Positions 1-64,000 of a DNA stretch of 64,000 nt are shown in pieces; the stretch's first letter is position 1, and each line of letters opens with the position of its first letter. A program made the translations under genes and the position numbers. The stretch comes from a virus. Lineage: Duplodnaviria; Caudoviricetes. The stretch lies in the IMG/VR virus record IMGVR_UViG_3300030330_004154, positions 1 to 64,000 of that record; one strand, written 5' to 3'. A model generated the notes under the pieces. That model saw only the letters and a list, made by a program, of their open reading frames with translations. It did not search any database and was not told the DNA's origin.

Positions 1-954
1 TTCTCTATTGTTAGAAATATGGCGACAAGAGAAGCAGACCACATGCGCGGATCTTACTACATGCACACAGGATTTAAGCCAAGTACAACTATGAGCCACC
101 CATCAATGGGATCTGTAATATCTTACGAACTATCTCAAGGAAGAGATTACCTAGAAATACCGCCATTCTTTTCAATTAGTACAGGAAGTATTGGTGGCGG
201 GTTTCTGGGTTCTGCTTGGAACCCTTTTGTTGTAAGTTCAAACGGTCAAGTTAGAAACCTTGGCGATTCTGTAGATGCAGAAAGGATGCAAGCTCTTGCT
301 GCTATAGAAACAGGCTTTGTAAAAAGAAGCAATAGCGATATGGCAAAAAGTCATATGAAAATGCTACAGCAAACATTTAGGCTTAATACAAGCCCGCAGA
401 TGAAAGCGTTAAAACCAACAGACGAACCTAAGAATGTAATTGACGCTTACGGTGAGACAGGGTTTGGTAAGGGCGCTTTGATGGCGAGAAGATTGCTGCA
501 AACAGGTGTGCCATTTGTAGAGCTTGGCTTTGGCGGTTGGGACTTACACCAAAACACGCACGAAACGTTATCAACTAAACTTCCAGAACTTGACAAGGTG
601 GTTTCTACTCTCATGCTAGATCTAAAACGTCTTGACATGTGGGACAACACTGCTATAGTTATGATGGGAGAATTTGGTAGAACTCCAAAGATTAATCAAA
701 ATGCTGGTCGTGACCACTGGGCAAGGTGCTGGTCTGCATTTGTTTCTGGTGGATTGATTAAAGGCGGTCAAGCGATTGGCTCAACAAGCGACGATGGAAA
801 AGAAATAACTAGCGATCTAGTGTACTCGTCAGAAGATTTAATGATGACAATTTGTAAGTCTCTTGGAATTAGCACAGAAAAAAGCTACACTGCAAAAAAT
901 GGACGACCCATGAAAATTGCAAACAACGGTAAAATAATAGAAGGTTTAGTGTAA
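1..954 (+). CDS. DUF1501 family protein (5'-partial; frame is open from base 1)
   Basis: Motifs SIVRNM..EADH.RG.YYMHTG, HPSMGS, YGETGFGKGALMARRL..GVPFVEL..GGWDLH, GEFGRTP.IN..GRDHW are characteristic of DUF1501. Bases 1-18 read FSIVRN in frame, so the true start lies upstream of the window. Confidence 0.9.
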   Translation, partial: FSIVRNMATREADHMRGSYYMHTGFKPSTTMSHPSMGSVISYELSQGRDYLEIPPFFSISTGSIGGGFLGSAWNPFVVSSNGQVRNLGDSVDAERMQALAAIETGFVKRSNSDMAKSHMKMLQQTFRLNTSPQMKALKPTDEPKNVIDAYGETGFGKGALMARRLLQTGVPFVELGFGGWDLHQNTHETLSTKLPELDKVVSTLMLDLKRLDMWDNTAIVMMGEFGRTPKINQNAGRDHWARCWSAFVSGGLIKGGQAIGSTSDDGKEITSDLVYSSEDLMMTICKSLGISTEKSYTAKNGRPMKIANNGKIIEGLV

Positions 955-1625
955 TGGACCTGTCAGAACTAGATAAGTCAGTAATAAACACGATAGACTC
1001 TATCAAATATAAAAGTAAAACTAAAACCTTAAAAGTTTCTGATAAGATTACTATTGACTGGGAAGGGGTACTTCCAGAGCCGCCAGCAAACACTTCAGAA
1101 GAAACAAAAAAAGAACTTGGGTATTTACACTTACTTACAAACAACCTAACGCCTGAAAACAGAGGGCTTGTAAAACTAGTTGATAAAGAACCCCTAGACT
1201 TATATAAGCCTATCTTTGAAAAGATGGGCAAAAGATTACCCTTGAAAGAATTTAAAAAAGCTTATAATATTTTAGAACCTATAATAAAAAACTTAAAGGA
1301 TAAATTTAATAGACCTCGACCAAAACAGTTGGGTGATATTATGGGTTTTGATATAAAAGTTATTGAAACTGGTACACATCATACGCCCGCATATCCATCG
1401 GGGCATACAGCTTACGCTGCCATCGCAGCTTATTTGTTTGCAGATATGTATCCCTACTATTCGTCAGAATTTTTTAAAATGATAGGTCTTGCTGGATTTG
1501 CTAGATGCCTTCAAGGTGTTCACTATCCATCAGACAATGAAGCATCTATGGTTATAACTGGTGCAGTCTGGCAAGACATTAGATATAAACTATTTCCAGA
1601 ATTAGAACCTTACAGGAGTAAGTAA
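954..1625 (+). CDS. PAP2-family (type 2 phosphatidic acid/acid) phosphatase
   Basis: All three PAP2 motifs are present: KDKFNRPRP, YPSGH, ARCLQGVHYPSD. Start overlaps the upstream stop (TAATG). Confidence 0.88.
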   Translation: MDLSELDKSVINTIDSIKYKSKTKTLKVSDKITIDWEGVLPEPPANTSEETKKELGYLHLLTNNLTPENRGLVKLVDKEPLDLYKPIFEKMGKRLPLKEFKKAYNILEPIIKNLKDKFNRPRPKQLGDIMGFDIKVIETGTHHTPAYPSGHTAYAAIAAYLFADMYPYYSSEFFKMIGLAGFARCLQGVHYPSDNEASMVITGAVWQDIRYKLFPELEPYRSK

Positions 1626-2947
1626 TGCCAATTCCATCAAAAAAAGACGGTGAAGATAAAAGCGCATTTATGAGTCGCTGCATGAGTCAGTTGTCTGACG
1701 AGTATAAAGACGACAAGCAGAGAGCAGCTATTTGCCTTAGCAAAGCCACAGAGGGTCTAGATTACCTTCAAGCTGGAGACTTCTCTCATTATTATAACGC
1801 CTTTGGCTTTACCGAAGAAATTAGTGAAGACAACTTTTACGTTCCGTCAGAAGAAGATTACGAAGACTGGGACGATGGCGAAGTCTTAGAATGGAACTGG
1901 GCCGCAGATCGTCCCGGCTTATGGGAGAACATTCGTAGAAAAAAAGAACGCGAAGGTAAAAATTACAAACCTGCTAAAACCGTTAAAGAGGGTAGGCCAA
2001 CACAAGAACAGCTTAAAAGAGCGCAGTCAGATGTTGATGCCTATGCAGACCACTTAGAAGATGCAGAAGCGCTACAAAGAGGAAAACCGGGGCCAAACGA
2101 TCCCCGTAAAACTCCTGCTCCTAAAAAAGATCAGAAAAAAGGATCTAAAAGAAACAAGCCAGACAGCGCTAAAGACGACAAGGGTAAAATTACTTTTAGT
2201 AAACAGACAGAAGCTAGGCTTAGAGAAATTGTATCTAAACACAACGCTAAAGGCAAAGGACCAAAAGCAAGTTTAGGTATGCTCAAGGCGGTGTACCGCA
2301 GAGGCGCTGGAGCTTACAGTACAAGTCACGCCCCTAAGATGTCAAGAGATGGCTGGGCTATGGCAAGAGTCAGAGCTTTCTTGTATCTTTTAAGAAATGG
2401 TCGCCCAAGCAACCCTAATTACAAGCAAGACAACGACCTTCTACCTTCTAGTCACAAAAGATCTTCTAAGGCAGCGATGTCTCCAAAGCAAAAAGAAGCA
2501 CTGGACAAGAACAAAGATGGCAAGATTAGCAAAGAAGACTTTGAACTTTTGCGTAAAGACAAGGGAAAAGCTAAGTTTGAATATGAAGACCCTAAAACTG
2601 GAGAATTGTTTTACTTTGAGCGCAAAGGTATTTACAAGAAAGACGGTAGATTTTTAGTGCTAAAGCAAAAGTTCTACGCAGAAGAAGTTGATTACACTGA
2701 ATCTGCTGAATATCAAGGTCGCAAAGTCAAGCTGGGTAAACCATTTAGAACCCCCAACGGACCAAAGAAAAGCGCCGTATATGTTAAAAACGATAAGGGT
2801 AAAGTTGTTATCGTTCGCTTTGGTGATCCTAACATGAAAATTAAAAAGAACATTCCAGATCGCCGCAAGAGCTTTAGAGCAAGACATAACTGTGACAATC
2901 CGGGGCCAAGATGGAAAGCAAGGTACTGGTCATGTAAAGCTTGGTGA
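1625..2947 (+). CDS. Mosaic basic phage protein made of small modules (DUF5824-like, EF-hand-like, C-terminal DUF6321-like)
   Basis: Modules: MPIPS..FMSRCM..QRAAIC; PGLWENIRRKK; LKAVYRRGAGAYSTSH..WAMARV; DKNKDGKISKEDF (EF-hand loop); AEYQGRKVKLGKP..FGDPNM..RRKSFRARHNC..ARYWSC. DUF names are recalled from marine phage proteins and were not verified. Confidence 0.65.
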   Translation: MPIPSKKDGEDKSAFMSRCMSQLSDEYKDDKQRAAICLSKATEGLDYLQAGDFSHYYNAFGFTEEISEDNFYVPSEEDYEDWDDGEVLEWNWAADRPGLWENIRRKKEREGKNYKPAKTVKEGRPTQEQLKRAQSDVDAYADHLEDAEALQRGKPGPNDPRKTPAPKKDQKKGSKRNKPDSAKDDKGKITFSKQTEARLREIVSKHNAKGKGPKASLGMLKAVYRRGAGAYSTSHAPKMSRDGWAMARVRAFLYLLRNGRPSNPNYKQDNDLLPSSHKRSSKAAMSPKQKEALDKNKDGKISKEDFELLRKDKGKAKFEYEDPKTGELFYFERKGIYKKDGRFLVLKQKFYAEEVDYTESAEYQGRKVKLGKPFRTPNGPKKSAVYVKNDKGKVVIVRFGDPNMKIKKNIPDRRKSFRARHNCDNPGPRWKARYWSCKAW

Positions 2948-2951
2948 TGCC

Positions 2952-3212
2952 ATGATTAAAAATGTAACTCCAACAAAAATGTATAAAATTAGCGATGAGT
3001 ATAACCTTATCGTTATTGAGGATAGTGAGGGAGAGTTGCATAACTTAGTTTTTTCTAATTCAGAAATATTAAAAGGTAGACTAAGGGGATCAAAATATTC
3101 AGATAAAGTACCAGAGTATAGACTAAAACTTTTAGATTGTACGGAGGTGTTTGTCGTGTCTACTTTTGTTTCCCTTGTCGTAGGAATATTAACTGGATAT
3201 TTTTTGTGGTAA
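2952..3212 (+). CDS. Small hypothetical membrane protein (86 aa)
   Basis: ATG at 2952 just after the upstream stop; C-terminal hydrophobic helix VFVVSTFVSLVVGILTGYFLW. Confidence 0.65.
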   Translation: MIKNVTPTKMYKISDEYNLIVIEDSEGELHNLVFSNSEILKGRLRGSKYSDKVPEYRLKLLDCTEVFVVSTFVSLVVGILTGYFLW

Positions 3213-3224
3213 TTTGTAATTAAC

Positions 3225-3253
3225 TTGAAAAATCTTACCACATCAAGTATAAT
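3225..3253 (+). promoter_or_regulatory. Sigma70-type promoter upstream of dnaE-N
   Basis: TTGAAA (3225-3230), 17-nt spacer, TATAAT (3248-3253) in an intergenic gap. Confidence 0.75.
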
Positions 3254-3300
3254 ATATTGAACTAGCGGCGTTGCCGTATTTTATGTTGAAAGGAATATTG

Positions 3301-4851
3301 ATGACTTGGTTTCCACTGTGTAATTATACGCACTATTCACTGCTTCGTGGATTTTCTAAACCTAATGAGCTTGTAGCAGAATGTAAGAAGCGCGGGTATG
3401 TAGCCTGCGGAATTGCTGATTACAAGTCTATTTCTGGCGCTGTGTCTTTTTATTCAGCTTGTAAGAAAAATGACATCATGCCAATAATTGGCTGTAGTTT
3501 TGATGGCTTCAGCTTGTTTGCAAAAAATAAAGATGGCTGGTATGAGCTTATAGAGCTTGTGTCTTCAATTAAAGATGACGAGGTAGATCCTAAGCTGCTA
3601 TCTAAATCTGTTAAAAGCGAAAACTTGTTTAAAGTAAAGCCAAACAGAGAGTTTCCAGAATCTTACTACGTACAAAAAGAAGACGCAGAACTTCACAGAA
3701 TTCTTTTATGTTCTAACCTAAAGTGTACTATGGCGAAAGCCAAAGACAAAGTTAAAGATACACCTCTACAAAAGTTTTTTGATAAAGATAATTTTTATCT
3801 AAAAGATCTATCTGCAAAAACCAGTGTCTTTGACGATATACTAGAGGAGTGTGAAGAGTATAACATTCTTAACAATCCAATGCTACCTACATTCCCCTGT
3901 CCAAACGGACAATCTGAAGAAGATTACTTGCGTAAACTTGCAAGAAAAGGCTGGAGTGAAAAGTTAGGTAAAAACATTAAGAAAGGTAGTAAAGAGTGGG
4001 ATATCTATGGAGAGAGATTTAAGAAAGAGTTTGAAGTAATTAAAGAAGCAAACCTGTTTGGCTACTTCCTAATTGTTAGCGATATTATCAGGCATGTAGA
4101 GAGTAAGGGCTGGATGGCTGGTCCGGGTCGAGGCTCTGCCGCTGGCTGTTTGATTTCCTACTTAATTGGTATCACGCAAGTAGATCCTGTACAGTTTGAT
4201 TTAATTTTTGAAAGATTCTATAACTCTGGTAGAAATACTGATGGTAATGTTTCTCTTCCTGATATTGATATGGATGTTCCCGCTGGTAAACGAGATGATG
4301 TTATTGATTATCTTCGTGAAACCTACGGAGCAGAACGAGTTAGTCAGATGCTCACGTTTGGTAGACTACAAGGACGAAGCGCAATTAAAGAAGTCCTTCG
4401 TACCTACCAAGCCTGTGGCTTTTCGGAAATGAATGAAATTACAAAAGCAATTCCAGATGAAGCCGCTATCTCTGACCAACTATCACAAATGGATGATGAT
4501 GAGCGATCTATTATTAGATGGGCATTATTAAACAACCCAGAAGACTTGAGGGGTTATTGTTTTGTTAACGATGATGGCGAATTAGAAGGCGATTATGCTG
4601 ACATGTTTGACAAAGCGATTAAAATTGAGGGTACTTTTAAAACTCAAGGTAAACACGCTGCGGGTGTTGTTATCTCAGCAGAGCCACTACATAAGGTTTG
4701 TCCTATGGCTACGCAGAAAAACGCAGATGAAAAAATCGCTGGACTAGAAATGTCAGACTTAGAATCGCTTGGTCACGTCAAATTTGATGTGCTGGGGCTG
4801 TCTACTCTTGACAAGGTTATGAAAATAAAGGAAATACTAAATGAATCGTGA
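3301..4851 (+). CDS. dnaE: DNA polymerase III alpha subunit, N-terminal part (degenerate PHP + palm/thumb)
   Basis: THYSLL, GPGRGSAAGCLISYLIGIT, FERF, PDIDMD, GKHAAGVVI, KFDVLGL; all three catalytic Asp are here. ATG 3301 follows an AAGGA SD. Confidence 0.95.
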   Translation: MTWFPLCNYTHYSLLRGFSKPNELVAECKKRGYVACGIADYKSISGAVSFYSACKKNDIMPIIGCSFDGFSLFAKNKDGWYELIELVSSIKDDEVDPKLLSKSVKSENLFKVKPNREFPESYYVQKEDAELHRILLCSNLKCTMAKAKDKVKDTPLQKFFDKDNFYLKDLSAKTSVFDDILEECEEYNILNNPMLPTFPCPNGQSEEDYLRKLARKGWSEKLGKNIKKGSKEWDIYGERFKKEFEVIKEANLFGYFLIVSDIIRHVESKGWMAGPGRGSAAGCLISYLIGITQVDPVQFDLIFERFYNSGRNTDGNVSLPDIDMDVPAGKRDDVIDYLRETYGAERVSQMLTFGRLQGRSAIKEVLRTYQACGFSEMNEITKAIPDEAAISDQLSQMDDDERSIIRWALLNNPEDLRGYCFVNDDGELEGDYADMFDKAIKIEGTFKTQGKHAAGVVISAEPLHKVCPMATQKNADEKIAGLEMSDLESLGHVKFDVLGLSTLDKVMKIKEILNES

Positions 4852-5515
4852 TATTATTGTCTTTGACTTTGAGACAGGCGGTAGAAATCCACACACTTGC
4901 CAAGCTACTCAGTTGGCGGCATTGGCTCTAGATGGTAGAAACTTTAAGCTCAAAGGTACTTTTAACAGTGAGATATGGGCAGAAACAGACGACGACAAAG
5001 CAGAAAAGAAAGGGCTTGGAGTTATCGAAGATGGCGCTTTGAAAGTGACCGGAAAAACAAGAGAGCAAATATCTAAAGCGCCAAAACCAAAAGCTGTGTG
5101 GTCCAAGTTTTGCAACTTTGTAAATAAATATAACTGGAAAGGCACTCCATTTTTTGCTCCTGTCCCAGCGGGATATAACATAATTGGTTATGATATGATC
5201 TTGGTAAATAGATTTTGCAAGGAGTATGGACCTTGGGACGAATCTAGGCAGTGTCAAAAGCTGTTTAGTCAAGTGTACAAAGTTGACATGATGGACAACT
5301 ATTGGATGTGGACGGAGGGAGATCCAAGTATTAAAACTCGTAGCATGGACAGTATTCGTGAACGTATGGGTATGTCTTCAGAAAATGCTCACGATGCACT
5401 ACAGGATGTTAAAGATACCGCAAATTTGATGATTAAATTTATGAAGACCCACAGAGCGGTCTACAGAAACTTGAAACTTGAGAAGGCATTTGCAGATGGA
5501 AACACTTACGTTTGA
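4841..5515 (+). CDS. DEDDh 3'-5' exonuclease (DnaQ/epsilon-like)
   Basis: ExoI DFETGG, ExoII GYNIIGYD, ExoIII HDALQD. Overlaps both dnaE halves. Confidence 0.9.
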   Translation: MNRDIIVFDFETGGRNPHTCQATQLAALALDGRNFKLKGTFNSEIWAETDDDKAEKKGLGVIEDGALKVTGKTREQISKAPKPKAVWSKFCNFVNKYNWKGTPFFAPVPAGYNIIGYDMILVNRFCKEYGPWDESRQCQKLFSQVYKVDMMDNYWMWTEGDPSIKTRSMDSIRERMGMSSENAHDALQDVKDTANLMIKFMKTHRAVYRNLKLEKAFADGNTYV

Positions 5516-7055
5516 TTATAATGATGAAAAAGCTTGGGATTTATTTGAAGAAGGTAGAACGAAAGGAATCTTTCAGTTAGAGAGCAATCTTGGTCGCTCT
5601 TGGTCAAAAAAAGTTAAGCCTAAAAACTTGGAAGAGCTAGCTGCACTGATTAGTATTTTACGTCCGGGTTGTCTTAAAGCAATCACTGACGGCAAATCTA
5701 TGAGTCAGCACTACGTTGACAGAAAACATAAAGCGGAAGAGGTCACATACCTACACGATTCTCTTAAAGATATTCTTGAACCTACTTACGGGGTTTTGAT
5801 TTATCAAGAACAGTGTATGCGTATCGCCCAAAAGATTGCTGGATTCAATCTACAAGAAGCTGACGTGCTTCGTAAGGCGATTGGAAAGAAGAAAGCTGAT
5901 CTTATGGCTAAGGTTAGAAAAGACTTTATATCGGGCTGTAAAAGGCTTAAAACCGTGGATGAGGCAACTGCCGATGAGATCTTTGGTTGGATTGAAAAAT
6001 CTGCTAGATACTCTTTTAATAAAAGTCATGCAGTTGCTTACGCTATGAATTCATACTTGAGCGCTTGGTATAAAGCTAATCACACTAAACAGTTCTTTCT
6101 GTCCTACCTAATGTATGCAAATGAAAAGCAAGATCCCCATCAAGAAGTTTATGAGCTTGTATCAGAAGCAAAACTTTTTAATATTGAGGTAAAGATTCCA
6201 AAACTATCAGAGTGGTCAGAAGAATTTTTTATTACTAATAAAGGTATATACTTTGGTGTCAAAAATGTAAAGTCATTGACTGGAGTTAATGGCGATAAGG
6301 TCATCAATGCCATAAACGATACAAGCGAAGAGATAAATAAAAGACCAGCTAACTTTACTTGGATGGATATACTTATATATTTATCTACAAAAATTAACTC
6401 AACTGGCTTTAAGGCTCTATGCTCCATAGGTTTCTTTTCAACTAAGAAAACAGGCTTGAGTAGAAACAAAGCGCTGTACGAATACTTAATATTTAAAAAC
6501 CTAACAAAAGCTGAACTTAAATGGGTTACAGAAAATTATAAATCTAAGAAATGGAAGACCTTGACAGATTGCTTTGTTGATCTAGCGCCAACTAAAAAAC
6601 AAGGCGGCGGAACAAGCAAAGCGTCTCGCAGTCAAGACGTTACAAACGAAATCACTTTTTTGGAAAATCCACCATACGAACTTACAGATGACCCATCTTG
6701 GGTTGTAGAGCAAGAAATAAAGTTTTTGGGATGTCCAATTTCGATTTCTAGAATTGAATCGTCAGACACATCTTCTGCAAATACTAGCTGCAAAGAAATA
6801 CTAGACGGTAAAAAGGGTGAAACTCTCTGCGTAGCGGCTAGCGTAAACAGAGTGGCAGACCACAAATGTAAAAACGGCAAGATGATGAGCTTCTTAACCA
6901 TAGAAGACGAAACCTGTTCTCTAGATAGTGTGGTTGTATTTCCAGAAACTAGAGAGAAGTACCAATATATACTTTTTGAAAATAACAATTTACTGTTCTG
7001 CGGGAAGACTGATAAAAATAATTCATTTATTATCAATAAAATACATGAAATTTAG
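5496..7055 (+). CDS. dnaE: DNA polymerase III alpha subunit, C-terminal part (fingers, HhH, OB fold)
   Basis: G.TKGIFQLES, LRPG, TYGVLIYQEQCM, ADVLRKAIGKKK, YSFNKSHAVAY, and the OB-fold motif KNGKMMSFLTIEDET. Probable ATG at 5496. Confidence 0.95.
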   Translation: METLTFDYNDEKAWDLFEEGRTKGIFQLESNLGRSWSKKVKPKNLEELAALISILRPGCLKAITDGKSMSQHYVDRKHKAEEVTYLHDSLKDILEPTYGVLIYQEQCMRIAQKIAGFNLQEADVLRKAIGKKKADLMAKVRKDFISGCKRLKTVDEATADEIFGWIEKSARYSFNKSHAVAYAMNSYLSAWYKANHTKQFFLSYLMYANEKQDPHQEVYELVSEAKLFNIEVKIPKLSEWSEEFFITNKGIYFGVKNVKSLTGVNGDKVINAINDTSEEINKRPANFTWMDILIYLSTKINSTGFKALCSIGFFSTKKTGLSRNKALYEYLIFKNLTKAELKWVTENYKSKKWKTLTDCFVDLAPTKKQGGGTSKASRSQDVTNEITFLENPPYELTDDPSWVVEQEIKFLGCPISISRIESSDTSSANTSCKEILDGKKGETLCVAASVNRVADHKCKNGKMMSFLTIEDETCSLDSVVVFPETREKYQYILFENNNLLFCGKTDKNNSFIINKIHEI

Positions 7056-7073
7056 GTCTGATCAAAGTATAAC
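7045..7073 (+). promoter_or_regulatory. Putative sigma70-type promoter for ssb and the glycan locus
   Basis: ATGAAA-17 nt-TATAAC; same spacing as the 3225 promoter and the same AAG before the -10 box. Confidence 0.45.
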
Positions 7074-7104
7074 AGGTAATACATATTAAATTTTGGAGGA
7101 ATTG

Positions 7105-7425
7105 ATGAATAATTGTACATTTACTGGATATCTTTTGCACGATCCGCAAGTAGATAGTGACGCTGACGGTCCAGCTTGCTGCACTGTAAAAATGATGACT
7201 TGTGAATATCGTAAAAATAAACGTGGTGAAAAGAAAAAAGTTCCTACTACCGTCACGCTGCAAGCGTGGGCTAGTGGTGCAGAAACAATTGCAAAACTTG
7301 CAAAAAAAGGAACTAAAATGACAGTCTATGCTTCTGCCCGAAATGGAGTTATGAAGACAGACGCTACCGATGACGTTGTATTTAGAATTAACGAATTTGA
7401 CTTCGGCTGTTTAGACAAGGAATAA
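7105..7425 (+). CDS. ssb: Single-stranded DNA-binding protein (OB fold, no long acidic tail)
   Basis: MNNCTFTGYL..DP, LQAWASGAETIAK..KKG.KM.V pattern; GGAGGA SD before ATG 7105; adjacent to dnaE. Confidence 0.75.
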   Translation: MNNCTFTGYLLHDPQVDSDADGPACCTVKMMTCEYRKNKRGEKKKVPTTVTLQAWASGAETIAKLAKKGTKMTVYASARNGVMKTDATDDVVFRINEFDFGCLDKE

Positions 7426-7426
7426 A

Positions 7427-9115
7427 ATGAGAAAAAAAAGAATTCTATTTTGCAGTGAAGCTACCTTTCTAAACACAGGGTATGCCACATACACTAGAGA
7501 AATATTAAACTATCTACACTCTACAGGTAAATATGAACTAGCAGAAATGGCGGCTTATGGAGAAAGAGATGACCCAAGAGCGGCTAATATTCCTTGGAAA
7601 TACTATGGCGTAGTTCCAAATCAACAAAATGAACCAAAGGCTTCTCAGCAAGAGTTGGATGCTTACAATGCTACTGCTTCTGCTCAGTTTGGCGAATGGA
7701 TTTTTGAGCATATTTGTTTAGATTTTATGCCAGATATCGTATGTGACATTCGTGACTTTTGGATGTTAGATTTTGCTGAACGATCCCCGTTTAGACCTTA
7801 TTTTAAATGGGCTATCATGCCAACGGTTGACGCTAGACCTCAAGCAAGGCAGTGGGTAGCAACTTATGCAAGTGCAGATGCCTGTCTTACATATTCAGAT
7901 TGGGCAGGCGGTATCTTGCAAGATCAATCTGGCGGCAAGATTAAATATTTAGGTAGCGCACCGCCATCTGCTCACCCTGCATATAAGCCAGTTGAAGACA
8001 AAAGAAAGCATAAACAGCTTATGGGTCTTGATCCAGACTGTAAAATTATTGGTACAGTCATGAGAAATCAAAGACGTAAACTTTACCCAGATCTATTTGA
8101 AGCATTTAAAAAGTTCCTAGATAAATCTGAAGACAAAAACTGTTATTTATATTGCCATACATCTTATCCAGATCTAGGCTGGGACATGCCTGAACTTTTG
8201 AATGAACATGGGATTGGATCTAAAGTATTGTTTACTTATGTTTGCCCAGAAACTAGAAAGCCATTTACATCTGTATTTAAAGGGGCTATGGCGCAATCGC
8301 CTTACACTGGTAGGTTTGGAGCAACACTATCTAACGTAAAAAATGGACTAAGTTATGAAGAATTATCCAACGTGGTAAACTGTTTTGACCTATTTACTCA
8401 GTATGCAAATTCTGAAGGTTTTGGTTTGCCACAAGTAGAGGCTGCCGCCTGCGGAGTGCCTGTGTGCGGAACGGACTATTCGGCTATGGAAAGTGTGTTA
8501 AGGAAGCTAGAGGGTTATCCTATTAAGCCTAAAGCTTTATATAAGGAACTGGAGACCGGATGTTTACGTGCCGTACCAGACAACGATGCGGCGGCAAGTC
8601 TTTTCTTAGAATTCTTTTCAAAATCAGAAGAAGAAAGAATTTCTATTGGAAAAAATACTAGAGAAATGTTTGAGAAGTATTATCAGTGGCATTTAAGTGG
8701 CTCTCAGTGGGAAAAATACTTTGATAGTTTTGAGGCTTTGCCTTTTGAGCAAACGTGGGGTTCTCAACCTAGAATACAAGAACCAGCGCCAAAGATAGAC
8801 TTGTCACAAGCTGGTGCTGTTTCAAACACTCAATTAGCTAAACATTTAATATCAGATGTCTTGAGAGAGCCAGAAAAACTTAATACTTTTTTTGAAGCTA
8901 GACTAACAAGAGACTTGATGTATAAACAGGCGACATCTTCCACGGGTGGTATGTATTACAACGAATCTTCTGCTGCTTTCGATGGAATAAATCGTAGACA
9001 GCCGTTTGATTACAATATTGCTTATGATCAAATGGCAGGGCTGTGCAATAAAAGGAATCAGTGGGAGCAAAAAAGGGCTGAAGTAATGAAGCAAAGGCAA
9101 GAAGCTAGTGTTTAA
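7427..9115 (+). CDS. GT-B glycosyltransferase (GT4-like), 562 aa
   Basis: TGY in the N-terminal loop, IGTVMRNQRRK, EGFGLPQVEAAACGVPV. Confidence 0.9.
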   Translation: MRKKRILFCSEATFLNTGYATYTREILNYLHSTGKYELAEMAAYGERDDPRAANIPWKYYGVVPNQQNEPKASQQELDAYNATASAQFGEWIFEHICLDFMPDIVCDIRDFWMLDFAERSPFRPYFKWAIMPTVDARPQARQWVATYASADACLTYSDWAGGILQDQSGGKIKYLGSAPPSAHPAYKPVEDKRKHKQLMGLDPDCKIIGTVMRNQRRKLYPDLFEAFKKFLDKSEDKNCYLYCHTSYPDLGWDMPELLNEHGIGSKVLFTYVCPETRKPFTSVFKGAMAQSPYTGRFGATLSNVKNGLSYEELSNVVNCFDLFTQYANSEGFGLPQVEAAACGVPVCGTDYSAMESVLRKLEGYPIKPKALYKELETGCLRAVPDNDAAASLFLEFFSKSEEERISIGKNTREMFEKYYQWHLSGSQWEKYFDSFEALPFEQTWGSQPRIQEPAPKIDLSQAGAVSNTQLAKHLISDVLREPEKLNTFFEARLTRDLMYKQATSSTGGMYYNESSAAFDGINRRQPFDYNIAYDQMAGLCNKRNQWEQKRAEVMKQRQEASV

Positions 9116-9767
9116 TGCTCAAGTAAAACAAGATGTTTTTGTAAATAAAATTTTACAGAAAAATGAAGGGTTTTTCTTAGACATAGGCGCTGGTACTGGC
9201 GGTCTTACAGGGCGACCTGTAGAATTTTACAGCAATACTTATTTTTTTGAAAGGTATAGAGGGTGGAAAGGTATTGCCATCGACTACGATGAGAACTGGT
9301 ACAACCACGTTAAAGACAAAAGAACTTGTAAAGTTAGCTGTGTAGACTTACTGGAAGTAAACATAAACGAACATTTAAGTTCTTTAGATTGCCCACATGT
9401 TATTGATTACATTTCTTTAGATGTTGATGACGCTCAATTAAAAGTATTTAACGAGTTTGATTGGGATAAGTACAGATTTAATGTTTTGACTTTAGAGCAT
9501 AATTTATTTCAATCGCAAGATATAGAACTTCAAAGCCATGACGACGAACACAAAGAAAAGATAAAAAAAGAGTATGATCATTACAGAAAAGTGTTAAGCG
9601 ATCAGGGCTACGAAATTCTTTACGCAGATGTTGTGCTAGACGGATACGGCCCAGTAGAGGATTGGTGGGTTGACAAAGAGATATATGAAAAGTATAAATC
9701 TTACAAGACAAAAAATATAAACTATAAAGAGGTTGAGAATGCGAATTTTATATTTGGGACACTATAA
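9108..9767 (+). CDS. FkbM-like SAM-dependent methyltransferase
   Basis: AQVKQD, GFFLDIGAG, SNTYFFE..GWKGIAID, IDYISLDVD, LTLEHN, EDWWV; GTG start. Confidence 0.8.
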   Translation: MFNAQVKQDVFVNKILQKNEGFFLDIGAGTGGLTGRPVEFYSNTYFFERYRGWKGIAIDYDENWYNHVKDKRTCKVSCVDLLEVNINEHLSSLDCPHVIDYISLDVDDAQLKVFNEFDWDKYRFNVLTLEHNLFQSQDIELQSHDDEHKEKIKKEYDHYRKVLSDQGYEILYADVVLDGYGPVEDWWVDKEIYEKYKSYKTKNINYKEVENANFIFGTL

Positions 9768-10872
9768 GGAGTTTGGGGGCTGGTCTCAGGCGGCAACAGA
9801 CAACATACTGGCGCTAGACAGTGTAGGTGTTGATGTTGTTTGTAGAAATGTGACACTAACTCAAGACAAGCAAGACGTTCACCCAAGAATTTTAGAATTA
9901 GAAAAAAAAGATTCTAAAGGTTGCGATATTTGTATTCAGCACGTCCTGCCTCATCATTATGTTGGTTCTGATGAGTTTAAGAAAACCATAGCATTTATGG
10001 AAACAGAAACTTTAAATATAAAACATTTGAATTGGTTCTATCAAATGGACTTGATGGATGAGGTTTGGGTAGCAAACGAAACTTCTAAACAATGCCTAGA
10101 GTCGCATAAAATTACGCCACCTGTAAAAGTTGTTCATCACACTTGTGATGTATCAAAATACAACAAGAGGTATTCAGAAATTTCTATCCCACAGATGGAA
10201 AATACATTTAAGTTTTACTACGTTGGGGACTTTAACGACAGGAAAAATCTAGAATCTATCGTCACCTGTTTTCACTCTGAGTTTGAAGAGTATGAAAATG
10301 TTTCTCTAGCGCTAAAGTTTAATAAATTTGGACTAAACCCTCAAGAGCTAAACGCTAAAGTTGTAGATTATTTGACTGAAATAAAAAAGAAACTTAGGAT
10401 AAGGAATAATTACAAACAAGAAGTTATTATAACAGACAAAGTTCCCGAAGAGAGTTTGTTTTCTTTACATCAATACTGTGACTGCTTTGTTTGTCCATCG
10501 CATGGAGAGGCTTGGAGTATCCCAACTTTAGAAGCTATGGCTTTTGGCAATACGCCAATCGCAAGTAAATTTGGTGGGCCATGTGAATTTATAGACAAGG
10601 GGAATTGGAGGACTGGAACTTTGATAGATGGAGTTTATTCTTGCTGTAAATCTGTTGACTCAGCGTTCCCAGATCTATTTTCTTCTAAAGAGTATTGGTT
10701 TCAGCCGTGCGAAAAGCAAATTAGAGAACAAATGAGAAGGTATTATGAGTCATGGGAAAAAGATCCTGTTGGTTACACCCAAAGAAATAGAGTGGCTGGA
10801 TTAAAGCGGGTAGAAAAATTCTCATATACAAACATAGGAAATATTTTAAAGGAACAATTAAATGGCATATAG
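9739..10872 (+). CDS. GT4-like glycosyltransferase
   Basis: DEVWV, FYYVG..NDRKNL, DCFVCPSHGEAWSIPTLEAMAFG. Confidence 0.88.
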   Translation: MRILYLGHYKEFGGWSQAATDNILALDSVGVDVVCRNVTLTQDKQDVHPRILELEKKDSKGCDICIQHVLPHHYVGSDEFKKTIAFMETETLNIKHLNWFYQMDLMDEVWVANETSKQCLESHKITPPVKVVHHTCDVSKYNKRYSEISIPQMENTFKFYYVGDFNDRKNLESIVTCFHSEFEEYENVSLALKFNKFGLNPQELNAKVVDYLTEIKKKLRIRNNYKQEVIITDKVPEESLFSLHQYCDCFVCPSHGEAWSIPTLEAMAFGNTPIASKFGGPCEFIDKGNWRTGTLIDGVYSCCKSVDSAFPDLFSSKEYWFQPCEKQIREQMRRYYESWEKDPVGYTQRNRVAGLKRVEKFSYTNIGNILKEQLNGI

Positions 10873-11848
10873 TTCACAATCAATAATTGCAAGAGCAATA
10901 AAACCAAAGAACAAAGAAAAGCTAGACATCCTGTGTTTTGATACGCACGAACGCTGTCAGTCACAGATGGCAAAAACAGGACATAATTTTTACGGATTTA
11001 GATACAAAGACTGCAAGGTTTGGAATGAAAGTTTTGCAAAAATACCAGAAAATTACTACTCAATACAAGATCTTCATTCTGACATAGATTTTGACTTTAT
11101 ATTATCTCAAAGTAAATTTGGTCAACTACAAATATCAAGACAAATACAGGCGCAAACAGGTTTGCCAATCATACATCTTGAACATACTATCCCAACTTCA
11201 AATTATACCCCTGAACAAATACAGATGTTTAAAAGTATTTGGGGCGATTACAATGTATTTATTAGTGAGTATGCCAGAGAATCTTGGGGTTTTGACGAAG
11301 GTGAAACGGTTATATGTAATTCTATTGATCATGAATTTTTTAAACCAATAGAAGTAGATTCAGACGAAACAGTATTTACAGTGCAAAATGATTTTGTTAA
11401 CAGGGATTATTGCTTGAATTTTAGTGGCTGGCAGCGTATAATTAATGGCTTCAACGCAAAAGTGCTTGGTGATACACCGGGACTGTCAGAGGTTGCATCT
11501 TCACTAGAGCATCTTAGAGAAGAGTATAATAAGTGCGCTGTTTACATCAACACTACTACCGAAAGTCAGATGCCAACAGCAATATTAGAAGCTATGTCTT
11601 GCGGCAAGCCCGTGGTTAGTACGGCCACATGCTCCATACCAAGCTTTATCGAGCATGGACGTAATGGTTTTTTGACGAACGACGAAGAAGAATTTAAGGG
11701 TTACATTCAGCGGTTGTTAGACGACAAAGACCTTAGAGCCAGCATGGGCAAGGCTGCAAGAGAAACTGTCTTAGATATATTTTCTGAGCAGAAATATGTA
11801 GATAGCTGGAACAACATTTTTAGAAAAGTATACGAGGATTTAAAATGA
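10862..11848 (+). CDS. GT4-like glycosyltransferase
   Basis: VFISEY, PTAILEAMSCGKPVVST, IEHGRNGFL, MGKAARE. Confidence 0.88.
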   Translation: MAYSSQSIIARAIKPKNKEKLDILCFDTHERCQSQMAKTGHNFYGFRYKDCKVWNESFAKIPENYYSIQDLHSDIDFDFILSQSKFGQLQISRQIQAQTGLPIIHLEHTIPTSNYTPEQIQMFKSIWGDYNVFISEYARESWGFDEGETVICNSIDHEFFKPIEVDSDETVFTVQNDFVNRDYCLNFSGWQRIINGFNAKVLGDTPGLSEVASSLEHLREEYNKCAVYINTTTESQMPTAILEAMSCGKPVVSTATCSIPSFIEHGRNGFLTNDEEEFKGYIQRLLDDKDLRASMGKAARETVLDIFSEQKYVDSWNNIFRKVYEDLK

Positions 11849-12264
11849 AAATAGATGTAGTTAGAAACGCAGAAGAAGCAATTTCTGGATACAAGCCTGT
11901 TATTGTCAATGAAGAAGGTTTTGTAAATCTGTTTGACATATCTGACTCAGAATGTGTAGAAGTTAGAGCAAATGGCGTTGTCGATAAATTTAAATCTAGC
12001 CAGTTTGAGCAAACTCTCGTATCACTATTAAAGAAAATAAGACTTGGCGGAAAAATTAGCTTGAGTGGTCTAGACTGTAATATAGTATCAAGGCAGCTTA
12101 TTTCTGGTCAAATAGATGAAAATTTCTTTGGTTCGATTGTAGAAAATAGCAACTCTATTTCTTCTTTAAAAACAGTAGCGCGAATACTTCAAGTCAACGG
12201 TTTAAAAATACAAACGCAAAGAGTTTATGGAAGCACTTACGAAATTGTTGCGGTTAGAGGGTAA
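11845..12264 (+). CDS. Hypothetical protein (weak class I methyltransferase-like C-terminal half)
   Basis: ATGA-coupled ORF; LLKKIRLGGKI resembles the 'L.PGG' strand, but no GxG SAM loop is present. Confidence 0.5.
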   Translation: MKIDVVRNAEEAISGYKPVIVNEEGFVNLFDISDSECVEVRANGVVDKFKSSQFEQTLVSLLKKIRLGGKISLSGLDCNIVSRQLISGQIDENFFGSIVENSNSISSLKTVARILQVNGLKIQTQRVYGSTYEIVAVRG

Positions 12265-12265
12265 T

Positions 12266-12781
12266 ATGTATAGTTTTGATCCAAATATAGGTATTTGTAT
12301 AGATGACGATAGTGAAAACCCAGAAGATCTAGAAAATATTATCAACAAAATAATCAATCTAGAATATCCAAGAAATAAAATCAAGATTGTTATATATTCT
12401 ATTTTTGACAAAGTTGCCGCAAGAATACCTGCACTAGTTTCAAAACTTAGATCAGAGAATATTAGGTGTTCAGCGGTTTTCATAATTGAAGATAATGTTT
12501 TTGAAAACGAAACCTCTGTATTTACTAAACTTGAAAACGCAACATTTTTAGCGAAGATTTCTAGTAAAAGTAATATAAATTTACAAAAGATGCTAGACAA
12601 AATTAATCAGATTTATAACGATGAATCTAAGCAAGTTTTAGTATATCAAGACAAATCTGATATTTTTATAGATAAAGATTATGTTTCTAAAAATTATTTA
12701 AAACATATGAACTACAGTAAAATGGAAAAAGCTATTTTGAATAAAGTTAAAGATACAGAATATTTATATAATATAACATGA
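12266..12781 (+). CDS. Hypothetical protein (GT-A/GT2-like N-terminus, no evident DxD)
   Basis: LEYPRNKIKIVIY resembles the L.YP..I.I motif of GT2-type domains. ATG at 12266 follows AGAGG. Confidence 0.5.
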   Translation: MYSFDPNIGICIDDDSENPEDLENIINKIINLEYPRNKIKIVIYSIFDKVAARIPALVSKLRSENIRCSAVFIIEDNVFENETSVFTKLENATFLAKISSKSNINLQKMLDKINQIYNDESKQVLVYQDKSDIFIDKDYVSKNYLKHMNYSKMEKAILNKVKDTEYLYNIT

Positions 12782-13515
12782 GAAATGTAACAGATTTTAT
12801 AACAAGCCCAAAAGATGGCAAAATTAAATTCGACTTAAACAAAGAGTATACGGTTCTTTTGTTTACAGAAAGTCATGGATATAGGATGAAAAACTATGGA
12901 GCAGTTCAACTAACAAAATTTAATGGTTCGTTTCTTATAGACCATCAGATAAAAGCCCTCAAATCAAGATTTAAAAAACTTAAAATTATTCTGTGCTGCG
13001 GGTTTGAATCTAGTAGGATATGGAAACATTTAAAACAAAAGCACAGTAAACTAGACATAAGGTTAGTAGAAAATCAATTATACAGAACTACAAATTCGTG
13101 CGAAAGCATTAGACTTGGCCTTATGAACACAGACTGTAAAAACATATTTATATGTTCCGCATCTAATTTTTTTGAAAAGAAACATCTTGACCAGTTGAGT
13201 TTTAGTGATACATCTATATTTTGCCAAAACTTGCCCAACAACAAGGCCGACATAAAGGTTTACAAAAATAACAATACTTGCGCCAAATTAGATTTTGGAG
13301 TTGGCGATTTATGCTGGACAGAAATGCTATATCTAGATGGAGAAAAAAGCGTAAATGATTTCTACTCAATTATTGATTCCGAAGATTATAAAAGTAAATT
13401 TTTATTTGAGGCAGTAAATAAACTTACATCAAAATGTAGAATAAATGTATACGAAAACAAACATAAAGAAATAATAAAGCTAGACTCAGCGATAAAACTA
13501 AAGGAACTAATTTAA
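12778..13515 (+). CDS. Sugar/choline-phosphate nucleotidyltransferase-like protein (LicC-like, divergent)
   Basis: GYRMKNYG..L..FNG..LIDHQI, ILCCGF, EN..Y.TTN..ESIRL. The canonical LAAG loop is replaced by FTESH. Confidence 0.65.
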   Translation: MRNVTDFITSPKDGKIKFDLNKEYTVLLFTESHGYRMKNYGAVQLTKFNGSFLIDHQIKALKSRFKKLKIILCCGFESSRIWKHLKQKHSKLDIRLVENQLYRTTNSCESIRLGLMNTDCKNIFICSASNFFEKKHLDQLSFSDTSIFCQNLPNNKADIKVYKNNNTCAKLDFGVGDLCWTEMLYLDGEKSVNDFYSIIDSEDYKSKFLFEAVNKLTSKCRINVYENKHKEIIKLDSAIKLKELI

Positions 13516-14369
13516 TGAAAATATTGATACAAAATTATTCTTCCCACTATACCACAGAACCTTTCTATCTAACAGAATGTCTTAAAAGGGTTGGTATAGA
13601 CTCTCACCTATGGGCAGACGGAAACGTTCCTGCATTTGATATGTTTGATACGATTGCGCCAGATGTATTCGTAGGACATTTTGCATATCTTACAGAAGAT
13701 ATTGTAAAGTATTTGTCCCAAAACAAAAAGATAAAACCTATAATCAATGTTACGGGAACTAGCGAGCAGCAATTAAAAGGTATTACTGACACATTTATGT
13801 CAATAGGTCTAGAAAATGTAGTTCTATTTAGTAATAATTTTGTTCATCCGCATGGAGATTCTGTTCACAAAATTTTCCCAGCCTTTGATGTGTTTATTCA
13901 AAGAAGTAAACCACAATTTAATATACCACTAGCCGTAATAACAAACAACAAAGAAGACTTTGTTAATAATTTTATAGAAGACAAAGAAGTATATCACATT
14001 ATATCTTACGGAGCAGATGAAGAATGGTCAGATTTTGCAATTGATATTAGAAACTTTTGGGGTGTCTCATCGTGCTATGATGACGTAACCCTTATTGATG
14101 ACGGTATAATATCAACATCACAGTTCTTTTTCCAAGCAACCATGATGTGCAACAAACTGAATATTAAAAGTCAGACAGAAGAGCAAAGAGAAGCTTTTCA
14201 AGAAATACTTTCAATGTTATTTACGTCCGAAGAAACGTCTGAAGATGTAGGTAACGTAATAAGAAAACAAATTGTTAAAAATCACACTTGCTTTAATAGA
14301 GCATCTCAGCTAGCAAGCATACTGGGTCTAGAAGAAGAATCTAAAAAGTTATTGGAGATAGTTGAGTGA
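13515..14369 (+). CDS. Hypothetical protein, possibly CgeB/GT-B-like
   Basis: C-terminal IVKNHTCFNRASQL resembles the HTY..RA tail of CgeB-type glycosyltransferases; lies in the glycan locus. Confidence 0.5.
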   Translation: MKILIQNYSSHYTTEPFYLTECLKRVGIDSHLWADGNVPAFDMFDTIAPDVFVGHFAYLTEDIVKYLSQNKKIKPIINVTGTSEQQLKGITDTFMSIGLENVVLFSNNFVHPHGDSVHKIFPAFDVFIQRSKPQFNIPLAVITNNKEDFVNNFIEDKEVYHIISYGADEEWSDFAIDIRNFWGVSSCYDDVTLIDDGIISTSQFFFQATMMCNKLNIKSQTEEQREAFQEILSMLFTSEETSEDVGNVIRKQIVKNHTCFNRASQLASILGLEEESKKLLEIVE

Positions 14370-14998
14370 AATTTACACTATGTATAACGTGCTGGTCGCA
14401 AGATGTTCACATGTTAAATGAAACGCTTTCTTCTTTTTCTGTGCAGCAAGACGCTCCAGATGAAATAATTGTAGTGGGCAATGACCTTCAAGAGATTAAA
14501 ACAAATAGTGAGATAAAAACATTTGCAGAACCTACCCGCCAATCCCCTTCCTTTAATAGAAACAAAGGCGCAGAGATTGCTTCTGGTGACGTAATTATTT
14601 ATCACGATGTAGATGATCTTCCACATCCACAGAAAATACACTTTATAAAAAAAGCATTCTTGGAGCATGATATAGACGCATTTGTACACGGGTTTTCAGA
14701 AGGTATGATGTATCCATACAGGTATGGCGATTTAGAAATAGAGCGCATATCAAAAATCAAGCAAGACCAATATCTACATTCTGACATATGTACAGATGGC
14801 GACTTGCATCATGGACACTTGTCAATTAAAAGAGATCTTGTAAATAAATTTAAATACAATGAAGAAATGTATTTTGGTGAAGATGCAGATTTTATTAAGC
14901 GCGTATTTTTAGCTGGACATAATGTAGCATATGGCAATCACAAACTGATTAACTACAGACCAAGCTATAAAACTGAAAGAAAATGGTATCACGTTTAG
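14366..14998 (+). CDS. GT2 family glycosyltransferase
   Basis: Q..PDEIIVV, NRNKGAEIASGDVIIYHDVDD (DxD), GEDADF; GTG start. Confidence 0.88.
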   Translation: MKFTLCITCWSQDVHMLNETLSSFSVQQDAPDEIIVVGNDLQEIKTNSEIKTFAEPTRQSPSFNRNKGAEIASGDVIIYHDVDDLPHPQKIHFIKKAFLEHDIDAFVHGFSEGMMYPYRYGDLEIERISKIKQDQYLHSDICTDGDLHHGHLSIKRDLVNKFKYNEEMYFGEDADFIKRVFLAGHNVAYGNHKLINYRPSYKTERKWYHV

Positions 14999-15023
14999 AA
15001 TAAATCACTGGGAGAGAATAGAT

Positions 15024-15800
15024 ATGATTGAAGGTTGGAGCCACTTGGCGTCCGTTGAGTATAATAATTTATACGCTAGCGCCTGCATAGATGCTGTTAA
15101 TAGCGATGAAGCTTTCAAAACGTTTAAAAGAGATCATAGATACAATCAAGTTTTAGAGCATGTACCTACGGATCAGGGGCAAGTGTACGCAGATCAAATT
15201 GTAGCACAAGGTTTAGATAGCGAACTACTAAAGCTATTTAAAGAAAATGATTATTTAGGAGGTGCGTCATTGCACAACTATAATCAGCCTTTTGGCTTCA
15301 TATCTCCATCAACACTAAGATATATTAAAAACACTTTGGATATCAAGGACTTTGTTGGAGGGACTGACTTAGGTAAAGTTGTTGAGATTGGTGGTGGATA
15401 TGGAGGTCTCTGTAAAACACTAAGTTGCGCTTGTGAATTTAGTGAGTACCATTTGTATGATATAGAACCAGCATCTAAATTGCAGCAAAAATATCTATCT
15501 AATTTTGAAATTGATGCAGAGCTACACTATCACTCTAGTATAGATGTGGTACAAGACATAGATCTTGTAATCAGCAATTATGCCTATTCAGAACTAAATG
15601 AAGAACTACAAACTTTGTATTATAATAATGTAATAGCCAACTCAAAAAGAGTTTACATGATTTTAAATAAAGGTCAAGTTGATAGAGAGGTTCTGTTGAA
15701 CAGGGCGGAAAAAGATTTTACAGTTACAGTGGGTAAGGTTTTAGACTTTTATCCAGCAAATGGTCATTTGTACTATACAACGATGGTTAGGGATGTATAA
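15024..15800 (+). CDS. Putative sugar O-methyltransferase
   Basis: SPSTLRY, VVEIGGGYGG (SAM loop), DLVISNYAYSEL. Confidence 0.8.
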   Translation: MIEGWSHLASVEYNNLYASACIDAVNSDEAFKTFKRDHRYNQVLEHVPTDQGQVYADQIVAQGLDSELLKLFKENDYLGGASLHNYNQPFGFISPSTLRYIKNTLDIKDFVGGTDLGKVVEIGGGYGGLCKTLSCACEFSEYHLYDIEPASKLQQKYLSNFEIDAELHYHSSIDVVQDIDLVISNYAYSELNEELQTLYYNNVIANSKRVYMILNKGQVDREVLLNRAEKDFTVTVGKVLDFYPANGHLYYTTMVRDV

Positions 15801-16486
15801 TGAAAAATTTAGCATTAGCATTTTGCTCTGTTAGGCCAAGTCAATTACCAGAGTATATTCGCGACGGAAGAGAAGAAGAGTATTTAATATGCTTGAATCA
15901 GCTAAAAAGAGTCATACCAGAATCTTATGATTTGTTGATATGTGAAAATACTATAGATAGCTTAGACGATTTGAAAAATCAAAACTTAAAAGATCTTTTT
16001 TACGATAGTGAAACATATTTAAGTGGAAGTAAAAATAACATAGGAACAAGAAATAAAGGCAGAGGCGAATTGCTTATGCTTAAAAACGCTTTGAATAAAA
16101 CAGATTTAGATAAATACAAAAATGTATCATACATAACTGCAAGAAGATTTTTCACATGTCCATATGTATTTGAAAAAACAGAATCACTACAGAAACAAGC
16201 CCTTGTATCAAATCCAGACTTTTTCTTTTTAAATGGCCGTTACATTGAAAGCGAAAAACGTGGTATGTACAATGACATGTTTTTTTCTATGAATACGGAT
16301 GTGATTTGCGATTATGCAGATTACGCAATGTCTGGTAATGACTCAATTGGTTCTGAACAAACGCTGTATAACTTTATAAACACTAAGGGTATAGAGTACG
16401 AATGGTTGGACTGGTTGGGTTTGATTCGTAATAACTGGACAGACAATTATCAATCTTACGACGCAAATAATTTTCACACATGTTAA
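15800..16486 (+). CDS. Hypothetical protein of the glycan locus (possible transferase)
   Basis: Coupled ORF (TAATG); REEEY, ICEN, NKGRGE, ITARR pattern. Confidence 0.55.
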   Translation: MKNLALAFCSVRPSQLPEYIRDGREEEYLICLNQLKRVIPESYDLLICENTIDSLDDLKNQNLKDLFYDSETYLSGSKNNIGTRNKGRGELLMLKNALNKTDLDKYKNVSYITARRFFTCPYVFEKTESLQKQALVSNPDFFFLNGRYIESEKRGMYNDMFFSMNTDVICDYADYAMSGNDSIGSEQTLYNFINTKGIEYEWLDWLGLIRNNWTDNYQSYDANNFHTC

Positions 16487-16501
16487 TAACTTGGAGATAA
16501 A

Positions 16502-17635
16502 ATGGAAATTCGTGACAACATGCTTCCTGTCTTGAGGCCCGTAGGAGGCGAAGAGGAAATACAAGCAATTAGAGACTCTATAGAAAGTGGTTGGTGGGGT
16601 AATGGGCCTAAAGTAAGCCAGTTTGAAAAAGAGTTTGCAGAAATGGTGGGCGCTAAATATGCAGTTGCTGTTACAAGCAACTCTCATGGTCAAGACTTGG
16701 TTATGAAAGCGTTGGGTGTAAAAGGTAAAGATGTTATAAACCCTACCATTTCTTTTATGGCTACCGCTATGATTCCTCTTTGGAATGACTGTACAACAAA
16801 CGTTGTAGACGTAGACCCCTACGAAATGAATATATGTCCAGACGATGTTAAGAAACATCTAAAACCAAACTCTGAAGTTTTGATAGCTGTAAACGAAGCT
16901 GGAGTACCAGCGCCTATTGATGAAATTAGATCTTTTTACGATGGATTTATTATAGAAGATTGCGCACATAGCTGCTGGACTCCGGGCGCGGGAACTAAAG
17001 GTGATGTCGCGGTTTGGTCTTTCCAAGCTGTAAAAACTATGCCGTGTGGAGACGGTGGTATGATTACCCTGAATGATGAAAAGCTATATAACAGATTAAA
17101 AGAAATGACTTGGTTTGGGGTTTCTTCTACATACTCCAGAGTAAATAAAAAAGATTCTCTTTCAGGTAAACCGGGATACACTTGGGATTACGAAGTAGAC
17201 AAGTTGGGATACAAGTGCTACATGATTGACTTAACAGCAGCAATCTGTTTGGAACAAATGAAAAAGCTACCTAAAAATTTAGAGTGGAGAAGGCATGTTC
17301 AGGAGCGCTATAATAATGAATTATGTCAAGAGGTTAGTCGTCCACCGTACAGCGATACAGTACAGTATTATTGCGCTAAAGTTCCTCACGAAGATAGAGA
17401 TAATTTAATCGACTATCTAGCAGACAAAAATGTACACACGTCTGTTCACTTTAAACCTTTACATAAATATGAAATTATTCAAAAGCATATGACTCATCCG
17501 GGTAGAGAGTTTGCTGTTGCAGACCATGAATGGTTGGGCTTAGTGTCTTTGCCAGTTCATCCAGCCATGACAGATGATGATATCGACTATGTTGTTTACT
17601 GGGTTAATGAATATTTTATGTCAAAGAAAGGCTAA
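16502..17635 (+). CDS. DegT/DnrJ/EryC1/StrS PLP-dependent sugar aminotransferase
   Basis: GPKVSQFEKEFA, IIEDCAHS, SFQAVKTMPCGDGGM (PLP Lys), VSLPVHP. Confidence 0.93.
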   Translation: MEIRDNMLPVLRPVGGEEEIQAIRDSIESGWWGNGPKVSQFEKEFAEMVGAKYAVAVTSNSHGQDLVMKALGVKGKDVINPTISFMATAMIPLWNDCTTNVVDVDPYEMNICPDDVKKHLKPNSEVLIAVNEAGVPAPIDEIRSFYDGFIIEDCAHSCWTPGAGTKGDVAVWSFQAVKTMPCGDGGMITLNDEKLYNRLKEMTWFGVSSTYSRVNKKDSLSGKPGYTWDYEVDKLGYKCYMIDLTAAICLEQMKKLPKNLEWRRHVQERYNNELCQEVSRPPYSDTVQYYCAKVPHEDRDNLIDYLADKNVHTSVHFKPLHKYEIIQKHMTHPGREFAVADHEWLGLVSLPVHPAMTDDDIDYVVYWVNEYFMSKKG

Positions 17636-17637
17636 CA

Positions 17638-18021
17638 ATGAAATATCACGAAGACGATAGAGCGCAAAGACTTCTAGACGTATTTGACGACCTAGAAGGG
17701 CAAGTAAACGTTTCTTATGTAAATTCTACAAAACACATTGTAGCTTGGCATAAGCATAATTTACAGACAGACTACTGGGTTTGCCTAAAAGGTTCTTTTA
17801 AGGTCGGCTTGGCTACAGAAGAAGGTGGGTGTAAATTTGAATACTTATCTGACAAAAATCCAAGAGTATTAGAAATACCTCCGGGTATATATCATGGATA
17901 TAAATGTCTTGAAGAAGGGTCTATACTTATGTATTATGTAACTAGAAAGTACGATCCAAATGACGAGATAAGAGCCTCCGTGGGGCATTTTGGAGAAGAC
18001 TGGGGAACAGAAAATAAATAG
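17638..18021 (+). CDS. rmlC: RmlC-like cupin (dTDP-4-keto-6-deoxyglucose epimerase/isomerase family)
   Basis: HEDDR, AWHKH..QTD, LEIPPGIYHGY, YDPNDE; lies next to rmlA and rmlB. Confidence 0.78.
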   Translation: MKYHEDDRAQRLLDVFDDLEGQVNVSYVNSTKHIVAWHKHNLQTDYWVCLKGSFKVGLATEEGGCKFEYLSDKNPRVLEIPPGIYHGYKCLEEGSILMYYVTRKYDPNDEIRASVGHFGEDWGTENK

Positions 18022-18029
18022 AGGTACTT

Positions 18030-18737
18030 ATGAAAGGTATAATACTTGCTGGCGGAACTGGTAGTAGACTGTACCCTTTAACAAAGGTTACAAACAAACA
18101 TCTTCTACCGATAGGTTCATTCCCTATGATTCACTACCCTATATTAAGCATGACAAATGCTGGCATACGTGATATTATGATTATCAGCGGAACAGGGCAT
18201 GTGGGTGACATGATTGCGCTGCTAGGCAGCGGAAGTGAATATGAGTGCGAGTTTACCTTCAAAGTTCAAGACAGGCCAGACGGTATCGCTGGAGCTTTAA
18301 GGTTATGTAAAAATTTTGTAGGAGATGATAACTGTCTAGTTATACTAGGAGATAATATATTTGAAAGAGACTTGTCAAATGATATTAAAACATTCAACTG
18401 TGATGCCAAGTTCTTTTTTAAAGAAGTAGAAGATCCAGAAAGGTATGGTGTTGGAACTTTTACAAAAGACAACAATCTGGTAGAGATAGAAGAGAAACCA
18501 AAAAGGCCAAAAAGTAATCTTGGCTGTATTGGAATTTATATGTATAACAATAAAGTTTTTGACGCTATAAAAAACGTAAAAAAATCACCGCGAGGTGAAT
18601 ATGAAATAAGCAGCGTCAATACTTATATGCTAAAAAACCACAAATGTGATTACACAATACTTGAAGATTTTTGGAAAGATGCAGGCACTATGGAAGCTTA
18701 CCACTATACAAATGGGCTAATCTATGAAAAAGAATAA
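18030..18737 (+). CDS. rmlA: Glucose-1-phosphate thymidylyltransferase
   Basis: GIILAGGTGSRLYPLT..NKHLLP, Q..PDGIA, LGDN, EEKP, RGEYEI, W.DAGT. Confidence 0.93.
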   Translation: MKGIILAGGTGSRLYPLTKVTNKHLLPIGSFPMIHYPILSMTNAGIRDIMIISGTGHVGDMIALLGSGSEYECEFTFKVQDRPDGIAGALRLCKNFVGDDNCLVILGDNIFERDLSNDIKTFNCDAKFFFKEVEDPERYGVGTFTKDNNLVEIEEKPKRPKSNLGCIGIYMYNNKVFDAIKNVKKSPRGEYEISSVNTYMLKNHKCDYTILEDFWKDAGTMEAYHYTNGLIYEKE

Positions 18738-19650
18738 AGTTCTTATGACGGGTTGCGCTGGCTTTATTGGTGGACATGCCTTAGAGTGGTTCTTGAAAAA
18801 GGGTTGCGAAGTAATAGGTGTTGATAAAATGACCTACGCTTCAAATTGCTCGGTTTTAAAAGTGCATCCTAGATTTAAGTTTTATCAAGCTGACGTGTGT
18901 CAAACGTCAGCCATCAAAAGGATAGCAAAAGAAAATAATGTTAACTGCATAGTACACTTCGCCGCAGAATCTCATGTGGACAACTCTATACTGGGGAATA
19001 ACTGCTTTATAGATACTAATATTACTGGGACGAAATCGTTGATGGAAGTTTGTAAAGATTTAGAAATCAACATGTGTCACATATCTACAGACGAAGTTTA
19101 TGGTCCAATCTCAAGCGGATCTTTCAGCGAAGAAGATAAACTGTCACCACAAAATTTCTATTCTGCGACAAAGGCAGCGGCTGAACATATAGTTTGCGCT
19201 TACTCAAACACGTTTGATATTGACTACGTTATGATTAGAATGAGCAACAATTATGGACCTAGACAAAATAAAGAAAAATTTATACCAACTATATTGAATT
19301 CCATAAAGAAAGGTATTAAAATACCCTTATATGGTGATGGACAAAATATTAGAGATTGGATTTATGTAAAGGATTCTGTTAAGATAATATATAATATACT
19401 ACAGTCTGCCAACTTTAATAAAGAAGTATACAACGTAACGTTTAAAGACGAAAGAAACAATATAGATGTTATATCAGAAATATTAAATTATTTTAATTTG
19501 ACCTTAGAAGATTCTGTAGAATTTGTAAAAGACAGGCTGGGTCACGACTCAAGGTATAGCATAACTAACGATAAAATGCTTGAGTTTGTTGATTTTAAAC
19601 CTACAGACTTTGAATCTGGAATACAAGAAACAATAAAATACTATTCATAA
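18724..19650 (+). CDS. rmlB: dTDP-glucose 4,6-dehydratase
   Basis: TGCAGFIG, DKMTYA, HFAAESHVD, ISTDEVYG, YSATK, NNYGPRQ, RLGHD.RY. Confidence 0.93.
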   Translation: MKKNKVLMTGCAGFIGGHALEWFLKKGCEVIGVDKMTYASNCSVLKVHPRFKFYQADVCQTSAIKRIAKENNVNCIVHFAAESHVDNSILGNNCFIDTNITGTKSLMEVCKDLEINMCHISTDEVYGPISSGSFSEEDKLSPQNFYSATKAAAEHIVCAYSNTFDIDYVMIRMSNNYGPRQNKEKFIPTILNSIKKGIKIPLYGDGQNIRDWIYVKDSVKIIYNILQSANFNKEVYNVTFKDERNNIDVISEILNYFNLTLEDSVEFVKDRLGHDSRYSITNDKMLEFVDFKPTDFESGIQETIKYYS

Positions 19651-19659
19651 GGAATTATA

Positions 19660-20532
19660 ATGGAACATAGAAGCAGTTATTTAGATGAGTATAAAATAGA
19701 AGGCGCTGTTAACTTAGATGGAAACCCTTGTTTTGAATCAGAAGATACATTTACTTCTTTTCAAGAAAAACTAGAAGAATTTAAACAGTTGTTAGTAAGT
19801 GTGGTTGATGAATCTAAGTCACTTACATTTTACAAGTTTGGAGATGGAGACTACCATTTCCTAAAACAAAATGCCATTGGCAGTGCTGCGCCGGGAAGAA
19901 GAGCGTTATCTAGAAGTTATGGAAATATAAAACATGAAGAGTTTGTAGACGGTTGCAAACTTTGCGATTACTACACTTGTGAAATTTATCCACAAAACCG
20001 TAGTCTATTTAAAGAAGTTATAGGTAGGGATGCTGACTACCCGGCAGAATTTGTTTACGGATTAACATCTAACGGCTGGCTTACAAAAACATTTGCTGGG
20101 CAAATTGGAATAATAGGCGCAGAGCAAAAAGTTAGTCTAATAAAATCAATGATGGAAAAACAAGAGTATAAAGAATATTTAGGGTTAGATAGCTTTGAAG
20201 ACTACCTTCATGTACCACAGCGATTTGCTTGTGACGACATTGACGCAACTGAAAAAATGATTGCAGACCAATTAGTTCAATCAAAGTCTAAAATTTTCCT
20301 GTTAGGTTTTGGGCATGTAAAATCTGCCCTTCTACATAGATTAAAGAAGTATAAAGATGCTATATTCCTTGATGTTGGGTCTAGTATAGACGCTTTAGCT
20401 GGAATTGTAGATCACAACAGGCCGTACATGGGCAAGTGGATTAATCACAGGGTTCAAGATTTTGACTACTCTTCTTTAGATATATTGCAATATGATATAT
20501 GGAATACGCCTTATAAAATGATGGAGAACTGA
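19660..20532 (+). CDS. Hypothetical protein, GT-D fold (DUF1792)-like
   Basis: FYKFGDGD resembles the GT-D R.GDGE motif; C-terminal FLDVGS. Confidence 0.5.
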   Translation: MEHRSSYLDEYKIEGAVNLDGNPCFESEDTFTSFQEKLEEFKQLLVSVVDESKSLTFYKFGDGDYHFLKQNAIGSAAPGRRALSRSYGNIKHEEFVDGCKLCDYYTCEIYPQNRSLFKEVIGRDADYPAEFVYGLTSNGWLTKTFAGQIGIIGAEQKVSLIKSMMEKQEYKEYLGLDSFEDYLHVPQRFACDDIDATEKMIADQLVQSKSKIFLLGFGHVKSALLHRLKKYKDAIFLDVGSSIDALAGIVDHNRPYMGKWINHRVQDFDYSSLDILQYDIWNTPYKMMEN

Positions 20533-21347
20533 TGAAAATTTACATAGAAGGTTATGCTCATCACAAAAATGAGGCAGGAATAGATTTACTAAGATCTCAA
20601 GGCTTTGACTTTGATAGAACTTACAACTCTGACGTTAAGTATGATCAAATACATATACTTGATAAAATAAAAAAGATTGAAGGTCAAGATTGCAACCATG
20701 TATACGGCCCGCACTTTTATCACCTTAGCATGGAGCATTATGACTTTTCTGAAAACGAATATATGAACTGTTTGTCAGAATGGAATAAAGATCTGACGCA
20801 CATGATTAGACCAGAGATAAGATGTACAACTCTTCCATTTCCTGTAGATGTTGATAAATTTTTACCTAAAGACAAAACTGGCAAACCAGTAATTTATTTT
20901 AAACACAGAGACCCAAGTATTTTAAAAGAAGTTGTTGATTACTTTGGCAGTGAATTTATTGTGGCTCAGTATGGATCTTACAATGAAAGTAACTACTTAG
21001 AAGCAATTAGTCAAGCTCCGTATTGTATTTGGATTGGCTCTCATGAAAGTCAAGGTTTTGCATTCCAAGAAGCAATGAGTTGCGATACGCCTATCTATGT
21101 TATAAATGTAAGATCTTTGCGTGACGAATGGGGTGCAACTATCTGGAGGAACTTTTTACCGGGACATGATTTACCAGCGACAACTGCCTCTTCTTTTTCA
21201 GATGATTGCGGCCTAATTACTTATGTAGAAAGTTGGAGGGAGGATTTTGATAAATTTATGTCTAATATTAAAGACTATTCACCTAGACAATTTGTTTTAG
21301 ATAACCTTTCGCCCAAAGCGTGTGCGCAAAAATGGAGAGACTTATGA
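20532..21347 (+). CDS. GT-B glycosyltransferase-like protein
   Basis: PFPVD..KF.P, IYFKHR, HESQGFAFQEAMSCDTP, YSPRQFV..NLS. Confidence 0.78.
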   Translation: MKIYIEGYAHHKNEAGIDLLRSQGFDFDRTYNSDVKYDQIHILDKIKKIEGQDCNHVYGPHFYHLSMEHYDFSENEYMNCLSEWNKDLTHMIRPEIRCTTLPFPVDVDKFLPKDKTGKPVIYFKHRDPSILKEVVDYFGSEFIVAQYGSYNESNYLEAISQAPYCIWIGSHESQGFAFQEAMSCDTPIYVINVRSLRDEWGATIWRNFLPGHDLPATTASSFSDDCGLITYVESWREDFDKFMSNIKDYSPRQFVLDNLSPKACAQKWRDL

Positions 21348-22126
21348 TTAATATGACTGTAATGGGAGGTCTTGGCAATCAGTTATTTCAATGGGCCTGC
21401 GCTAGAAATCTACAGGAGGAACATGGACACTACATAAAATATGATTACAATTTCTATAAAGGTCAAAGTTGGAGAAAATTACATTTAGATGAATTTAAGA
21501 ATTTAGTATTTAATACTGTAGAAGAAAACTTTACCCTTGGCGAAGTAAATGTAGGAGATTCATTTAACTATAGAAACTTTTGTACATATGATTACTCTCA
21601 AACTCAAAGGCAATACAATTTATATGGATACTGGCAATCAGAGAAATATTTTAAAGAAAATGAAGATGTAGTAAGAAACAATCTTGACATTGACGAAGAT
21701 ACAAAGTATTATATTAGTAATAAATATCCATTTGTAGATAATGAACAAGTTGCTTCTGTCCATATAAGAAGGACTGATTATGTTTCTTCAAATGGCTATC
21801 ATCCCGTTCAGCCAATATCATATTACGAAGAAGCGTTAGGCCACATTGATTGTGAAAGAATAGTTGTATTTTCTGACGACATAGGTTGGTGTAAAGAAAA
21901 CCTACAATTTAATAACATGACTTTTTCAGAAGATAACACAAATATACAAGACTTATATTTAATGAGCATGTGCCAAAATAATGTTATTGCTAATAGTAGT
22001 TTTAGTTGGTGGGCGGCTTGGTTGAATAAAAATACAGACAAAAGAGTTGTGGCTCCATCTAAATGGTTTGGACCGGGAGCGCCAAGTAGTCAAGACATAA
22101 TCCCAGAAGATTGGATCACAATTTAG
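21344..22126 (+). CDS. Alpha-1,2-fucosyltransferase (GT11)
   Basis: GGLGNQLFQ, GYWQSEKYF, VHIRRTDY, FSDD..WC, IANSSFSWWAAWL. Confidence 0.93.
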   Translation: MINMTVMGGLGNQLFQWACARNLQEEHGHYIKYDYNFYKGQSWRKLHLDEFKNLVFNTVEENFTLGEVNVGDSFNYRNFCTYDYSQTQRQYNLYGYWQSEKYFKENEDVVRNNLDIDEDTKYYISNKYPFVDNEQVASVHIRRTDYVSSNGYHPVQPISYYEEALGHIDCERIVVFSDDIGWCKENLQFNNMTFSEDNTNIQDLYLMSMCQNNVIANSSFSWWAAWLNKNTDKRVVAPSKWFGPGAPSSQDIIPEDWITI

Positions 22127-22134
22127 AGGTACAA

Positions 22135-23076
22135 ATGAGAGTATTAGTAACAGGAGCAACTGGTTTTCTTGGTAAAAACTTAATAGAGTACTTGCCAAAC
22201 TATTTGGATCGAGACTACAGTATCTCTGGAATAGGATCTATGAATTACGATCTAAGAAACCAACATGCTTGTCGTAAAGCGTTAGAATATTATAATCCAG
22301 ATGTAATTGTACATGCGGCAGGCACTGTTGGAGGCATTGGAGCTAATAAAGAAAATCCCGGTAGATTTATGTATGATAATCTTATTATGGGTACAAATTT
22401 AATTGAAGAAGCTAGAAATCAAATGGTTCCTAGATTTATATTACTTGGAACAGTCTGCTCTTACCCAAAATTTTCGCCCGTTCCGTTTGATGAAAACAAC
22501 ATATGGGAAGGCTACCCAGAAGAAACTAATGCGCCTTACGGAATAGCTAAAAAGACGCTTATGCGCCTCTTGCAAGCCTACGGAGAGCAATATGGTATGA
22601 GAGGTGCTAATTTAATTCCAGTCAACATGTACGGCCCACACGACCACTTTAATCTCACTAGTAGTCATGTTATTCCGGCTCTTATTCTTAAATTTTATGA
22701 CGCTATAAAAAATGGAAAAAACATGGTAGAAATTTGGGGTACAGGAAAAGCTTCTAGAGAATTTCTGTATGTTTCAGATTGCGCTGAAGCAATTGCTAAA
22801 GCTATAAAAGTAGAACCGGGACTAAGACCTATAAATATAGGAACGGGTAAAGAAATAACAATAAAAGAATTGGTAGAAGAAATATCTGAACAAATGGGCT
22901 ATCAAGGTTTTCTAAAATTTAATTCAGACAAACCAGATGGACAACCTAGACGATGCCTAGATACCTCAAAAGCTAAAAAATTACTAGGCTTTGAAGCAAA
23001 AACAGATTTACAAACAGGATTAAAACAAACCATAGAGTGGTTTTTAAACGATAACAATTGGGAGAAAAACGTATGA
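22135..23076 (+). CDS. fcl: GDP-L-fucose synthase
   Basis: TGATGFLG, AGTVGGIGAN, GTVCSYPK, YGIAKK, NMYGPHD, SHVIPALI, WGTG.ASREFLYV, KPDGQPRR. Confidence 0.93.
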   Translation: MRVLVTGATGFLGKNLIEYLPNYLDRDYSISGIGSMNYDLRNQHACRKALEYYNPDVIVHAAGTVGGIGANKENPGRFMYDNLIMGTNLIEEARNQMVPRFILLGTVCSYPKFSPVPFDENNIWEGYPEETNAPYGIAKKTLMRLLQAYGEQYGMRGANLIPVNMYGPHDHFNLTSSHVIPALILKFYDAIKNGKNMVEIWGTGKASREFLYVSDCAEAIAKAIKVEPGLRPINIGTGKEITIKELVEEISEQMGYQGFLKFNSDKPDGQPRRCLDTSKAKKLLGFEAKTDLQTGLKQTIEWFLNDNNWEKNV

Positions 23077-23510
23077 ACATAGCATATTACATAAATCAGA
23101 TTAACCAAGAAGAGAAAACGACAGAGCTTTTTAATAAGATGAATGAGGATCTAGAAAATGGCGCCATTGACAACGGGTCTGTATTCTATAAAGAAGTTGG
23201 ACCAAGCGAAGTTCAACCAAAATTTGGAATGTTTAACTCCACAGAGATTTGGCATTTCACAGGAACACTAATCGCAACAAGCATGGAAACTTTTTTAGAC
23301 GCAATCAAAGCTATAAACAAGTACAGTCTTGCTTATTTATTTTACGGTGATGTCAAGCATGATGTTTTTGCATTGATAGGTATATCTAAAAATACAAAAA
23401 TCTTAACAACAACAGAAGATGACCAAAAAGAAGTTTATAGACTTACTGGTAAAAAGCCAATTCTTATAGAAGATGTAAGCCCATCAAGAATACAAAAGGC
23501 GCTGGGATGA
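23073..23510 (+). CDS. Hypothetical protein (145 aa)
   Basis: ATGA-coupled on both sides; no recognisable motif. Confidence 0.6.
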   Translation: MNIAYYINQINQEEKTTELFNKMNEDLENGAIDNGSVFYKEVGPSEVQPKFGMFNSTEIWHFTGTLIATSMETFLDAIKAINKYSLAYLFYGDVKHDVFALIGISKNTKILTTTEDDQKEVYRLTGKKPILIEDVSPSRIQKALG

Positions 23511-24271
23511 AAGATTTTGAACAAAAAGTAATTAGTTTGTACCAAAAAGACGATAAAAGTACATATCAAATTGCAGAAGAACTAAATACATACCCTAATA
23601 AGATTAGACGTGTGCTAATAAAGCATGGCGTTGAGATCAAAGATAGGAGTGCAGCCCAAAAGCTTGCTCTTAAAAAGGGTAGAAGTAAGCACCCTACAGA
23701 CGGAACAAAGCGCACAGAAGAAACTAAAATTAAAATTAGCTCACAGCTTGTAAAGCACTGGGACGATCTAGACGATAAAGAAAGAAAAAGAAGATCTCTA
23801 GAGTCTAAGAAACGCTGGAATAATATGCCAAAATCTAAACAGCAAGAAATTAGAAGCAAGGCGACTCAAGCCATTCGCGTTTCTGCTGTGGAAGGATCTA
23901 AAATGGAAAGGCACATTGCAACAGAAGTTAGAAAACTAGGATATAAGGTAGAGCTACATAAAAAAATAATTTCTGCTGAAAATTTAGAAGTTGACCTTTA
24001 CATTCCAGAATTAAACACTATAATTGAAGTAGATGGTCCGTCACACTTCTATCCCATTTGGGGACAAGAAAAGTTAGAAAAACAGATGAATGCTGACCTT
24101 AGAAAAAGTGGTGCTTTGCTTAGTAAAGGATATGCTATTTTAAGGATCAAATCTTGCGGAGAAGAGTCTTTGTCAGAAAAGAACAGATTAACAAATATTG
24201 TACTTGAAAAAATTAAGGATATAGGGTATAACTTCCCTGTACGATCCAAACGCTTTATTGAGGTTGAATAA
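23507..24271 (+). CDS. Putative free-standing endonuclease: HTH + NUMOD3-like basic region + DUF559/Vsr-like nuclease domain
   Basis: STYQIAEELNTYPNKIRRVL (HTH); GTKRTEETKIKIS (NUMOD3-like); EVDLYIPEL..IIEVDGPSHF..D.RK..L..GYAILRI. Confidence 0.75.
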   Translation: MKDFEQKVISLYQKDDKSTYQIAEELNTYPNKIRRVLIKHGVEIKDRSAAQKLALKKGRSKHPTDGTKRTEETKIKISSQLVKHWDDLDDKERKRRSLESKKRWNNMPKSKQQEIRSKATQAIRVSAVEGSKMERHIATEVRKLGYKVELHKKIISAENLEVDLYIPELNTIIEVDGPSHFYPIWGQEKLEKQMNADLRKSGALLSKGYAILRIKSCGEESLSEKNRLTNIVLEKIKDIGYNFPVRSKRFIEVE

Positions 24272-25029
24272 TGAAAGATGATTTGTTTGAAGATGTAGAG
24301 TTGGCTAGCCCGTCTAATACTAACACCGCCGTAAAAGATGTTATTGATGACGGATCTCCAATGCCAACTGATCCAAAATGGAACGATTATGTCTTGAGCT
24401 TGTTTGAAGAAAACGAGCTATTTGATAAAATGCCGTTGACAAACGGACTGCGTAGAGTAGCTGAACTGCTTATGGGTAGAATTGTTTTTAGTGGCCCTTC
24501 TCAGGTGTTTCCGCCTCAAAGCGGGAATGAGATTGGTAGGTCAACTGTTATTTGGAAAATACAGTTTGAAGACGGCTCTACTTTTTGTGACGTTGCTGAC
24601 TCTTGGGAGGGCAATACAGACGACATGTTTTGCGTCTACAGCACCGCCACAGCAGCAACGCGAGCAGAAGGGCGCGCTTTGAGAAAAGCCCTCAGACTAC
24701 GAGTAGTGGCCGCAGAAGAGGTCACAAAGAAAGACACTGCTAAAATTGCTCAAGACATCAGTAAAAAGAAGGGTCTTGACGTAAGCAGTAGCGAATATGA
24801 TTCCAGCGGTACTATGACTGGACCGCAGGCTAACTTTATTGACGGTAAATCAAAACAATTAAATGTTGATGCTCAGAAGGTTTTAAAGGAGGTTGCAAAT
24901 GTAGTAAATATTAGTAAAACTACAAAGAAACAAGCAAGTGATGTTATTGAAAAGTTGAATGAATATCAACAAAAGAAAGACACTATTCCCACAGATTTTA
25001 TTGGATATAACCAAGATTGGAGAAACTAA
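24271..25029 (+). CDS. Putative Rad52/Sak-like single-strand annealing protein
   Basis: GLRRVAELL and ATAATRAEGRALRKAL resemble the conserved helix of Rad52-like SSAPs; C-terminal T.PQ..FI...ASDVIEKL module. Confidence 0.55.
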   Translation: MKDDLFEDVELASPSNTNTAVKDVIDDGSPMPTDPKWNDYVLSLFEENELFDKMPLTNGLRRVAELLMGRIVFSGPSQVFPPQSGNEIGRSTVIWKIQFEDGSTFCDVADSWEGNTDDMFCVYSTATAATRAEGRALRKALRLRVVAAEEVTKKDTAKIAQDISKKKGLDVSSSEYDSSGTMTGPQANFIDGKSKQLNVDAQKVLKEVANVVNISKTTKKQASDVIEKLNEYQQKKDTIPTDFIGYNQDWRN

Positions 25030-25364
25030 TGAGAGTAAATTATACTACTAAAAATGGTCGCGTTTCTGTAGAGTTGAACGGAGATACTCAGCGTGAGATC
25101 TTTGAGCAGCTTTCTAATTTCCAAGAGGTTTTTGACGAAACCGTTTGTGGAAAATGCGGAAGTGACGATGTTAGGTTTGTAGTCAGGAATGTCGATGACA
25201 ACCTTTACTACGAACTAAAATGTAACGACTGTGGCGCAAAGCTTGCGTTTGGCGTTATGAAAAAAGGCGGTGGACTGTTCCCGAAACGTAAGGATAAAGA
25301 AGGCAACTGGTTGCCAAATCGCGGATGGGTTAAGTACAATCCTAAAACGGGTCAGGAAGAATAG
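25029..25364 (+). CDS. Zn-ribbon protein
   Basis: CGKCGS and CNDCGA pairs; C-terminal LFPKRKD..G.W...GW. Confidence 0.7.
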   Translation: MRVNYTTKNGRVSVELNGDTQREIFEQLSNFQEVFDETVCGKCGSDDVRFVVRNVDDNLYYELKCNDCGAKLAFGVMKKGGGLFPKRKDKEGNWLPNRGWVKYNPKTGQEE

Positions 25365-25376
25365 TGTTTAAGTCTT

Positions 25377-25396
25377 AATAACTAGTATTAGTTATT
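25377..25396. repeat. 8-bp AT-rich inverted repeat
   Basis: AATAACTA-gtat-TAGTTATT in the intergenic gap. Confidence 0.55.
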
Positions 25397-25415
25397 CACA
25401 GAGTTACACTATTAT

Positions 25416-25448
25416 AGACCCCACCTTCATTGGTGGGGTCTTTGTGTT
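25416..25448 (+). terminator. Hairpin, probable intrinsic terminator
   Basis: Perfect 10-bp stem AGACCCCACC-ttcatt-GGTGGGGTCT followed by an imperfect T-tract (TTGTGTT). Confidence 0.7.
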
Positions 25449-25474
25449 CATAACAGAATAAGCAAGGAATATAA

Positions 25475-26332
25475 ATGAAAATTGTAAGCGGTAAAAAATA
25501 CTTGGTGACAGGCGGCAGTGGATTTCTTGGTTTTAAATTAATAGAAAGAATTTTACAAGCTGGCGGAAGTGTTTCTACAATTTCTAGAAATGAAGGAAAA
25601 CTAATACAGCTAAAACAAAGTTTCCCCGATATAAAAATTTACACTGGCGATGTCTGTGACCCTCTGGACGTGCGTCAAGCTATGAAAGGTTGTAATGGCG
25701 TTTTTCATCTAGCCGCATATAAGCATGTTGGCTTGGCAGAGTCTTATTCCAGAGAATGTACTAGATCTAATGTTATTGGTAGTCTTAATGTTTTAGAGCG
25801 CTCTGCTGAACTGGGTTGCGATTTTAATCTAGGTATAAGCACAGACAAGGCAGTTCAAGTAAGTGGTATTTATGGGGCCAGCAAACTAATCATGGAAGGT
25901 TTGTATAGACAGTTTGAGAAAAATTACCCCAACACAAAGTTTAGACAGGTTCGATATGGTAATGTTTTGTATTCAACAGGATCTGTGCTATGTAAATGGA
26001 GAGACTTATTAAAAGAAGGCAAGGAGGTTGTTGTAACCGACCCAAGTGCGACACGCTTTTTTTGGACGATTGATTCTGCTGTAGATTTAATTTTTGAATG
26101 CTTGAAAGTTTCAGAGTCTTCTGATCCATACGTCCCAGATATGAAGTCTATGTCTGTCGGTGACTTGCTGCAAGCTATGGCAAACAAATACTTGCCCGAT
26201 GGAGCGGAGTTGAAGATAAAAACTATTGGCCTGCAAGTAGGAGAAAATTTGCATGAAAAGGTTCATAGTGACGGTAGAGACTCTTCTCAGGTAGAAAGAT
26301 TTACGATAGAAGAAATAATGGAGTTGATATAG
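25475..26332 (+). CDS. UDP-sugar 4,6-dehydratase, PseB/FnlA/CapD family
   Basis: TGGSGFLG, GDV.D, VFHLAAYKHV, STDKA, YGASK, RYGNV..STGSV, TRFF, GENLHE. Confidence 0.88.
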   Translation: MKIVSGKKYLVTGGSGFLGFKLIERILQAGGSVSTISRNEGKLIQLKQSFPDIKIYTGDVCDPLDVRQAMKGCNGVFHLAAYKHVGLAESYSRECTRSNVIGSLNVLERSAELGCDFNLGISTDKAVQVSGIYGASKLIMEGLYRQFEKNYPNTKFRQVRYGNVLYSTGSVLCKWRDLLKEGKEVVVTDPSATRFFWTIDSAVDLIFECLKVSESSDPYVPDMKSMSVGDLLQAMANKYLPDGAELKIKTIGLQVGENLHEKVHSDGRDSSQVERFTIEEIMELI

Positions 26333-27915
26333 TGAAAATAGCAGGCTTTTGCTCAAGTCATGATTGTTCATATTGCATTTTAGAAAATGGAGTGCCTATT
26401 GTTCACAACGAGTTAGAGCGATTTATTAGAGAGAAAGAGCCTACAGCTGACGCTTTTAAATTCATGATTAATTCTGGTGAAAATCTAGATGAAGTTAAAC
26501 ACTTTACGCATTGTTTTGATACATGGAATGGCGGAATTGAAAGAAGGTTTCCTGATTCATTTAGAAAAATGAAAGACATTCTTAAACGAAATGGCGGAAG
26601 GTATTACATTCCCGGTCATCATCAATCTCATGCTGCAAATGCGTTTTTCTCTAGCAATTACGATGAAGCTCTAATCATTACGGTAGATGGAGGCGGTAGA
26701 GATTATGGCCCAAAGGGAGAAATGATTATCACTAACTTTACCGTCTGGGAAGGTAAGCAAAATAAGATTTCAGCTATAGACATTGTTGACGGGACTAAAT
26801 TAAATATTGGAACTGCTTGGTCCTCAGTTACAGGGCAAGCTTTTGGGTTATCCACTGGACATCCCCAAGGAAATCAAGCAGGCACAGTAATGGCAATGGC
26901 ATGTATGGGCGAGCCAAAATATCTTGACGTTTTCCTAAATGCAGGACTGCGCGGGTCTACAGGACTTGACTTTGCATACCTAAAAAGTATAGTTGATAAA
27001 AGTGAACAAGACGCTTTTGATGTAGCGGCATCTTTACAGGTAGCCACTGAAATAACAATTAAAAATTGGTTTGCTAAGTATTTAGAAAAACATCCATACA
27101 AATACCTTTGTCTGTCGGGTGGCGTTGTTCTTAATTCTGTTATGGTTGGTAAACTCTATGAGTGGTTTCCTGAGCTAGAGGGAATTTATGTTTGCCCTGT
27201 ACCATACGACGCCGGTCTTGCTATAGGCGCTGCTCAATACGTTTGGCATCATGTTCTGGACAACCCAAGAATAAACTGGGAGGACAATGCAACACCTTAT
27301 TTGGGACGCCCCGTTGACAGCAAAAAAATTATAGAAATAACTCAAAACTATTCTGAAAAGGTTAAGTATAAACAGGCAACAGACGATGACGTTGTTAACT
27401 TGTTGTTGCAAGATGGCAATGTTATATCTGTCTTTAATGGTGGCTCAGAATCTGGACGTAGAGCGCTGGGAAATAGAAGTATTTTAGCAGACCCAAGAAA
27501 CCCATCTATGAAAAATGTCTTAAATGAAAAGGTTAAACATAGACAGTGGTTTAGGCCATTTGCTCCATCTATACTAAGGGATCATGTCAAGGATTGGTTT
27601 ATTAGAGATGTAGACAGTCCATACATGACTAAGGTAATAAAGTTTAAAGATTCTGTGGTGGATCAGGTTCCTGCCGTAGCTCATTATGATAACTCTGCTA
27701 GACTACAGACAGTTACTCGTAAAGACAACCCTTGGTATTACGGCTTGATTGAAAAATTTTATCAAAAAACTGGAGTTCCCATATTATTAAATACAAGCTT
27801 CAACGATAGAGAACCTATTGTCGAATTGCCAGAACACGCGCTGGATTGTTTTTTAAAGACAAATATTGATTACCTTTACTTTTCGGACGCCGGAATTATT
27901 GTGGAGAAATTATAA
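26332..27915 (+). CDS. Carbamoyltransferase (NodU/CmcH family)
   Basis: SHD, ELERF.R.K, HHQSHAANAF, DGGG, SGGVVLN, E.GRRALGNRSILADP, KHRQWFRPFAP, LNTSFN; GTG start. Confidence 0.93.
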   Translation: MKIAGFCSSHDCSYCILENGVPIVHNELERFIREKEPTADAFKFMINSGENLDEVKHFTHCFDTWNGGIERRFPDSFRKMKDILKRNGGRYYIPGHHQSHAANAFFSSNYDEALIITVDGGGRDYGPKGEMIITNFTVWEGKQNKISAIDIVDGTKLNIGTAWSSVTGQAFGLSTGHPQGNQAGTVMAMACMGEPKYLDVFLNAGLRGSTGLDFAYLKSIVDKSEQDAFDVAASLQVATEITIKNWFAKYLEKHPYKYLCLSGGVVLNSVMVGKLYEWFPELEGIYVCPVPYDAGLAIGAAQYVWHHVLDNPRINWEDNATPYLGRPVDSKKIIEITQNYSEKVKYKQATDDDVVNLLLQDGNVISVFNGGSESGRRALGNRSILADPRNPSMKNVLNEKVKHRQWFRPFAPSILRDHVKDWFIRDVDSPYMTKVIKFKDSVVDQVPAVAHYDNSARLQTVTRKDNPWYYGLIEKFYQKTGVPILLNTSFNDREPIVELPEHALDCFLKTNIDYLYFSDAGIIVEKL

Positions 27916-28772
27916 TGAAAATTTACCTTACGGGACATCCCGGAAGCAAACATATCTTACCAGCTTCTTCTTTCTTGATTGATAAGTATATTGATAAAAG
28001 CTTTGAAGTTAACTTTTTAAACTTTGGAGATTATGATTCATCTGAATTATTTACTGGAAATTATGTAAAACTTTCGGACCAGCAACAAGGGGGAAGTAAC
28101 GCATGGGGAAGGTATTTAGCGGAATACTTTAAAAGTTTAGAAGATGAGTATGTTATATTTTCTTTAGATGATTTTTTCCTGTGTAGAAAAATAGACATGA
28201 AGGTATATGAAATACTTTTTGATGAAATGAAAAGTGACCCAGATATAAAATGTGCAAAATTAGGCATAAGTCCGTGTTATAGACCTCATGAATATAATAT
28301 AAGAAGCGTTGTAGATGATGTAGAGATTTTTTACCTAAAAGAAGGCGTGGGATACTCTGTTACAACTCAGTACTGCATATGGAGAACTGAAGCGCTAGTA
28401 GATATTCTAGAGAACTCTTCTACAGCTTGGGATTTTGAAGCATATGGGTCAGGATACTCCAACAATAAAGGCTATAAAGTAATTGGCTCTACGACCGTTT
28501 GCTTGCCTTATGGAGAAAGCTCTGCTGTATCAAATCGTCACACAGGTAAAGTTTCTATTCTAGGGCTAGATAAAGACACTATAGAGGAAATGATATCTAA
28601 AAATATGTTAAATGAATCTGAACTAATTGTGGGGCAGCCAACAGGAAGGGTGGCAAATTATTCAGATTACAAAGATTCCATGACAGACGCTATAGACGTA
28701 ATTGAATGCCGAGAATTCAGAAAATTTTGCAATCTAGTTTTAGACTTAGCAAAAGACAATAAGTACAAATAA
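27915..28772 (+). CDS. Hypothetical protein, possible GT-A transferase
   Basis: YVIFSLDDFF (DxD-like), Q..IW, AWDFE; last gene of the glycan locus. Confidence 0.55.
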   Translation: MKIYLTGHPGSKHILPASSFLIDKYIDKSFEVNFLNFGDYDSSELFTGNYVKLSDQQQGGSNAWGRYLAEYFKSLEDEYVIFSLDDFFLCRKIDMKVYEILFDEMKSDPDIKCAKLGISPCYRPHEYNIRSVVDDVEIFYLKEGVGYSVTTQYCIWRTEALVDILENSSTAWDFEAYGSGYSNNKGYKVIGSTTVCLPYGESSAVSNRHTGKVSILGLDKDTIEEMISKNMLNESELIVGQPTGRVANYSDYKDSMTDAIDVIECREFRKFCNLVLDLAKDNKYK

Positions 28773-28800
28773 AAAGAAGCCGCCATAAAGACGACTTCTT
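28769..28800 (-). terminator. Intrinsic terminator at the convergence of the two gene blocks
   Basis: Minus strand reads AAGAAGTCGTC-TTTAT-GGCGGCTTCTT-TTTATT. The stem closes with G-U pairs only on this strand and is followed by a U-tract. Confidence 0.75.
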
Positions 28801-28831
28801 GTATTGGATTCTCAGGAGAAAACCGCTGATT

Positions 28832-29560
28832 TTATAGGTATTCTACAGTGAAATATAGCCCAAAATCAGTTTTACTTCCAATCGCGTCTGGTGATGCAGA
28901 AAGAGCAGCGTACCAGTCGTGACGTTTTGCTTGGTGGGCAGAACCCTCCGTGGTGGCGCCAGCTATTCCATCTAAAGTATTAGCTGTTCCGTCTGATGTA
29001 TTTCCGTTTATGCCGCTTACGCCGGGGCTTTCTGTGAACGAAAGAGGAGTAACCGTATTGTCAGTTCCGTCAACATGCAAGAAGTTAGTCCAACCGTGGC
29101 TACCTTCTCCATTTCCTCTATGTTTAAGGGCTGTAGAGGCTCCTTCTGTATCATTTGGATGTCTAACCTCATAAACAGCCGTTGTTACGCCGCTAGCATT
29201 TTTAGTGATATCAGATCTATCAAAGATTCTAAGCTGGCAATTTTTAACCCTAACAGCCTCGTTATGCTCAAATCTAATATTCAATGGGGCATAGTAATTA
29301 GGTATTACTTCATTATCTTTTTCATTGTTTGTATTGAATTTAACACCAGATGCCGAAGCATATTTAGTATTATTTAACTGTTGAGCTTGGGTTGTTCCGT
29401 CAGAGTTTGTGATAAAAGTAGTATCTTGAAATGAGTCAACAGGAACAGACAGGCCAAAATCACCCCCAAAAAAGCCAATTCCAGAGTTAGCGTGGTCTAT
29501 AAATACACCACTAGCGTTGGTTGCCGTTGTCAAGTTTCCGTAAAATTTTATTGTAGCCAT
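28832..29560 (-). CDS. Putative virion structural protein (242 aa, beta-rich)
   Basis: AGGAG SD; G/S/T/N-rich; ends FTVEYL; last gene of the tail block. Confidence 0.65.
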   Translation of the reverse strand: MATIKFYGNLTTATNASGVFIDHANSGIGFFGGDFGLSVPVDSFQDTTFITNSDGTTQAQQLNNTKYASASGVKFNTNNEKDNEVIPNYYAPLNIRFEHNEAVRVKNCQLRIFDRSDITKNASGVTTAVYEVRHPNDTEGASTALKHRGNGEGSHGWTNFLHVDGTDNTVTPLSFTESPGVSGINGNTSDGTANTLDGIAGATTEGSAHQAKRHDWYAALSASPDAIGSKTDFGLYFTVEYL

Positions 29561-29611
29561 GTGTAAATCTCCTGTAAGGTTTATATATTATACACTATAA
29601 TTGATTAGTTT

Positions 29612-32600
29612 TTAAAAAGGTTTGATTGACAGATCTATAAAGTTTTCAACGAAAGATTGGTTTACATTTCTAATTCCTTGGTGGGATATGTCTCCATGAA
29701 ATTGAAAAAACATATCAAATTTTGGAAATGTCCCAGCCAATACGTTTGGATTGGACACATTAGGGTCGCCACTTAAAACTACGGTTGTCACCTGACGACC
29801 GATAGTAGGTTCTATATTTTCTTGCGGTACGGTGAAAAAGGTGTTTGATGGATGACCAAGAACAATAGCTGTAGCGGTAAACGGTATAATCGCAAAATTA
29901 TTTTCTTGTCTAAATACCGGATTTGTAGTACCGTCTACGGTATTATTAGGTGTTCCAAGAACGTAAGGCTCTTTGATTTCTGTGGCAACCTGCGGTTTAT
30001 AATCCCATTTCTCCACATCTTCAAGAGATCCAGCCATTATATACCCTTTAAAGGTTCTGTTTGAATACCCACTACCCTCAAAGTTTAAATGTGGCAAAAA
30101 TTCTAGGTCTGATTTAGTATCTTCATTTATACCAGTAGTTGATCCCGCTGGGAAGTCGCTTGGCAAGAAACCTTCGCCTCTATATACGTAATTTACGGTT
30201 TCTCCTAAAATAGTAACATCTTTTGTTGTCCACTCTAACTTATTAATAGAACCGCCCTCTCCAGTCGCGGCCACTCTAGCAATAGCATTAGAACCTGTAG
30301 CGCTTTCTATTTTTAGTGTATCGTTTAAATTATAATCTTCCCCAGCGTCCTGTACAATTAAATATTTTTCTTGCTCTGTTATTAAATCTGCTAGGGTTTT
30401 GGTTGGATCTACACCGCTAACATTCAAATCATCTGTCAAGTCGTTAGGAAGTCTAATTGTACTTTGCTTGTAAATCCAAGGTAGCAATCTTCCCCGTCTT
30501 TCATTGTTGACTTCCCAGTAGCCAGTTGGCGCAATCGGAGTAAACTTATTTTGTATTTCTTTCCGCTTTTCTCTTTCTGCTTCAGGAAACTGCTCTGCCC
30601 ACAAATCTATATGTGTTAAAGTGGTTCCGTCATCTTCTAAAACGTAAGGTCTAGAGTCGTCGTCAAAAAGACCTTCGCTAAACAAGAGTGTACCTTGAGG
30701 GACGGTAGCTGAAACATTATATACAAAGTCATTTTTAATCAATACATCATTGTTAACCAAGCCATCCCAACTAATATCAAGAAAAGCGCTTGGCTCTCTG
30801 ATGTCAACGTTGGTAGCCGCTTTATCAACAGCAAATAGTCCACTAGCAGTTATCCCTTGTTTTTTAAATTTAACACCAGTCGGCTCTTCTGTTAGCGCAT
30901 CGTAACTCAGTGTATATCCGGGGAAAGTTGTTGTGTCATTTTCGTAAAGCGTAGAAGAAGTAGACCGATAACCTTTTTCCCAAGGTCTTGAACCATTCGG
31001 ACCAATAGGAAATTTATTACCTTCATTAAAGTGATGTACAGCAAAAAACCTGCTATCAAAAATAGTTTGATCTCTAGGCCAAGCTTGGTAAACTTTAACA
31101 AATAGCTGGGTAGTAGAAGCTTGATTGTATAAAAGTTGAGTTTTTGCACCAAGCATAGCTTCGTGTTGGCTAACAGTAGTATTAAATATAGCGTTTTGAC
31201 CAATATATGTATCTGCCACAAACACAAAGCCACCCTCACACTCACAAGTCGCCTTTGCGCCAATAACACCAAAACCACCCATTGTTTGCTCGTCCGTCGC
31301 ATCAGCCCTGCTAGCACCTAGCGCGTCTGGCGTATTACCACCGTAAAAAAGAGTGTTAGCCATAGCAACAGCAAAACCTTCTTTTTTAAACTCAGCAGAA
31401 CCTTCTTTATCTCCTTGAGTTCTGTAAATAGAATACTCAAAAGGCATTGCGGGAACACCTATTGCTGCTTCTAAATCTTCATCATCTGCTAGAGAAGGGG
31501 TATCTCCGTATTTTTGATCTACGATAAGATGATGTTTAGTAAATTTTTCATCTTTATTATAAATTCTTACTTTTGTTCCAGTTCCAAAGATAGGATCTCC
31601 GGGCGTAATACTTGTTTGTCCTATGCTTGCTGGTCCACGGGTAGCAAAGCCATAATTTGAAAAACCACACTGAGTAAGTTCTTTTACAGAAAACGGTTCA
31701 TTGCTCGCACCTCCGTCTAACTTCTGATCCCACTGTGCAAAAACGGCATCTCTTAAAGGTCTAAACAATACATTGTTTGTATCAACAGGTTTAAAGTCAA
31801 GTATTGCTTTATCGTCTTTTTCGTAGTCTTGGTTTGTAGCTCTATCAATCGTGTCGTATAGAAACTGAAAAGAAGTAGGATCTAGCCAAAAGTCGTGATA
31901 AGAATTATGTATCTCTGGATATTGATTTATTGTGCCAAAAACATCTGGGTCAGTTATATACTTTTGTACATTGTTAAGATTTAATATTGGGCCACCGTTC
32001 TCTGCGCTAAATGGGCCGTTAGTGAGAATATCAGCAGGAACATGGAACATTTGATGACCAGCACTAAACAAATTAACATGTGCATTTGGAATTGCGTCTA
32101 TTTCTTCGCTTGTCAAGAAAAATGTGGGTGAAAGATTGCTAGACCTGTTATTGTGGTCGTCAGCAGGATTAAAAATACCTTGACTTTCACCTGCAACGGC
32201 AAAGCCCTCTCCATTAACACCGTATGGACCACCGTTTGTAAATTGAGATAAATCAAAAAACGAGTCGTCTTGGCTTAAACTGCTACCTGCACTATTTCGG
32301 GTGTTTGCTCCGGGCCTCCACCCCTTGCCAGTTAAATTGTCGCCCTGATCTTTTACTGCTGAGTTTAAATTAGTGTATTTCGCTTCATCATTATATCCTT
32401 TAGGAAAAGTGCAACCAAAAAATGGCACAGTCCATTTACCGCATTCTTTTCCTCTGTCATCAAACTGTGCAAACAAAGTTCCGTCATAACTTCTTCTGTT
32501 GTCTGTCAACACCAAGGCATTACCTAAATCGCCCCTTAACCCTCCAAACTCTTTGCCCATATAATCAAAACTAGTTATTTGAGCGTATCCGGGCCAAGTC

Positions 32601-34123
32601 TTACCTTCATCTACAACTTGATGTGCAACTCTAGGTCCGTATTTTCCAGTCCATTCACTAGTGGTTCTCGCAGCTAGATACTTCTTAGCTATCGCGTCTT
32701 CCATAGCAAAGGCATCAACTGGCCCTGCATTTGCATTCTCCCCTTTATCAAATTGTTTTTGGTCTTGACCTTGACCGCCAGAATTTGGATCTGCAAACCT
32801 AAAATGATATCTTTGATTGGTAATATGATATGTGAATTGCCACTCACTAACATCTTTCATGTCTGCAAGTACAACTTCTTCTTCACCTACGGCAAGTTCG
32901 TCAATCCACCATAAACTTTCTCTGTCAGTAATTTTTACATAATCACCCTTCTTGTATGATCTAGGGTTCATATTAAATACTTGCAGTTTTACCTTTTCCT
33001 TGTCGTCACCTCTACAGCTTCTGGGGTTCTTGTAATTTGGCGCCCACTGAAAAGGATTTGAATTTTGTATATCTATAGGTATCACAACCCCAGTACCCGG
33101 AGTTATTTGAGGGTTTGCAATAGGATCTTCAAAATGTTCTTTCACGTCCATGTTGTCAGGATCAAGATCTGGCAAGTTTGCCCCCGGAATATTATCAGAA
33201 TGAACTATTCCATATATTTGCTCAGACCCAGCAGCAAATGCCCCATCATAAGATCTAAATCTAGTTTTTAGCTCACCGCCAACTTTACTATTAGGGGAGT
33301 TGTCAGCAACAGCGTCAGACTCTCCATCTTCTGAACCTAGCTTATTTGTTCCATCTGCGCCCGTTGCTGGAGCAGCAATCTTAATAAACGGGACGGCTGA
33401 AGATTTTGTTGTATCTAATGGCTTTTTCTTGTTATAAAGATATAATCTAAAAGTAAATTCCTCTTCAACGACACACGGTTCAGCACCTTCAATTAATCTT
33501 AAATTCAAAAAAACCGTATTTTTCCATTCCACATAGCCTGCATTTTTAGATCTTCTAATATCCTTAATAAACTGCTTAGAGGCATTATCTATTTCTTTTT
33601 CTGGATCAAAGCCAACAATATTATAATAATCATTAAGGGCTATCAAGTCAGCAGCATAAACACCTTGTGTAATAAAGTTATCAAAAAGTTTAGTTATTCT
33701 ATTAAACGTTTTAGCTTTTACATCATTTATTTGTAAATCACTAAAGCTGTAGTTGTCTTTTTCTTCTGCGGAGGCGTCGGGATTGTCGTTATAGTATTCC
33801 CAAGCTGGGGCATCACCGCCAGCCAAATCTTCTTTTATGGTGTACTTTTCGTATTTACCTACATTACGACCTTGAAATCTCCAAGCGTTTATAATATAAT
33901 TACCACCGTATATTCTATCATGACCCAAAACAGTTTCTAGGTCGTTAGGTTGTGCGTCTCTAAAAACCTGTTGATTTGCATACTTGCCACTACCATCCTT
34001 AAAATGCCACCATTCTATAAACTGAGGTAGTGTAAACGAACCCATCCCTGCGTCAATCATCAACGGATGGTCACACGTAATCAAGTGGTATTCTGTTCTT
34101 GTGTCTTTATTAAATATTGGCAT
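29612..34123 (-). CDS. Large tail-associated protein (1503 aa)
   Basis: Long acidic D/G/N-rich ORF in the tail operon; one IVQDAGEDY..NDTL.I..ATGSNA.ARV module resembling baseplate/fibre repeats. Confidence 0.6.
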   Translation of the reverse strand: MPIFNKDTRTEYHLITCDHPLMIDAGMGSFTLPQFIEWWHFKDGSGKYANQQVFRDAQPNDLETVLGHDRIYGGNYIINAWRFQGRNVGKYEKYTIKEDLAGGDAPAWEYYNDNPDASAEEKDNYSFSDLQINDVKAKTFNRITKLFDNFITQGVYAADLIALNDYYNIVGFDPEKEIDNASKQFIKDIRRSKNAGYVEWKNTVFLNLRLIEGAEPCVVEEEFTFRLYLYNKKKPLDTTKSSAVPFIKIAAPATGADGTNKLGSEDGESDAVADNSPNSKVGGELKTRFRSYDGAFAAGSEQIYGIVHSDNIPGANLPDLDPDNMDVKEHFEDPIANPQITPGTGVVIPIDIQNSNPFQWAPNYKNPRSCRGDDKEKVKLQVFNMNPRSYKKGDYVKITDRESLWWIDELAVGEEEVVLADMKDVSEWQFTYHITNQRYHFRFADPNSGGQGQDQKQFDKGENANAGPVDAFAMEDAIAKKYLAARTTSEWTGKYGPRVAHQVVDEGKTWPGYAQITSFDYMGKEFGGLRGDLGNALVLTDNRRSYDGTLFAQFDDRGKECGKWTVPFFGCTFPKGYNDEAKYTNLNSAVKDQGDNLTGKGWRPGANTRNSAGSSLSQDDSFFDLSQFTNGGPYGVNGEGFAVAGESQGIFNPADDHNNRSSNLSPTFFLTSEEIDAIPNAHVNLFSAGHQMFHVPADILTNGPFSAENGGPILNLNNVQKYITDPDVFGTINQYPEIHNSYHDFWLDPTSFQFLYDTIDRATNQDYEKDDKAILDFKPVDTNNVLFRPLRDAVFAQWDQKLDGGASNEPFSVKELTQCGFSNYGFATRGPASIGQTSITPGDPIFGTGTKVRIYNKDEKFTKHHLIVDQKYGDTPSLADDEDLEAAIGVPAMPFEYSIYRTQGDKEGSAEFKKEGFAVAMANTLFYGGNTPDALGASRADATDEQTMGGFGVIGAKATCECEGGFVFVADTYIGQNAIFNTTVSQHEAMLGAKTQLLYNQASTTQLFVKVYQAWPRDQTIFDSRFFAVHHFNEGNKFPIGPNGSRPWEKGYRSTSSTLYENDTTTFPGYTLSYDALTEEPTGVKFKKQGITASGLFAVDKAATNVDIREPSAFLDISWDGLVNNDVLIKNDFVYNVSATVPQGTLLFSEGLFDDDSRPYVLEDDGTTLTHIDLWAEQFPEAEREKRKEIQNKFTPIAPTGYWEVNNERRGRLLPWIYKQSTIRLPNDLTDDLNVSGVDPTKTLADLITEQEKYLIVQDAGEDYNLNDTLKIESATGSNAIARVAATGEGGSINKLEWTTKDVTILGETVNYVYRGEGFLPSDFPAGSTTGINEDTKSDLEFLPHLNFEGSGYSNRTFKGYIMAGSLEDVEKWDYKPQVATEIKEPYVLGTPNNTVDGTTNPVFRQENNFAIIPFTATAIVLGHPSNTFFTVPQENIEPTIGRQVTTVVLSGDPNVSNPNVLAGTFPKFDMFFQFHGDISHQGIRNVNQSFVENFIDLSIKPF

Positions 34124-34124
34124 C

Positions 34125-37100
34125 CTATTCTCCTGAATCTAAAAATGTTCCTTGTGAACTCTGCGGCGTCTGTGTAATTTCCTGAACTTCATTTCTAACC
34201 TCATTAGAAGGATCACCCCCGGATTGCAGCGATTTGATAACCGTAGAAACGGTAGAACCTATAGGCGAATTTGAAATGTAAGTTACAACCTCTCCAGCAG
34301 TTTTTTCTATGTAGTTTTGCGCTTGCACTCTTCTTATGTCGTTATTATTTGGGAATATAGATGTAAATTCTTCAAAAGTAGATGCATCAACTTCTCTAAC
34401 ATTTCTCAAAAATTCACCGGTTTTAGTGTCAACGCTATTGGTCATAAACTTGACATTGTTTTTGAATTTACCTTTTTGCATTGAGCTATATTCTTCTGGA
34501 TCTACTTTTGCTGCATTTATCAACGCCCTGCCGCCATTCTTTAGAACATTCCCATAAAGATCCATATTGGCTTGGCCTTTACCAAGACCTCTTCTTATAG
34601 CCGCATTGTTTTGATCTATAATCTTTTGGCGCTCTCTGGCAACTTGCGAGATAGCCATTTCCTTTTGCTTCTGTAGTTTACCAAATCTTGAAGTATACAA
34701 ATCCATTTTTACAGTCGTCTTGAGACCGTTAGTGCCAACGTCAACGCCAATAGAGGTAACAAGCGGCCCTTCATCTTGCAAATGTTTAGCTAATCCAATT
34801 CCACTTGGGTAGTCTGCAAAAACAAATCCACCCCGCTCACTAAACAGTAACAAGCTATTTGAAAGCTGCGCCTTTAATGCTCCAGCTTCATTTAAAAGTT
34901 GATATCCAGCAAAATTCCAAGGTGCAAGATTTTCGTCTTTTACAAACTCAACTCTACCGCCAATGTCGGCATATCTAATTCTAGGGTCTGCATCAGCATT
35001 TAAAACGTTTGTAGATTGCCAAGGGCCATAACATCTCTCCATAGACATCAAAGGCAAAGCAAAAATGTCTGGATATACTGGTGAAGGTGAAGTATAGTTA
35101 ATTTTGTTTTCAGCTAACGACAAACCACGCAATATTTTTTGTTGTTCCTTTTGCGCCCTTGTCACAGTTTCATATGTAATATCTTTAAGAGAAGTAGAAT
35201 TACAATCTATATCTTCTGGTTTGTTAACTTTTGGTGGAGGTAGAATAAAGTCAGGATGTCTAACAACATCTTGCGTCATAATATTTTTTAACTTCACGGG
35301 TTCATATGACTGGGCTACACTTTCGCAAAATCTTTTTTCTGCAACGGGTAGAACTTTGCCGGGAAGTGTCACAAGAGCGTAAACATTTTCGGGGTCTAAA
35401 AGTTGCTTTTCTGTTATAACCAACCATGAGTCTGTAAACCTGTCGTACCTTCTTGCAAATGTAATCAAACCATCGTCATCGCTAAAGGGATTTTGGGCAA
35501 GCTTGACTGCACCCGGAGAGCCAGCAACATTAGTTGGGGCGACTATCGGTATGCCACTTAAATATTGTACACCCGTTTCTCTTAGCAAAATAACGTCTTC
35601 ATAGCCCTCGCCAAGCCTTTGAGATGGGCTTCTAAGAATTTCTTTTAATTTCCAGTTTAGTCCATATTTTTCCAAGACACTAACTACTGCTGGAAACTTT
35701 ACAGTTGCTTCAAACTCTTCGTATAAAGGTTGTGTCGGATAATTCCAAACAACATCTCTTCCGTTTGCGCCGGATCTGTTAACACCAAATACAGGAGATA
35801 TTTTAGGTGGTATTCCAGATGCGGTTAAACAACCAGATGGATCTCTAACTTGCACTATGGTTGGCGGCTCCATTGCTACATTTACAGTATAATCGGATGC
35901 CCATATATGAGTTGGAGCCTTTACGACTTTGGGTGTCATATAAAACTCTTCATCTATATTACATTTTACGTAAGCAACAGATTCGTATTTTTTAGTATCA
36001 GCTTTTCTTTTAAGCCTGTCGTCCATAGAATCTAATGAAGTCAAATCATTAAATGACTCATTAAGAAAATCTCTTGGATCTACTTCAACGTTGTCTAAAC
36101 TTTCTGAAACATCAGCAACGAACATTCTAGACTTATTTTTATCTCTGTACTGCTGAACATAACTATCTGAAGGAACTTGCGTAAAATCATAATATTGACT
36201 ATTGTCAAACCTTACATAAGCACTTACTCTACTGGTTCCTACTAATAGATTGTTTAGATCTACAGGAACCAAGCCTTGCTCAACCGCTCTAGGAAGTTCA
36301 GATGGGTTGTCTTCAACGTGACGACTCTCAGAAAGTGACATGTTTTGATCGTACAGTGCATAATTAAAAAATCCACCTTGAGGTTCTGGTTTGTAATTAA
36401 AGTCCCACTGCTCTGCGACTGGATTCCAGTTACATTTTAATGCACCGTAAGTGTATGCTTTTTTAGCAGTGTATGGCTTCAATGTTTTAGGATTTATAGC
36501 AACGTACTCTTGTTTAAGCCTAGCGTAATCAATGTAATGATTATGTTTTTCTTGAAACGGATTTAGATTAAGCGCCGCTCTTAAATAAGATATTTCCAAA
36601 TCAAAAAAGGCAGAGTTAACATAAGAAGCATCAGAATTTATTGGTAACGGCCTAAACCCAAAAGGTCCAGTTGCAAAGTTCTGTGTAAAATCTGGATAAT
36701 AGGTTATTTGTTCGTTGTAATTAACATTACAAGCCTTTGGTATTTTTACTAAGAATTTCTTCCCTAGACACTCATCTGCTATCTTTTTCAAGAATGCATG
36801 AATTTTTTCTGCGTTCTTCTTTTGCTTTTTTGCTATCTGAGAAATTGTCTTTGTTAGTGGAACTCCATCTCTTGTGCTTTTAGATACAGCAAGAATACCT
36901 TGTTGGTATGAGCGAAATCCAGCAGCTTCTTCTTCATAAATTTTTTGAAGTCTAGCAAAGTCTTCTCTAACTGAATTTTTATAATCTTCATAAGCACGAC
37001 TTACATCGGCGTTATCATTGTATTTTGATATACCGTCAAGACTATTTAAAATAGTATTCATTCTTGAATAAGCTTCATCTTTATTATCAAAGAAATATTT

Positions 37101-39530
37101 TGCTCTATCGTCAGCAAGTTCTGAAGCCTTTTCGTAATTAGACATGACTTGAGTAATAGCACCTTGTATAGAAACAAGACCGGCTTCAGGTATGCCCATC
37201 TTTTCTGCTCTTTTATAGTAAAGAGGATATCCATACGGAGGATTACATGGACTTGCTGGAAGTCCGTCGTCGCCCATCCAGCTTTTTTCAGAGTCCCAAA
37301 GGCATCTAGGAACAGAAACGGCGTAATCTCCACTTGCAAGCGCATCAAATTGACGACTTATTTCTATATTTGTTGCAGCATCTTTTATTTCTGTAACTTT
37401 GTCTACAATAGTATCATTTTTCAAGCTTCTCCACATGGTTTGATTTTCTGCCATTTCTTGCAGATAAACTTCGTCGTACTGCAAAATGAAATCTCGCCAC
37501 TGCTCATAAGACACAGCAGCGTGTCTTAACTCTAACTCTGTAGCAACGTAGTAATTACCAACGCCATGAGCATTTAAGCTTTGAGTGTCAATAAGAATTT
37601 GCTTGTATGGACCAAAGCCTTTTGGTATACTAACAGCCTTTTCTGTTCCAAGAAATCCGTAAAAAGGTAAAATCTGTTGGCTAAGAGATGTTTGAAGTTC
37701 CCACTGACTCTGTTGTAGATAGTCAAAATGATTATTTAGACCATCTTTAAGTCTTCTAAGCTGTAGTTCATCTCTGTCTTTATTGTTGTGAAAGTAGTAC
37801 ATTTCAACTTCTTGTGCGCCAACAACAAATTTATCAGTTGTTACATTTGATACCTCAAATCCAAGATCTTGATTTTCAACGTAAACTTTTCTTTGTTCTA
37901 ATCCATAAATGTAATCTTTAACAGCGCCATATCTTGGCTGTCTAGTCTTGTCGATTCCATCAAGTCTAATGATACCTGCAATTTGATTTTCTGGTTTGTT
38001 ATTAACCTCAACCTCCCAGCGGTTTCTCCAATAGTATGTACTACATGCTGGGTGGTTTATAACAGGAAGAAGTGATACAAATAAATCATGGCTTGTTATG
38101 TCGCAGATCTCTTGAGCTAGAGACAATATGTCAAGCTGGTCAAAATCCATAAAATACATTTTAGGAATTAAGTTTACTGGTAGCCCCGAAAAGTCTACAG
38201 CATAATTGTAACCCCTGAAATTTACAATACCACCAAATCCAGCCTCTCTGTACTCCCTTGGTAAATAGCCATATTTATTAAAGAGAGAAGCAAGACCCTG
38301 CGATATTCTGTACCAAGGCATACCTTTTTCAGACCTACGAGAAAAGCCTTGACCCGTAATAGGGAAGTCGCTAGCCATCCAACCTAAGTCTGCTATTTGA
38401 CCAGCGTAGTCAGACAGCGTAAAGTCTACATCATCAGATAAAAAGATAGCGCTATTAAATGTGGGAGCAAAAGCGCCAGTATATCTAATTGTTGGGCCAA
38501 CTATTTTCCCGTCTTTGTCTTTTGGTAAAAATACCTCTGGGTATATCAAAGATGGTGCATAGTAAGTATCGTCATTTTGATAAACTACTTCCCCTCTAGA
38601 GCCAACCCTTTTCTCAAGTATTCGCTTTCTTTCAAAACTACTATCTAAAAATCCTTGAAGTTCGTCACTAGGGTCATACTCTAAAAATCCATATACATTG
38701 ATAAGATTTTTGTAGTTGTAAACAGTGCCTTGATAATTATTTAAAAGAACTATAGCGTTAGATAGTATTTCTCTGGGGTCTGATAGTTTAGCGTTGTAAA
38801 GAGGTGCGCCACCATTACCCCTGTTTTCTGTGTAGGTTTGTAAAATACCACCGAACGCGAAGTGGTTTTGACCGCGATTTTTAAATCCATAAGAATCATC
38901 GTCCATCGCATAGTATTTTGTTCTATCTACAAATACATCTGCGTGATAACCCGAATCTGGTGGAACTGGCGAGATTGCGCCAGAGTAAAAAGCATACTCT
39001 TTATCAGGTATATTTAATTTACTTAAAACTCCAGACGGATAGTTTGGGTCTTGCCTTCCCACTCCACTAATTCTTGGTAAGTTAAAATCTACAAAAGTAT
39101 AAAAACCATAGGTATCGTCAAAAGTTTTTCTAAACGCTTGCTCAACGGTTGCGGGGTTTTGACCAAACTTAAAGAAAACTGGCGAACCAACAACGGGTGG
39201 CTGAAATACATCTTTAGATCCATTGTGATAAACGTCATCCCCAGAACCCAAAAGGGTTCCGTCAGAATGGTTGTACTCATCCGTCACAAGATCTACAGAC
39301 AAAGAAGAACTAGTATCGCCAAAACCGGCGTTAAGATTAAAATTTCTAATAGAAGCACCAAGGAATGTCTGTTGCCAGAATCCACGGTTTTGATCTGTCC
39401 AGCCAGCAACAGATAATGAACCGTCTTTACCTTGAGGTAAGACAGGACCATCTAAATAATTCTGGTTTCCTAAATCTTCTTTAGTTATGCCAGTATTTGG
39501 AATTATACTGTGATTGTATTCATTTGCCAT
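34125..39530 (-). CDS. Large tail-tip/baseplate hub-like protein (1801 aa)
   Basis: N-terminal TFLGASIRNF..G.G.SSLSVDLV; central coiled-coil; C-terminal GPLVTSIGVDVGTNGLKTT..DLYT.RFG. Position downstream of the tape measure fits a hub/central fibre. Confidence 0.6.
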   Translation of the reverse strand: MANEYNHSIIPNTGITKEDLGNQNYLDGPVLPQGKDGSLSVAGWTDQNRGFWQQTFLGASIRNFNLNAGFGDTSSSLSVDLVTDEYNHSDGTLLGSGDDVYHNGSKDVFQPPVVGSPVFFKFGQNPATVEQAFRKTFDDTYGFYTFVDFNLPRISGVGRQDPNYPSGVLSKLNIPDKEYAFYSGAISPVPPDSGYHADVFVDRTKYYAMDDDSYGFKNRGQNHFAFGGILQTYTENRGNGGAPLYNAKLSDPREILSNAIVLLNNYQGTVYNYKNLINVYGFLEYDPSDELQGFLDSSFERKRILEKRVGSRGEVVYQNDDTYYAPSLIYPEVFLPKDKDGKIVGPTIRYTGAFAPTFNSAIFLSDDVDFTLSDYAGQIADLGWMASDFPITGQGFSRRSEKGMPWYRISQGLASLFNKYGYLPREYREAGFGGIVNFRGYNYAVDFSGLPVNLIPKMYFMDFDQLDILSLAQEICDITSHDLFVSLLPVINHPACSTYYWRNRWEVEVNNKPENQIAGIIRLDGIDKTRQPRYGAVKDYIYGLEQRKVYVENQDLGFEVSNVTTDKFVVGAQEVEMYYFHNNKDRDELQLRRLKDGLNNHFDYLQQSQWELQTSLSQQILPFYGFLGTEKAVSIPKGFGPYKQILIDTQSLNAHGVGNYYVATELELRHAAVSYEQWRDFILQYDEVYLQEMAENQTMWRSLKNDTIVDKVTEIKDAATNIEISRQFDALASGDYAVSVPRCLWDSEKSWMGDDGLPASPCNPPYGYPLYYKRAEKMGIPEAGLVSIQGAITQVMSNYEKASELADDRAKYFFDNKDEAYSRMNTILNSLDGISKYNDNADVSRAYEDYKNSVREDFARLQKIYEEEAAGFRSYQQGILAVSKSTRDGVPLTKTISQIAKKQKKNAEKIHAFLKKIADECLGKKFLVKIPKACNVNYNEQITYYPDFTQNFATGPFGFRPLPINSDASYVNSAFFDLEISYLRAALNLNPFQEKHNHYIDYARLKQEYVAINPKTLKPYTAKKAYTYGALKCNWNPVAEQWDFNYKPEPQGGFFNYALYDQNMSLSESRHVEDNPSELPRAVEQGLVPVDLNNLLVGTSRVSAYVRFDNSQYYDFTQVPSDSYVQQYRDKNKSRMFVADVSESLDNVEVDPRDFLNESFNDLTSLDSMDDRLKRKADTKKYESVAYVKCNIDEEFYMTPKVVKAPTHIWASDYTVNVAMEPPTIVQVRDPSGCLTASGIPPKISPVFGVNRSGANGRDVVWNYPTQPLYEEFEATVKFPAVVSVLEKYGLNWKLKEILRSPSQRLGEGYEDVILLRETGVQYLSGIPIVAPTNVAGSPGAVKLAQNPFSDDDGLITFARRYDRFTDSWLVITEKQLLDPENVYALVTLPGKVLPVAEKRFCESVAQSYEPVKLKNIMTQDVVRHPDFILPPPKVNKPEDIDCNSTSLKDITYETVTRAQKEQQKILRGLSLAENKINYTSPSPVYPDIFALPLMSMERCYGPWQSTNVLNADADPRIRYADIGGRVEFVKDENLAPWNFAGYQLLNEAGALKAQLSNSLLLFSERGGFVFADYPSGIGLAKHLQDEGPLVTSIGVDVGTNGLKTTVKMDLYTSRFGKLQKQKEMAISQVARERQKIIDQNNAAIRRGLGKGQANMDLYGNVLKNGGRALINAAKVDPEEYSSMQKGKFKNNVKFMTNSVDTKTGEFLRNVREVDASTFEEFTSIFPNNNDIRRVQAQNYIEKTAGEVVTYISNSPIGSTVSTVIKSLQSGGDPSNEVRNEVQEITQTPQSSQGTFLDSGE

Positions 39531-39531
39531 C

Positions 39532-40641
39532 TTATAGTCCTAATAGTCCACTAACTGCGTTAAATTTTTCTTGTAATTCTTCTTGTGAATTATATTCTTC
39601 CTCCTCAGATTCTGTGTCGTCCCTATCAATTTGCGGAAATGGAGGAACCGGAGAAGCTAGCACATTATGAAAATCACTAGAGGATCTTGATGGAGAATAT
39701 ACATTGTCAAAAATATTTACGCCAGTCCAATTTTGTGACGTTAAATTTCTAAACTTTCCGGCGCCGTATACACTATATAAATACACGGATCTAGCATTAG
39801 AAAGAAAAGGTATTTCGTTTAAGTTAGATAGATCTTGAACAACCTTTTCATGAGTTCCCTGCTGGAAACCTTTTAATCTGGGTATGTAGTGGATATACGT
39901 ATAAAATATTTGAAAGTCTTCAAAGCCTTTATCAACCTTGTCGTGATCTGCATTTGAAAAATGACTATAATAATATCTTCTTGTTTCGTCTTTGTACTGA
40001 AGTTTTCTCTTTCTTTTGTCGTACCCAATTGGTATTTCTACAACTTTATCTAATTTTCTACCAAAATGAAAAATCCCTAACTGATCAACATTTCTACCAT
40101 CTAGCCACAGTAAATATTTTTTATTCTGATTTATCTTAACCTCTCCAGTATCAAAATAAGCTTCATGATCTAGATCATCAAAAAGTATTATAGCAGCAGA
40201 ATTTCCAGACGGAAAAGTTGGACACGCATAATATATTTCACTATGAATATCTGGTGAGAAATAAATACCACTAGTATCCCACCAGTGAGCGCTGTATCTA
40301 TCTGGTCCGTCAGGGCTAGGCCAAACTGTATAATTACCACTAGAAAAATAAAAGTTACCACGATCTATTCTAACCCCGTTTTCTTCTGGGTCATGGGGAT
40401 ATAAAGCAGGAGCAGAGATGTGACTTTGGTCTTCATCCAGTGCAATATTATAGAATCTAGATGGGTCATCAAATCCCTCGCCAGAAGGGAGTAGTTCAGA
40501 CCCAACTCTTACAGTCCCGCCGTCTACACTAATGACTCTTTCAAGAATCTTTCTCTGCTCATCTGATAAAGGTAGAATCGGATCTTTGCCGGGGTCATGA
40601 AATCCCCACTGATAAAAAGTGCTATTACTAGGCGTCGTCAT
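39532..40641 (-). CDS. Hypothetical protein of the tail operon (369 aa)
   Basis: Coupled between two tail genes; aromatic-rich; no recognisable motif. Confidence 0.6.
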   Translation of the reverse strand: MTTPSNSTFYQWGFHDPGKDPILPLSDEQRKILERVISVDGGTVRVGSELLPSGEGFDDPSRFYNIALDEDQSHISAPALYPHDPEENGVRIDRGNFYFSSGNYTVWPSPDGPDRYSAHWWDTSGIYFSPDIHSEIYYACPTFPSGNSAAIILFDDLDHEAYFDTGEVKINQNKKYLLWLDGRNVDQLGIFHFGRKLDKVVEIPIGYDKRKRKLQYKDETRRYYYSHFSNADHDKVDKGFEDFQIFYTYIHYIPRLKGFQQGTHEKVVQDLSNLNEIPFLSNARSVYLYSVYGAGKFRNLTSQNWTGVNIFDNVYSPSRSSSDFHNVLASPVPPFPQIDRDDTESEEEEYNSQEELQEKFNAVSGLLGL

Positions 40642-42608
40642 TTATCTAACTCGTAAGTCCAAGAAATATTAAATGTATAACTTCCGTCTTTTGGGTTCCA
40701 GCTTTCTGTGGGCGCATTTATAAAATACTTTCTAATTCCCGGCTCTTTTGCTGGGCTTAATTCTGCTAACAAATCGGCTATCTGTGTAGCAGTTGGTTCT
40801 ACGATGCTAGGTTTTTTAAGTAGCAATGGATTTCTTGTTTTCCCGTATGGCAACTTGGTGTAGTCCACAACCAGACTAATGCTTACATCTCTTTTGTATT
40901 CTGTTCTACCGCCAATGTATTGCAGAATAGGTCCAGTTGGACGACCTATAACCGGAATCACAGCAAATACGTCTCCGGGGTATGTATCGTTTACATTTAT
41001 TTGTTCAGACAAAACTCCAGATATAATATTTGTAGGTCTATTGTCAAAAGCTAGGCTGTAAGTTATTTCGCCTGTAAATTCATTAGTCCCTAAAGTTATA
41101 GAGTTAGGAGAAGAATTTAACTCAACAGAAACTAAATTGTTTGCTCTTTTATAAATATCTGATATAAATCCATACTTGCCAGAGTTAGATATTTGATTAT
41201 ATTTTAACTGTGCATTTTCAAATCCAGTTCTAACGCCGAAGTTTTTAGAATTTGAATCATTCCTCTCTTGTATATGATATCCGCTAGGAGTGTACTCGCT
41301 AAGACCCCTCACAGAACCATCAATAGAAACGCTAACAAATGGAGTGCTTAGACTTGAGTTGATAGACGCAGACCAATTTTCAAGCGCATTGCCACTCGCC
41401 ATAACCCAAGTTTCAGTCGCGGTGTAAGTTCCTCCAGCCATGTCAACACTTTCCGTTATGACATGATTATATCCTTTGTATGCATTTACAAGCGATACTG
41501 TACCTTTTCCAATCTGACCAAATACATTTGGATATGCTCCACTTGCATTTCCATAATTTAGCCTTTCTTGAACAAATTTTTTGGCTTGAACCCAAGCGGG
41601 CATAGTTCCATCTTCTACTCCCGGTATCAAGTTGCCATTAGAATCTTTATACTGGTCTGAATTTAAATCAATTCCAGCATTTGGGTCAAAGTAGTGCTTT
41701 TTACCCACGGCGCTAATTGTATGACTAATACGGTAAGTTCTAGGCAAGAAAACATCTTGGTTAGGATTTACTTGTTTGTCATACCTCTCGGTTTGACCTT
41801 CATCAACCTCTAAAGACCAATCTTCACTATAATCTTGAATAAATCTAGCGTTAAATTGTTCTATTAATTTCTTTTCTGTAATACCTTGCGCACTATCATA
41901 AACATCAAAAATTTCTTTATCAGAAGGTGGGCCGGTCAAGCCGTCTCTCGTTTCACCAACTCCAAGTTCTCCACTAGCACCAACTACATATAAACCTTCT
42001 ACATCTGGTGTTAGATTTGCATCATTATCACCTTTTGGGTAAAGAAGCATGTCGGCTTCAAGTGAGATAGTGTAACCACAAGTGTTTATATAGATACCTT
42101 CTTCAAAATTTATATCAAGAACTCTAGGGTAACAAACTATAACGGCTCTATCACCATCAATATCAGATATTTCTAATCGCTGTCCGTCTTGGGCGAACAA
42201 ACCTCTCAAAACTCTTTGTTTTGATAAAATTGCAGTGGCTCTATCTCTAAGATGAACCTGCTGCTCTGGCGGCCTACTGTCCACCATTCCGTCACTTGGA
42301 AGATTTGTAGAGCGGTGGCTAACATCCGTGTCAAACTGACCATATGGCCCCTTTTTGTTTGGTTCAGTTACCCCGCTGGTAAATTCTATTCTGTTCCCAA
42401 AGGCGTTGCCTAGTGAAGCCACATTATCTACGGTATAAGGAGATCCTTCATCTGCCAGTATAGTTCCAGTTAGATTTATAGAGTAATTAACACCAAACGG
42501 ATCTCCAGCCGCATTTTTCAACACATTAGTACTAATAGACACAAACGGGGTTGGTCTAATTGTACACTCTTGCGCTGGATCGTTCTTGTATCTTATTCTA
42601 ATCGGCAT
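40638..42608 (-). CDS. Putative tail structural protein (distal-tail/tube-like, 656 aa)
   Basis: IRPTPFVSIST, YSINLTGT, and repeated beta units (GTYTATETW, GEITYSLAFD, GSYTFNISWTYE). Confidence 0.55.
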   Translation of the reverse strand: MPIRIRYKNDPAQECTIRPTPFVSISTNVLKNAAGDPFGVNYSINLTGTILADEGSPYTVDNVASLGNAFGNRIEFTSGVTEPNKKGPYGQFDTDVSHRSTNLPSDGMVDSRPPEQQVHLRDRATAILSKQRVLRGLFAQDGQRLEISDIDGDRAVIVCYPRVLDINFEEGIYINTCGYTISLEADMLLYPKGDNDANLTPDVEGLYVVGASGELGVGETRDGLTGPPSDKEIFDVYDSAQGITEKKLIEQFNARFIQDYSEDWSLEVDEGQTERYDKQVNPNQDVFLPRTYRISHTISAVGKKHYFDPNAGIDLNSDQYKDSNGNLIPGVEDGTMPAWVQAKKFVQERLNYGNASGAYPNVFGQIGKGTVSLVNAYKGYNHVITESVDMAGGTYTATETWVMASGNALENWSASINSSLSTPFVSVSIDGSVRGLSEYTPSGYHIQERNDSNSKNFGVRTGFENAQLKYNQISNSGKYGFISDIYKRANNLVSVELNSSPNSITLGTNEFTGEITYSLAFDNRPTNIISGVLSEQINVNDTYPGDVFAVIPVIGRPTGPILQYIGGRTEYKRDVSISLVVDYTKLPYGKTRNPLLLKKPSIVEPTATQIADLLAELSPAKEPGIRKYFINAPTESWNPKDGSYTFNISWTYELDK

Positions 42609-45600
42609 TATTTACCCCTAATTCGTAAATCTAACGAAGCGCTATTTACTCCTGACACTCCAGATACAAACAAGTCCATTTCACCAGAATTAAAGAACCT
42701 GTTTCCAGAAACGTAAAAATCAATGTCTCCACTGGCGTAATCTCTATTTCCAGAAGTATATAACTCTATATTATTATACACATATCCACCATCTGTGTCT
42801 TTTATAAACAATGGCATATCTTGCTGCCCAGATCCCGGAACTGCCTTTATAACCATATTAATACTATTATCAATAGGAATTCCACTTATAGGTGTTCCAA
42901 TGACATATTTTACAAAAGGTCTGTGGATGGTAAACCCTTTTGTGGCTGAATCAAATCCAGAACCTTCTAGGTAAATCTCTCCAAATCTGTTTGCAACAAC
43001 CACTCCAGAAGCTTTATAAGTAATAGGATCTCCAGAAACGGGCTGTTCAACAATCAAGGATACATTTCTTGAGTTTTCTGGACCAAACACTCTAGCAAAT
43101 ATGTAACCGCTTTCAGTTGGAATAACTGCTGGTTGCTCTCTTAACATTGCGTCGTAAGTAAATGCCGCTCCAGCGTTTTTCAAAAATCCTGTTGTATGAT
43201 TGCCACTGGTAGGGTAGTCATGATTGATAGCTCCACCCACCAGCGTGTAGTCACTATCTCCACGGAATGACCTGTGCATAGCAACAGACACCCCAAACTT
43301 GTCATTCTCAGTTCCAGATGGATCAGACGCAGTAGAAACAAATCTACCTCTGTGTTGTTGCTTATTTAACTTTTCAGCAAAAACAACCGTTTTAGATCTA
43401 TCACCAAAATTTGTTAAATCATGCCTGTAGGTATATACGGCGCCATCATTTAGAACTGGATTGCCACTTGACTCTGGGTACAAGTGGGCTGGAATGTCAA
43501 ACTCTGCTGTAAATTCTTTTCTAAGAAACGCTGAAGTGCCATCGTAAACGTGGTTATGTTCAGTTATCCAATCGTGATTTGGCGCACCAATAGCAAACAT
43601 GTCAGAAGCAACAGAAACAGAGCGTCCAAACTGATCTGTCTGCCTAAAGTCTTCGTCGTTATGATCTTGACTTCTTTCTGTTCCAATATTTTTTTGACTT
43701 TTTATATTAGCAGCACTTAACCCGCCACTAACGCCAACGTTTGCGCTTTCTGGTTTTAGCTTATCTTTATATTCAAACGGAAGGAATTGAGATTTAGCGT
43801 TTGTTCCTTGACCAGTTCTTTCAAAGAAGAAAGCAGCACCAGCGCCGCCGTACTCGCTAATTTTGTAGCCAGACAGATATGGTGCGCCAGAAACTTCCGT
43901 CCAATCCCAAACCTTGTTTGGATCAAATGCATTAAAAGGACAACCTACAATTAGTTTGCTATCACTAAGGTCAACAGAGTATCCAAACAAATCACCGGGA
44001 AATCCAGAAAATGTGTCAATGTAATCTAGGTAGTCTCTACCAGTTAATTTCTGTAATACAGTAATACCACCCCGTATGCCTTCGTCTTTAGGGTAATAAA
44101 TTACATTTATTTCTACCTGCTTACCATCTTCAAAAGCAAACCTTGGAATACCAGCTTCATCTTTTTGTTCATTAGTAAGTGGGCCAAAACCTCGGAATAT
44201 TCCACTAAATCTTGGGTGTACACCGTAAGTATTTTCTATCAGATTAACAAAACTAGCTCTCTCAGATTCAATCTGATCAAAGGGAGGATTTTTCTGTCTG
44301 TAAACATTTACTGGAGCAAAATCATCTTCATCGCTTCTATAAAGCGCCTGCTTCCCGGTTTTTGCTGACACTCCCGGTTTTCCAAATCTTCTTGTTAGTC
44401 CTTCTTCGTTTACTAGCGAATAGTATTTAGCTGGACTACCCGCTTCTGGACTTCTAATTTTTTGCACGTATTCAAACTTTGTTCCAGTTTCAAAATACTC
44501 TTCATTTTTTTCAAACTTTTGCTCTTGTTGATTTTCTTGCGGGCTTGGCAAATAAAGACTTCTTAGAAACTTTTGATTGTCACCAACTGCATTGTCTCTA
44601 TAATGTGGGCATTTGCCCTGAATAATAGTTGGGTCAGAGATAACAACAATTCTAGACCTTCTTTTGCCAGCGCTAAATGACGAAAAGTTTTCTAATTCTT
44701 CAGCGGCAACGACTGGCCCATCTTCAATTAACTTTTCCGTAGTAATTGTTTCGCAATCTACCAACCCCGGTTCTACATAATTTTCACGACTTCTAGATAT
44801 TGGCTGAAGAACTCCTGATATAACTATTCGCTGCTCAGGAATAACACTAGAAGGAGTGCAAGTCACTTCCCATCCGTCATGAACATCTATACATGTTTTT
44901 GTTGTTACATGTACAGTTTCATAAGGTATTGGGCATCCAGATATAGAAACAATTCTAACAGATCTAGGCTCGACAAACACACTGTCTGCGTCTATTTTTT
45001 CGTGCTTACTAGCGTCAAAAGCTACCGTCAATTCAGTTCCAGATGTACCAACTTGAATCCTGTAAGACTTTTGCTTGACGTTGCCAATCTCTGTTTTTGT
45101 TAAAGAGTCATGAGCAAAGCTGCCATCCTCAATACTATTGTCAGAGATAACAATACCAGTATCTATCTTATCATCGTTAGTTTCAGAAACGTAGTTAACA
45201 AAGACTTGATATCCAGAGGTATCTACGACCGGGAATGTAACAGAAGCGCTAGCCTGCATTGTAAAGAACGCTTGGTCAATAAACTTTTTCTTACGTGCAG
45301 TTAGTGACTCCTCGTACTTAATTATTCGACCACTTGGCTCGGTGTCAATAACTGGGACAATATTAAATTCATTTCTTCTAAATGGATCATTTATATCATC
45401 GCGGAATGTTGTTAAGTAATTAATGTATGTATAATCTGAAGGATAATTTTTTAACCATGAAAATCCTTGAGGGCATCCACTGACTATTTCATAATCATAG
45501 TTTATTGTTTGAGGTGTTTGATCTAAAAGCTGTGCGCTTAAATAATCACTAACCAATTCCGAAAAGGCTGGCTTCATATTTAAATCGAGCTTACTACAAA

Positions 45601-48600
45601 TCTTTGTTACATTTTTGATTGTATCAAAAGGTTGAGAAATTATATTGCCAATATTTCCAAAATTGTCTTCTTCGTAAATTTCTGGTTGAATATTGTATGT
45701 TATAACAACGGTTTTGTTGTCATTTACTAAATACTCTTTTATTTTTTGTACACCGTCTTCATCGTACCCAGTTGGATCTGCAATCCAAAGCACATCAGCA
45801 AGAGCGTAATTTTCATGCGCTGTAAAGTTTTGCTCAACAGTATGTTTATGAGAAGATAAAAGATTAAATAGGTCAGATCGACTTTCTTCATCTCTATCCA
45901 TTACATCAAAGTCAGACATTACATCTGCAAAAGATTCTCTGCCAGTCCAACCTCCAATTTGGTAAACCACACCCGGATTATCACAGTTTCTTTTTACTAT
46001 ACTTGAATAAAACGCAGGGTTCTTGTCATCTTCACCGGCGCTCTTTTCTGGGTCGTTACCAAGGTTGATACGGTTTTCTGGTCTAGTAGAAGCTATCATT
46101 ATAACCTTAGAGCCAACACCAGCATAACTAGGAGCTTCTTGACAAACCAATGGGCTGTCTGGGGATACTATTTCTGTTTCAAATCCATCGTCCATTATCT
46201 GGCTGGCAATTTTACCTTTAGCCTGCAAGATTGGATTTCTAAGATTTAATGCCGTTGGGTTTGTAAATGTATTTAAGTTAAATGCATTGAATGTACCGCT
46301 CGGCCCATTTGTTGGCACAAGTGGTTCATAAATGTTAAATGCTATTTGATCTAAATGGTCTGTTGCCAATCTTTGAAATGACGAACCAACCTCAAAACAC
46401 TCTTTTCTAAATAACTCTGAAGATGTGCATACTTCTGGAATTATAATTTCTGGAATAATTTTAATTCTATCTGGAGTTTTTCTAGCAGCAGTTAAAATAG
46501 GTCTAGGGTCTTGATATGGAGAATCTAAATTTCCGGGAAGTGGATATTGATCACAAGCCCTACTTGGATTTGGATTATCGAAATACATAGGCCAGTTGGT
46601 TTTATACTCTATTTCTGCGCAGCCAAAAGGACCGCAAATAGAGCAGATAGAATTCCACTGCGCTCTTAAATCGCCAAATTGTTTAAGGGGAAGTTCTGGC
46701 TCTGGATTTAAAGGTTTTAAGGGATCGTTACATGGCATTTGCACACCACTACCTTTGAATACAGAAACCTCGTTGTCTTTAAGTCTTATCTTAATATCAC
46801 CAACACCTCTAGCATAAATATTGTCAGTACTAATTTTAGATTCGTATTCACTAAAAGTTGTGTGATTGTATTCAGGTTGAAATGCTTGCACCACATTGAA
46901 AGACCCAGATTCAGCACATTCCAAAAGCGCATCTTCTTGATTTCTTGCAGCTTGAACTACCATCCTAGAACCAAGCTTTTCAAGTATTGTATTGACAATA
47001 TCTGTAGACTTTGCGTATGCGCCGCCATCCTCAAACTTAGGGTCGTTAGCAACAAGCACTAACGTTCTATCGCCAAGAGCTAGCCATTCCTTGATATTGG
47101 TAAGTATTTCTTCTCCACCGTCTTGAGAAATAACATCTCTTTCCGGTGTAATAATAAAGGCAACTCCAGCGTCTTGAGGTATCTTCTTTTCAGAAAATTC
47201 CATCTTCCTGAACGATCTAGGTTTAGTTCCCTCTTCTGCTACATCAACACCAAAGTAGATACCCATTCTCTCGTAAGAAATAGAGGTATCATTTTGATTA
47301 AGGGATCTATCAAGATTTCCAAATCTAGTAAACTCGACAACACCGCTATGAGGGTGGTATTTTCTTGATTCAAAAAGTCTGACTGCACCAGCATTTGTTA
47401 TAGAGGGCCAACGATTATTTCCAGAGCCTAAATCTGTTGTTCCGCCATACCAAACATTAAGGTCATCAAACTCATTGAATGAATCTGTTGGCGCACCAAA
47501 TGCAACTATATTGCCAGTATCGCTAACTGCACAGCTATACCCAAGCCTTGATGTTGGAGCAAATTCACTAGCTAAAAATCCCCATGTGCCAGTGTAAGGA
47601 ATGTCTGTGTACTTATAGTCATATATTTTTTTGTAAAGCTCAATAGTATTAGTAGCGCCCCAGAAACTAACGTCTGTTCTATAGAAGAACTTATCGGATG
47701 CATTTAATTCTAAATAAGATTGTGACTGAGCAATACTTTCCCCGGAGTCTGCAAGTAATTCATCATACCTATCTATATTTGCAGAAAAATCTAATCTAGT
47801 GTTGTCTAGACCATTGTAATCATGACGACCGCTAGCATGAACAAACCAGTCTCTAATGTTAGAATACATTCTGTCATTTTCAGTTTCAACTCTTTCAAAA
47901 ACTTCGCAAGGTCTTGGAGTGAAGGGAGATCCAATAGCAATAATCTTACCATCTTTACTTATATCAACAGCATGACCAAATCTATCGTGATAGTCTTTGC
48001 CTAGTTCAAAGTTCAAAAAATCATCATTGCTTTCATCGTCACCAAGAGCTATTGTAGAAGCCCTTCTATTGAAAGTTTTAATCTCTTGGACTAAGTTTAT
48101 ATCATCGCCCTCTTTGTCGAAAATGTAAACTTTACCCCCAGAAGAAGGTGGTATTTGAAATGTTCCAAGCGCAGGGTTAGCGTTAACATCAAAACCACTA
48201 GCTATGTATCTAAGCGCATCGTTATTTATAAGATTTCCAGTGTCAAGCGTTTCTTGTAGTAACTGAACAGAAGCGTCAGCCCATTTTTCTGCAACGCCAT
48301 TTATTCTATTTACATAACCGCTATTGGGGTATGAAGTTTCTGGATCAATAACGCCACTTTGATAAGCATAAGATTGATAGAAATTAACAAAGTTTTTGAT
48401 AGGTTCATTTATGTCGTCGCCACCCAGACTAGACGGGCTTTCATCTGCAAATATACCAAGTATGGGCGGCAACCCGCTATGAGGGTTGTCGGAAACTTTA
48501 AAGGCATCTAGGAAAAGAGATTTGATATCTTTAGCAATTGACTCCACAGTAACAGTTGCGTCTACGTTAGAATTGCTAAGTTTGTCTATATAGGCGAACT

Positions 48601-49660
48601 TTAAAAAGTCATGTTTAATAAACTTGGGTGGTCTTGGTGTGTCTGGCCCAACAAAGTTGTATATCAACAATTTAATATCTAGCTTGGGATTAAAATCAAA
48701 ATCTGGCCTTTCCCATTTTTCTGCAAAGTAAGTGTAAAGAACATCAAACACCTTAGCTTCGTTAGCAACTCTATTTATAAGATTATCTAAATTTTGAAAC
48801 TTGTCTGTAAAAACAGCCATGCAAACAGGGATGCCAGAAACATTCAGGTCATCAAACTCTCTAGTCCAAGCTGCATGTGGAGCGCCAACAACAACGGTTT
48901 CTTTATTACCACTAGAACTTAACGCAACACTATGTCCAAACTCGCGACCTTCTTGACCAATATCCCATTGTTGGAAAGGTATAGAAAATTCAGTGTTGGC
49001 ACTGTTTTGTGGATACTTGATTGCCGTTCCGGGTGTAGAGGCAACGTAGTCTCTAATAAATCCACTTGGTAAAACAAGTTTTTGTTCTAAATCCCAACCT
49101 GCTTTTCTGCCTGCAACATCTGTGTTTCTTCTGTACAAAAATACAGCGCCGCCACTTGGCATACCGCTTCCATACTCATCGTAAATGGTGAGACCCGGAG
49201 CGCCTACGGCCATTAGATTTTCACAAACAGATACGGATTTTCCATAGTGTGTACCTGAATTTCTACAAGTTACATCAAGAACACCGTCTGGATCATAATC
49301 GCTTACAAGTTTAATTCCAGAATAATTAAGGGTTTGTTGATTTTGATCTCCAATTGTTCCCGGCCCACATATACCATACTCCCATTCTTCCCAGTCTCTA
49401 GGTTGAGAAATACCATGCGTCTCACCCGTTTCAATAGCCATTGTAACAAAGTAAGGTTGGTTTGGAACAAGCTTGGTATATTTTCTTATGTCATAGTAAT
49501 TGCCAGAATAACTACCGGGGGATTCATTAAATGCCTTTTGTACACTTGGGTTAGTATATGTAGCAAAAGCTCTAAATATACCACCATCAACACAAACTGC
49601 TGGTCTCCAAGTAACATCATCCGTTATTAAGGCTGGGTCGGTTGCCGTTCTATTACTCAT
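42608..49660 (-). CDS. Giant tail protein with seven FG-GAP (integrin-alpha-like) propeller blades (2350 aa)
   Basis: Blades: YGKSV..AVGAP, FGHSV..VVGAP, FGHAV..AIGSP, LGYSC..AFGAP, FGYSV..IVGCP, FGRSV..AIGAP, FGVSV..VGGA, with GAV(Y/F)-type strands. Probable ATG at 49660, 9 nt after GGAG. Confidence 0.8.
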   Translation of the reverse strand: MSNRTATDPALITDDVTWRPAVCVDGGIFRAFATYTNPSVQKAFNESPGSYSGNYYDIRKYTKLVPNQPYFVTMAIETGETHGISQPRDWEEWEYGICGPGTIGDQNQQTLNYSGIKLVSDYDPDGVLDVTCRNSGTHYGKSVSVCENLMAVGAPGLTIYDEYGSGMPSGGAVFLYRRNTDVAGRKAGWDLEQKLVLPSGFIRDYVASTPGTAIKYPQNSANTEFSIPFQQWDIGQEGREFGHSVALSSSGNKETVVVGAPHAAWTREFDDLNVSGIPVCMAVFTDKFQNLDNLINRVANEAKVFDVLYTYFAEKWERPDFDFNPKLDIKLLIYNFVGPDTPRPPKFIKHDFLKFAYIDKLSNSNVDATVTVESIAKDIKSLFLDAFKVSDNPHSGLPPILGIFADESPSSLGGDDINEPIKNFVNFYQSYAYQSGVIDPETSYPNSGYVNRINGVAEKWADASVQLLQETLDTGNLINNDALRYIASGFDVNANPALGTFQIPPSSGGKVYIFDKEGDDINLVQEIKTFNRRASTIALGDDESNDDFLNFELGKDYHDRFGHAVDISKDGKIIAIGSPFTPRPCEVFERVETENDRMYSNIRDWFVHASGRHDYNGLDNTRLDFSANIDRYDELLADSGESIAQSQSYLELNASDKFFYRTDVSFWGATNTIELYKKIYDYKYTDIPYTGTWGFLASEFAPTSRLGYSCAVSDTGNIVAFGAPTDSFNEFDDLNVWYGGTTDLGSGNNRWPSITNAGAVRLFESRKYHPHSGVVEFTRFGNLDRSLNQNDTSISYERMGIYFGVDVAEEGTKPRSFRKMEFSEKKIPQDAGVAFIITPERDVISQDGGEEILTNIKEWLALGDRTLVLVANDPKFEDGGAYAKSTDIVNTILEKLGSRMVVQAARNQEDALLECAESGSFNVVQAFQPEYNHTTFSEYESKISTDNIYARGVGDIKIRLKDNEVSVFKGSGVQMPCNDPLKPLNPEPELPLKQFGDLRAQWNSICSICGPFGCAEIEYKTNWPMYFDNPNPSRACDQYPLPGNLDSPYQDPRPILTAARKTPDRIKIIPEIIIPEVCTSSELFRKECFEVGSSFQRLATDHLDQIAFNIYEPLVPTNGPSGTFNAFNLNTFTNPTALNLRNPILQAKGKIASQIMDDGFETEIVSPDSPLVCQEAPSYAGVGSKVIMIASTRPENRINLGNDPEKSAGEDDKNPAFYSSIVKRNCDNPGVVYQIGGWTGRESFADVMSDFDVMDRDEESRSDLFNLLSSHKHTVEQNFTAHENYALADVLWIADPTGYDEDGVQKIKEYLVNDNKTVVITYNIQPEIYEEDNFGNIGNIISQPFDTIKNVTKICSKLDLNMKPAFSELVSDYLSAQLLDQTPQTINYDYEIVSGCPQGFSWLKNYPSDYTYINYLTTFRDDINDPFRRNEFNIVPVIDTEPSGRIIKYEESLTARKKKFIDQAFFTMQASASVTFPVVDTSGYQVFVNYVSETNDDKIDTGIVISDNSIEDGSFAHDSLTKTEIGNVKQKSYRIQVGTSGTELTVAFDASKHEKIDADSVFVEPRSVRIVSISGCPIPYETVHVTTKTCIDVHDGWEVTCTPSSVIPEQRIVISGVLQPISRSRENYVEPGLVDCETITTEKLIEDGPVVAAEELENFSSFSAGKRRSRIVVISDPTIIQGKCPHYRDNAVGDNQKFLRSLYLPSPQENQQEQKFEKNEEYFETGTKFEYVQKIRSPEAGSPAKYYSLVNEEGLTRRFGKPGVSAKTGKQALYRSDEDDFAPVNVYRQKNPPFDQIESERASFVNLIENTYGVHPRFSGIFRGFGPLTNEQKDEAGIPRFAFEDGKQVEINVIYYPKDEGIRGGITVLQKLTGRDYLDYIDTFSGFPGDLFGYSVDLSDSKLIVGCPFNAFDPNKVWDWTEVSGAPYLSGYKISEYGGAGAAFFFERTGQGTNAKSQFLPFEYKDKLKPESANVGVSGGLSAANIKSQKNIGTERSQDHNDEDFRQTDQFGRSVSVASDMFAIGAPNHDWITEHNHVYDGTSAFLRKEFTAEFDIPAHLYPESSGNPVLNDGAVYTYRHDLTNFGDRSKTVVFAEKLNKQQHRGRFVSTASDPSGTENDKFGVSVAMHRSFRGDSDYTLVGGAINHDYPTSGNHTTGFLKNAGAAFTYDAMLREQPAVIPTESGYIFARVFGPENSRNVSLIVEQPVSGDPITYKASGVVVANRFGEIYLEGSGFDSATKGFTIHRPFVKYVIGTPISGIPIDNSINMVIKAVPGSGQQDMPLFIKDTDGGYVYNNIELYTSGNRDYASGDIDFYVSGNRFFNSGEMDLFVSGVSGVNSASLDLRIRGK

Positions 49661-52600
49661 GTTCGCATACTCCATATCCCACAGTGTTAACACCTCTTAT
49701 TTCATTGTCCAGACTAAGGCTAGAATAAATATTGTCTCTAGCGTCAATCGCAACCCCATAATCGTAACTATCCCAATTAAATCCACCTCCAGATGAAGAT
49801 CCACCGTGAACGTTGTAGATAAACAAAGGCATAGATCCAGAAATTGATCCCGGCTCTACTATATTAGACTGCAAGTACAATGGCATATTGCCAGTTGTAA
49901 TTATCGTTCCACTTCCTGAGACAAACAGTGGCGCTTGAAGAACTCTAAAGTTACTCTCTAATTTTTGCTCACCAGTGCTAAACAGATTTAACGAGTTGTT
50001 GTTTGGAGATGCGCTACCGTCTCCAGCAAGATGATCATTAAACAACATTAAGTTGAAGGGATTTGCTCTAAGGAAATTCCAATAACTACCAGCGCCATAA
50101 ATCATGCCGTTGTAATCCATCGAACCAACAACAGACTCTTGACTAAGTGGTTTCAATACATTTAGAGTCAAAGAAGCGTTTGAATTAGTTCCGTCCGGTT
50201 CATTAGCGCCAATTCTCATCCCTAAACCGAATACATTTCCACCGCCACCGCCACCCATACTACCGCCAGTATTTAGGTCGCTTGTAACTATTTGCTTGCC
50301 GTGTACAAACAAGTCAAGAATACCGCTATGCTCCACAGGTAATCGACCTGACGTGTAAAGATCTATTTGACCGCTTGCGTTAGCAGAGGCTTGGGTATAT
50401 AAATCTAGGCTGTCTTCAATTCTAACAACACCAGAAATTAATAAATCTAGCTGTCCACTTTGTGGAACTAGCTGTTGACCACTTGTATATAATTGAAATA
50501 CATCACCACTTGCATAACCAGAAACACCAAATGTATATAAATCAAGGATACCACTGTCTACAAGGCCGCCACTAGCAAATAAATCAAGAGAACCGCTTGA
50601 AGGATTTGGTTTAACAAAAGCATTCTCTGCTCTAACGTGCGCCGTATGTATTTGTAGGTTTGATATAAATCCGTCAGAAGATGGGTAGACAATATCGTAC
50701 TGCAAGAACATATCGTCAACATCTTGAGAGAACAATCTCTCGCTAAAATCTTTTACCTTTTGGTCATCTGGGAAGAACGCCCATTGCTCAGATTCGTCAC
50801 ACAAATCTTCATGACTAAATGAGCTTTCTATTTTTATAATTGAGCTAGGGCAAGGTTCAATATAATGTATACTTCTATTTATCAAACCGTAGTTTTCTGG
50901 ACTCCAATATGGCTCTTGACTCTTAGTGTAAAGGCTTACAATAAGTTTTGGACCACTTGTACATCTGTCCCATTGAATATTACCACTGGTATGATTTGTT
51001 AAGATGGTATCAACAACAAGGGCGTTGTCTGTAAACTTATAACCTTGCGGTAAATCTTTTCTCACCCTTGGGTAGATTGCATGGAAGTTTTCTGGCGAAT
51101 CGCTTAAATGAAATCTAACAAAGTCGTTTTCAACCTGAGAGTGGTAAGAAACGCCACTGTCTATATTTGCTGGGAATGTTAAATTTGTTCTATTACCATA
51201 AGCCACCCCGTCATTTTCAAGATGGAACGATATTAGGTCTCTATTCGTTCTTTTTGTCAAAGCGTCAAACGATGGACTAAACGCTGGACTTCTAAATGCG
51301 CCAATAGTCCAATCGTGATAGCTGTCCTCGTTTACATACTCCCACAATTTAAATGTATCGTTTACATGAGATTCTTCTGGGTCAAAGAATTTCATGCTTT
51401 GATTATCAAAGAATTCTGTGGCTGTTATTTGTTTAAGATTTCTGTCTGGATTTGATTGAACAACATTAGATCCACTTCCATCAAACGGGTGTGTAAATGC
51501 TATTTCAGCAAGTAAATGTGGTATGTTTCTCTCTTCAGAACAGCCAAAAGAAAGTCTATTATGTACATGTGACAAGCTGACAGTGCTGCTTGTTGCTCTT
51601 AGATTTGTAAATTCACCTTTATGTAGTTCATTGTCTGTGTACAGTCTTATTTTTTGATCTAAATTTTCATTGTACGTAACAAGTACAGTCAAGGGGAATT
51701 GATAACCGCTATAAGGTAGTGTGTCAGAAATTACTTCGCTTCCAGCGGCAGCAAACAATTTACCGCCAGAATAACCTACCTGCAAACCAGTATTGTTAGG
51801 TGTGTCAAAGGTGTAGAACAGCACTCCAAGGTCATAGTAATTGTAAGTCGCTCCACTTGCGTTAGCATCTGGAATAAATCTACTATAAATAGATATTCCG
51901 CTCTCAGTGTTAACGTCTGTAAACTGTAGGTTGTCACCACTGCCTACTCTAAGTATATTATCGTAACCATCAAATATTTGACCGTAAAGCTCATGGTTTT
52001 GGAAATTAACACTACCACTAGCTAACGATGTCCAGTCTGCCGTTTTATATTCACCACTGTATCCCGGTAAAATGTCACCAAACAAAGTTCCGCTTGTTAA
52101 CCTAGAACCAATGTTTTGATGCAAGTCTATAGGTGACGATGTGAATTGTGCATTTCTTGCGGTAGATATAGGTGTTGCTCTGGAGTAGAAAGTGGTTCCA
52201 CTTCTTCTACTAAAGTCAATAAGGCAGTCAATGAATGGCGTGTCTAGCTGTGGGTTCTCAAATCCAAAGCCAAACTGGTCTACATCAAATGGTCCAAACG
52301 TAAGACCTTGCATACCGCGCCATCTTCTGGCATAGTTTGTTTTAATTGTACTAGGCGAAGTAAACTGATGGGGAATACCTTCCAACCTAGACATAGGCTG
52401 GAATCCAGAACCAGTGTTTAGATAAGCATCGCCAGACGCCATTCCCGATGGGAAAAAAGCACCCTCACTTCTTCCAGCTTGAGCGCGACCAATGTCTCCA
52501 CCTTGAGTAGCCAGAGTAAATGCATTTTGAGGTTTATATCTAACTATAAGATGAATATCAGATATAGAAGCGCCACTTGGCAGTGGGAAAATATCTAAGT

Positions 52601-54899
52601 ATAGATTTTCAAAGAAGGTACTCCAACCATAATCTTTTGGTAAACCAAGTTCAACTTCATCTTTAAATATTTTTAATGGAAGTTCATATGTTCTAAATTC
52701 TTCACTATCAACAAGCGGATACATTGTCAACTCATAGTGATCTCCACTTGCAGTATTTTCAAAGTATGCAAATTTATCAGAAATAGCTTCGCCATCTATA
52801 CCAAGATCATCTATCCTTGCAAAGCCAGAGGCTGTCGGTGGAGTAAAGAAGTCAGTGCCAGATGGGTGCTGCAAGAAACCGCCGCTTGGACTTGTAACAT
52901 TAAGAATGCAATCATCGCTGTAGCCAACTACGTCTAAGAAGAAATCTCTCGTACCCGCAGATTTTCTAGCTGTCACAGACAAGCTAATAGAATCTATATC
53001 ATGATAAATATTGTCTGTTTGATTTAACGATACCGTATTCTCTGTATTAAACGCTCCAGAAGGATGGAATCTACCGTCAGAAAATGTGGGAGAAGTCCAT
53101 ATATCTGCTATAGATTGGTCAAAGGCTACATTGAATGCTCCGGGCGTTACCTCGCTAACACTGCTTTGACCAGTTCCAAACTTCAGAATTAATTTGCCAG
53201 AGTCATTAATAACATCATGAGTTGTTATGTAAGTTTCATTACTCTCATCTGTGATGTAAGATATTAATTTTGCGTTATGACAATCATCTAAATTAGAGTA
53301 CTCTCTCTCATGATCTGTCCAAAGAAGATTGCCAGACTCAGGGAATATAGTTGTATCAAAGCCTTTTTCTGGAATATATTTAGGTAGTATTTTTCTTTCT
53401 AATCTTTTACCCTTTTCTGGGTTCATCATGATTAGAGGCATGTAGTTTTCTGGACTTGGGCCAATTCCGGGAAATCCACTACTCCAAATTTCTATGGTAG
53501 ATATTCTTATATTGTTGGTTGGCTTGATAGCAATTTCATTACCATCCGGGTCGTCCTCCATAAACCCATCTGAAAATCCACCGTCAAAAGCATCGTCCAT
53601 TGGCTCTGCTAAAACATCAAACGATAAAGTATAGCCATTCTTCTTTTGTAGGTCTGGATATCCGTCTTGCCACTCGTATTTACTTGCAACTACATTATTA
53701 CTTGGTTTTAAAGAATATGTAGTAAAGTTTTTATACATTCCCGGATGTTTATCGTCACTTGCGTCACCAAAGAAAGTAAAATCTTCGTATTGAACAATCA
53801 AACCGCCGCTAGGGTCTTCAAACTTAATATTTTTAATTGTATATCTGGGTGCAACCTCAGATTCAATATTATTAATGGGCGCAGAAACCCTGAATAATAT
53901 TCTACTATCTAAAGGTTTTAACGTAAAATTGTCTAGATAAAATTTAGCTTGATACTCACCCGACGTATGATTAGTGTGGGGAGTCATATAACTACAAATA
54001 TCATCAGCGACTAATTCAGAATACTCATTGTGGGTAGTATACTTACCTATAAAAACGCCTTCATTTATAAAACTAGCTACTGGAAGCGTTACTTCAAGTG
54101 GCGCGTGACACTCTGCGCTAGTGTCAATATCGGTTGAACCATATTTACCAACAAAATCACCAAGCTCTATAGGATTGCCGTAAAAATGGTCTGGTATTAC
54201 ATCTCCACTAGCATATAGTTTTTGAGTGTTTGAAAAATTTCCTAAATCAAAGTAGTCTGGGAAATCACCGTGGAATTTGTCTAAGAAGTCTGATCCTATT
54301 TCACCAACGGCGTTTAAATCTTGACTTACGCTATAATCTACCGTTAGCCCATCTTCAATTGAGCTAGTCACCTCTATCGCTAAGTCCAAGAAAATATCGT
54401 GCAGTACAATGTCTGACGTTACCTCTAAATCTATTTCTTCATGTACGTTTCTATTTATGTAAGGTAAGGTATCATGACATCTAAACGTCGTCAAATCGAC
54501 AAAGTAAGCGCTTCCAACAACAAGGGGCGTTCCGCTTACCTCTTCTATAATTACATTGAAAAAAGATGAAGTCGTTGAAAATACTTCAAGCGTAGAAACC
54601 ACTACCCCGCCGGAAGAAATAGATATTTTGTCTCCAACAAGCACAGGAGTAGTTATAGATACAGAATACCTGTTGGGATCACCGGGAATTGTAGAAACCT
54701 GCTCTTCAACAATAATTACAGCGGTAGAAGTTAAAGTTTCTATCTCTCTACAGGGCGATGCTAGAGCAGAAGATGCTTCTATTGTATCAGAAAAATTAAA
54801 CGGGTCCAAAGACATTAAAGCGTCAATGCCGCCGTTAGCCCCCGGATCAGCAGAGGCGCTAAAAAGACAATGACATTCTAATTCATGAAGGTATGACAT
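49653..54899 (-). CDS. Giant tail-associated protein (1748 aa) with C-terminal SG-x-LDL-(Y/F) repeats
   Basis: Immediately downstream of the tape measure; acidic, S/G/D-rich; tandem short repeats near the C-terminus. Confidence 0.65.
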   Translation of the reverse strand: MSYLHELECHCLFSASADPGANGGIDALMSLDPFNFSDTIEASSALASPCREIETLTSTAVIIVEEQVSTIPGDPNRYSVSITTPVLVGDKISISSGGVVVSTLEVFSTTSSFFNVIIEEVSGTPLVVGSAYFVDLTTFRCHDTLPYINRNVHEEIDLEVTSDIVLHDIFLDLAIEVTSSIEDGLTVDYSVSQDLNAVGEIGSDFLDKFHGDFPDYFDLGNFSNTQKLYASGDVIPDHFYGNPIELGDFVGKYGSTDIDTSAECHAPLEVTLPVASFINEGVFIGKYTTHNEYSELVADDICSYMTPHTNHTSGEYQAKFYLDNFTLKPLDSRILFRVSAPINNIESEVAPRYTIKNIKFEDPSGGLIVQYEDFTFFGDASDDKHPGMYKNFTTYSLKPSNNVVASKYEWQDGYPDLQKKNGYTLSFDVLAEPMDDAFDGGFSDGFMEDDPDGNEIAIKPTNNIRISTIEIWSSGFPGIGPSPENYMPLIMMNPEKGKRLERKILPKYIPEKGFDTTIFPESGNLLWTDHEREYSNLDDCHNAKLISYITDESNETYITTHDVINDSGKLILKFGTGQSSVSEVTPGAFNVAFDQSIADIWTSPTFSDGRFHPSGAFNTENTVSLNQTDNIYHDIDSISLSVTARKSAGTRDFFLDVVGYSDDCILNVTSPSGGFLQHPSGTDFFTPPTASGFARIDDLGIDGEAISDKFAYFENTASGDHYELTMYPLVDSEEFRTYELPLKIFKDEVELGLPKDYGWSTFFENLYLDIFPLPSGASISDIHLIVRYKPQNAFTLATQGGDIGRAQAGRSEGAFFPSGMASGDAYLNTGSGFQPMSRLEGIPHQFTSPSTIKTNYARRWRGMQGLTFGPFDVDQFGFGFENPQLDTPFIDCLIDFSRRSGTTFYSRATPISTARNAQFTSSPIDLHQNIGSRLTSGTLFGDILPGYSGEYKTADWTSLASGSVNFQNHELYGQIFDGYDNILRVGSGDNLQFTDVNTESGISIYSRFIPDANASGATYNYYDLGVLFYTFDTPNNTGLQVGYSGGKLFAAAGSEVISDTLPYSGYQFPLTVLVTYNENLDQKIRLYTDNELHKGEFTNLRATSSTVSLSHVHNRLSFGCSEERNIPHLLAEIAFTHPFDGSGSNVVQSNPDRNLKQITATEFFDNQSMKFFDPEESHVNDTFKLWEYVNEDSYHDWTIGAFRSPAFSPSFDALTKRTNRDLISFHLENDGVAYGNRTNLTFPANIDSGVSYHSQVENDFVRFHLSDSPENFHAIYPRVRKDLPQGYKFTDNALVVDTILTNHTSGNIQWDRCTSGPKLIVSLYTKSQEPYWSPENYGLINRSIHYIEPCPSSIIKIESSFSHEDLCDESEQWAFFPDDQKVKDFSERLFSQDVDDMFLQYDIVYPSSDGFISNLQIHTAHVRAENAFVKPNPSSGSLDLFASGGLVDSGILDLYTFGVSGYASGDVFQLYTSGQQLVPQSGQLDLLISGVVRIEDSLDLYTQASANASGQIDLYTSGRLPVEHSGILDLFVHGKQIVTSDLNTGGSMGGGGGGNVFGLGMRIGANEPDGTNSNASLTLNVLKPLSQESVVGSMDYNGMIYGAGSYWNFLRANPFNLMLFNDHLAGDGSASPNNNSLNLFSTGEQKLESNFRVLQAPLFVSGSGTIITTGNMPLYLQSNIVEPGSISGSMPLFIYNVHGGSSSGGGFNWDSYDYGVAIDARDNIYSSLSLDNEIRGVNTVGYGVCEHE
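50300..50600 (-). repeat. Protein-level tandem repeat SG-x-(L/I)DL-(Y/F/L)-x-x-G, about 7 units
   Basis: SGSLDLFASG, SGILDLYTFG, SGDVFQLYTSG, SGQLDLLISG, DSLDLYTQA, SGQIDLYTSG, SGILDLFVHG. Confidence 0.8.
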
Positions 54900-54907
54900 T
54901 CGTGATT

Positions 54908-57900
54908 TTATCCTAATACACTACGGTCTGACGTTGTTATACTACCATCACTGTTAAACTTCGATCTAGACATCATGTCTCCAGCTTCTGCCAAGATTTC
55001 GTCTTTAAACGCCTGTTGCATATTACCATTGAACATATGGTTAATATCAAGTGTACCAAGTTTTTCAAACATGTGTTTAATGTTTACATTGCCAAGCTTA
55101 TCTGTAACCTCTTGGAATTTATTGACCATCTCTTCAAATTTAGAGAAGTCTATGCCGCCCGGACCCTCTGGGCCAGTTGAACCGTTTGCTCTATATCTAA
55201 CAGATCCACCAGATGAAAGAGCCTGTGTTGGTGCTGAGTTAGAGTTCATAGATCTAAGTATTTGTAGGTTATTACCTCTTTGTACAGCAGCGCGATTTAC
55301 AACAAACTCTCCGGGTGTCAACATGGCAGGAACAGTATCAGTTCCTCTTGGAATAAACATTCCTCTGCTGGCATAAACAGGTCCACCTCGACTCAAACCT
55401 AATGCGGCTTGATTTTGATTTACCCTACTTTGAATTTCTCTAAACTTAGCATCTTGAGTATTTATGATAACCTGCTTGGCTGTAACATCCATGCTTTCCA
55501 TGTTAGCCGCTTGATCACCAAGTTGACTCTGCAATTGTGAAAGTTCACGACCCTCTGCTTTTATTCTTTCTTCTTCAGTTGTTGTTCCTGTAAATACTTC
55601 TGCCGCTCTACCTCCAAGCCCAAATGAACCAAATGCCAGTTGAGCAGCACGTTTATTTTCAGCGTCACTTAAACCAGTCCCCTGTAACCCCTGTAGACCT
55701 TTACCAAGCGCACCAGCACCGAACAAGCTAGCCGCAGCAGCATCGCCAGTTCTAAGTGCAGATCCAGCAGCAGCACCAATAGCTTGATTGAAGAACGATT
55801 CTACATCACCGCCAAGAAGCGAATCTAAAGCGCTTTTCTCTGCTTGATTCTTTTTCCTTATTAATTCTAATTCTTGTTTTCTTTGTTCTATACCTTGTTT
55901 AGTAATTGTTATAAGGGCTTGGTTTGCAGCTTTAAGTTCAGATCTTCTGTCTGCGTCTACGCCAGCCCTGTCACCAAAAGCACCGCTTTTTCCGCCACTA
56001 TTTAAAATAGCTGCATTTTGTGCGCTTTGTTGTCTGGAAAATCTATTCAATACATCTTCGCTAGCCCTGCGAATATCGCTTGCGCTGCCAGTTGTCAGTC
56101 CAGCAACTCCAGCATCTCGTAGTGACAAGTTAGCTTGCTGTCTTCTTGCTGCAAATTCTCTTTCAGGTGTAAATTTATCACCACCGAAGAACTCTAAATT
56201 CTTAGCAGCCTCAATTTGATTGTCAATTGCTTTCTTTTGTGCGTCAATTAATTTTAATTCTGCTTTTCTTCTTTCTTCAGTAGCTTTAATTAATTTAGCG
56301 TTTACAGACTCCATTTCCTTCATAGGCCCAAGGATCTGCTTTTGAATTTGTTCTCCAAGTGGACCAAATGCTTTTTGCAATATTGGACTAGCATCACCAG
56401 TATTATAGAACTGTTCTATTTCCTCTTTTGTTAGATCACCAATACCATTAAATGCATTTGTTAACCTATCTTTAATAGGGCTACTATCTGGAATTGTTCC
56501 AAGTAAGGCGGCTTTAAAGTCTTTCTGAACTTTACCCAAGCTTGCGCCTGAAGTAATATCTCCTGCGCTTAAATTGCTTCTCAGAGTTTCAAGCGCTGCA
56601 TTTGCATTAACCTGAGCGTCGTTAAACCCTTGCAAGGTTCCAGTTAATACATCCACCTGCTCGGTTGTTGCACCAAACGCAGAAAAGCTACTAGCAACAG
56701 CGTTAAGTGAAGAATCTAAATCTGACTGGCTGATAGCAGCACCAGCACCACTAACAACAGCAGCTAATGTGTTTGTAGCTATAGTTAATGAATTATAACC
56801 AGTTTTAGATGATTCAGTTATATTGTCTAGGTTAGTATTAAATGCAGTTATACCAGAGGTTACGTCTTTTAATCCAAAGTTTAATGATTTCAAGAAAGCA
56901 GCATTTTCTTTTGCTGCCTCGCCCATTGCTTTTACTTGATCTTCAAATTGCTTTTTTAAGTTTGAATCTAAATCTAAAGCCTTTCTAACTAAAGCTCCCT
57001 CTTCGCCCATTTGACTTATTATAGAGTCCAAGGTGGGTGCTGTACGGCCCAAAGACGCAGCAGTTCCAGCCGCATTTTTAACAAGTTCGTCAAAACCCTT
57101 TTTAAATTCAGGTGCTTGTAACTGAGCAACTAATTGTTTGTTAAGCGCTTCTTCTTGTTTTTTCCTTTCTAGTCTGGCGTTTGTTAGTGCGGTCTTTGTT
57201 CTTGTGGCGGCATCGTCCCACAGTCCAATGTAAGCGCCAATATTATCGCCAAGTTTTTCAGGATCAAACATGCCAACGTCGGCGCCAGATGCTTTTGCAA
57301 GAGAAGCAACTTGGCCGCCAACACCAAAGGCAGCAGCGTTCATCACTCCTATTCCAATCACCTCTGCAAGCAAGCCTCCTCTTCCTGCCTTGGCGGTGGT
57401 TTGACCTCTTACCCTATCACCAGATGCTAGTTGAATAGCATTGTCTTTGGCTACGGCTCTCAAACCTCCAGTAAATGATCCTGACTGAAAAGCTTCTTGT
57501 ATTGTTTTCGCTCCGTCTTTAACTTCTTTCAGCGCTTCAGAAGCAGCCTTGCTTGCTGCTGCTAGCTCGTTCGTTCGTCTTGCAGCGGATGCTTCAGCTT
57601 CTGCCTTAGCTTTAATTACATCCGTTGAATCTGCGCCAAAAAGCGTAAGGACGTTATCTCTGAAAAACGCTAAAGCGTCTTCAGTTAATCCAAGTTTTGC
57701 AGCAACCCCAACCGCAGCACCACCAAGACCACCAACTATAGCTCCAGCGGCAGTACCCAATCCGGGAAGAAGCACTGTTCCAATCGCAGCGCCAGCGGCA
57801 GCAGCACCCATTGCTAATTTGTTTGCATCGCTTGCGGCTTGACTTGCAGCAGCAGTGGCTCCAGCATTAGCAACGTCACCTTCTTCAATTGCTTTCGTTG

Positions 57901-60900
57901 CTTTTTCATGAACCCCCGTGTACGCATCCATAGCCTTTGTTATGGCGAAAACCGCTCCAACCGCAGCGCCAACACCTATAGTAAGTGCGTTCATTGGTAA
58001 GCCAAGACTACTAACTAAAAATCCAAAGGTGGATAGCATCATAACTGTATTACCAAGCTCATTCTGCACAGCGCCCATTCCTTCAGTAGCGCCTTCGACC
58101 CGTGGTATAAATGCTGCCATACTGGTGGCTGCCATCATAATTCCCATTGCGCCCATGCCGCCCATGCCACCACCGGCAACCGCTGCGCCCCGTTGATCCC
58201 TTTGGGCCTTACGTTCGGCGGCTTTAGCTGCTTTTTCATCTGCTATAGCAGCTTTTCTTGCAGCTTTTTCTAAAGATTGAATAGAAACGCCACCCTTTTT
58301 CATACCTGCGGCAAGAGCCTTGGTTGCGCTATCGCCCTTGTTGATAGAGCCAATAAACGCAGACATAGCTGCTTTTGTTTTTCTGGCAGACGCCCCCTGC
58401 TGCTGCAACATGCGTTGTAAATCTTTACTAGCAAAAGCAGTACCCTGCGCTGGATTAGCAATAGGACCACGAACAGCATTAGCACTTGCACTTAACTTGC
58501 CAGCAGTTTTTTGTGTTTGAGTTGCGGCTCTATCTAGAGGTCCAATGATTTTTTTTACAGAACCGGCAATACCTGTAGAAACTTTACCAAAAGCTTCTTG
58601 AATTTTAGGAGCTTGTCCCTTTAAACTAGTAGCACCTCGCTGAATACTTTGTTTATATTGATCAAGGCCAGACTTTAGATTTGACGCACCTTGTTGTGCA
58701 ACCTGTTTTACTCGGTTGAACCCATCCTTTAATTTATTTTCACCTTGCCTTACCTTGTCTCCAACTTTAGCAAATTGATTTCTTAGATTTTGAGATGTAG
58801 TTTTAAATCCTTCGCTTTGCTTAAAATTAGTAACAGCTTGTTGAGCGCTCTGTCCAACACTTTTGAATTTACTGGGAACATCTTTAATTGCACTAGAAAC
58901 ACTTTTTAAGCCTCTAGCTAATAAACCTGCTTCTTTCTTTACTTCACCTCCCCCAGAGGACTGATTAGAGGCACGTCTTTGCGCTGCCGCAGCTACGTTT
59001 ATACCACTGTTAGTTATATTACCAAAGTTAACACCGCCACCATTAGCAAATTCAACAGGTCCACCTTTTGCATAACCTTTAACGCCCTGTTTGTTCATGC
59101 GGTTAAGGTTAGAGTAGCCAATACTCTTAGCAGCAGATTTATTAAAGACAAACTCACCGGGGGTTAGAAGCGCAGGAACTGTATCTGACCCAGAAATACC
59201 ACCACCAGAAGCTAATTTTCTTCTGCCTGTCGCTCTAATTTTAGCTCCAGAAATGAAACCAGCAGCAATATCGTTTGCCAATTTTCTCTGTATGTTTCCT
59301 TTAACTTCTCCAAAGCTTCTTTTTGCTTCTGCTTTTTTAAGATTGCCAATTAAACCGGGACTACCAAAAAGAGTTCCTAGCTTCTTTTTATTTTGAGATA
59401 TAGCAGAGCGAGGAAAGTCAAAATTAGCACGACCGCCAGCAGCAACAGCGCCAGTTAAGGCAGAAATCATACCTTCAAATATATATCCCTCAACGGTAGA
59501 TGAAACCGCTTTGTCTTTCTTGATATTGCCAATAACTTTTCTTAATGCATTTTCATTAGTGTCAATGGCTGGTGGTAAGTCTAATAATTTAGAGCCTTTT
59601 ACCGTAGAAATAGTGCTTTCAATTGCTTTCGTAATTCCAGCATCAAACCCTTTACTAACAGCGCCTGCGTATTGCTTGTTCTTTCTCATGCCCGCTTCAC
59701 CCTCGGCAGCACCGGGGTAGAAAACTGGATAAGTTGCTGGAGCTTTCAGTACAGCCCTGACTCCACCTCTAATATCTTTATCTGATAATCCAGCTTGTCT
59801 TGCCGCCAATCTAGCAAGTCTATTTCCCGGAGGTAAAACAAATGGCTGGTCTTTAGTTTGCGTATATGTACTGTCAGTACCTTTAGGTGGATTTAAAACA
59901 AAAGCGCCAACTTGACCCGGAACTACATCAAATGCAACTTGACCTGCTCCTGCACCCCCGTCCTTTCTAGATTTTAATTGCTTGGTGGAGCCAGTTATTT
60001 TTGCGCCGTTTTTAAATCTATTTTCATTCATCTGCGCAAGAGTTCCAGCACCCAAACTCTTTACGCTGCTCTTCTTTATTACAAATTCACCGGGAGTAAG
60101 CATAGCTGGAACTGTATCGCGATTACCGGTCCCCGGAACCACACCGCCTCTTGCAAACCCAGTAGGGCTTGCTCCACCTCTAAGACCAGAACCAATTCCT
60201 CTGGCAAAACCAGCAGCACCTCTAGCAAACTTAATTGCTGCAAACGTAGTCAGAAGTGGCAGTAGAGGTTTTATGGCATCTGCTATTTTAATAAGCGCAC
60301 TAGCAAGCTCAAGAGAGGTTTTCACCATTAATTGAAAACTGCCAGTTTGACTAATACTTCTAATGAGAGCTAAAAACTCTTCTTTAACTTTTGCTATTTG
60401 AACAGCAAGTGCTTGTTGAGCTTTCGCAGCATCTTTAGTTAAACTATCTCCACCTTCCAGTGCGGCCTGTCTAGCTCTTTCAGCAGTTTCAAACTGCTGC
60501 AAAAGAGGAATAACTTTACCAATCTGTCTAAATCCACCAAGCTCTTCTGCTATTCTAACAAATCTAATGTCGCCCTGCTCCAGTCCAGAAAGAGCTTGAC
60601 TTAATTGCCTAATAGCTTCAAACGGACCAATAAATTTACCATTAAGATCAGTAAGTTCAACGCCAAACTGTTTAAGGAATTCTATAGTTTTAGGTCTTTG
60701 AATACGTGTAAAGATAGTACGCAAACCAGTTGCAATACTTTCTGCACTTTCACGGGTAGTAGCACGAACACTTGTGAACAGCGCTATCAGTTCATTCAAA
60801 TCGCCACCAGCAGCTTTAAACACACCACCAGTACGACGAATAACACTAATCAAGTCACCAGATTCAACAGCAAACTGACCAGCAACCCTGTTGATAGCAC

Positions 60901-61513
60901 CAAGCTGTCTTTCTAGCTCACCCACGCCCTTGCCAAACTGAGCAAGAATAGCAACAGCGCCCTCGGCAGTTTTTGTTATATCATCAAAGGTTGGAGCTAA
61001 TTCTGTTTTAGCCAGAGTTCTAAGTGCGACTTTTAAATCGCTTGCTTGTATACCAGCTTGAGATAAGATCCTACCGACAGATAAGATAGACTTACTAGAA
61101 ACACCTAAAGATGTAGCTAGTTCTGTAATTGTATTTTCAAGACCTTTCAACTGGGCCATAGTTTTCCCAGTCACCTGAGAGATCTTGATCATCTCTCTTT
61201 CAAAAGCAATCGCTTCTTTGGTTGCATTAGCCAACCCGCTTGTAAAAAGACTAACTGCCCTAGTAGCAATAGTAAACGCACCAAACCTACGTATAGACGC
61301 ACCAAAAGCCTTGCCCATTTTATTGGCTTGCGTTGTTGCTTGCTTGGTGGCTTTATTTAAGTTATTAACCTGCCGGGAAGCCTGTTGACCCCCTTTTAGA
61401 TTAATTTGTGCATTAACGCCCCTTAACTGCCGTTGTATTTGGTTTACAACCTGACGAGTATTAGTGGGCGCTTGTAATTGTACTTGCGCGGTTAAAACGA
61501 ATCGTGAAGCCAT
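54908..61513 (-). CDS. Tail tape measure protein (2201 aa)
   Basis: A/G/K-rich helical protein; TP901-type core (EMIKISQVTG..L..SLGVS..LSQAG..TRESAESIATGLRTIFTRI); glycine-rich hydrophobic segments; three DTVPA(M/L)LTPGEFV motifs. Confidence 0.92.
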   Translation of the reverse strand: MASRFVLTAQVQLQAPTNTRQVVNQIQRQLRGVNAQINLKGGQQASRQVNNLNKATKQATTQANKMGKAFGASIRRFGAFTIATRAVSLFTSGLANATKEAIAFEREMIKISQVTGKTMAQLKGLENTITELATSLGVSSKSILSVGRILSQAGIQASDLKVALRTLAKTELAPTFDDITKTAEGAVAILAQFGKGVGELERQLGAINRVAGQFAVESGDLISVIRRTGGVFKAAGGDLNELIALFTSVRATTRESAESIATGLRTIFTRIQRPKTIEFLKQFGVELTDLNGKFIGPFEAIRQLSQALSGLEQGDIRFVRIAEELGGFRQIGKVIPLLQQFETAERARQAALEGGDSLTKDAAKAQQALAVQIAKVKEEFLALIRSISQTGSFQLMVKTSLELASALIKIADAIKPLLPLLTTFAAIKFARGAAGFARGIGSGLRGGASPTGFARGGVVPGTGNRDTVPAMLTPGEFVIKKSSVKSLGAGTLAQMNENRFKNGAKITGSTKQLKSRKDGGAGAGQVAFDVVPGQVGAFVLNPPKGTDSTYTQTKDQPFVLPPGNRLARLAARQAGLSDKDIRGGVRAVLKAPATYPVFYPGAAEGEAGMRKNKQYAGAVSKGFDAGITKAIESTISTVKGSKLLDLPPAIDTNENALRKVIGNIKKDKAVSSTVEGYIFEGMISALTGAVAAGGRANFDFPRSAISQNKKKLGTLFGSPGLIGNLKKAEAKRSFGEVKGNIQRKLANDIAAGFISGAKIRATGRRKLASGGGISGSDTVPALLTPGEFVFNKSAAKSIGYSNLNRMNKQGVKGYAKGGPVEFANGGGVNFGNITNSGINVAAAAQRRASNQSSGGGEVKKEAGLLARGLKSVSSAIKDVPSKFKSVGQSAQQAVTNFKQSEGFKTTSQNLRNQFAKVGDKVRQGENKLKDGFNRVKQVAQQGASNLKSGLDQYKQSIQRGATSLKGQAPKIQEAFGKVSTGIAGSVKKIIGPLDRAATQTQKTAGKLSASANAVRGPIANPAQGTAFASKDLQRMLQQQGASARKTKAAMSAFIGSINKGDSATKALAAGMKKGGVSIQSLEKAARKAAIADEKAAKAAERKAQRDQRGAAVAGGGMGGMGAMGIMMAATSMAAFIPRVEGATEGMGAVQNELGNTVMMLSTFGFLVSSLGLPMNALTIGVGAAVGAVFAITKAMDAYTGVHEKATKAIEEGDVANAGATAAASQAASDANKLAMGAAAAGAAIGTVLLPGLGTAAGAIVGGLGGAAVGVAAKLGLTEDALAFFRDNVLTLFGADSTDVIKAKAEAEASAARRTNELAAASKAASEALKEVKDGAKTIQEAFQSGSFTGGLRAVAKDNAIQLASGDRVRGQTTAKAGRGGLLAEVIGIGVMNAAAFGVGGQVASLAKASGADVGMFDPEKLGDNIGAYIGLWDDAATRTKTALTNARLERKKQEEALNKQLVAQLQAPEFKKGFDELVKNAAGTAASLGRTAPTLDSIISQMGEEGALVRKALDLDSNLKKQFEDQVKAMGEAAKENAAFLKSLNFGLKDVTSGITAFNTNLDNITESSKTGYNSLTIATNTLAAVVSGAGAAISQSDLDSSLNAVASSFSAFGATTEQVDVLTGTLQGFNDAQVNANAALETLRSNLSAGDITSGASLGKVQKDFKAALLGTIPDSSPIKDRLTNAFNGIGDLTKEEIEQFYNTGDASPILQKAFGPLGEQIQKQILGPMKEMESVNAKLIKATEERRKAELKLIDAQKKAIDNQIEAAKNLEFFGGDKFTPEREFAARRQQANLSLRDAGVAGLTTGSASDIRRASEDVLNRFSRQQSAQNAAILNSGGKSGAFGDRAGVDADRRSELKAANQALITITKQGIEQRKQELELIRKKNQAEKSALDSLLGGDVESFFNQAIGAAAGSALRTGDAAAASLFGAGALGKGLQGLQGTGLSDAENKRAAQLAFGSFGLGGRAAEVFTGTTTEEERIKAEGRELSQLQSQLGDQAANMESMDVTAKQVIINTQDAKFREIQSRVNQNQAALGLSRGGPVYASRGMFIPRGTDTVPAMLTPGEFVVNRAAVQRGNNLQILRSMNSNSAPTQALSSGGSVRYRANGSTGPEGPGGIDFSKFEEMVNKFQEVTDKLGNVNIKHMFEKLGTLDINHMFNGNMQQAFKDEILAEAGDMMSRSKFNSDGSITTSDRSVLG

Positions 61514-61549
61514 GATTTCCCTTAGTTAATAATGACCACACTATCCAAT

Positions 61550-62362
61550 CTAACTATCCGTTGTGCTTTTGGTTCTTGTAGTCTTTTTCGTTGGAGCTTT
61601 TTTAGCTGGAGCTTTCTTTGCCGCTGGTCTCAAATCGTTTTCATATTGAACCTTTGGTGCTTCAGCGTTAAGTTCTTCTTTTTTAAGAATAACATTAAAG
61701 TCTTCATCTACTAAATTACCGTCAAAATCAATTAGTGCCAAACTTTCCCCGTCAGCTAATTTTTGTTTAATCAAGAAGTCATTCTCTGGCAAAGTTGCCT
61801 CAAAAGAATCCGTAAGATTGTACATCAATTGTCCCAAAGCTGCTGCTGCGGTAAATGCGGTATCTGTAGAATCATTCTCATAATCTCCTACGCTATTATA
61901 CACCTTTTCGTTGGTATCTTTATAAAATGTACAACAGGTAACAAGAAAGTCAAATCGGGCATTATCTGCGAGGGATTCCGTAGTATTAGACTCTAATTCT
62001 ATTTTCTCGGAAAGAAGATCTCTATATTCTACCCTTTTTTTACGTAATTCAATTGCTATACTTCTGGCCTCAGATAGCTTAACCTTTCTTTTTCCGGGTC
62101 TAATTAGTTTATCTTGTAGTGCATTAATAGACTTTTCCAAAGCCAAACTTTCTTTTTGTTTGTCTTTATCCCAGATTTTCCGCTCTTCTAGATACCGTTT
62201 TAACTGTACCTTGGACATAATATCTGGATCAGATTTAAATCTACTCCAACTCTTAACCCTGACCTTTTCTGCGCGAGTTAGTTCACCATTGGTAGGTTTT
62301 CTAACATAGATTTCTACCTTGGTTCCGTCTTCTTTTATTACTTCTCTATCTAGTCTTTTCAT
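61550..62362 (-). CDS. Putative tail assembly chaperone (G-like, 270 aa)
   Basis: Directly upstream of the tape measure; IYVRKPT..E motif; paralogous to 62726..63766; basic PAKKA tail. Confidence 0.55.
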   Translation of the reverse strand: MKRLDREVIKEDGTKVEIYVRKPTNGELTRAEKVRVKSWSRFKSDPDIMSKVQLKRYLEERKIWDKDKQKESLALEKSINALQDKLIRPGKRKVKLSEARSIAIELRKKRVEYRDLLSEKIELESNTTESLADNARFDFLVTCCTFYKDTNEKVYNSVGDYENDSTDTAFTAAAALGQLMYNLTDSFEATLPENDFLIKQKLADGESLALIDFDGNLVDEDFNVILKKEELNAEAPKVQYENDLRPAAKKAPAKKAPTKKTTRTKSTTDS

Positions 62363-62363
62363 C

Positions 62364-62723
62364 TTATTCCTCCGATTTAGGTTCCTTAACTGGAATATTA
62401 ACAGAATATCTTAGCCATTTAATGTCATATTGACTTAACTCAGCATCCACATTTCTAGCTTGAGTATTACCCTTATCAAGTATTTCTGACCTTAGTTTTT
62501 GGTAAAGATCATACATCAATTTTTGTTGTTCCGACATCTCCCCTTCAAAGTCCCAAAGAAAACCAAAATGTTCTTCTATAGAACTAAGAGCGCCAATCAT
62601 AGTTGTTTGAACTTTCTTTTTTAATATCTTGGCTAACCTCTCCTTGGAGTCCGACCTATATTTTTGGTCTCTTATAGATTTATATTCGACCTGATTTTGA
62701 ATCAAGTCGTCAAAGTTTTCCAT
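62364..62723 (-). CDS. Hypothetical helical protein (119 aa)
   Basis: AGGAG SD; tightly packed between the two chaperone-like genes. Confidence 0.7.
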   Translation of the reverse strand: MENFDDLIQNQVEYKSIRDQKYRSDSKERLAKILKKKVQTTMIGALSSIEEHFGFLWDFEGEMSEQQKLMYDLYQKLRSEILDKGNTQARNVDAELSQYDIKWLRYSVNIPVKEPKSEE

Positions 62724-62725
62724 AT

Positions 62726-63766
62726 CTATCTCCTAAAATTGTTTTTAAATTTCTCATGAGCCATATTTCCTAATCTCATTTTTTGATCCGCAAAGTCTAA
62801 GTCAACTGCCGAACCCTTTTGTTTAATAACTTGTTCTCTTTCTTTCTTTATAACCTTTGATGTTGTAGAGTTCATTTCATGAACATTTTGTGCATCTTTT
62901 TGATTATCTGCAAATACTATAATTTCTTGCGAGTTTCTAATCTTATCATTTTGTATAGAATCTTCAATTACACCAACGGCTTTTTCTCTTTCATTTTTTC
63001 TTCTTTGTTCAATAAACCAGCCGTCCAGCGCATCGTCATCTTCAATAACTTTCTCAGAGGGGCATTCCATTGACTCTTGTATATTATCATACATTCTAGA
63101 CCAAATTAACAAATTTCTTTGATCTACAGATAGTTCTCTATTTGTCTTGTTAAAAAGATTAAAAGTGTTGGTTTCTCTTAAACTCCATATTGAACGCCAA
63201 GGGTCTGATCTGGCAATTTCTCTACAGTCGCCCTCTTTTAGTATTAGAGAGTAATACTTATTTAATAAATCATTCAGTTCTACAGAATCTGGATCTAGCT
63301 TCTCGCCGCCAACATAACTGCAAGCTTCAAGCAAGAACATGCTTTTATCTAGCTGCGCAATTCCTTCGCAGGTATTGCCATAGTAGGCGTTCTTTTTATT
63401 TTCCATCTGCTTCAGCCCCTCTTCTGCGGCCCTTAGATAAATTCTAGCCGACTCTCTTAATTTTCCGTTGTTAAACTTCTTATATACATTTATCTTTAAA
63501 TTTTCTATTTCCTTGTTTACTTCCTTTATTTTTAAGTCTTCTTCGTATGTCCATAGTCCATTTTCTAACATCCACTCGGTGCATTCTTCTTGAGTCATTA
63601 TGTCGTCATTCATAGATTCGTAATATGAACGCTCATAAACCTCACAAGACTCAAACTCTTCTTCTATTGTGGGTGTCAATACTTTTATATTAAATTTATT
63701 GTAAGGCACTTTATATATGCCAGATCGTATCCTAAAAACTAAAAACTCCCGCTCAGATAAGTCCAT
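62726..63766 (-). CDS. Putative tail assembly chaperone (GT-like: G-like domain plus C-terminal extension, 346 aa)
   Basis: ATG 63766 follows GAGG; N-terminal half aligns by eye with 61550..62362; located between the tube-like gene and the tape measure. Confidence 0.55.
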   Translation of the reverse strand: MDLSEREFLVFRIRSGIYKVPYNKFNIKVLTPTIEEEFESCEVYERSYYESMNDDIMTQEECTEWMLENGLWTYEEDLKIKEVNKEIENLKINVYKKFNNGKLRESARIYLRAAEEGLKQMENKKNAYYGNTCEGIAQLDKSMFLLEACSYVGGEKLDPDSVELNDLLNKYYSLILKEGDCREIARSDPWRSIWSLRETNTFNLFNKTNRELSVDQRNLLIWSRMYDNIQESMECPSEKVIEDDDALDGWFIEQRRKNEREKAVGVIEDSIQNDKIRNSQEIIVFADNQKDAQNVHEMNSTTSKVIKKEREQVIKQKGSAVDLDFADQKMRLGNMAHEKFKNNFRR

Positions 63767-63790
63767 GCAGAACCTCGTCACGGGAGTTTT
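63742..63790 (-). promoter_or_regulatory. Extended hairpin covering the SD and start codon of 62726..63766
   Basis: AAAACTCCCG-tgacg-AGGTTC-tgcat-GGACTT-atctgag-CGGGAGTTTT: a 10-bp perfect outer stem and a 6-bp inner stem (two G-U pairs), followed by TAGTTTTT. Confidence 0.7.
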
Positions 63791-63800
63791 CGTTATTCAT
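63753..63800 (-). CDS. Putative 15-aa leader peptide MNNENSRDEVLHGLI
   Basis: AAAGGA SD 7 nt before the ATG; runs through the hairpin and stops just past the downstream ATG, in a different frame. Confidence 0.45.
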   Translation of the reverse strand: MNNENSRDEVLHGLI

Positions 63801-63842
63801 GTTAATGTCCTTTAAAATCCTAATGTAACCACAAGCAGTATC

Positions 63843-63998
63843 TTACCAGTGAGCTTGTGTTGCAGTTTTTCCAGACAAAGAGGGCCAGTGTCTGATTTCA
63901 AAAACGTTAAAGTTAGTATAACTGTAGGTGCAAGCAGCATTTCCTCCACCAGCGTCACCTCCTCCATAACTAACACTTGACAGTCTGTTTCTTGAACC
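63843..63998 (-). CDS. C-terminus of a probable major tail (tube) protein (5'-partial)
   Basis: A frame missing from the ORF track reads GSRNRLSSVSYGGGDAGGGNAACTYSYTNFNVFEIRHWPSLSGKTATQAHW*. Beta-hairpin pattern and position before chaperones and tape measure fit a tube protein. Confidence 0.6.
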   Translation of the reverse strand, partial: GSRNRLSSVSYGGGDAGGGNAACTYSYTNFNVFEIRHWPSLSGKTATQAHW

Positions 63999-64000
63999 AA

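What the first reader, a model, noticed from the sequence alone, without database searches (positions are those of the whole stretch)
7427..54899. Candidate phage virion-glycosylation system: 21-kb glycan locus facing tail proteins enriched in a Ser-Gly sequon
Seen: the locus at 7427-28772 encodes at least 6 clear and about 4 probable glycosyltransferases plus sugar synthesis and tailoring enzymes. Seen (approximate manual counts): the 1748-aa protein has ~45 SG versus ~19 GS dipeptides, and the 2350-aa FG-GAP protein has ~46 SG versus ~13 GS. The 242-, 369- and 656-aa proteins have 5, 5 and 7 SG (often ASG/PSG/TSG/VSG). The S/G-rich tape measure, which sits in the tail lumen, has only ~17 SG in 2201 aa, and the 1503-aa protein ~6. 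Known: Ser-Gly is the acceptor of eukaryotic proteoglycan O-xylosylation, and chloroviruses, Mimivirus and some mycobacteriophages glycosylate virions with their own enzymes. Inference: this phage builds a complex glycan and attaches it at SG sites on exposed tail proteins, a sequon-directed glycan coat for shielding or adhesion.
Basis: partly seen in the sequence, partly recalled or inferred. Interest (0 to 1): 0.9.

Follow-up and report, generated by a model that had tools for sequence, protein, structure and literature searches.

The report
Ser-Gly bias on phage tail proteins
An uncultured aquatic long-tailed phage carries about three times more Ser-Gly pairs than chance in its outer particle proteins and also encodes a large set of soluble sugar-building enzymes, so it may sugar-coat its own particle at those serines, but no chemistry shows this yet.

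Summary
The counts are exact: 45 SG / 19 GS in the 1748-aa protein and 46 / 13 in the 2361-aa protein (z about 8). SG is the only outlier among all dipeptides; GS, TG, DG and NG are not enriched. Both serine codon families are used, so the bias is at protein level.

The two proteins are one giant post-tape-measure tail protein, fused in most relatives. The bias holds in 61 representatives (median O/E 2.26). Outside the window it recurs in at least three other apparently unrelated virion protein families. It is absent from capsid, portal, terminase, tape measure and all enzymes, and T4 shows no such bias.

All 19 relatives tested carry GT4 genes; 15 of 15 long ones carry the three clustered GT4s. 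The 562-aa GT4 is 66-94% identical across the clade. No locus protein is membrane-bound. The core GT4's best structural match is a chlorovirus glycosyltransferase.

However, SG sites sit at turns just before beta-strands and swap with NG, DG and TG. A structural turn role therefore fits the positions, though not the preference for Ser. No GT-less relative exists to test against.

Verdict: interpretation partly supported (about 0.4) and unproven. This scan has noted the same pattern before on other DNA (151 notes, at least 123 genomes).

The parts
49653..54899 (-). 1748-aa N-terminal half of the giant post-TMP tail protein. SG 45 / GS 19. Contains a lectin-like (ConA/LamG-type) beta-sandwich and C-terminal 8-residue periodic repeats (about residues 1435-1530).
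42608..49693 (-). 2361-aa C-terminal half of the giant tail protein (FG-GAP_2 hit). SG 46 / GS 13. Fused to the previous ORF in most relatives (3.7-4.8 kaa).
54908..61513 (-). Tape measure protein, 2201 aa. Internal control with no SG bias (19 vs 17.9).
40638..42608 (-). 656-aa tail protein. SG 7 / GS 3, not significant alone; the G008 homolog has 8 / 1.
39532..40641 (-). 369-aa tail protein. SG 5 / GS 1 (z 1.7). Counterparts at this position in relatives are more biased: 296 aa in L004 (9 / 1) and 184 aa in G008 (5 / 0).
34125..39530 (-). 1801-aa distal tail protein with no significant SG bias (14 vs 8.8). The G008 homolog has 3 vs 8.2.
29612..34123 (-). 1503-aa distal tail protein with no SG bias (6 vs 6.9).
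28832..29560 (-). 242-aa last protein of the tail module. SG 5 / GS 3 (z 2.4).
7427..9115 (+). Core GT4 glycosyltransferase, 562 aa. It is 66-94% identical across the clade, and its best structural match is chlorovirus NY2A B736L.
9108..9767 (+). FkbM-type methyltransferase.
9733..11848 (+). Second and third core GT4 genes (379 and 328 aa).
11845..14369 (+). Four unassigned soluble ORFs, conserved in the complete relative G008 (30-37% identity).
14366..22126 (+). Variable cassette: GT2, methyltransferase-like, DegT aminotransferase, FdtA-like isomerase, RmlA-like nucleotidyltransferase, RmlB-like 4,6-dehydratase, weak WecG-like, GT11. G008 has no homologs here (only a weak 24% match to the dehydratase) and carries a different block of about 9.5 kb instead.
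22111..25364 (+). Conserved right flank: NAD-dependent epimerase, unassigned ORFs and an HNH/homing-endonuclease-like ORF (23507-24271). Homologs in G008 are 36-69% identical.
25475..28772 (+). Polysacc_synt_2 dehydratase/epimerase, carbamoyltransferase (527 aa), and an unassigned 285-aa ORF. This is the end of the locus, convergent with the tail module.

Best explanation
The window is the first 64 kb of a 97.5-kb fragment (about 59% complete) of an uncultured aquatic siphophage. Complete relatives are 145-176 kb. I propose that the phage uses its own soluble enzymes to make nucleotide sugars in the host cytoplasm. These include a dTDP-3-amino-3,6-dideoxyhexose-type branch with methyl and carbamoyl tailoring. 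I propose that it then builds an O-glycan step by step directly on folded or folding outer virion proteins. The preferred acceptors would be serines of Ser-Gly pairs exposed at turns just before beta-strands, in the context hydrophobic-x-(Pro/Ala)-Ser-Gly-hydrophobic. The conserved GT4 trio would start and build the core. The variable central cassette would set a strain-specific outer glycan. The result would be a glycan coat on the tail tip, fibres and head decoration, for shielding, stability or adhesion. Shown: the bias, its specificity, conservation and distribution; the soluble nature, conservation and core-plus-cassette layout of the locus. Inferred: that the virion is the target, that SG serines are the sites, and which GT initiates.
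For: SG is the only outlier dipeptide (z 8-9.5); GS, TG and DG are near 1, NG is depleted, and both Ser codon families are used. The bias is family-wide: 61 representatives below 50% mutual identity have median O/E 2.26, and GS is 1.06. Ser in SG is conserved at 61%, against 40% for other Ser, at about 44% overall identity; 31 of 91 sites are shared by three lineages and the rest turn over while the total is kept. The bias recurs in the 385/1503-aa fibre, the 326/329-aa protein and the 155-aa protein beside the putative capsid gene, and in 536-, 561- and 168-aa proteins of G008; none of these gave a BLAST match to the giant protein or to one another at E 1e-4. The totals are 2.0-3.0 in the outer virion modules and about 1 in capsid-to-terminase, tape measure, enzymes and early genes, in both this genome and a complete relative. 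T4 virion proteins show no bias. SG sites are never inside strands in the confident part of the model; 10 of 13 lie in loops within 3 residues of a strand start. No protein in the locus has a transmembrane segment. All 19 relatives tested carry GT family genes and 15 of 15 long ones carry the GT4 trio. The 562-aa GT4 is 66-94% identical where the tail protein is 31-45% identical. Its best PDB match is the chlorovirus GT4 B736L, and chloroviruses glycosylate their capsid in the cytoplasm with their own enzymes (PMC5408694). A GT2 and a pyruvyl transferase lie inside the virion module beside two proteins with PTTTTTQG repeats. The flanks of the locus are conserved and the centre is swapped, as in serotype loci. 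Precedent for Ser-not-Thr cytoplasmic multi-site glycosylation of beta-rich proteins: TibC, with one mapped site in NSGG (PMC4358343).
Against: There is no chemical evidence. Every relative has the GTs, so co-occurrence says no more than that both are core genes. SG sites behave like ordinary polar-X-Gly turn positions: their replacements are TG 60, NG 55, SS 42, DG 39 and EG 34, and Pro/Ala at -1 fits a type I turn with a Gly bulge. Deficits of NG, DG, GG and TG make up about 40% of the SG excess. The putative capsid protein and the two large distal tail proteins (1503 and 1801 aa), which should also be exposed, show no bias. Most of the excess in the 917-aa fibre comes from 15 copies of a single tandem repeat. 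The structure model is poor overall (pLDDT 54). The GT4 fold matches mainly GT4s acting on small soluble acceptors; GtfA and OGT are not among the 50 listed hits. B736L itself has no known function (PMC5408694).
Confidence: 0.4

Rival explanations
1. SG is a structural turn code with no link to glycosylation. In this lineage, beta-rich fibre and tail proteins build the turn before a strand (a type I turn with a Gly bulge) using Ser-Gly instead of the usual Asn-Gly or Asp-Gly. One possible reason is that Ser-Gly is chemically stable, whereas Asn-Gly and Asp-Gly form succinimides in long-lived particles. If the virion is glycosylated at all, the sugars go elsewhere, for example on the Thr-rich mucin-like repeats.
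For: 10 of 13 confident SG sites lie within 3 residues upstream of a strand start, and none lies inside a strand. The context is Pro/Ala at -1 with hydrophobic residues at -3 and at +2 to +5. Replacements at SG columns are mainly TG, NG, SS, DG and EG. NG is depleted family-wide (O/E 0.72), and about 40% of the SG excess is offset by deficits of other X-Gly pairs. About half of the sites are positionally conserved. SG also forms part of the periodic C-terminal repeats.
Against: Turn geometry does not explain why Ser is chosen over Asn, Asp, Gly or Thr. NG depletion is equally present in proteins without SG bias (TMP and the 1503- and 1801-aa proteins), and DG is not depleted in the two biased window proteins. 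The SG excess (+1813) is far larger than the NG plus DG deficit (-431). The bias spans several protein families that share no detectable similarity yet skips other large virion proteins. T4 fibres and baseplate proteins show nothing similar.
Confidence: 0.35
2. The glycan locus is an auxiliary gene set that remodels the host's surface polysaccharide (LPS or capsule) during infection. It would use the host's own initiating transferase, flippase and ligase, for example to block superinfection. The SG bias is then unrelated.
For: The closest cellular homologs of the cassette aminotransferase are Prochlorococcus genes at 66-69% identity. The cassette has the content of an O-antigen-type locus: RmlA-like, RmlB-like, FdtA-like, DegT, GT2 and GT11. 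GT4 and GT2 enzymes that act on lipid-linked intermediates need no transmembrane segment. It is established knowledge that large LPS-type gene sets occur in marine cyanophages.
Against: No initiating transferase, flippase, polymerase or ligase is encoded. The core GT4 is conserved at the level of the capsid protein and terminase (66-94%), which is unusual for an accessory host-remodelling gene. It is present in 15 of 15 long relatives. Further glycan enzymes sit inside the virion module next to mucin-like structural proteins.
Confidence: 0.15
3. The glycosyltransferases hypermodify the phage DNA with sugars to evade restriction.
For: The locus lies directly downstream of the replication genes (split DnaE, exonuclease, SSB) on the same strand. 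Phage GT-B enzymes that glycosylate DNA are well known, and multi-sugar DNA glycans have been reported (cited in PMC12619734).
Against: None of the genomes has the ThyA-type hydroxymethylase as a conserved feature. Of four complete relatives, three have ThyX and only one has ThyA, used interchangeably, which fits plain dTMP synthesis. This genome fragment has neither, but it is only about 59% complete. A pathway with five or more GTs, methyl, carbamoyl and amino-deoxy sugars is far beyond known DNA glycans.
Confidence: 0.05

Closest known systems
Autonomous cytoplasmic virion glycosylation of chloroviruses (PBCV-1 / NY-2A) and other giant viruses
   Same: The virus encodes both sugar-nucleotide enzymes and soluble glycosyltransferases. 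The process needs no ER/Golgi or membrane export, and attachment is at non-canonical sites on virion proteins (PMC5408694). The core GT4 here has chlorovirus NY-2A B736L as its best structural match. Tailoring by methylation occurs in both.
   Different: Chlorovirus glycans are N-linked to Asn of the major capsid protein. Here the candidate sites are Ser of Ser-Gly on tail, fibre and decoration proteins, and the capsid protein shows no bias. The host is a bacterium. No glycan has been measured, and B736L itself has no known function.
Virion O-glycosylation of mycobacteriophages (Che8, Corndog, Myrna) by phage-encoded glycosyltransferases (Freeman et al. 2023, as cited in PMC12619734; the paper itself was not held)
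   Same: A tailed phage with its own GTs that modifies its own structural proteins in the cytoplasm. The proposed role is a glycan shield.
   Different: In the mycobacteriophages one or two GTs act on the C-terminal ends of capsid and tail-tube subunits. Here there is a 21-kb pathway, and the candidate sites are dozens of dispersed Ser-Gly turns on a giant tail protein and on fibres. No C-terminal acceptor tail was seen. This case is unproven.
Bacterial autotransporter heptosyltransferases TibC/AAH acting on TibA and AIDA-I
   Same: Cytoplasmic, multi-site, Ser-but-not-Thr glycosylation of a beta-rich surface protein at loops between short strands. One mapped TibA site is the Ser of NSGG (PMC4358343).
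   Different: TibC is a dodecameric ADP-heptose transferase with an iron-finger (PMC4358343). The Pfam and PHROGs scans of the locus proteins returned no heptosyltransferase family. The other mapped TibA site is Ser-Ala.
Eukaryotic proteoglycan xylosyltransferase acceptor (Ser-Gly with acidic flanks)
   Same: A Ser-Gly dipeptide as the minimal acceptor, with Ser rather than Thr.
   Different: Acidic residues are depleted around the phage SG sites (Asp 0.35 at -3; Glu 0.59-0.64 at +2 and +3), and Pro/Ala plus hydrophobic residues are enriched instead. No xylosyltransferase-type family appeared among the Pfam hits. The eukaryotic enzyme is a Golgi enzyme.
'Evolved Dit' and tail-tip proteins of siphophages with inserted carbohydrate-binding modules (for example Lactobacillus phage J-1 Dit CBM2)
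   Same: The position is immediately after the tape measure gene. The domain is a lectin-like beta-sandwich, and 5LY8 and a cyanopodophage tailspike are among its structural matches.
   Different: The size (about 4100 aa in total, one fused chain in most relatives), the FG-GAP region, the C-terminal periodic repeats and the SG bias are not features of described Dit proteins. No sequence-level match was found in PDB, PHROGs or cultured phages.

Membership tests
Virus-encoded autonomous virion glycosylation (chlorovirus type) | The virus encodes soluble glycosyltransferases and sugar-nucleotide synthesis enzymes, without membrane export machinery. | tested here: met
   Pfam finds 5 GTs plus RmlA-like, RmlB-like, FdtA-like, DegT, epimerases, methyltransferase and carbamoyltransferase. 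No hydrophobic segment was found in any ORF of the locus.
Virus-encoded autonomous virion glycosylation (chlorovirus type) | A glycan is covalently attached to a virion protein. | not testable with these tools
   This needs mass spectrometry or glycan staining of particles, and no cultured relative exists.
Virus-encoded autonomous virion glycosylation (chlorovirus type) | The GTs are related to those of viruses known to glycosylate their own virions. | tested here: inconclusive
   The best Foldseek hit of the 562-aa GT4 is chlorovirus NY-2A B736L (E 3e-15, TM 0.74 normalised to the target). However, B736L has no known function (PMC5408694), and generic GT4s follow closely.
Mycobacteriophage-type virion O-glycosylation | The acceptor is on the C-terminal ends of the capsid and tail-tube subunits. 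| tested here: not met
   The putative capsid protein has 3 SG vs 2.1 expected and the tube-like protein 8 vs 4.1. No Ser/Thr-rich C-terminal tail was seen; the bias is dispersed over tail-tip and fibre proteins.
Autotransporter heptosyltransferase (TibC/AAH) system | A heptosyltransferase-type enzyme with an iron-finger motif. | tested here: not met
   The Pfam and PHROGs scans of the locus proteins returned no heptosyltransferase family; the GTs found are GT4, GT2 and GT11.
Autotransporter heptosyltransferase (TibC/AAH) system | Ser-specific acceptors in short loops between beta-strands. | tested here: inconclusive
   The sequence bias is Ser-specific (TG O/E 0.87), and SG sites lie in loops next to strands. 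Whether these serines are modified is unknown.
Proteoglycan xylosylation sequon | Ser-Gly flanked by acidic residues. | tested here: not met
   Asp and Glu are depleted at -3, -2, +2 and +3 around 3381 SG sites.
Wzx/Wzy- or ABC-dependent surface polysaccharide locus | An initiating polyprenyl-phosphate transferase, a flippase or ABC exporter, and a polymerase or ligase. | tested here: not met
   No Pfam hit for any of them, and no ORF with a predicted transmembrane helix between 7427 and 28772.
Phage DNA glycosylation (T-even type) | A pyrimidine hydroxymethylase (ThyA homolog) supplying the base to be glycosylated. | tested here: not met
   A ThyA-family hit occurs in 1 of 4 complete relatives and ThyX in the other 3. 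This fragment has neither, but it is only about 59% complete.
Siphophage tail-tip (Dit/Tal-position) protein | Encoded directly downstream of the tape measure gene, with a beta-sandwich or carbohydrate-binding-like domain. | tested here: met
   The tape measure protein is at 54908-61513. The next ORFs are the 1748- and 2361-aa proteins. The lectin-like fold matches include phage J-1 Dit CBM2.

The most novel reading that the evidence does not exclude
A widespread, uncultured clade of 145-176-kb aquatic siphophages writes a minimal Ser-Gly 'sequon' into the exposed turns of its tail-tip, fibre and head-decoration proteins. It then coats them in the cytoplasm with a complex O-glycan, which may carry methyl and carbamoyl groups, made entirely by phage enzymes. 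A conserved GT4 core would build the base, and a swappable cassette would give strain-specific outer sugars. This would be a virion 'serotype' system in a tailed phage.
Probability: 0.4. Interest if true: 0.85.

Novelty: new variant of a known kind. Interest (0 to 1): 0.68.

Why it matters
Virion glycosylation by phage-encoded enzymes is documented for only a few mycobacteriophages and for giant viruses. If the Ser-Gly bias marks real attachment sites, glycosylated phage particles could be recognised from sequence alone. This scan's earlier notes suggest the pattern is common among uncultured aquatic phages. A glycan coat would affect particle stability, adsorption, grazing and decay in water, and it would alter how receptor-binding proteins are read from sequence. 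A swappable sugar cassette would point to an arms race over the surface of the virion itself. If the bias is purely structural, it is still a strong, lineage-specific rule for building beta-turns in fibre proteins, and it should be known so that it is not mistaken for a sequon.

Tried and rejected
1. A DNA-level cause (a repeated nucleotide motif) is rejected. The SG serines use TCT, AGT, AGC, TCA, TCC and TCG in proportions similar to all serines.

2. Internal repeats as the source are rejected for the two giant proteins. They are accepted for most of the 917-aa fibre's excess (15 tandem copies).

3. A general property of phage fibres is rejected. No T4 virion protein reaches z above 2.1.

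4. I could not find GT-less relatives. Four close and 15 long relatives all carry GT families. The 80 best viral homologs of the core GT4 are all at least 66% identical, and those on long contigs share contigs with giant-protein loci. Among cultured phages only a 23%-identical hit in Tetrasphaera phage TJE1 turned up. The giant protein has no match in cultured phages.

5. Sequence searches of the two giant proteins against PDB and PHROGs gave nothing. The core GT4 had no PDB sequence match, and the second GT4 matched only generic GT4s.

6. PHROGs and a relaxed Pfam scan left about a dozen locus ORFs unassigned.

7. The contig encoding a distant family member (P0075) was too short to show its GT content.

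8. The paper on 'moraphages' (PMC12619734) describes a different lineage, with contractile tails and no tape measure protein. The Freeman 2023 paper was not held. Literature searches found no earlier description of an SG bias in phage virion proteins.

9. No tRNA genes were found to give host clues.

10. Chemical-stability replacement of NG/DG as the full explanation is rejected. NG depletion is also seen in unbiased proteins, and it is too small to account for the excess.
Full report
WHAT THE WINDOW IS. The window is the first 64 kb of a single 97,555-bp virus record, estimated to be about 59% complete. It is a tailed phage. It has a large terminase subunit and a 2201-aa tape measure protein at 54908-61513, followed on the minus strand by very large tail proteins. 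There are no close cultured relatives. The 1748-aa protein has no match among 50,697 phage records, and the terminase is only about 24% identical to those of Microcystis phage MaeS and Bacillus phage Basilisk. Related uncultured records are numerous. The near-complete ones are 145-176 kb, and some have direct terminal repeats.

CHECK OF THE OBSERVATION. The 1748-aa protein has 45 SG and 19 GS (16.0 expected, z 8.3). The 2361-aa protein has 46 SG and 13 GS (14.9 expected, z 8.6). The tape measure protein (19 vs 17.9) and the 1503-aa protein (6 vs 6.9) are unbiased. The 242-, 369- and 656-aa proteins have 5, 5 and 7 SG, but these are not significant on their own.

In a scan of all dipeptides, SG is the only outlier in both proteins and in their distant homologs. 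TG and DG are at expectation, and NG is depleted. The SG serines use both codon families in about the same proportions as all serines, so the signal is selected at protein level and is not a DNA motif. Both proteins end in 8-residue periodic repeats that contain SG. Removing those repeats still leaves 30 vs 10.4 and 40 vs 14.0.

THE PROTEIN FAMILY. The two ORFs are halves of one protein. In most relatives a single ORF of 3.7-4.8 kaa covers both. In this phage and its 83-88% identical relative, the break falls in a variable linker. A sensitive search of 1.84 billion representatives found 130 hits, 61 of them longer than 1000 aa. Every one shows the bias: median SG O/E is 2.26 (range 1.2-3.25), and GS is 1.06.

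At about 44% identity, the Ser of an SG pair is conserved in 61% of cases, against 40% for other serines. Thirty-one of the 91 sites are shared by three lineages. The rest move, while the total is maintained.

BEYOND THE WINDOW.
- 385-aa fibre: 15 SG / 2 GS.
- 326-aa protein: 9 / 5.
- 155-aa protein next to the putative capsid gene: 10 / 4.
- 917-aa fibre: 27 / 5, although 15 of these come from one tandem repeat.
The terminase, the portal-sized protein, the capsid-sized protein and all enzymes are not biased.

In a complete 173-kb relative that I assembled from fetched pieces, the same picture holds. The giant protein has 90 SG vs 32.6 expected, a 1503-aa fibre has 56 vs 23.7, and several further proteins without detectable similarity to them are also biased. 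Class totals are SG O/E 2.0-3.0 for the giant protein and the tube-to-fibre module and about 1 elsewhere, with GS about 1 everywhere. T4 virion proteins show no such bias.

THE GLYCAN LOCUS. Pfam supports three GT4s, a GT2, a GT11 and a weak WecG-like hit. It also supports RmlA-like, RmlB-like, FdtA-like and DegT enzymes (the route to a dTDP-3-amino-3,6-dideoxyhexose, by established pathway knowledge), two further epimerase/dehydratase proteins, an FkbM methyltransferase and a carbamoyltransferase. About a dozen ORFs remain unassigned. No ORF in the locus has a hydrophobic segment typical of a membrane protein, and there is no initiating transferase, flippase, polymerase, ligase or oligosaccharyltransferase.

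The GT4 trio (about 560, 380 and 330 aa) is present in 15 of 15 long relatives. The 562-aa GT4 is 66-94% identical across the clade, where the tail protein is 31-45% identical. Compared with the complete relative, the flanks of the locus are conserved and the central 8-10 kb is replaced.

Outside the window, a GT2 and a polysaccharide pyruvyl transferase, plus weak GT8-like and sulfotransferase-like hits, lie inside the virion module. They sit beside two structural proteins with PTTTTTQG repeats. This arrangement is not found in the complete relative.

STRUCTURE. The model of residues 549-1748 of the 1748-aa protein is poor overall (pLDDT 54), but it is confident for about 300 residues. These form a lectin-like beta-sandwich. 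Matches include ERGIC-53, laminin-G domains, the carbohydrate-binding module of phage J-1 Dit and a cyanopodophage tailspike. In the confident parts, 10 of 13 SG pairs lie within 3 residues upstream of a strand start, against 32% for all residues (p 0.001). None lies inside a strand.

Over 3381 sites, Pro/Ala is enriched and Lys/Arg depleted at -1. Hydrophobic residues are enriched at -3 and at +2 to +5, and acidic residues are depleted.

The 562-aa GT4 folds confidently (pLDDT 81). Its best PDB match is the chlorovirus NY-2A GT4 B736L (E 3e-15), followed by generic GT4s such as MshA and BshA.

WEIGHING THE READINGS. Several facts favour Ser-Gly as an acceptor for phage-made glycans. The bias is directional and Ser-specific. 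It spans several protein families with no detectable similarity to one another. It is confined to outer virion proteins, and its density is kept while individual sites turn over. It also sits beside a soluble, highly conserved glycan pathway with a variable cassette. Chloroviruses provide a precedent for cytoplasmic virion glycosylation by viral enzymes at non-canonical sites (PMC5408694). TibC provides a precedent for Ser-but-not-Thr multi-site glycosylation of beta-rich proteins, with one mapped site in NSGG (PMC4358343).

Other facts count against it. The sites are turn positions, and where SG is lost it is replaced mostly by TG, NG, SS, DG and EG. This is how ordinary polar-Gly turns behave. 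About 40% of the excess is offset by deficits of other X-Gly pairs. The capsid protein and two large distal tail proteins lack the bias. No relative lacks the GTs, so the key comparison cannot be made.

A pure 'avoid labile Asn-Gly' explanation fails. NG depletion also occurs in proteins without SG bias, and it is too small to account for the excess. DNA glycosylation is unlikely, because relatives use ThyX or ThyA interchangeably. Host-surface remodelling remains possible. The cassette aminotransferase is 66-69% identical to Prochlorococcus genes. The lack of membrane steps and the capsid-like conservation of the core GT4 argue against it.

VERDICT. The same pattern has been noted many times in this scan on other DNA (151 notes in at least 123 genomes). 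I treated those notes as leads only.

Noticed in passing
window 49653-49693 (junction of the 1748- and 2361-aa ORFs): The giant tail protein is split here into two ORFs that overlap by 41 nt, with the downstream ORF in the +1 frame and starting at GTG. Most relatives have one fused ORF of 3.7-4.8 kaa. The 83-88% identical relative (L003) is split at the same place, so this is not an assembly error. The break lies in a variable linker.
   Followed up: partly
window 50320-50600 and 42650-42760 (C-termini of the two giant ORFs): Eight-residue periodic repeats of the form SG-x-(I/L)-D-L-(Y/F)-(T/V). The two C-termini are 43% identical over about 80 residues. The family consensus shows L-N-L ... 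G periodicity. The region was modelled with very low confidence, and it may need a trimer to fold.
   Followed up: partly
genome 77614-80214 and 81305-82858 (L001:15614-18214, L002:1305-2858): Two virion-module proteins carry mucin-like PTTTTTQG repeats; the 866-aa one has 59 cysteines. They flank a GT2 gene (genome 80216-81265). The complete relative G008 has no such Thr-rich tracts.
   Followed up: partly
genome 71263-73351 (L001:9263-11351): A polysaccharide pyruvyl transferase (41 bits), plus weak sulfotransferase-like and GT8-like hits, lie among the head-tail and fibre genes. In G008 the homologs of the GT8-like gene lie in the early region instead.
   Followed up: partly
genome 74795-77548 (L001:12795-15548): A 917-aa fibre with 15 tandem copies of an 18-residue unit containing SGYFESR. 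Its N-terminal 100 residues are shared with the 385-aa fibre and with two G008 fibres.
   Followed up: partly
window 23507-24271: An ORF inside the glycan locus matches HNH/homing-endonuclease PHROGs (E 4e-15) and is conserved in G008 (59% identity). That is unexpected for a mobile endonuclease.
   Followed up: no
window 16502-17635: The closest cellular homologs of the DegT aminotransferase are Prochlorococcus (66-69%), Ca. Planktophila (68%), a Bacteroidota MAG (66%) and OCS116 (64%). This is a weak hint about the host or about the source of the cassette.
   Followed up: partly
window 55301-55345 (query positions 6169-6213 of the TMP gene): A 45-nt stretch of the tape measure gene is 91% identical to the lysozyme/endolysin gene of Synechococcus phage S-SCSM1.
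   Followed up: no
relatives G005, G008, G010, G011: Complete relatives carry either ThyA (G008) or ThyX (G005, G010, G011), never both. The thymidylate synthase type has been exchanged within the clade.
   Followed up: no
window 3271-7055: Replication genes (split DnaE-like ORFs with an ORF between them, then SSB at 7093-7425) lie directly upstream of the glycan locus on the same strand. The homologs in G008 keep the same order.
   Followed up: no
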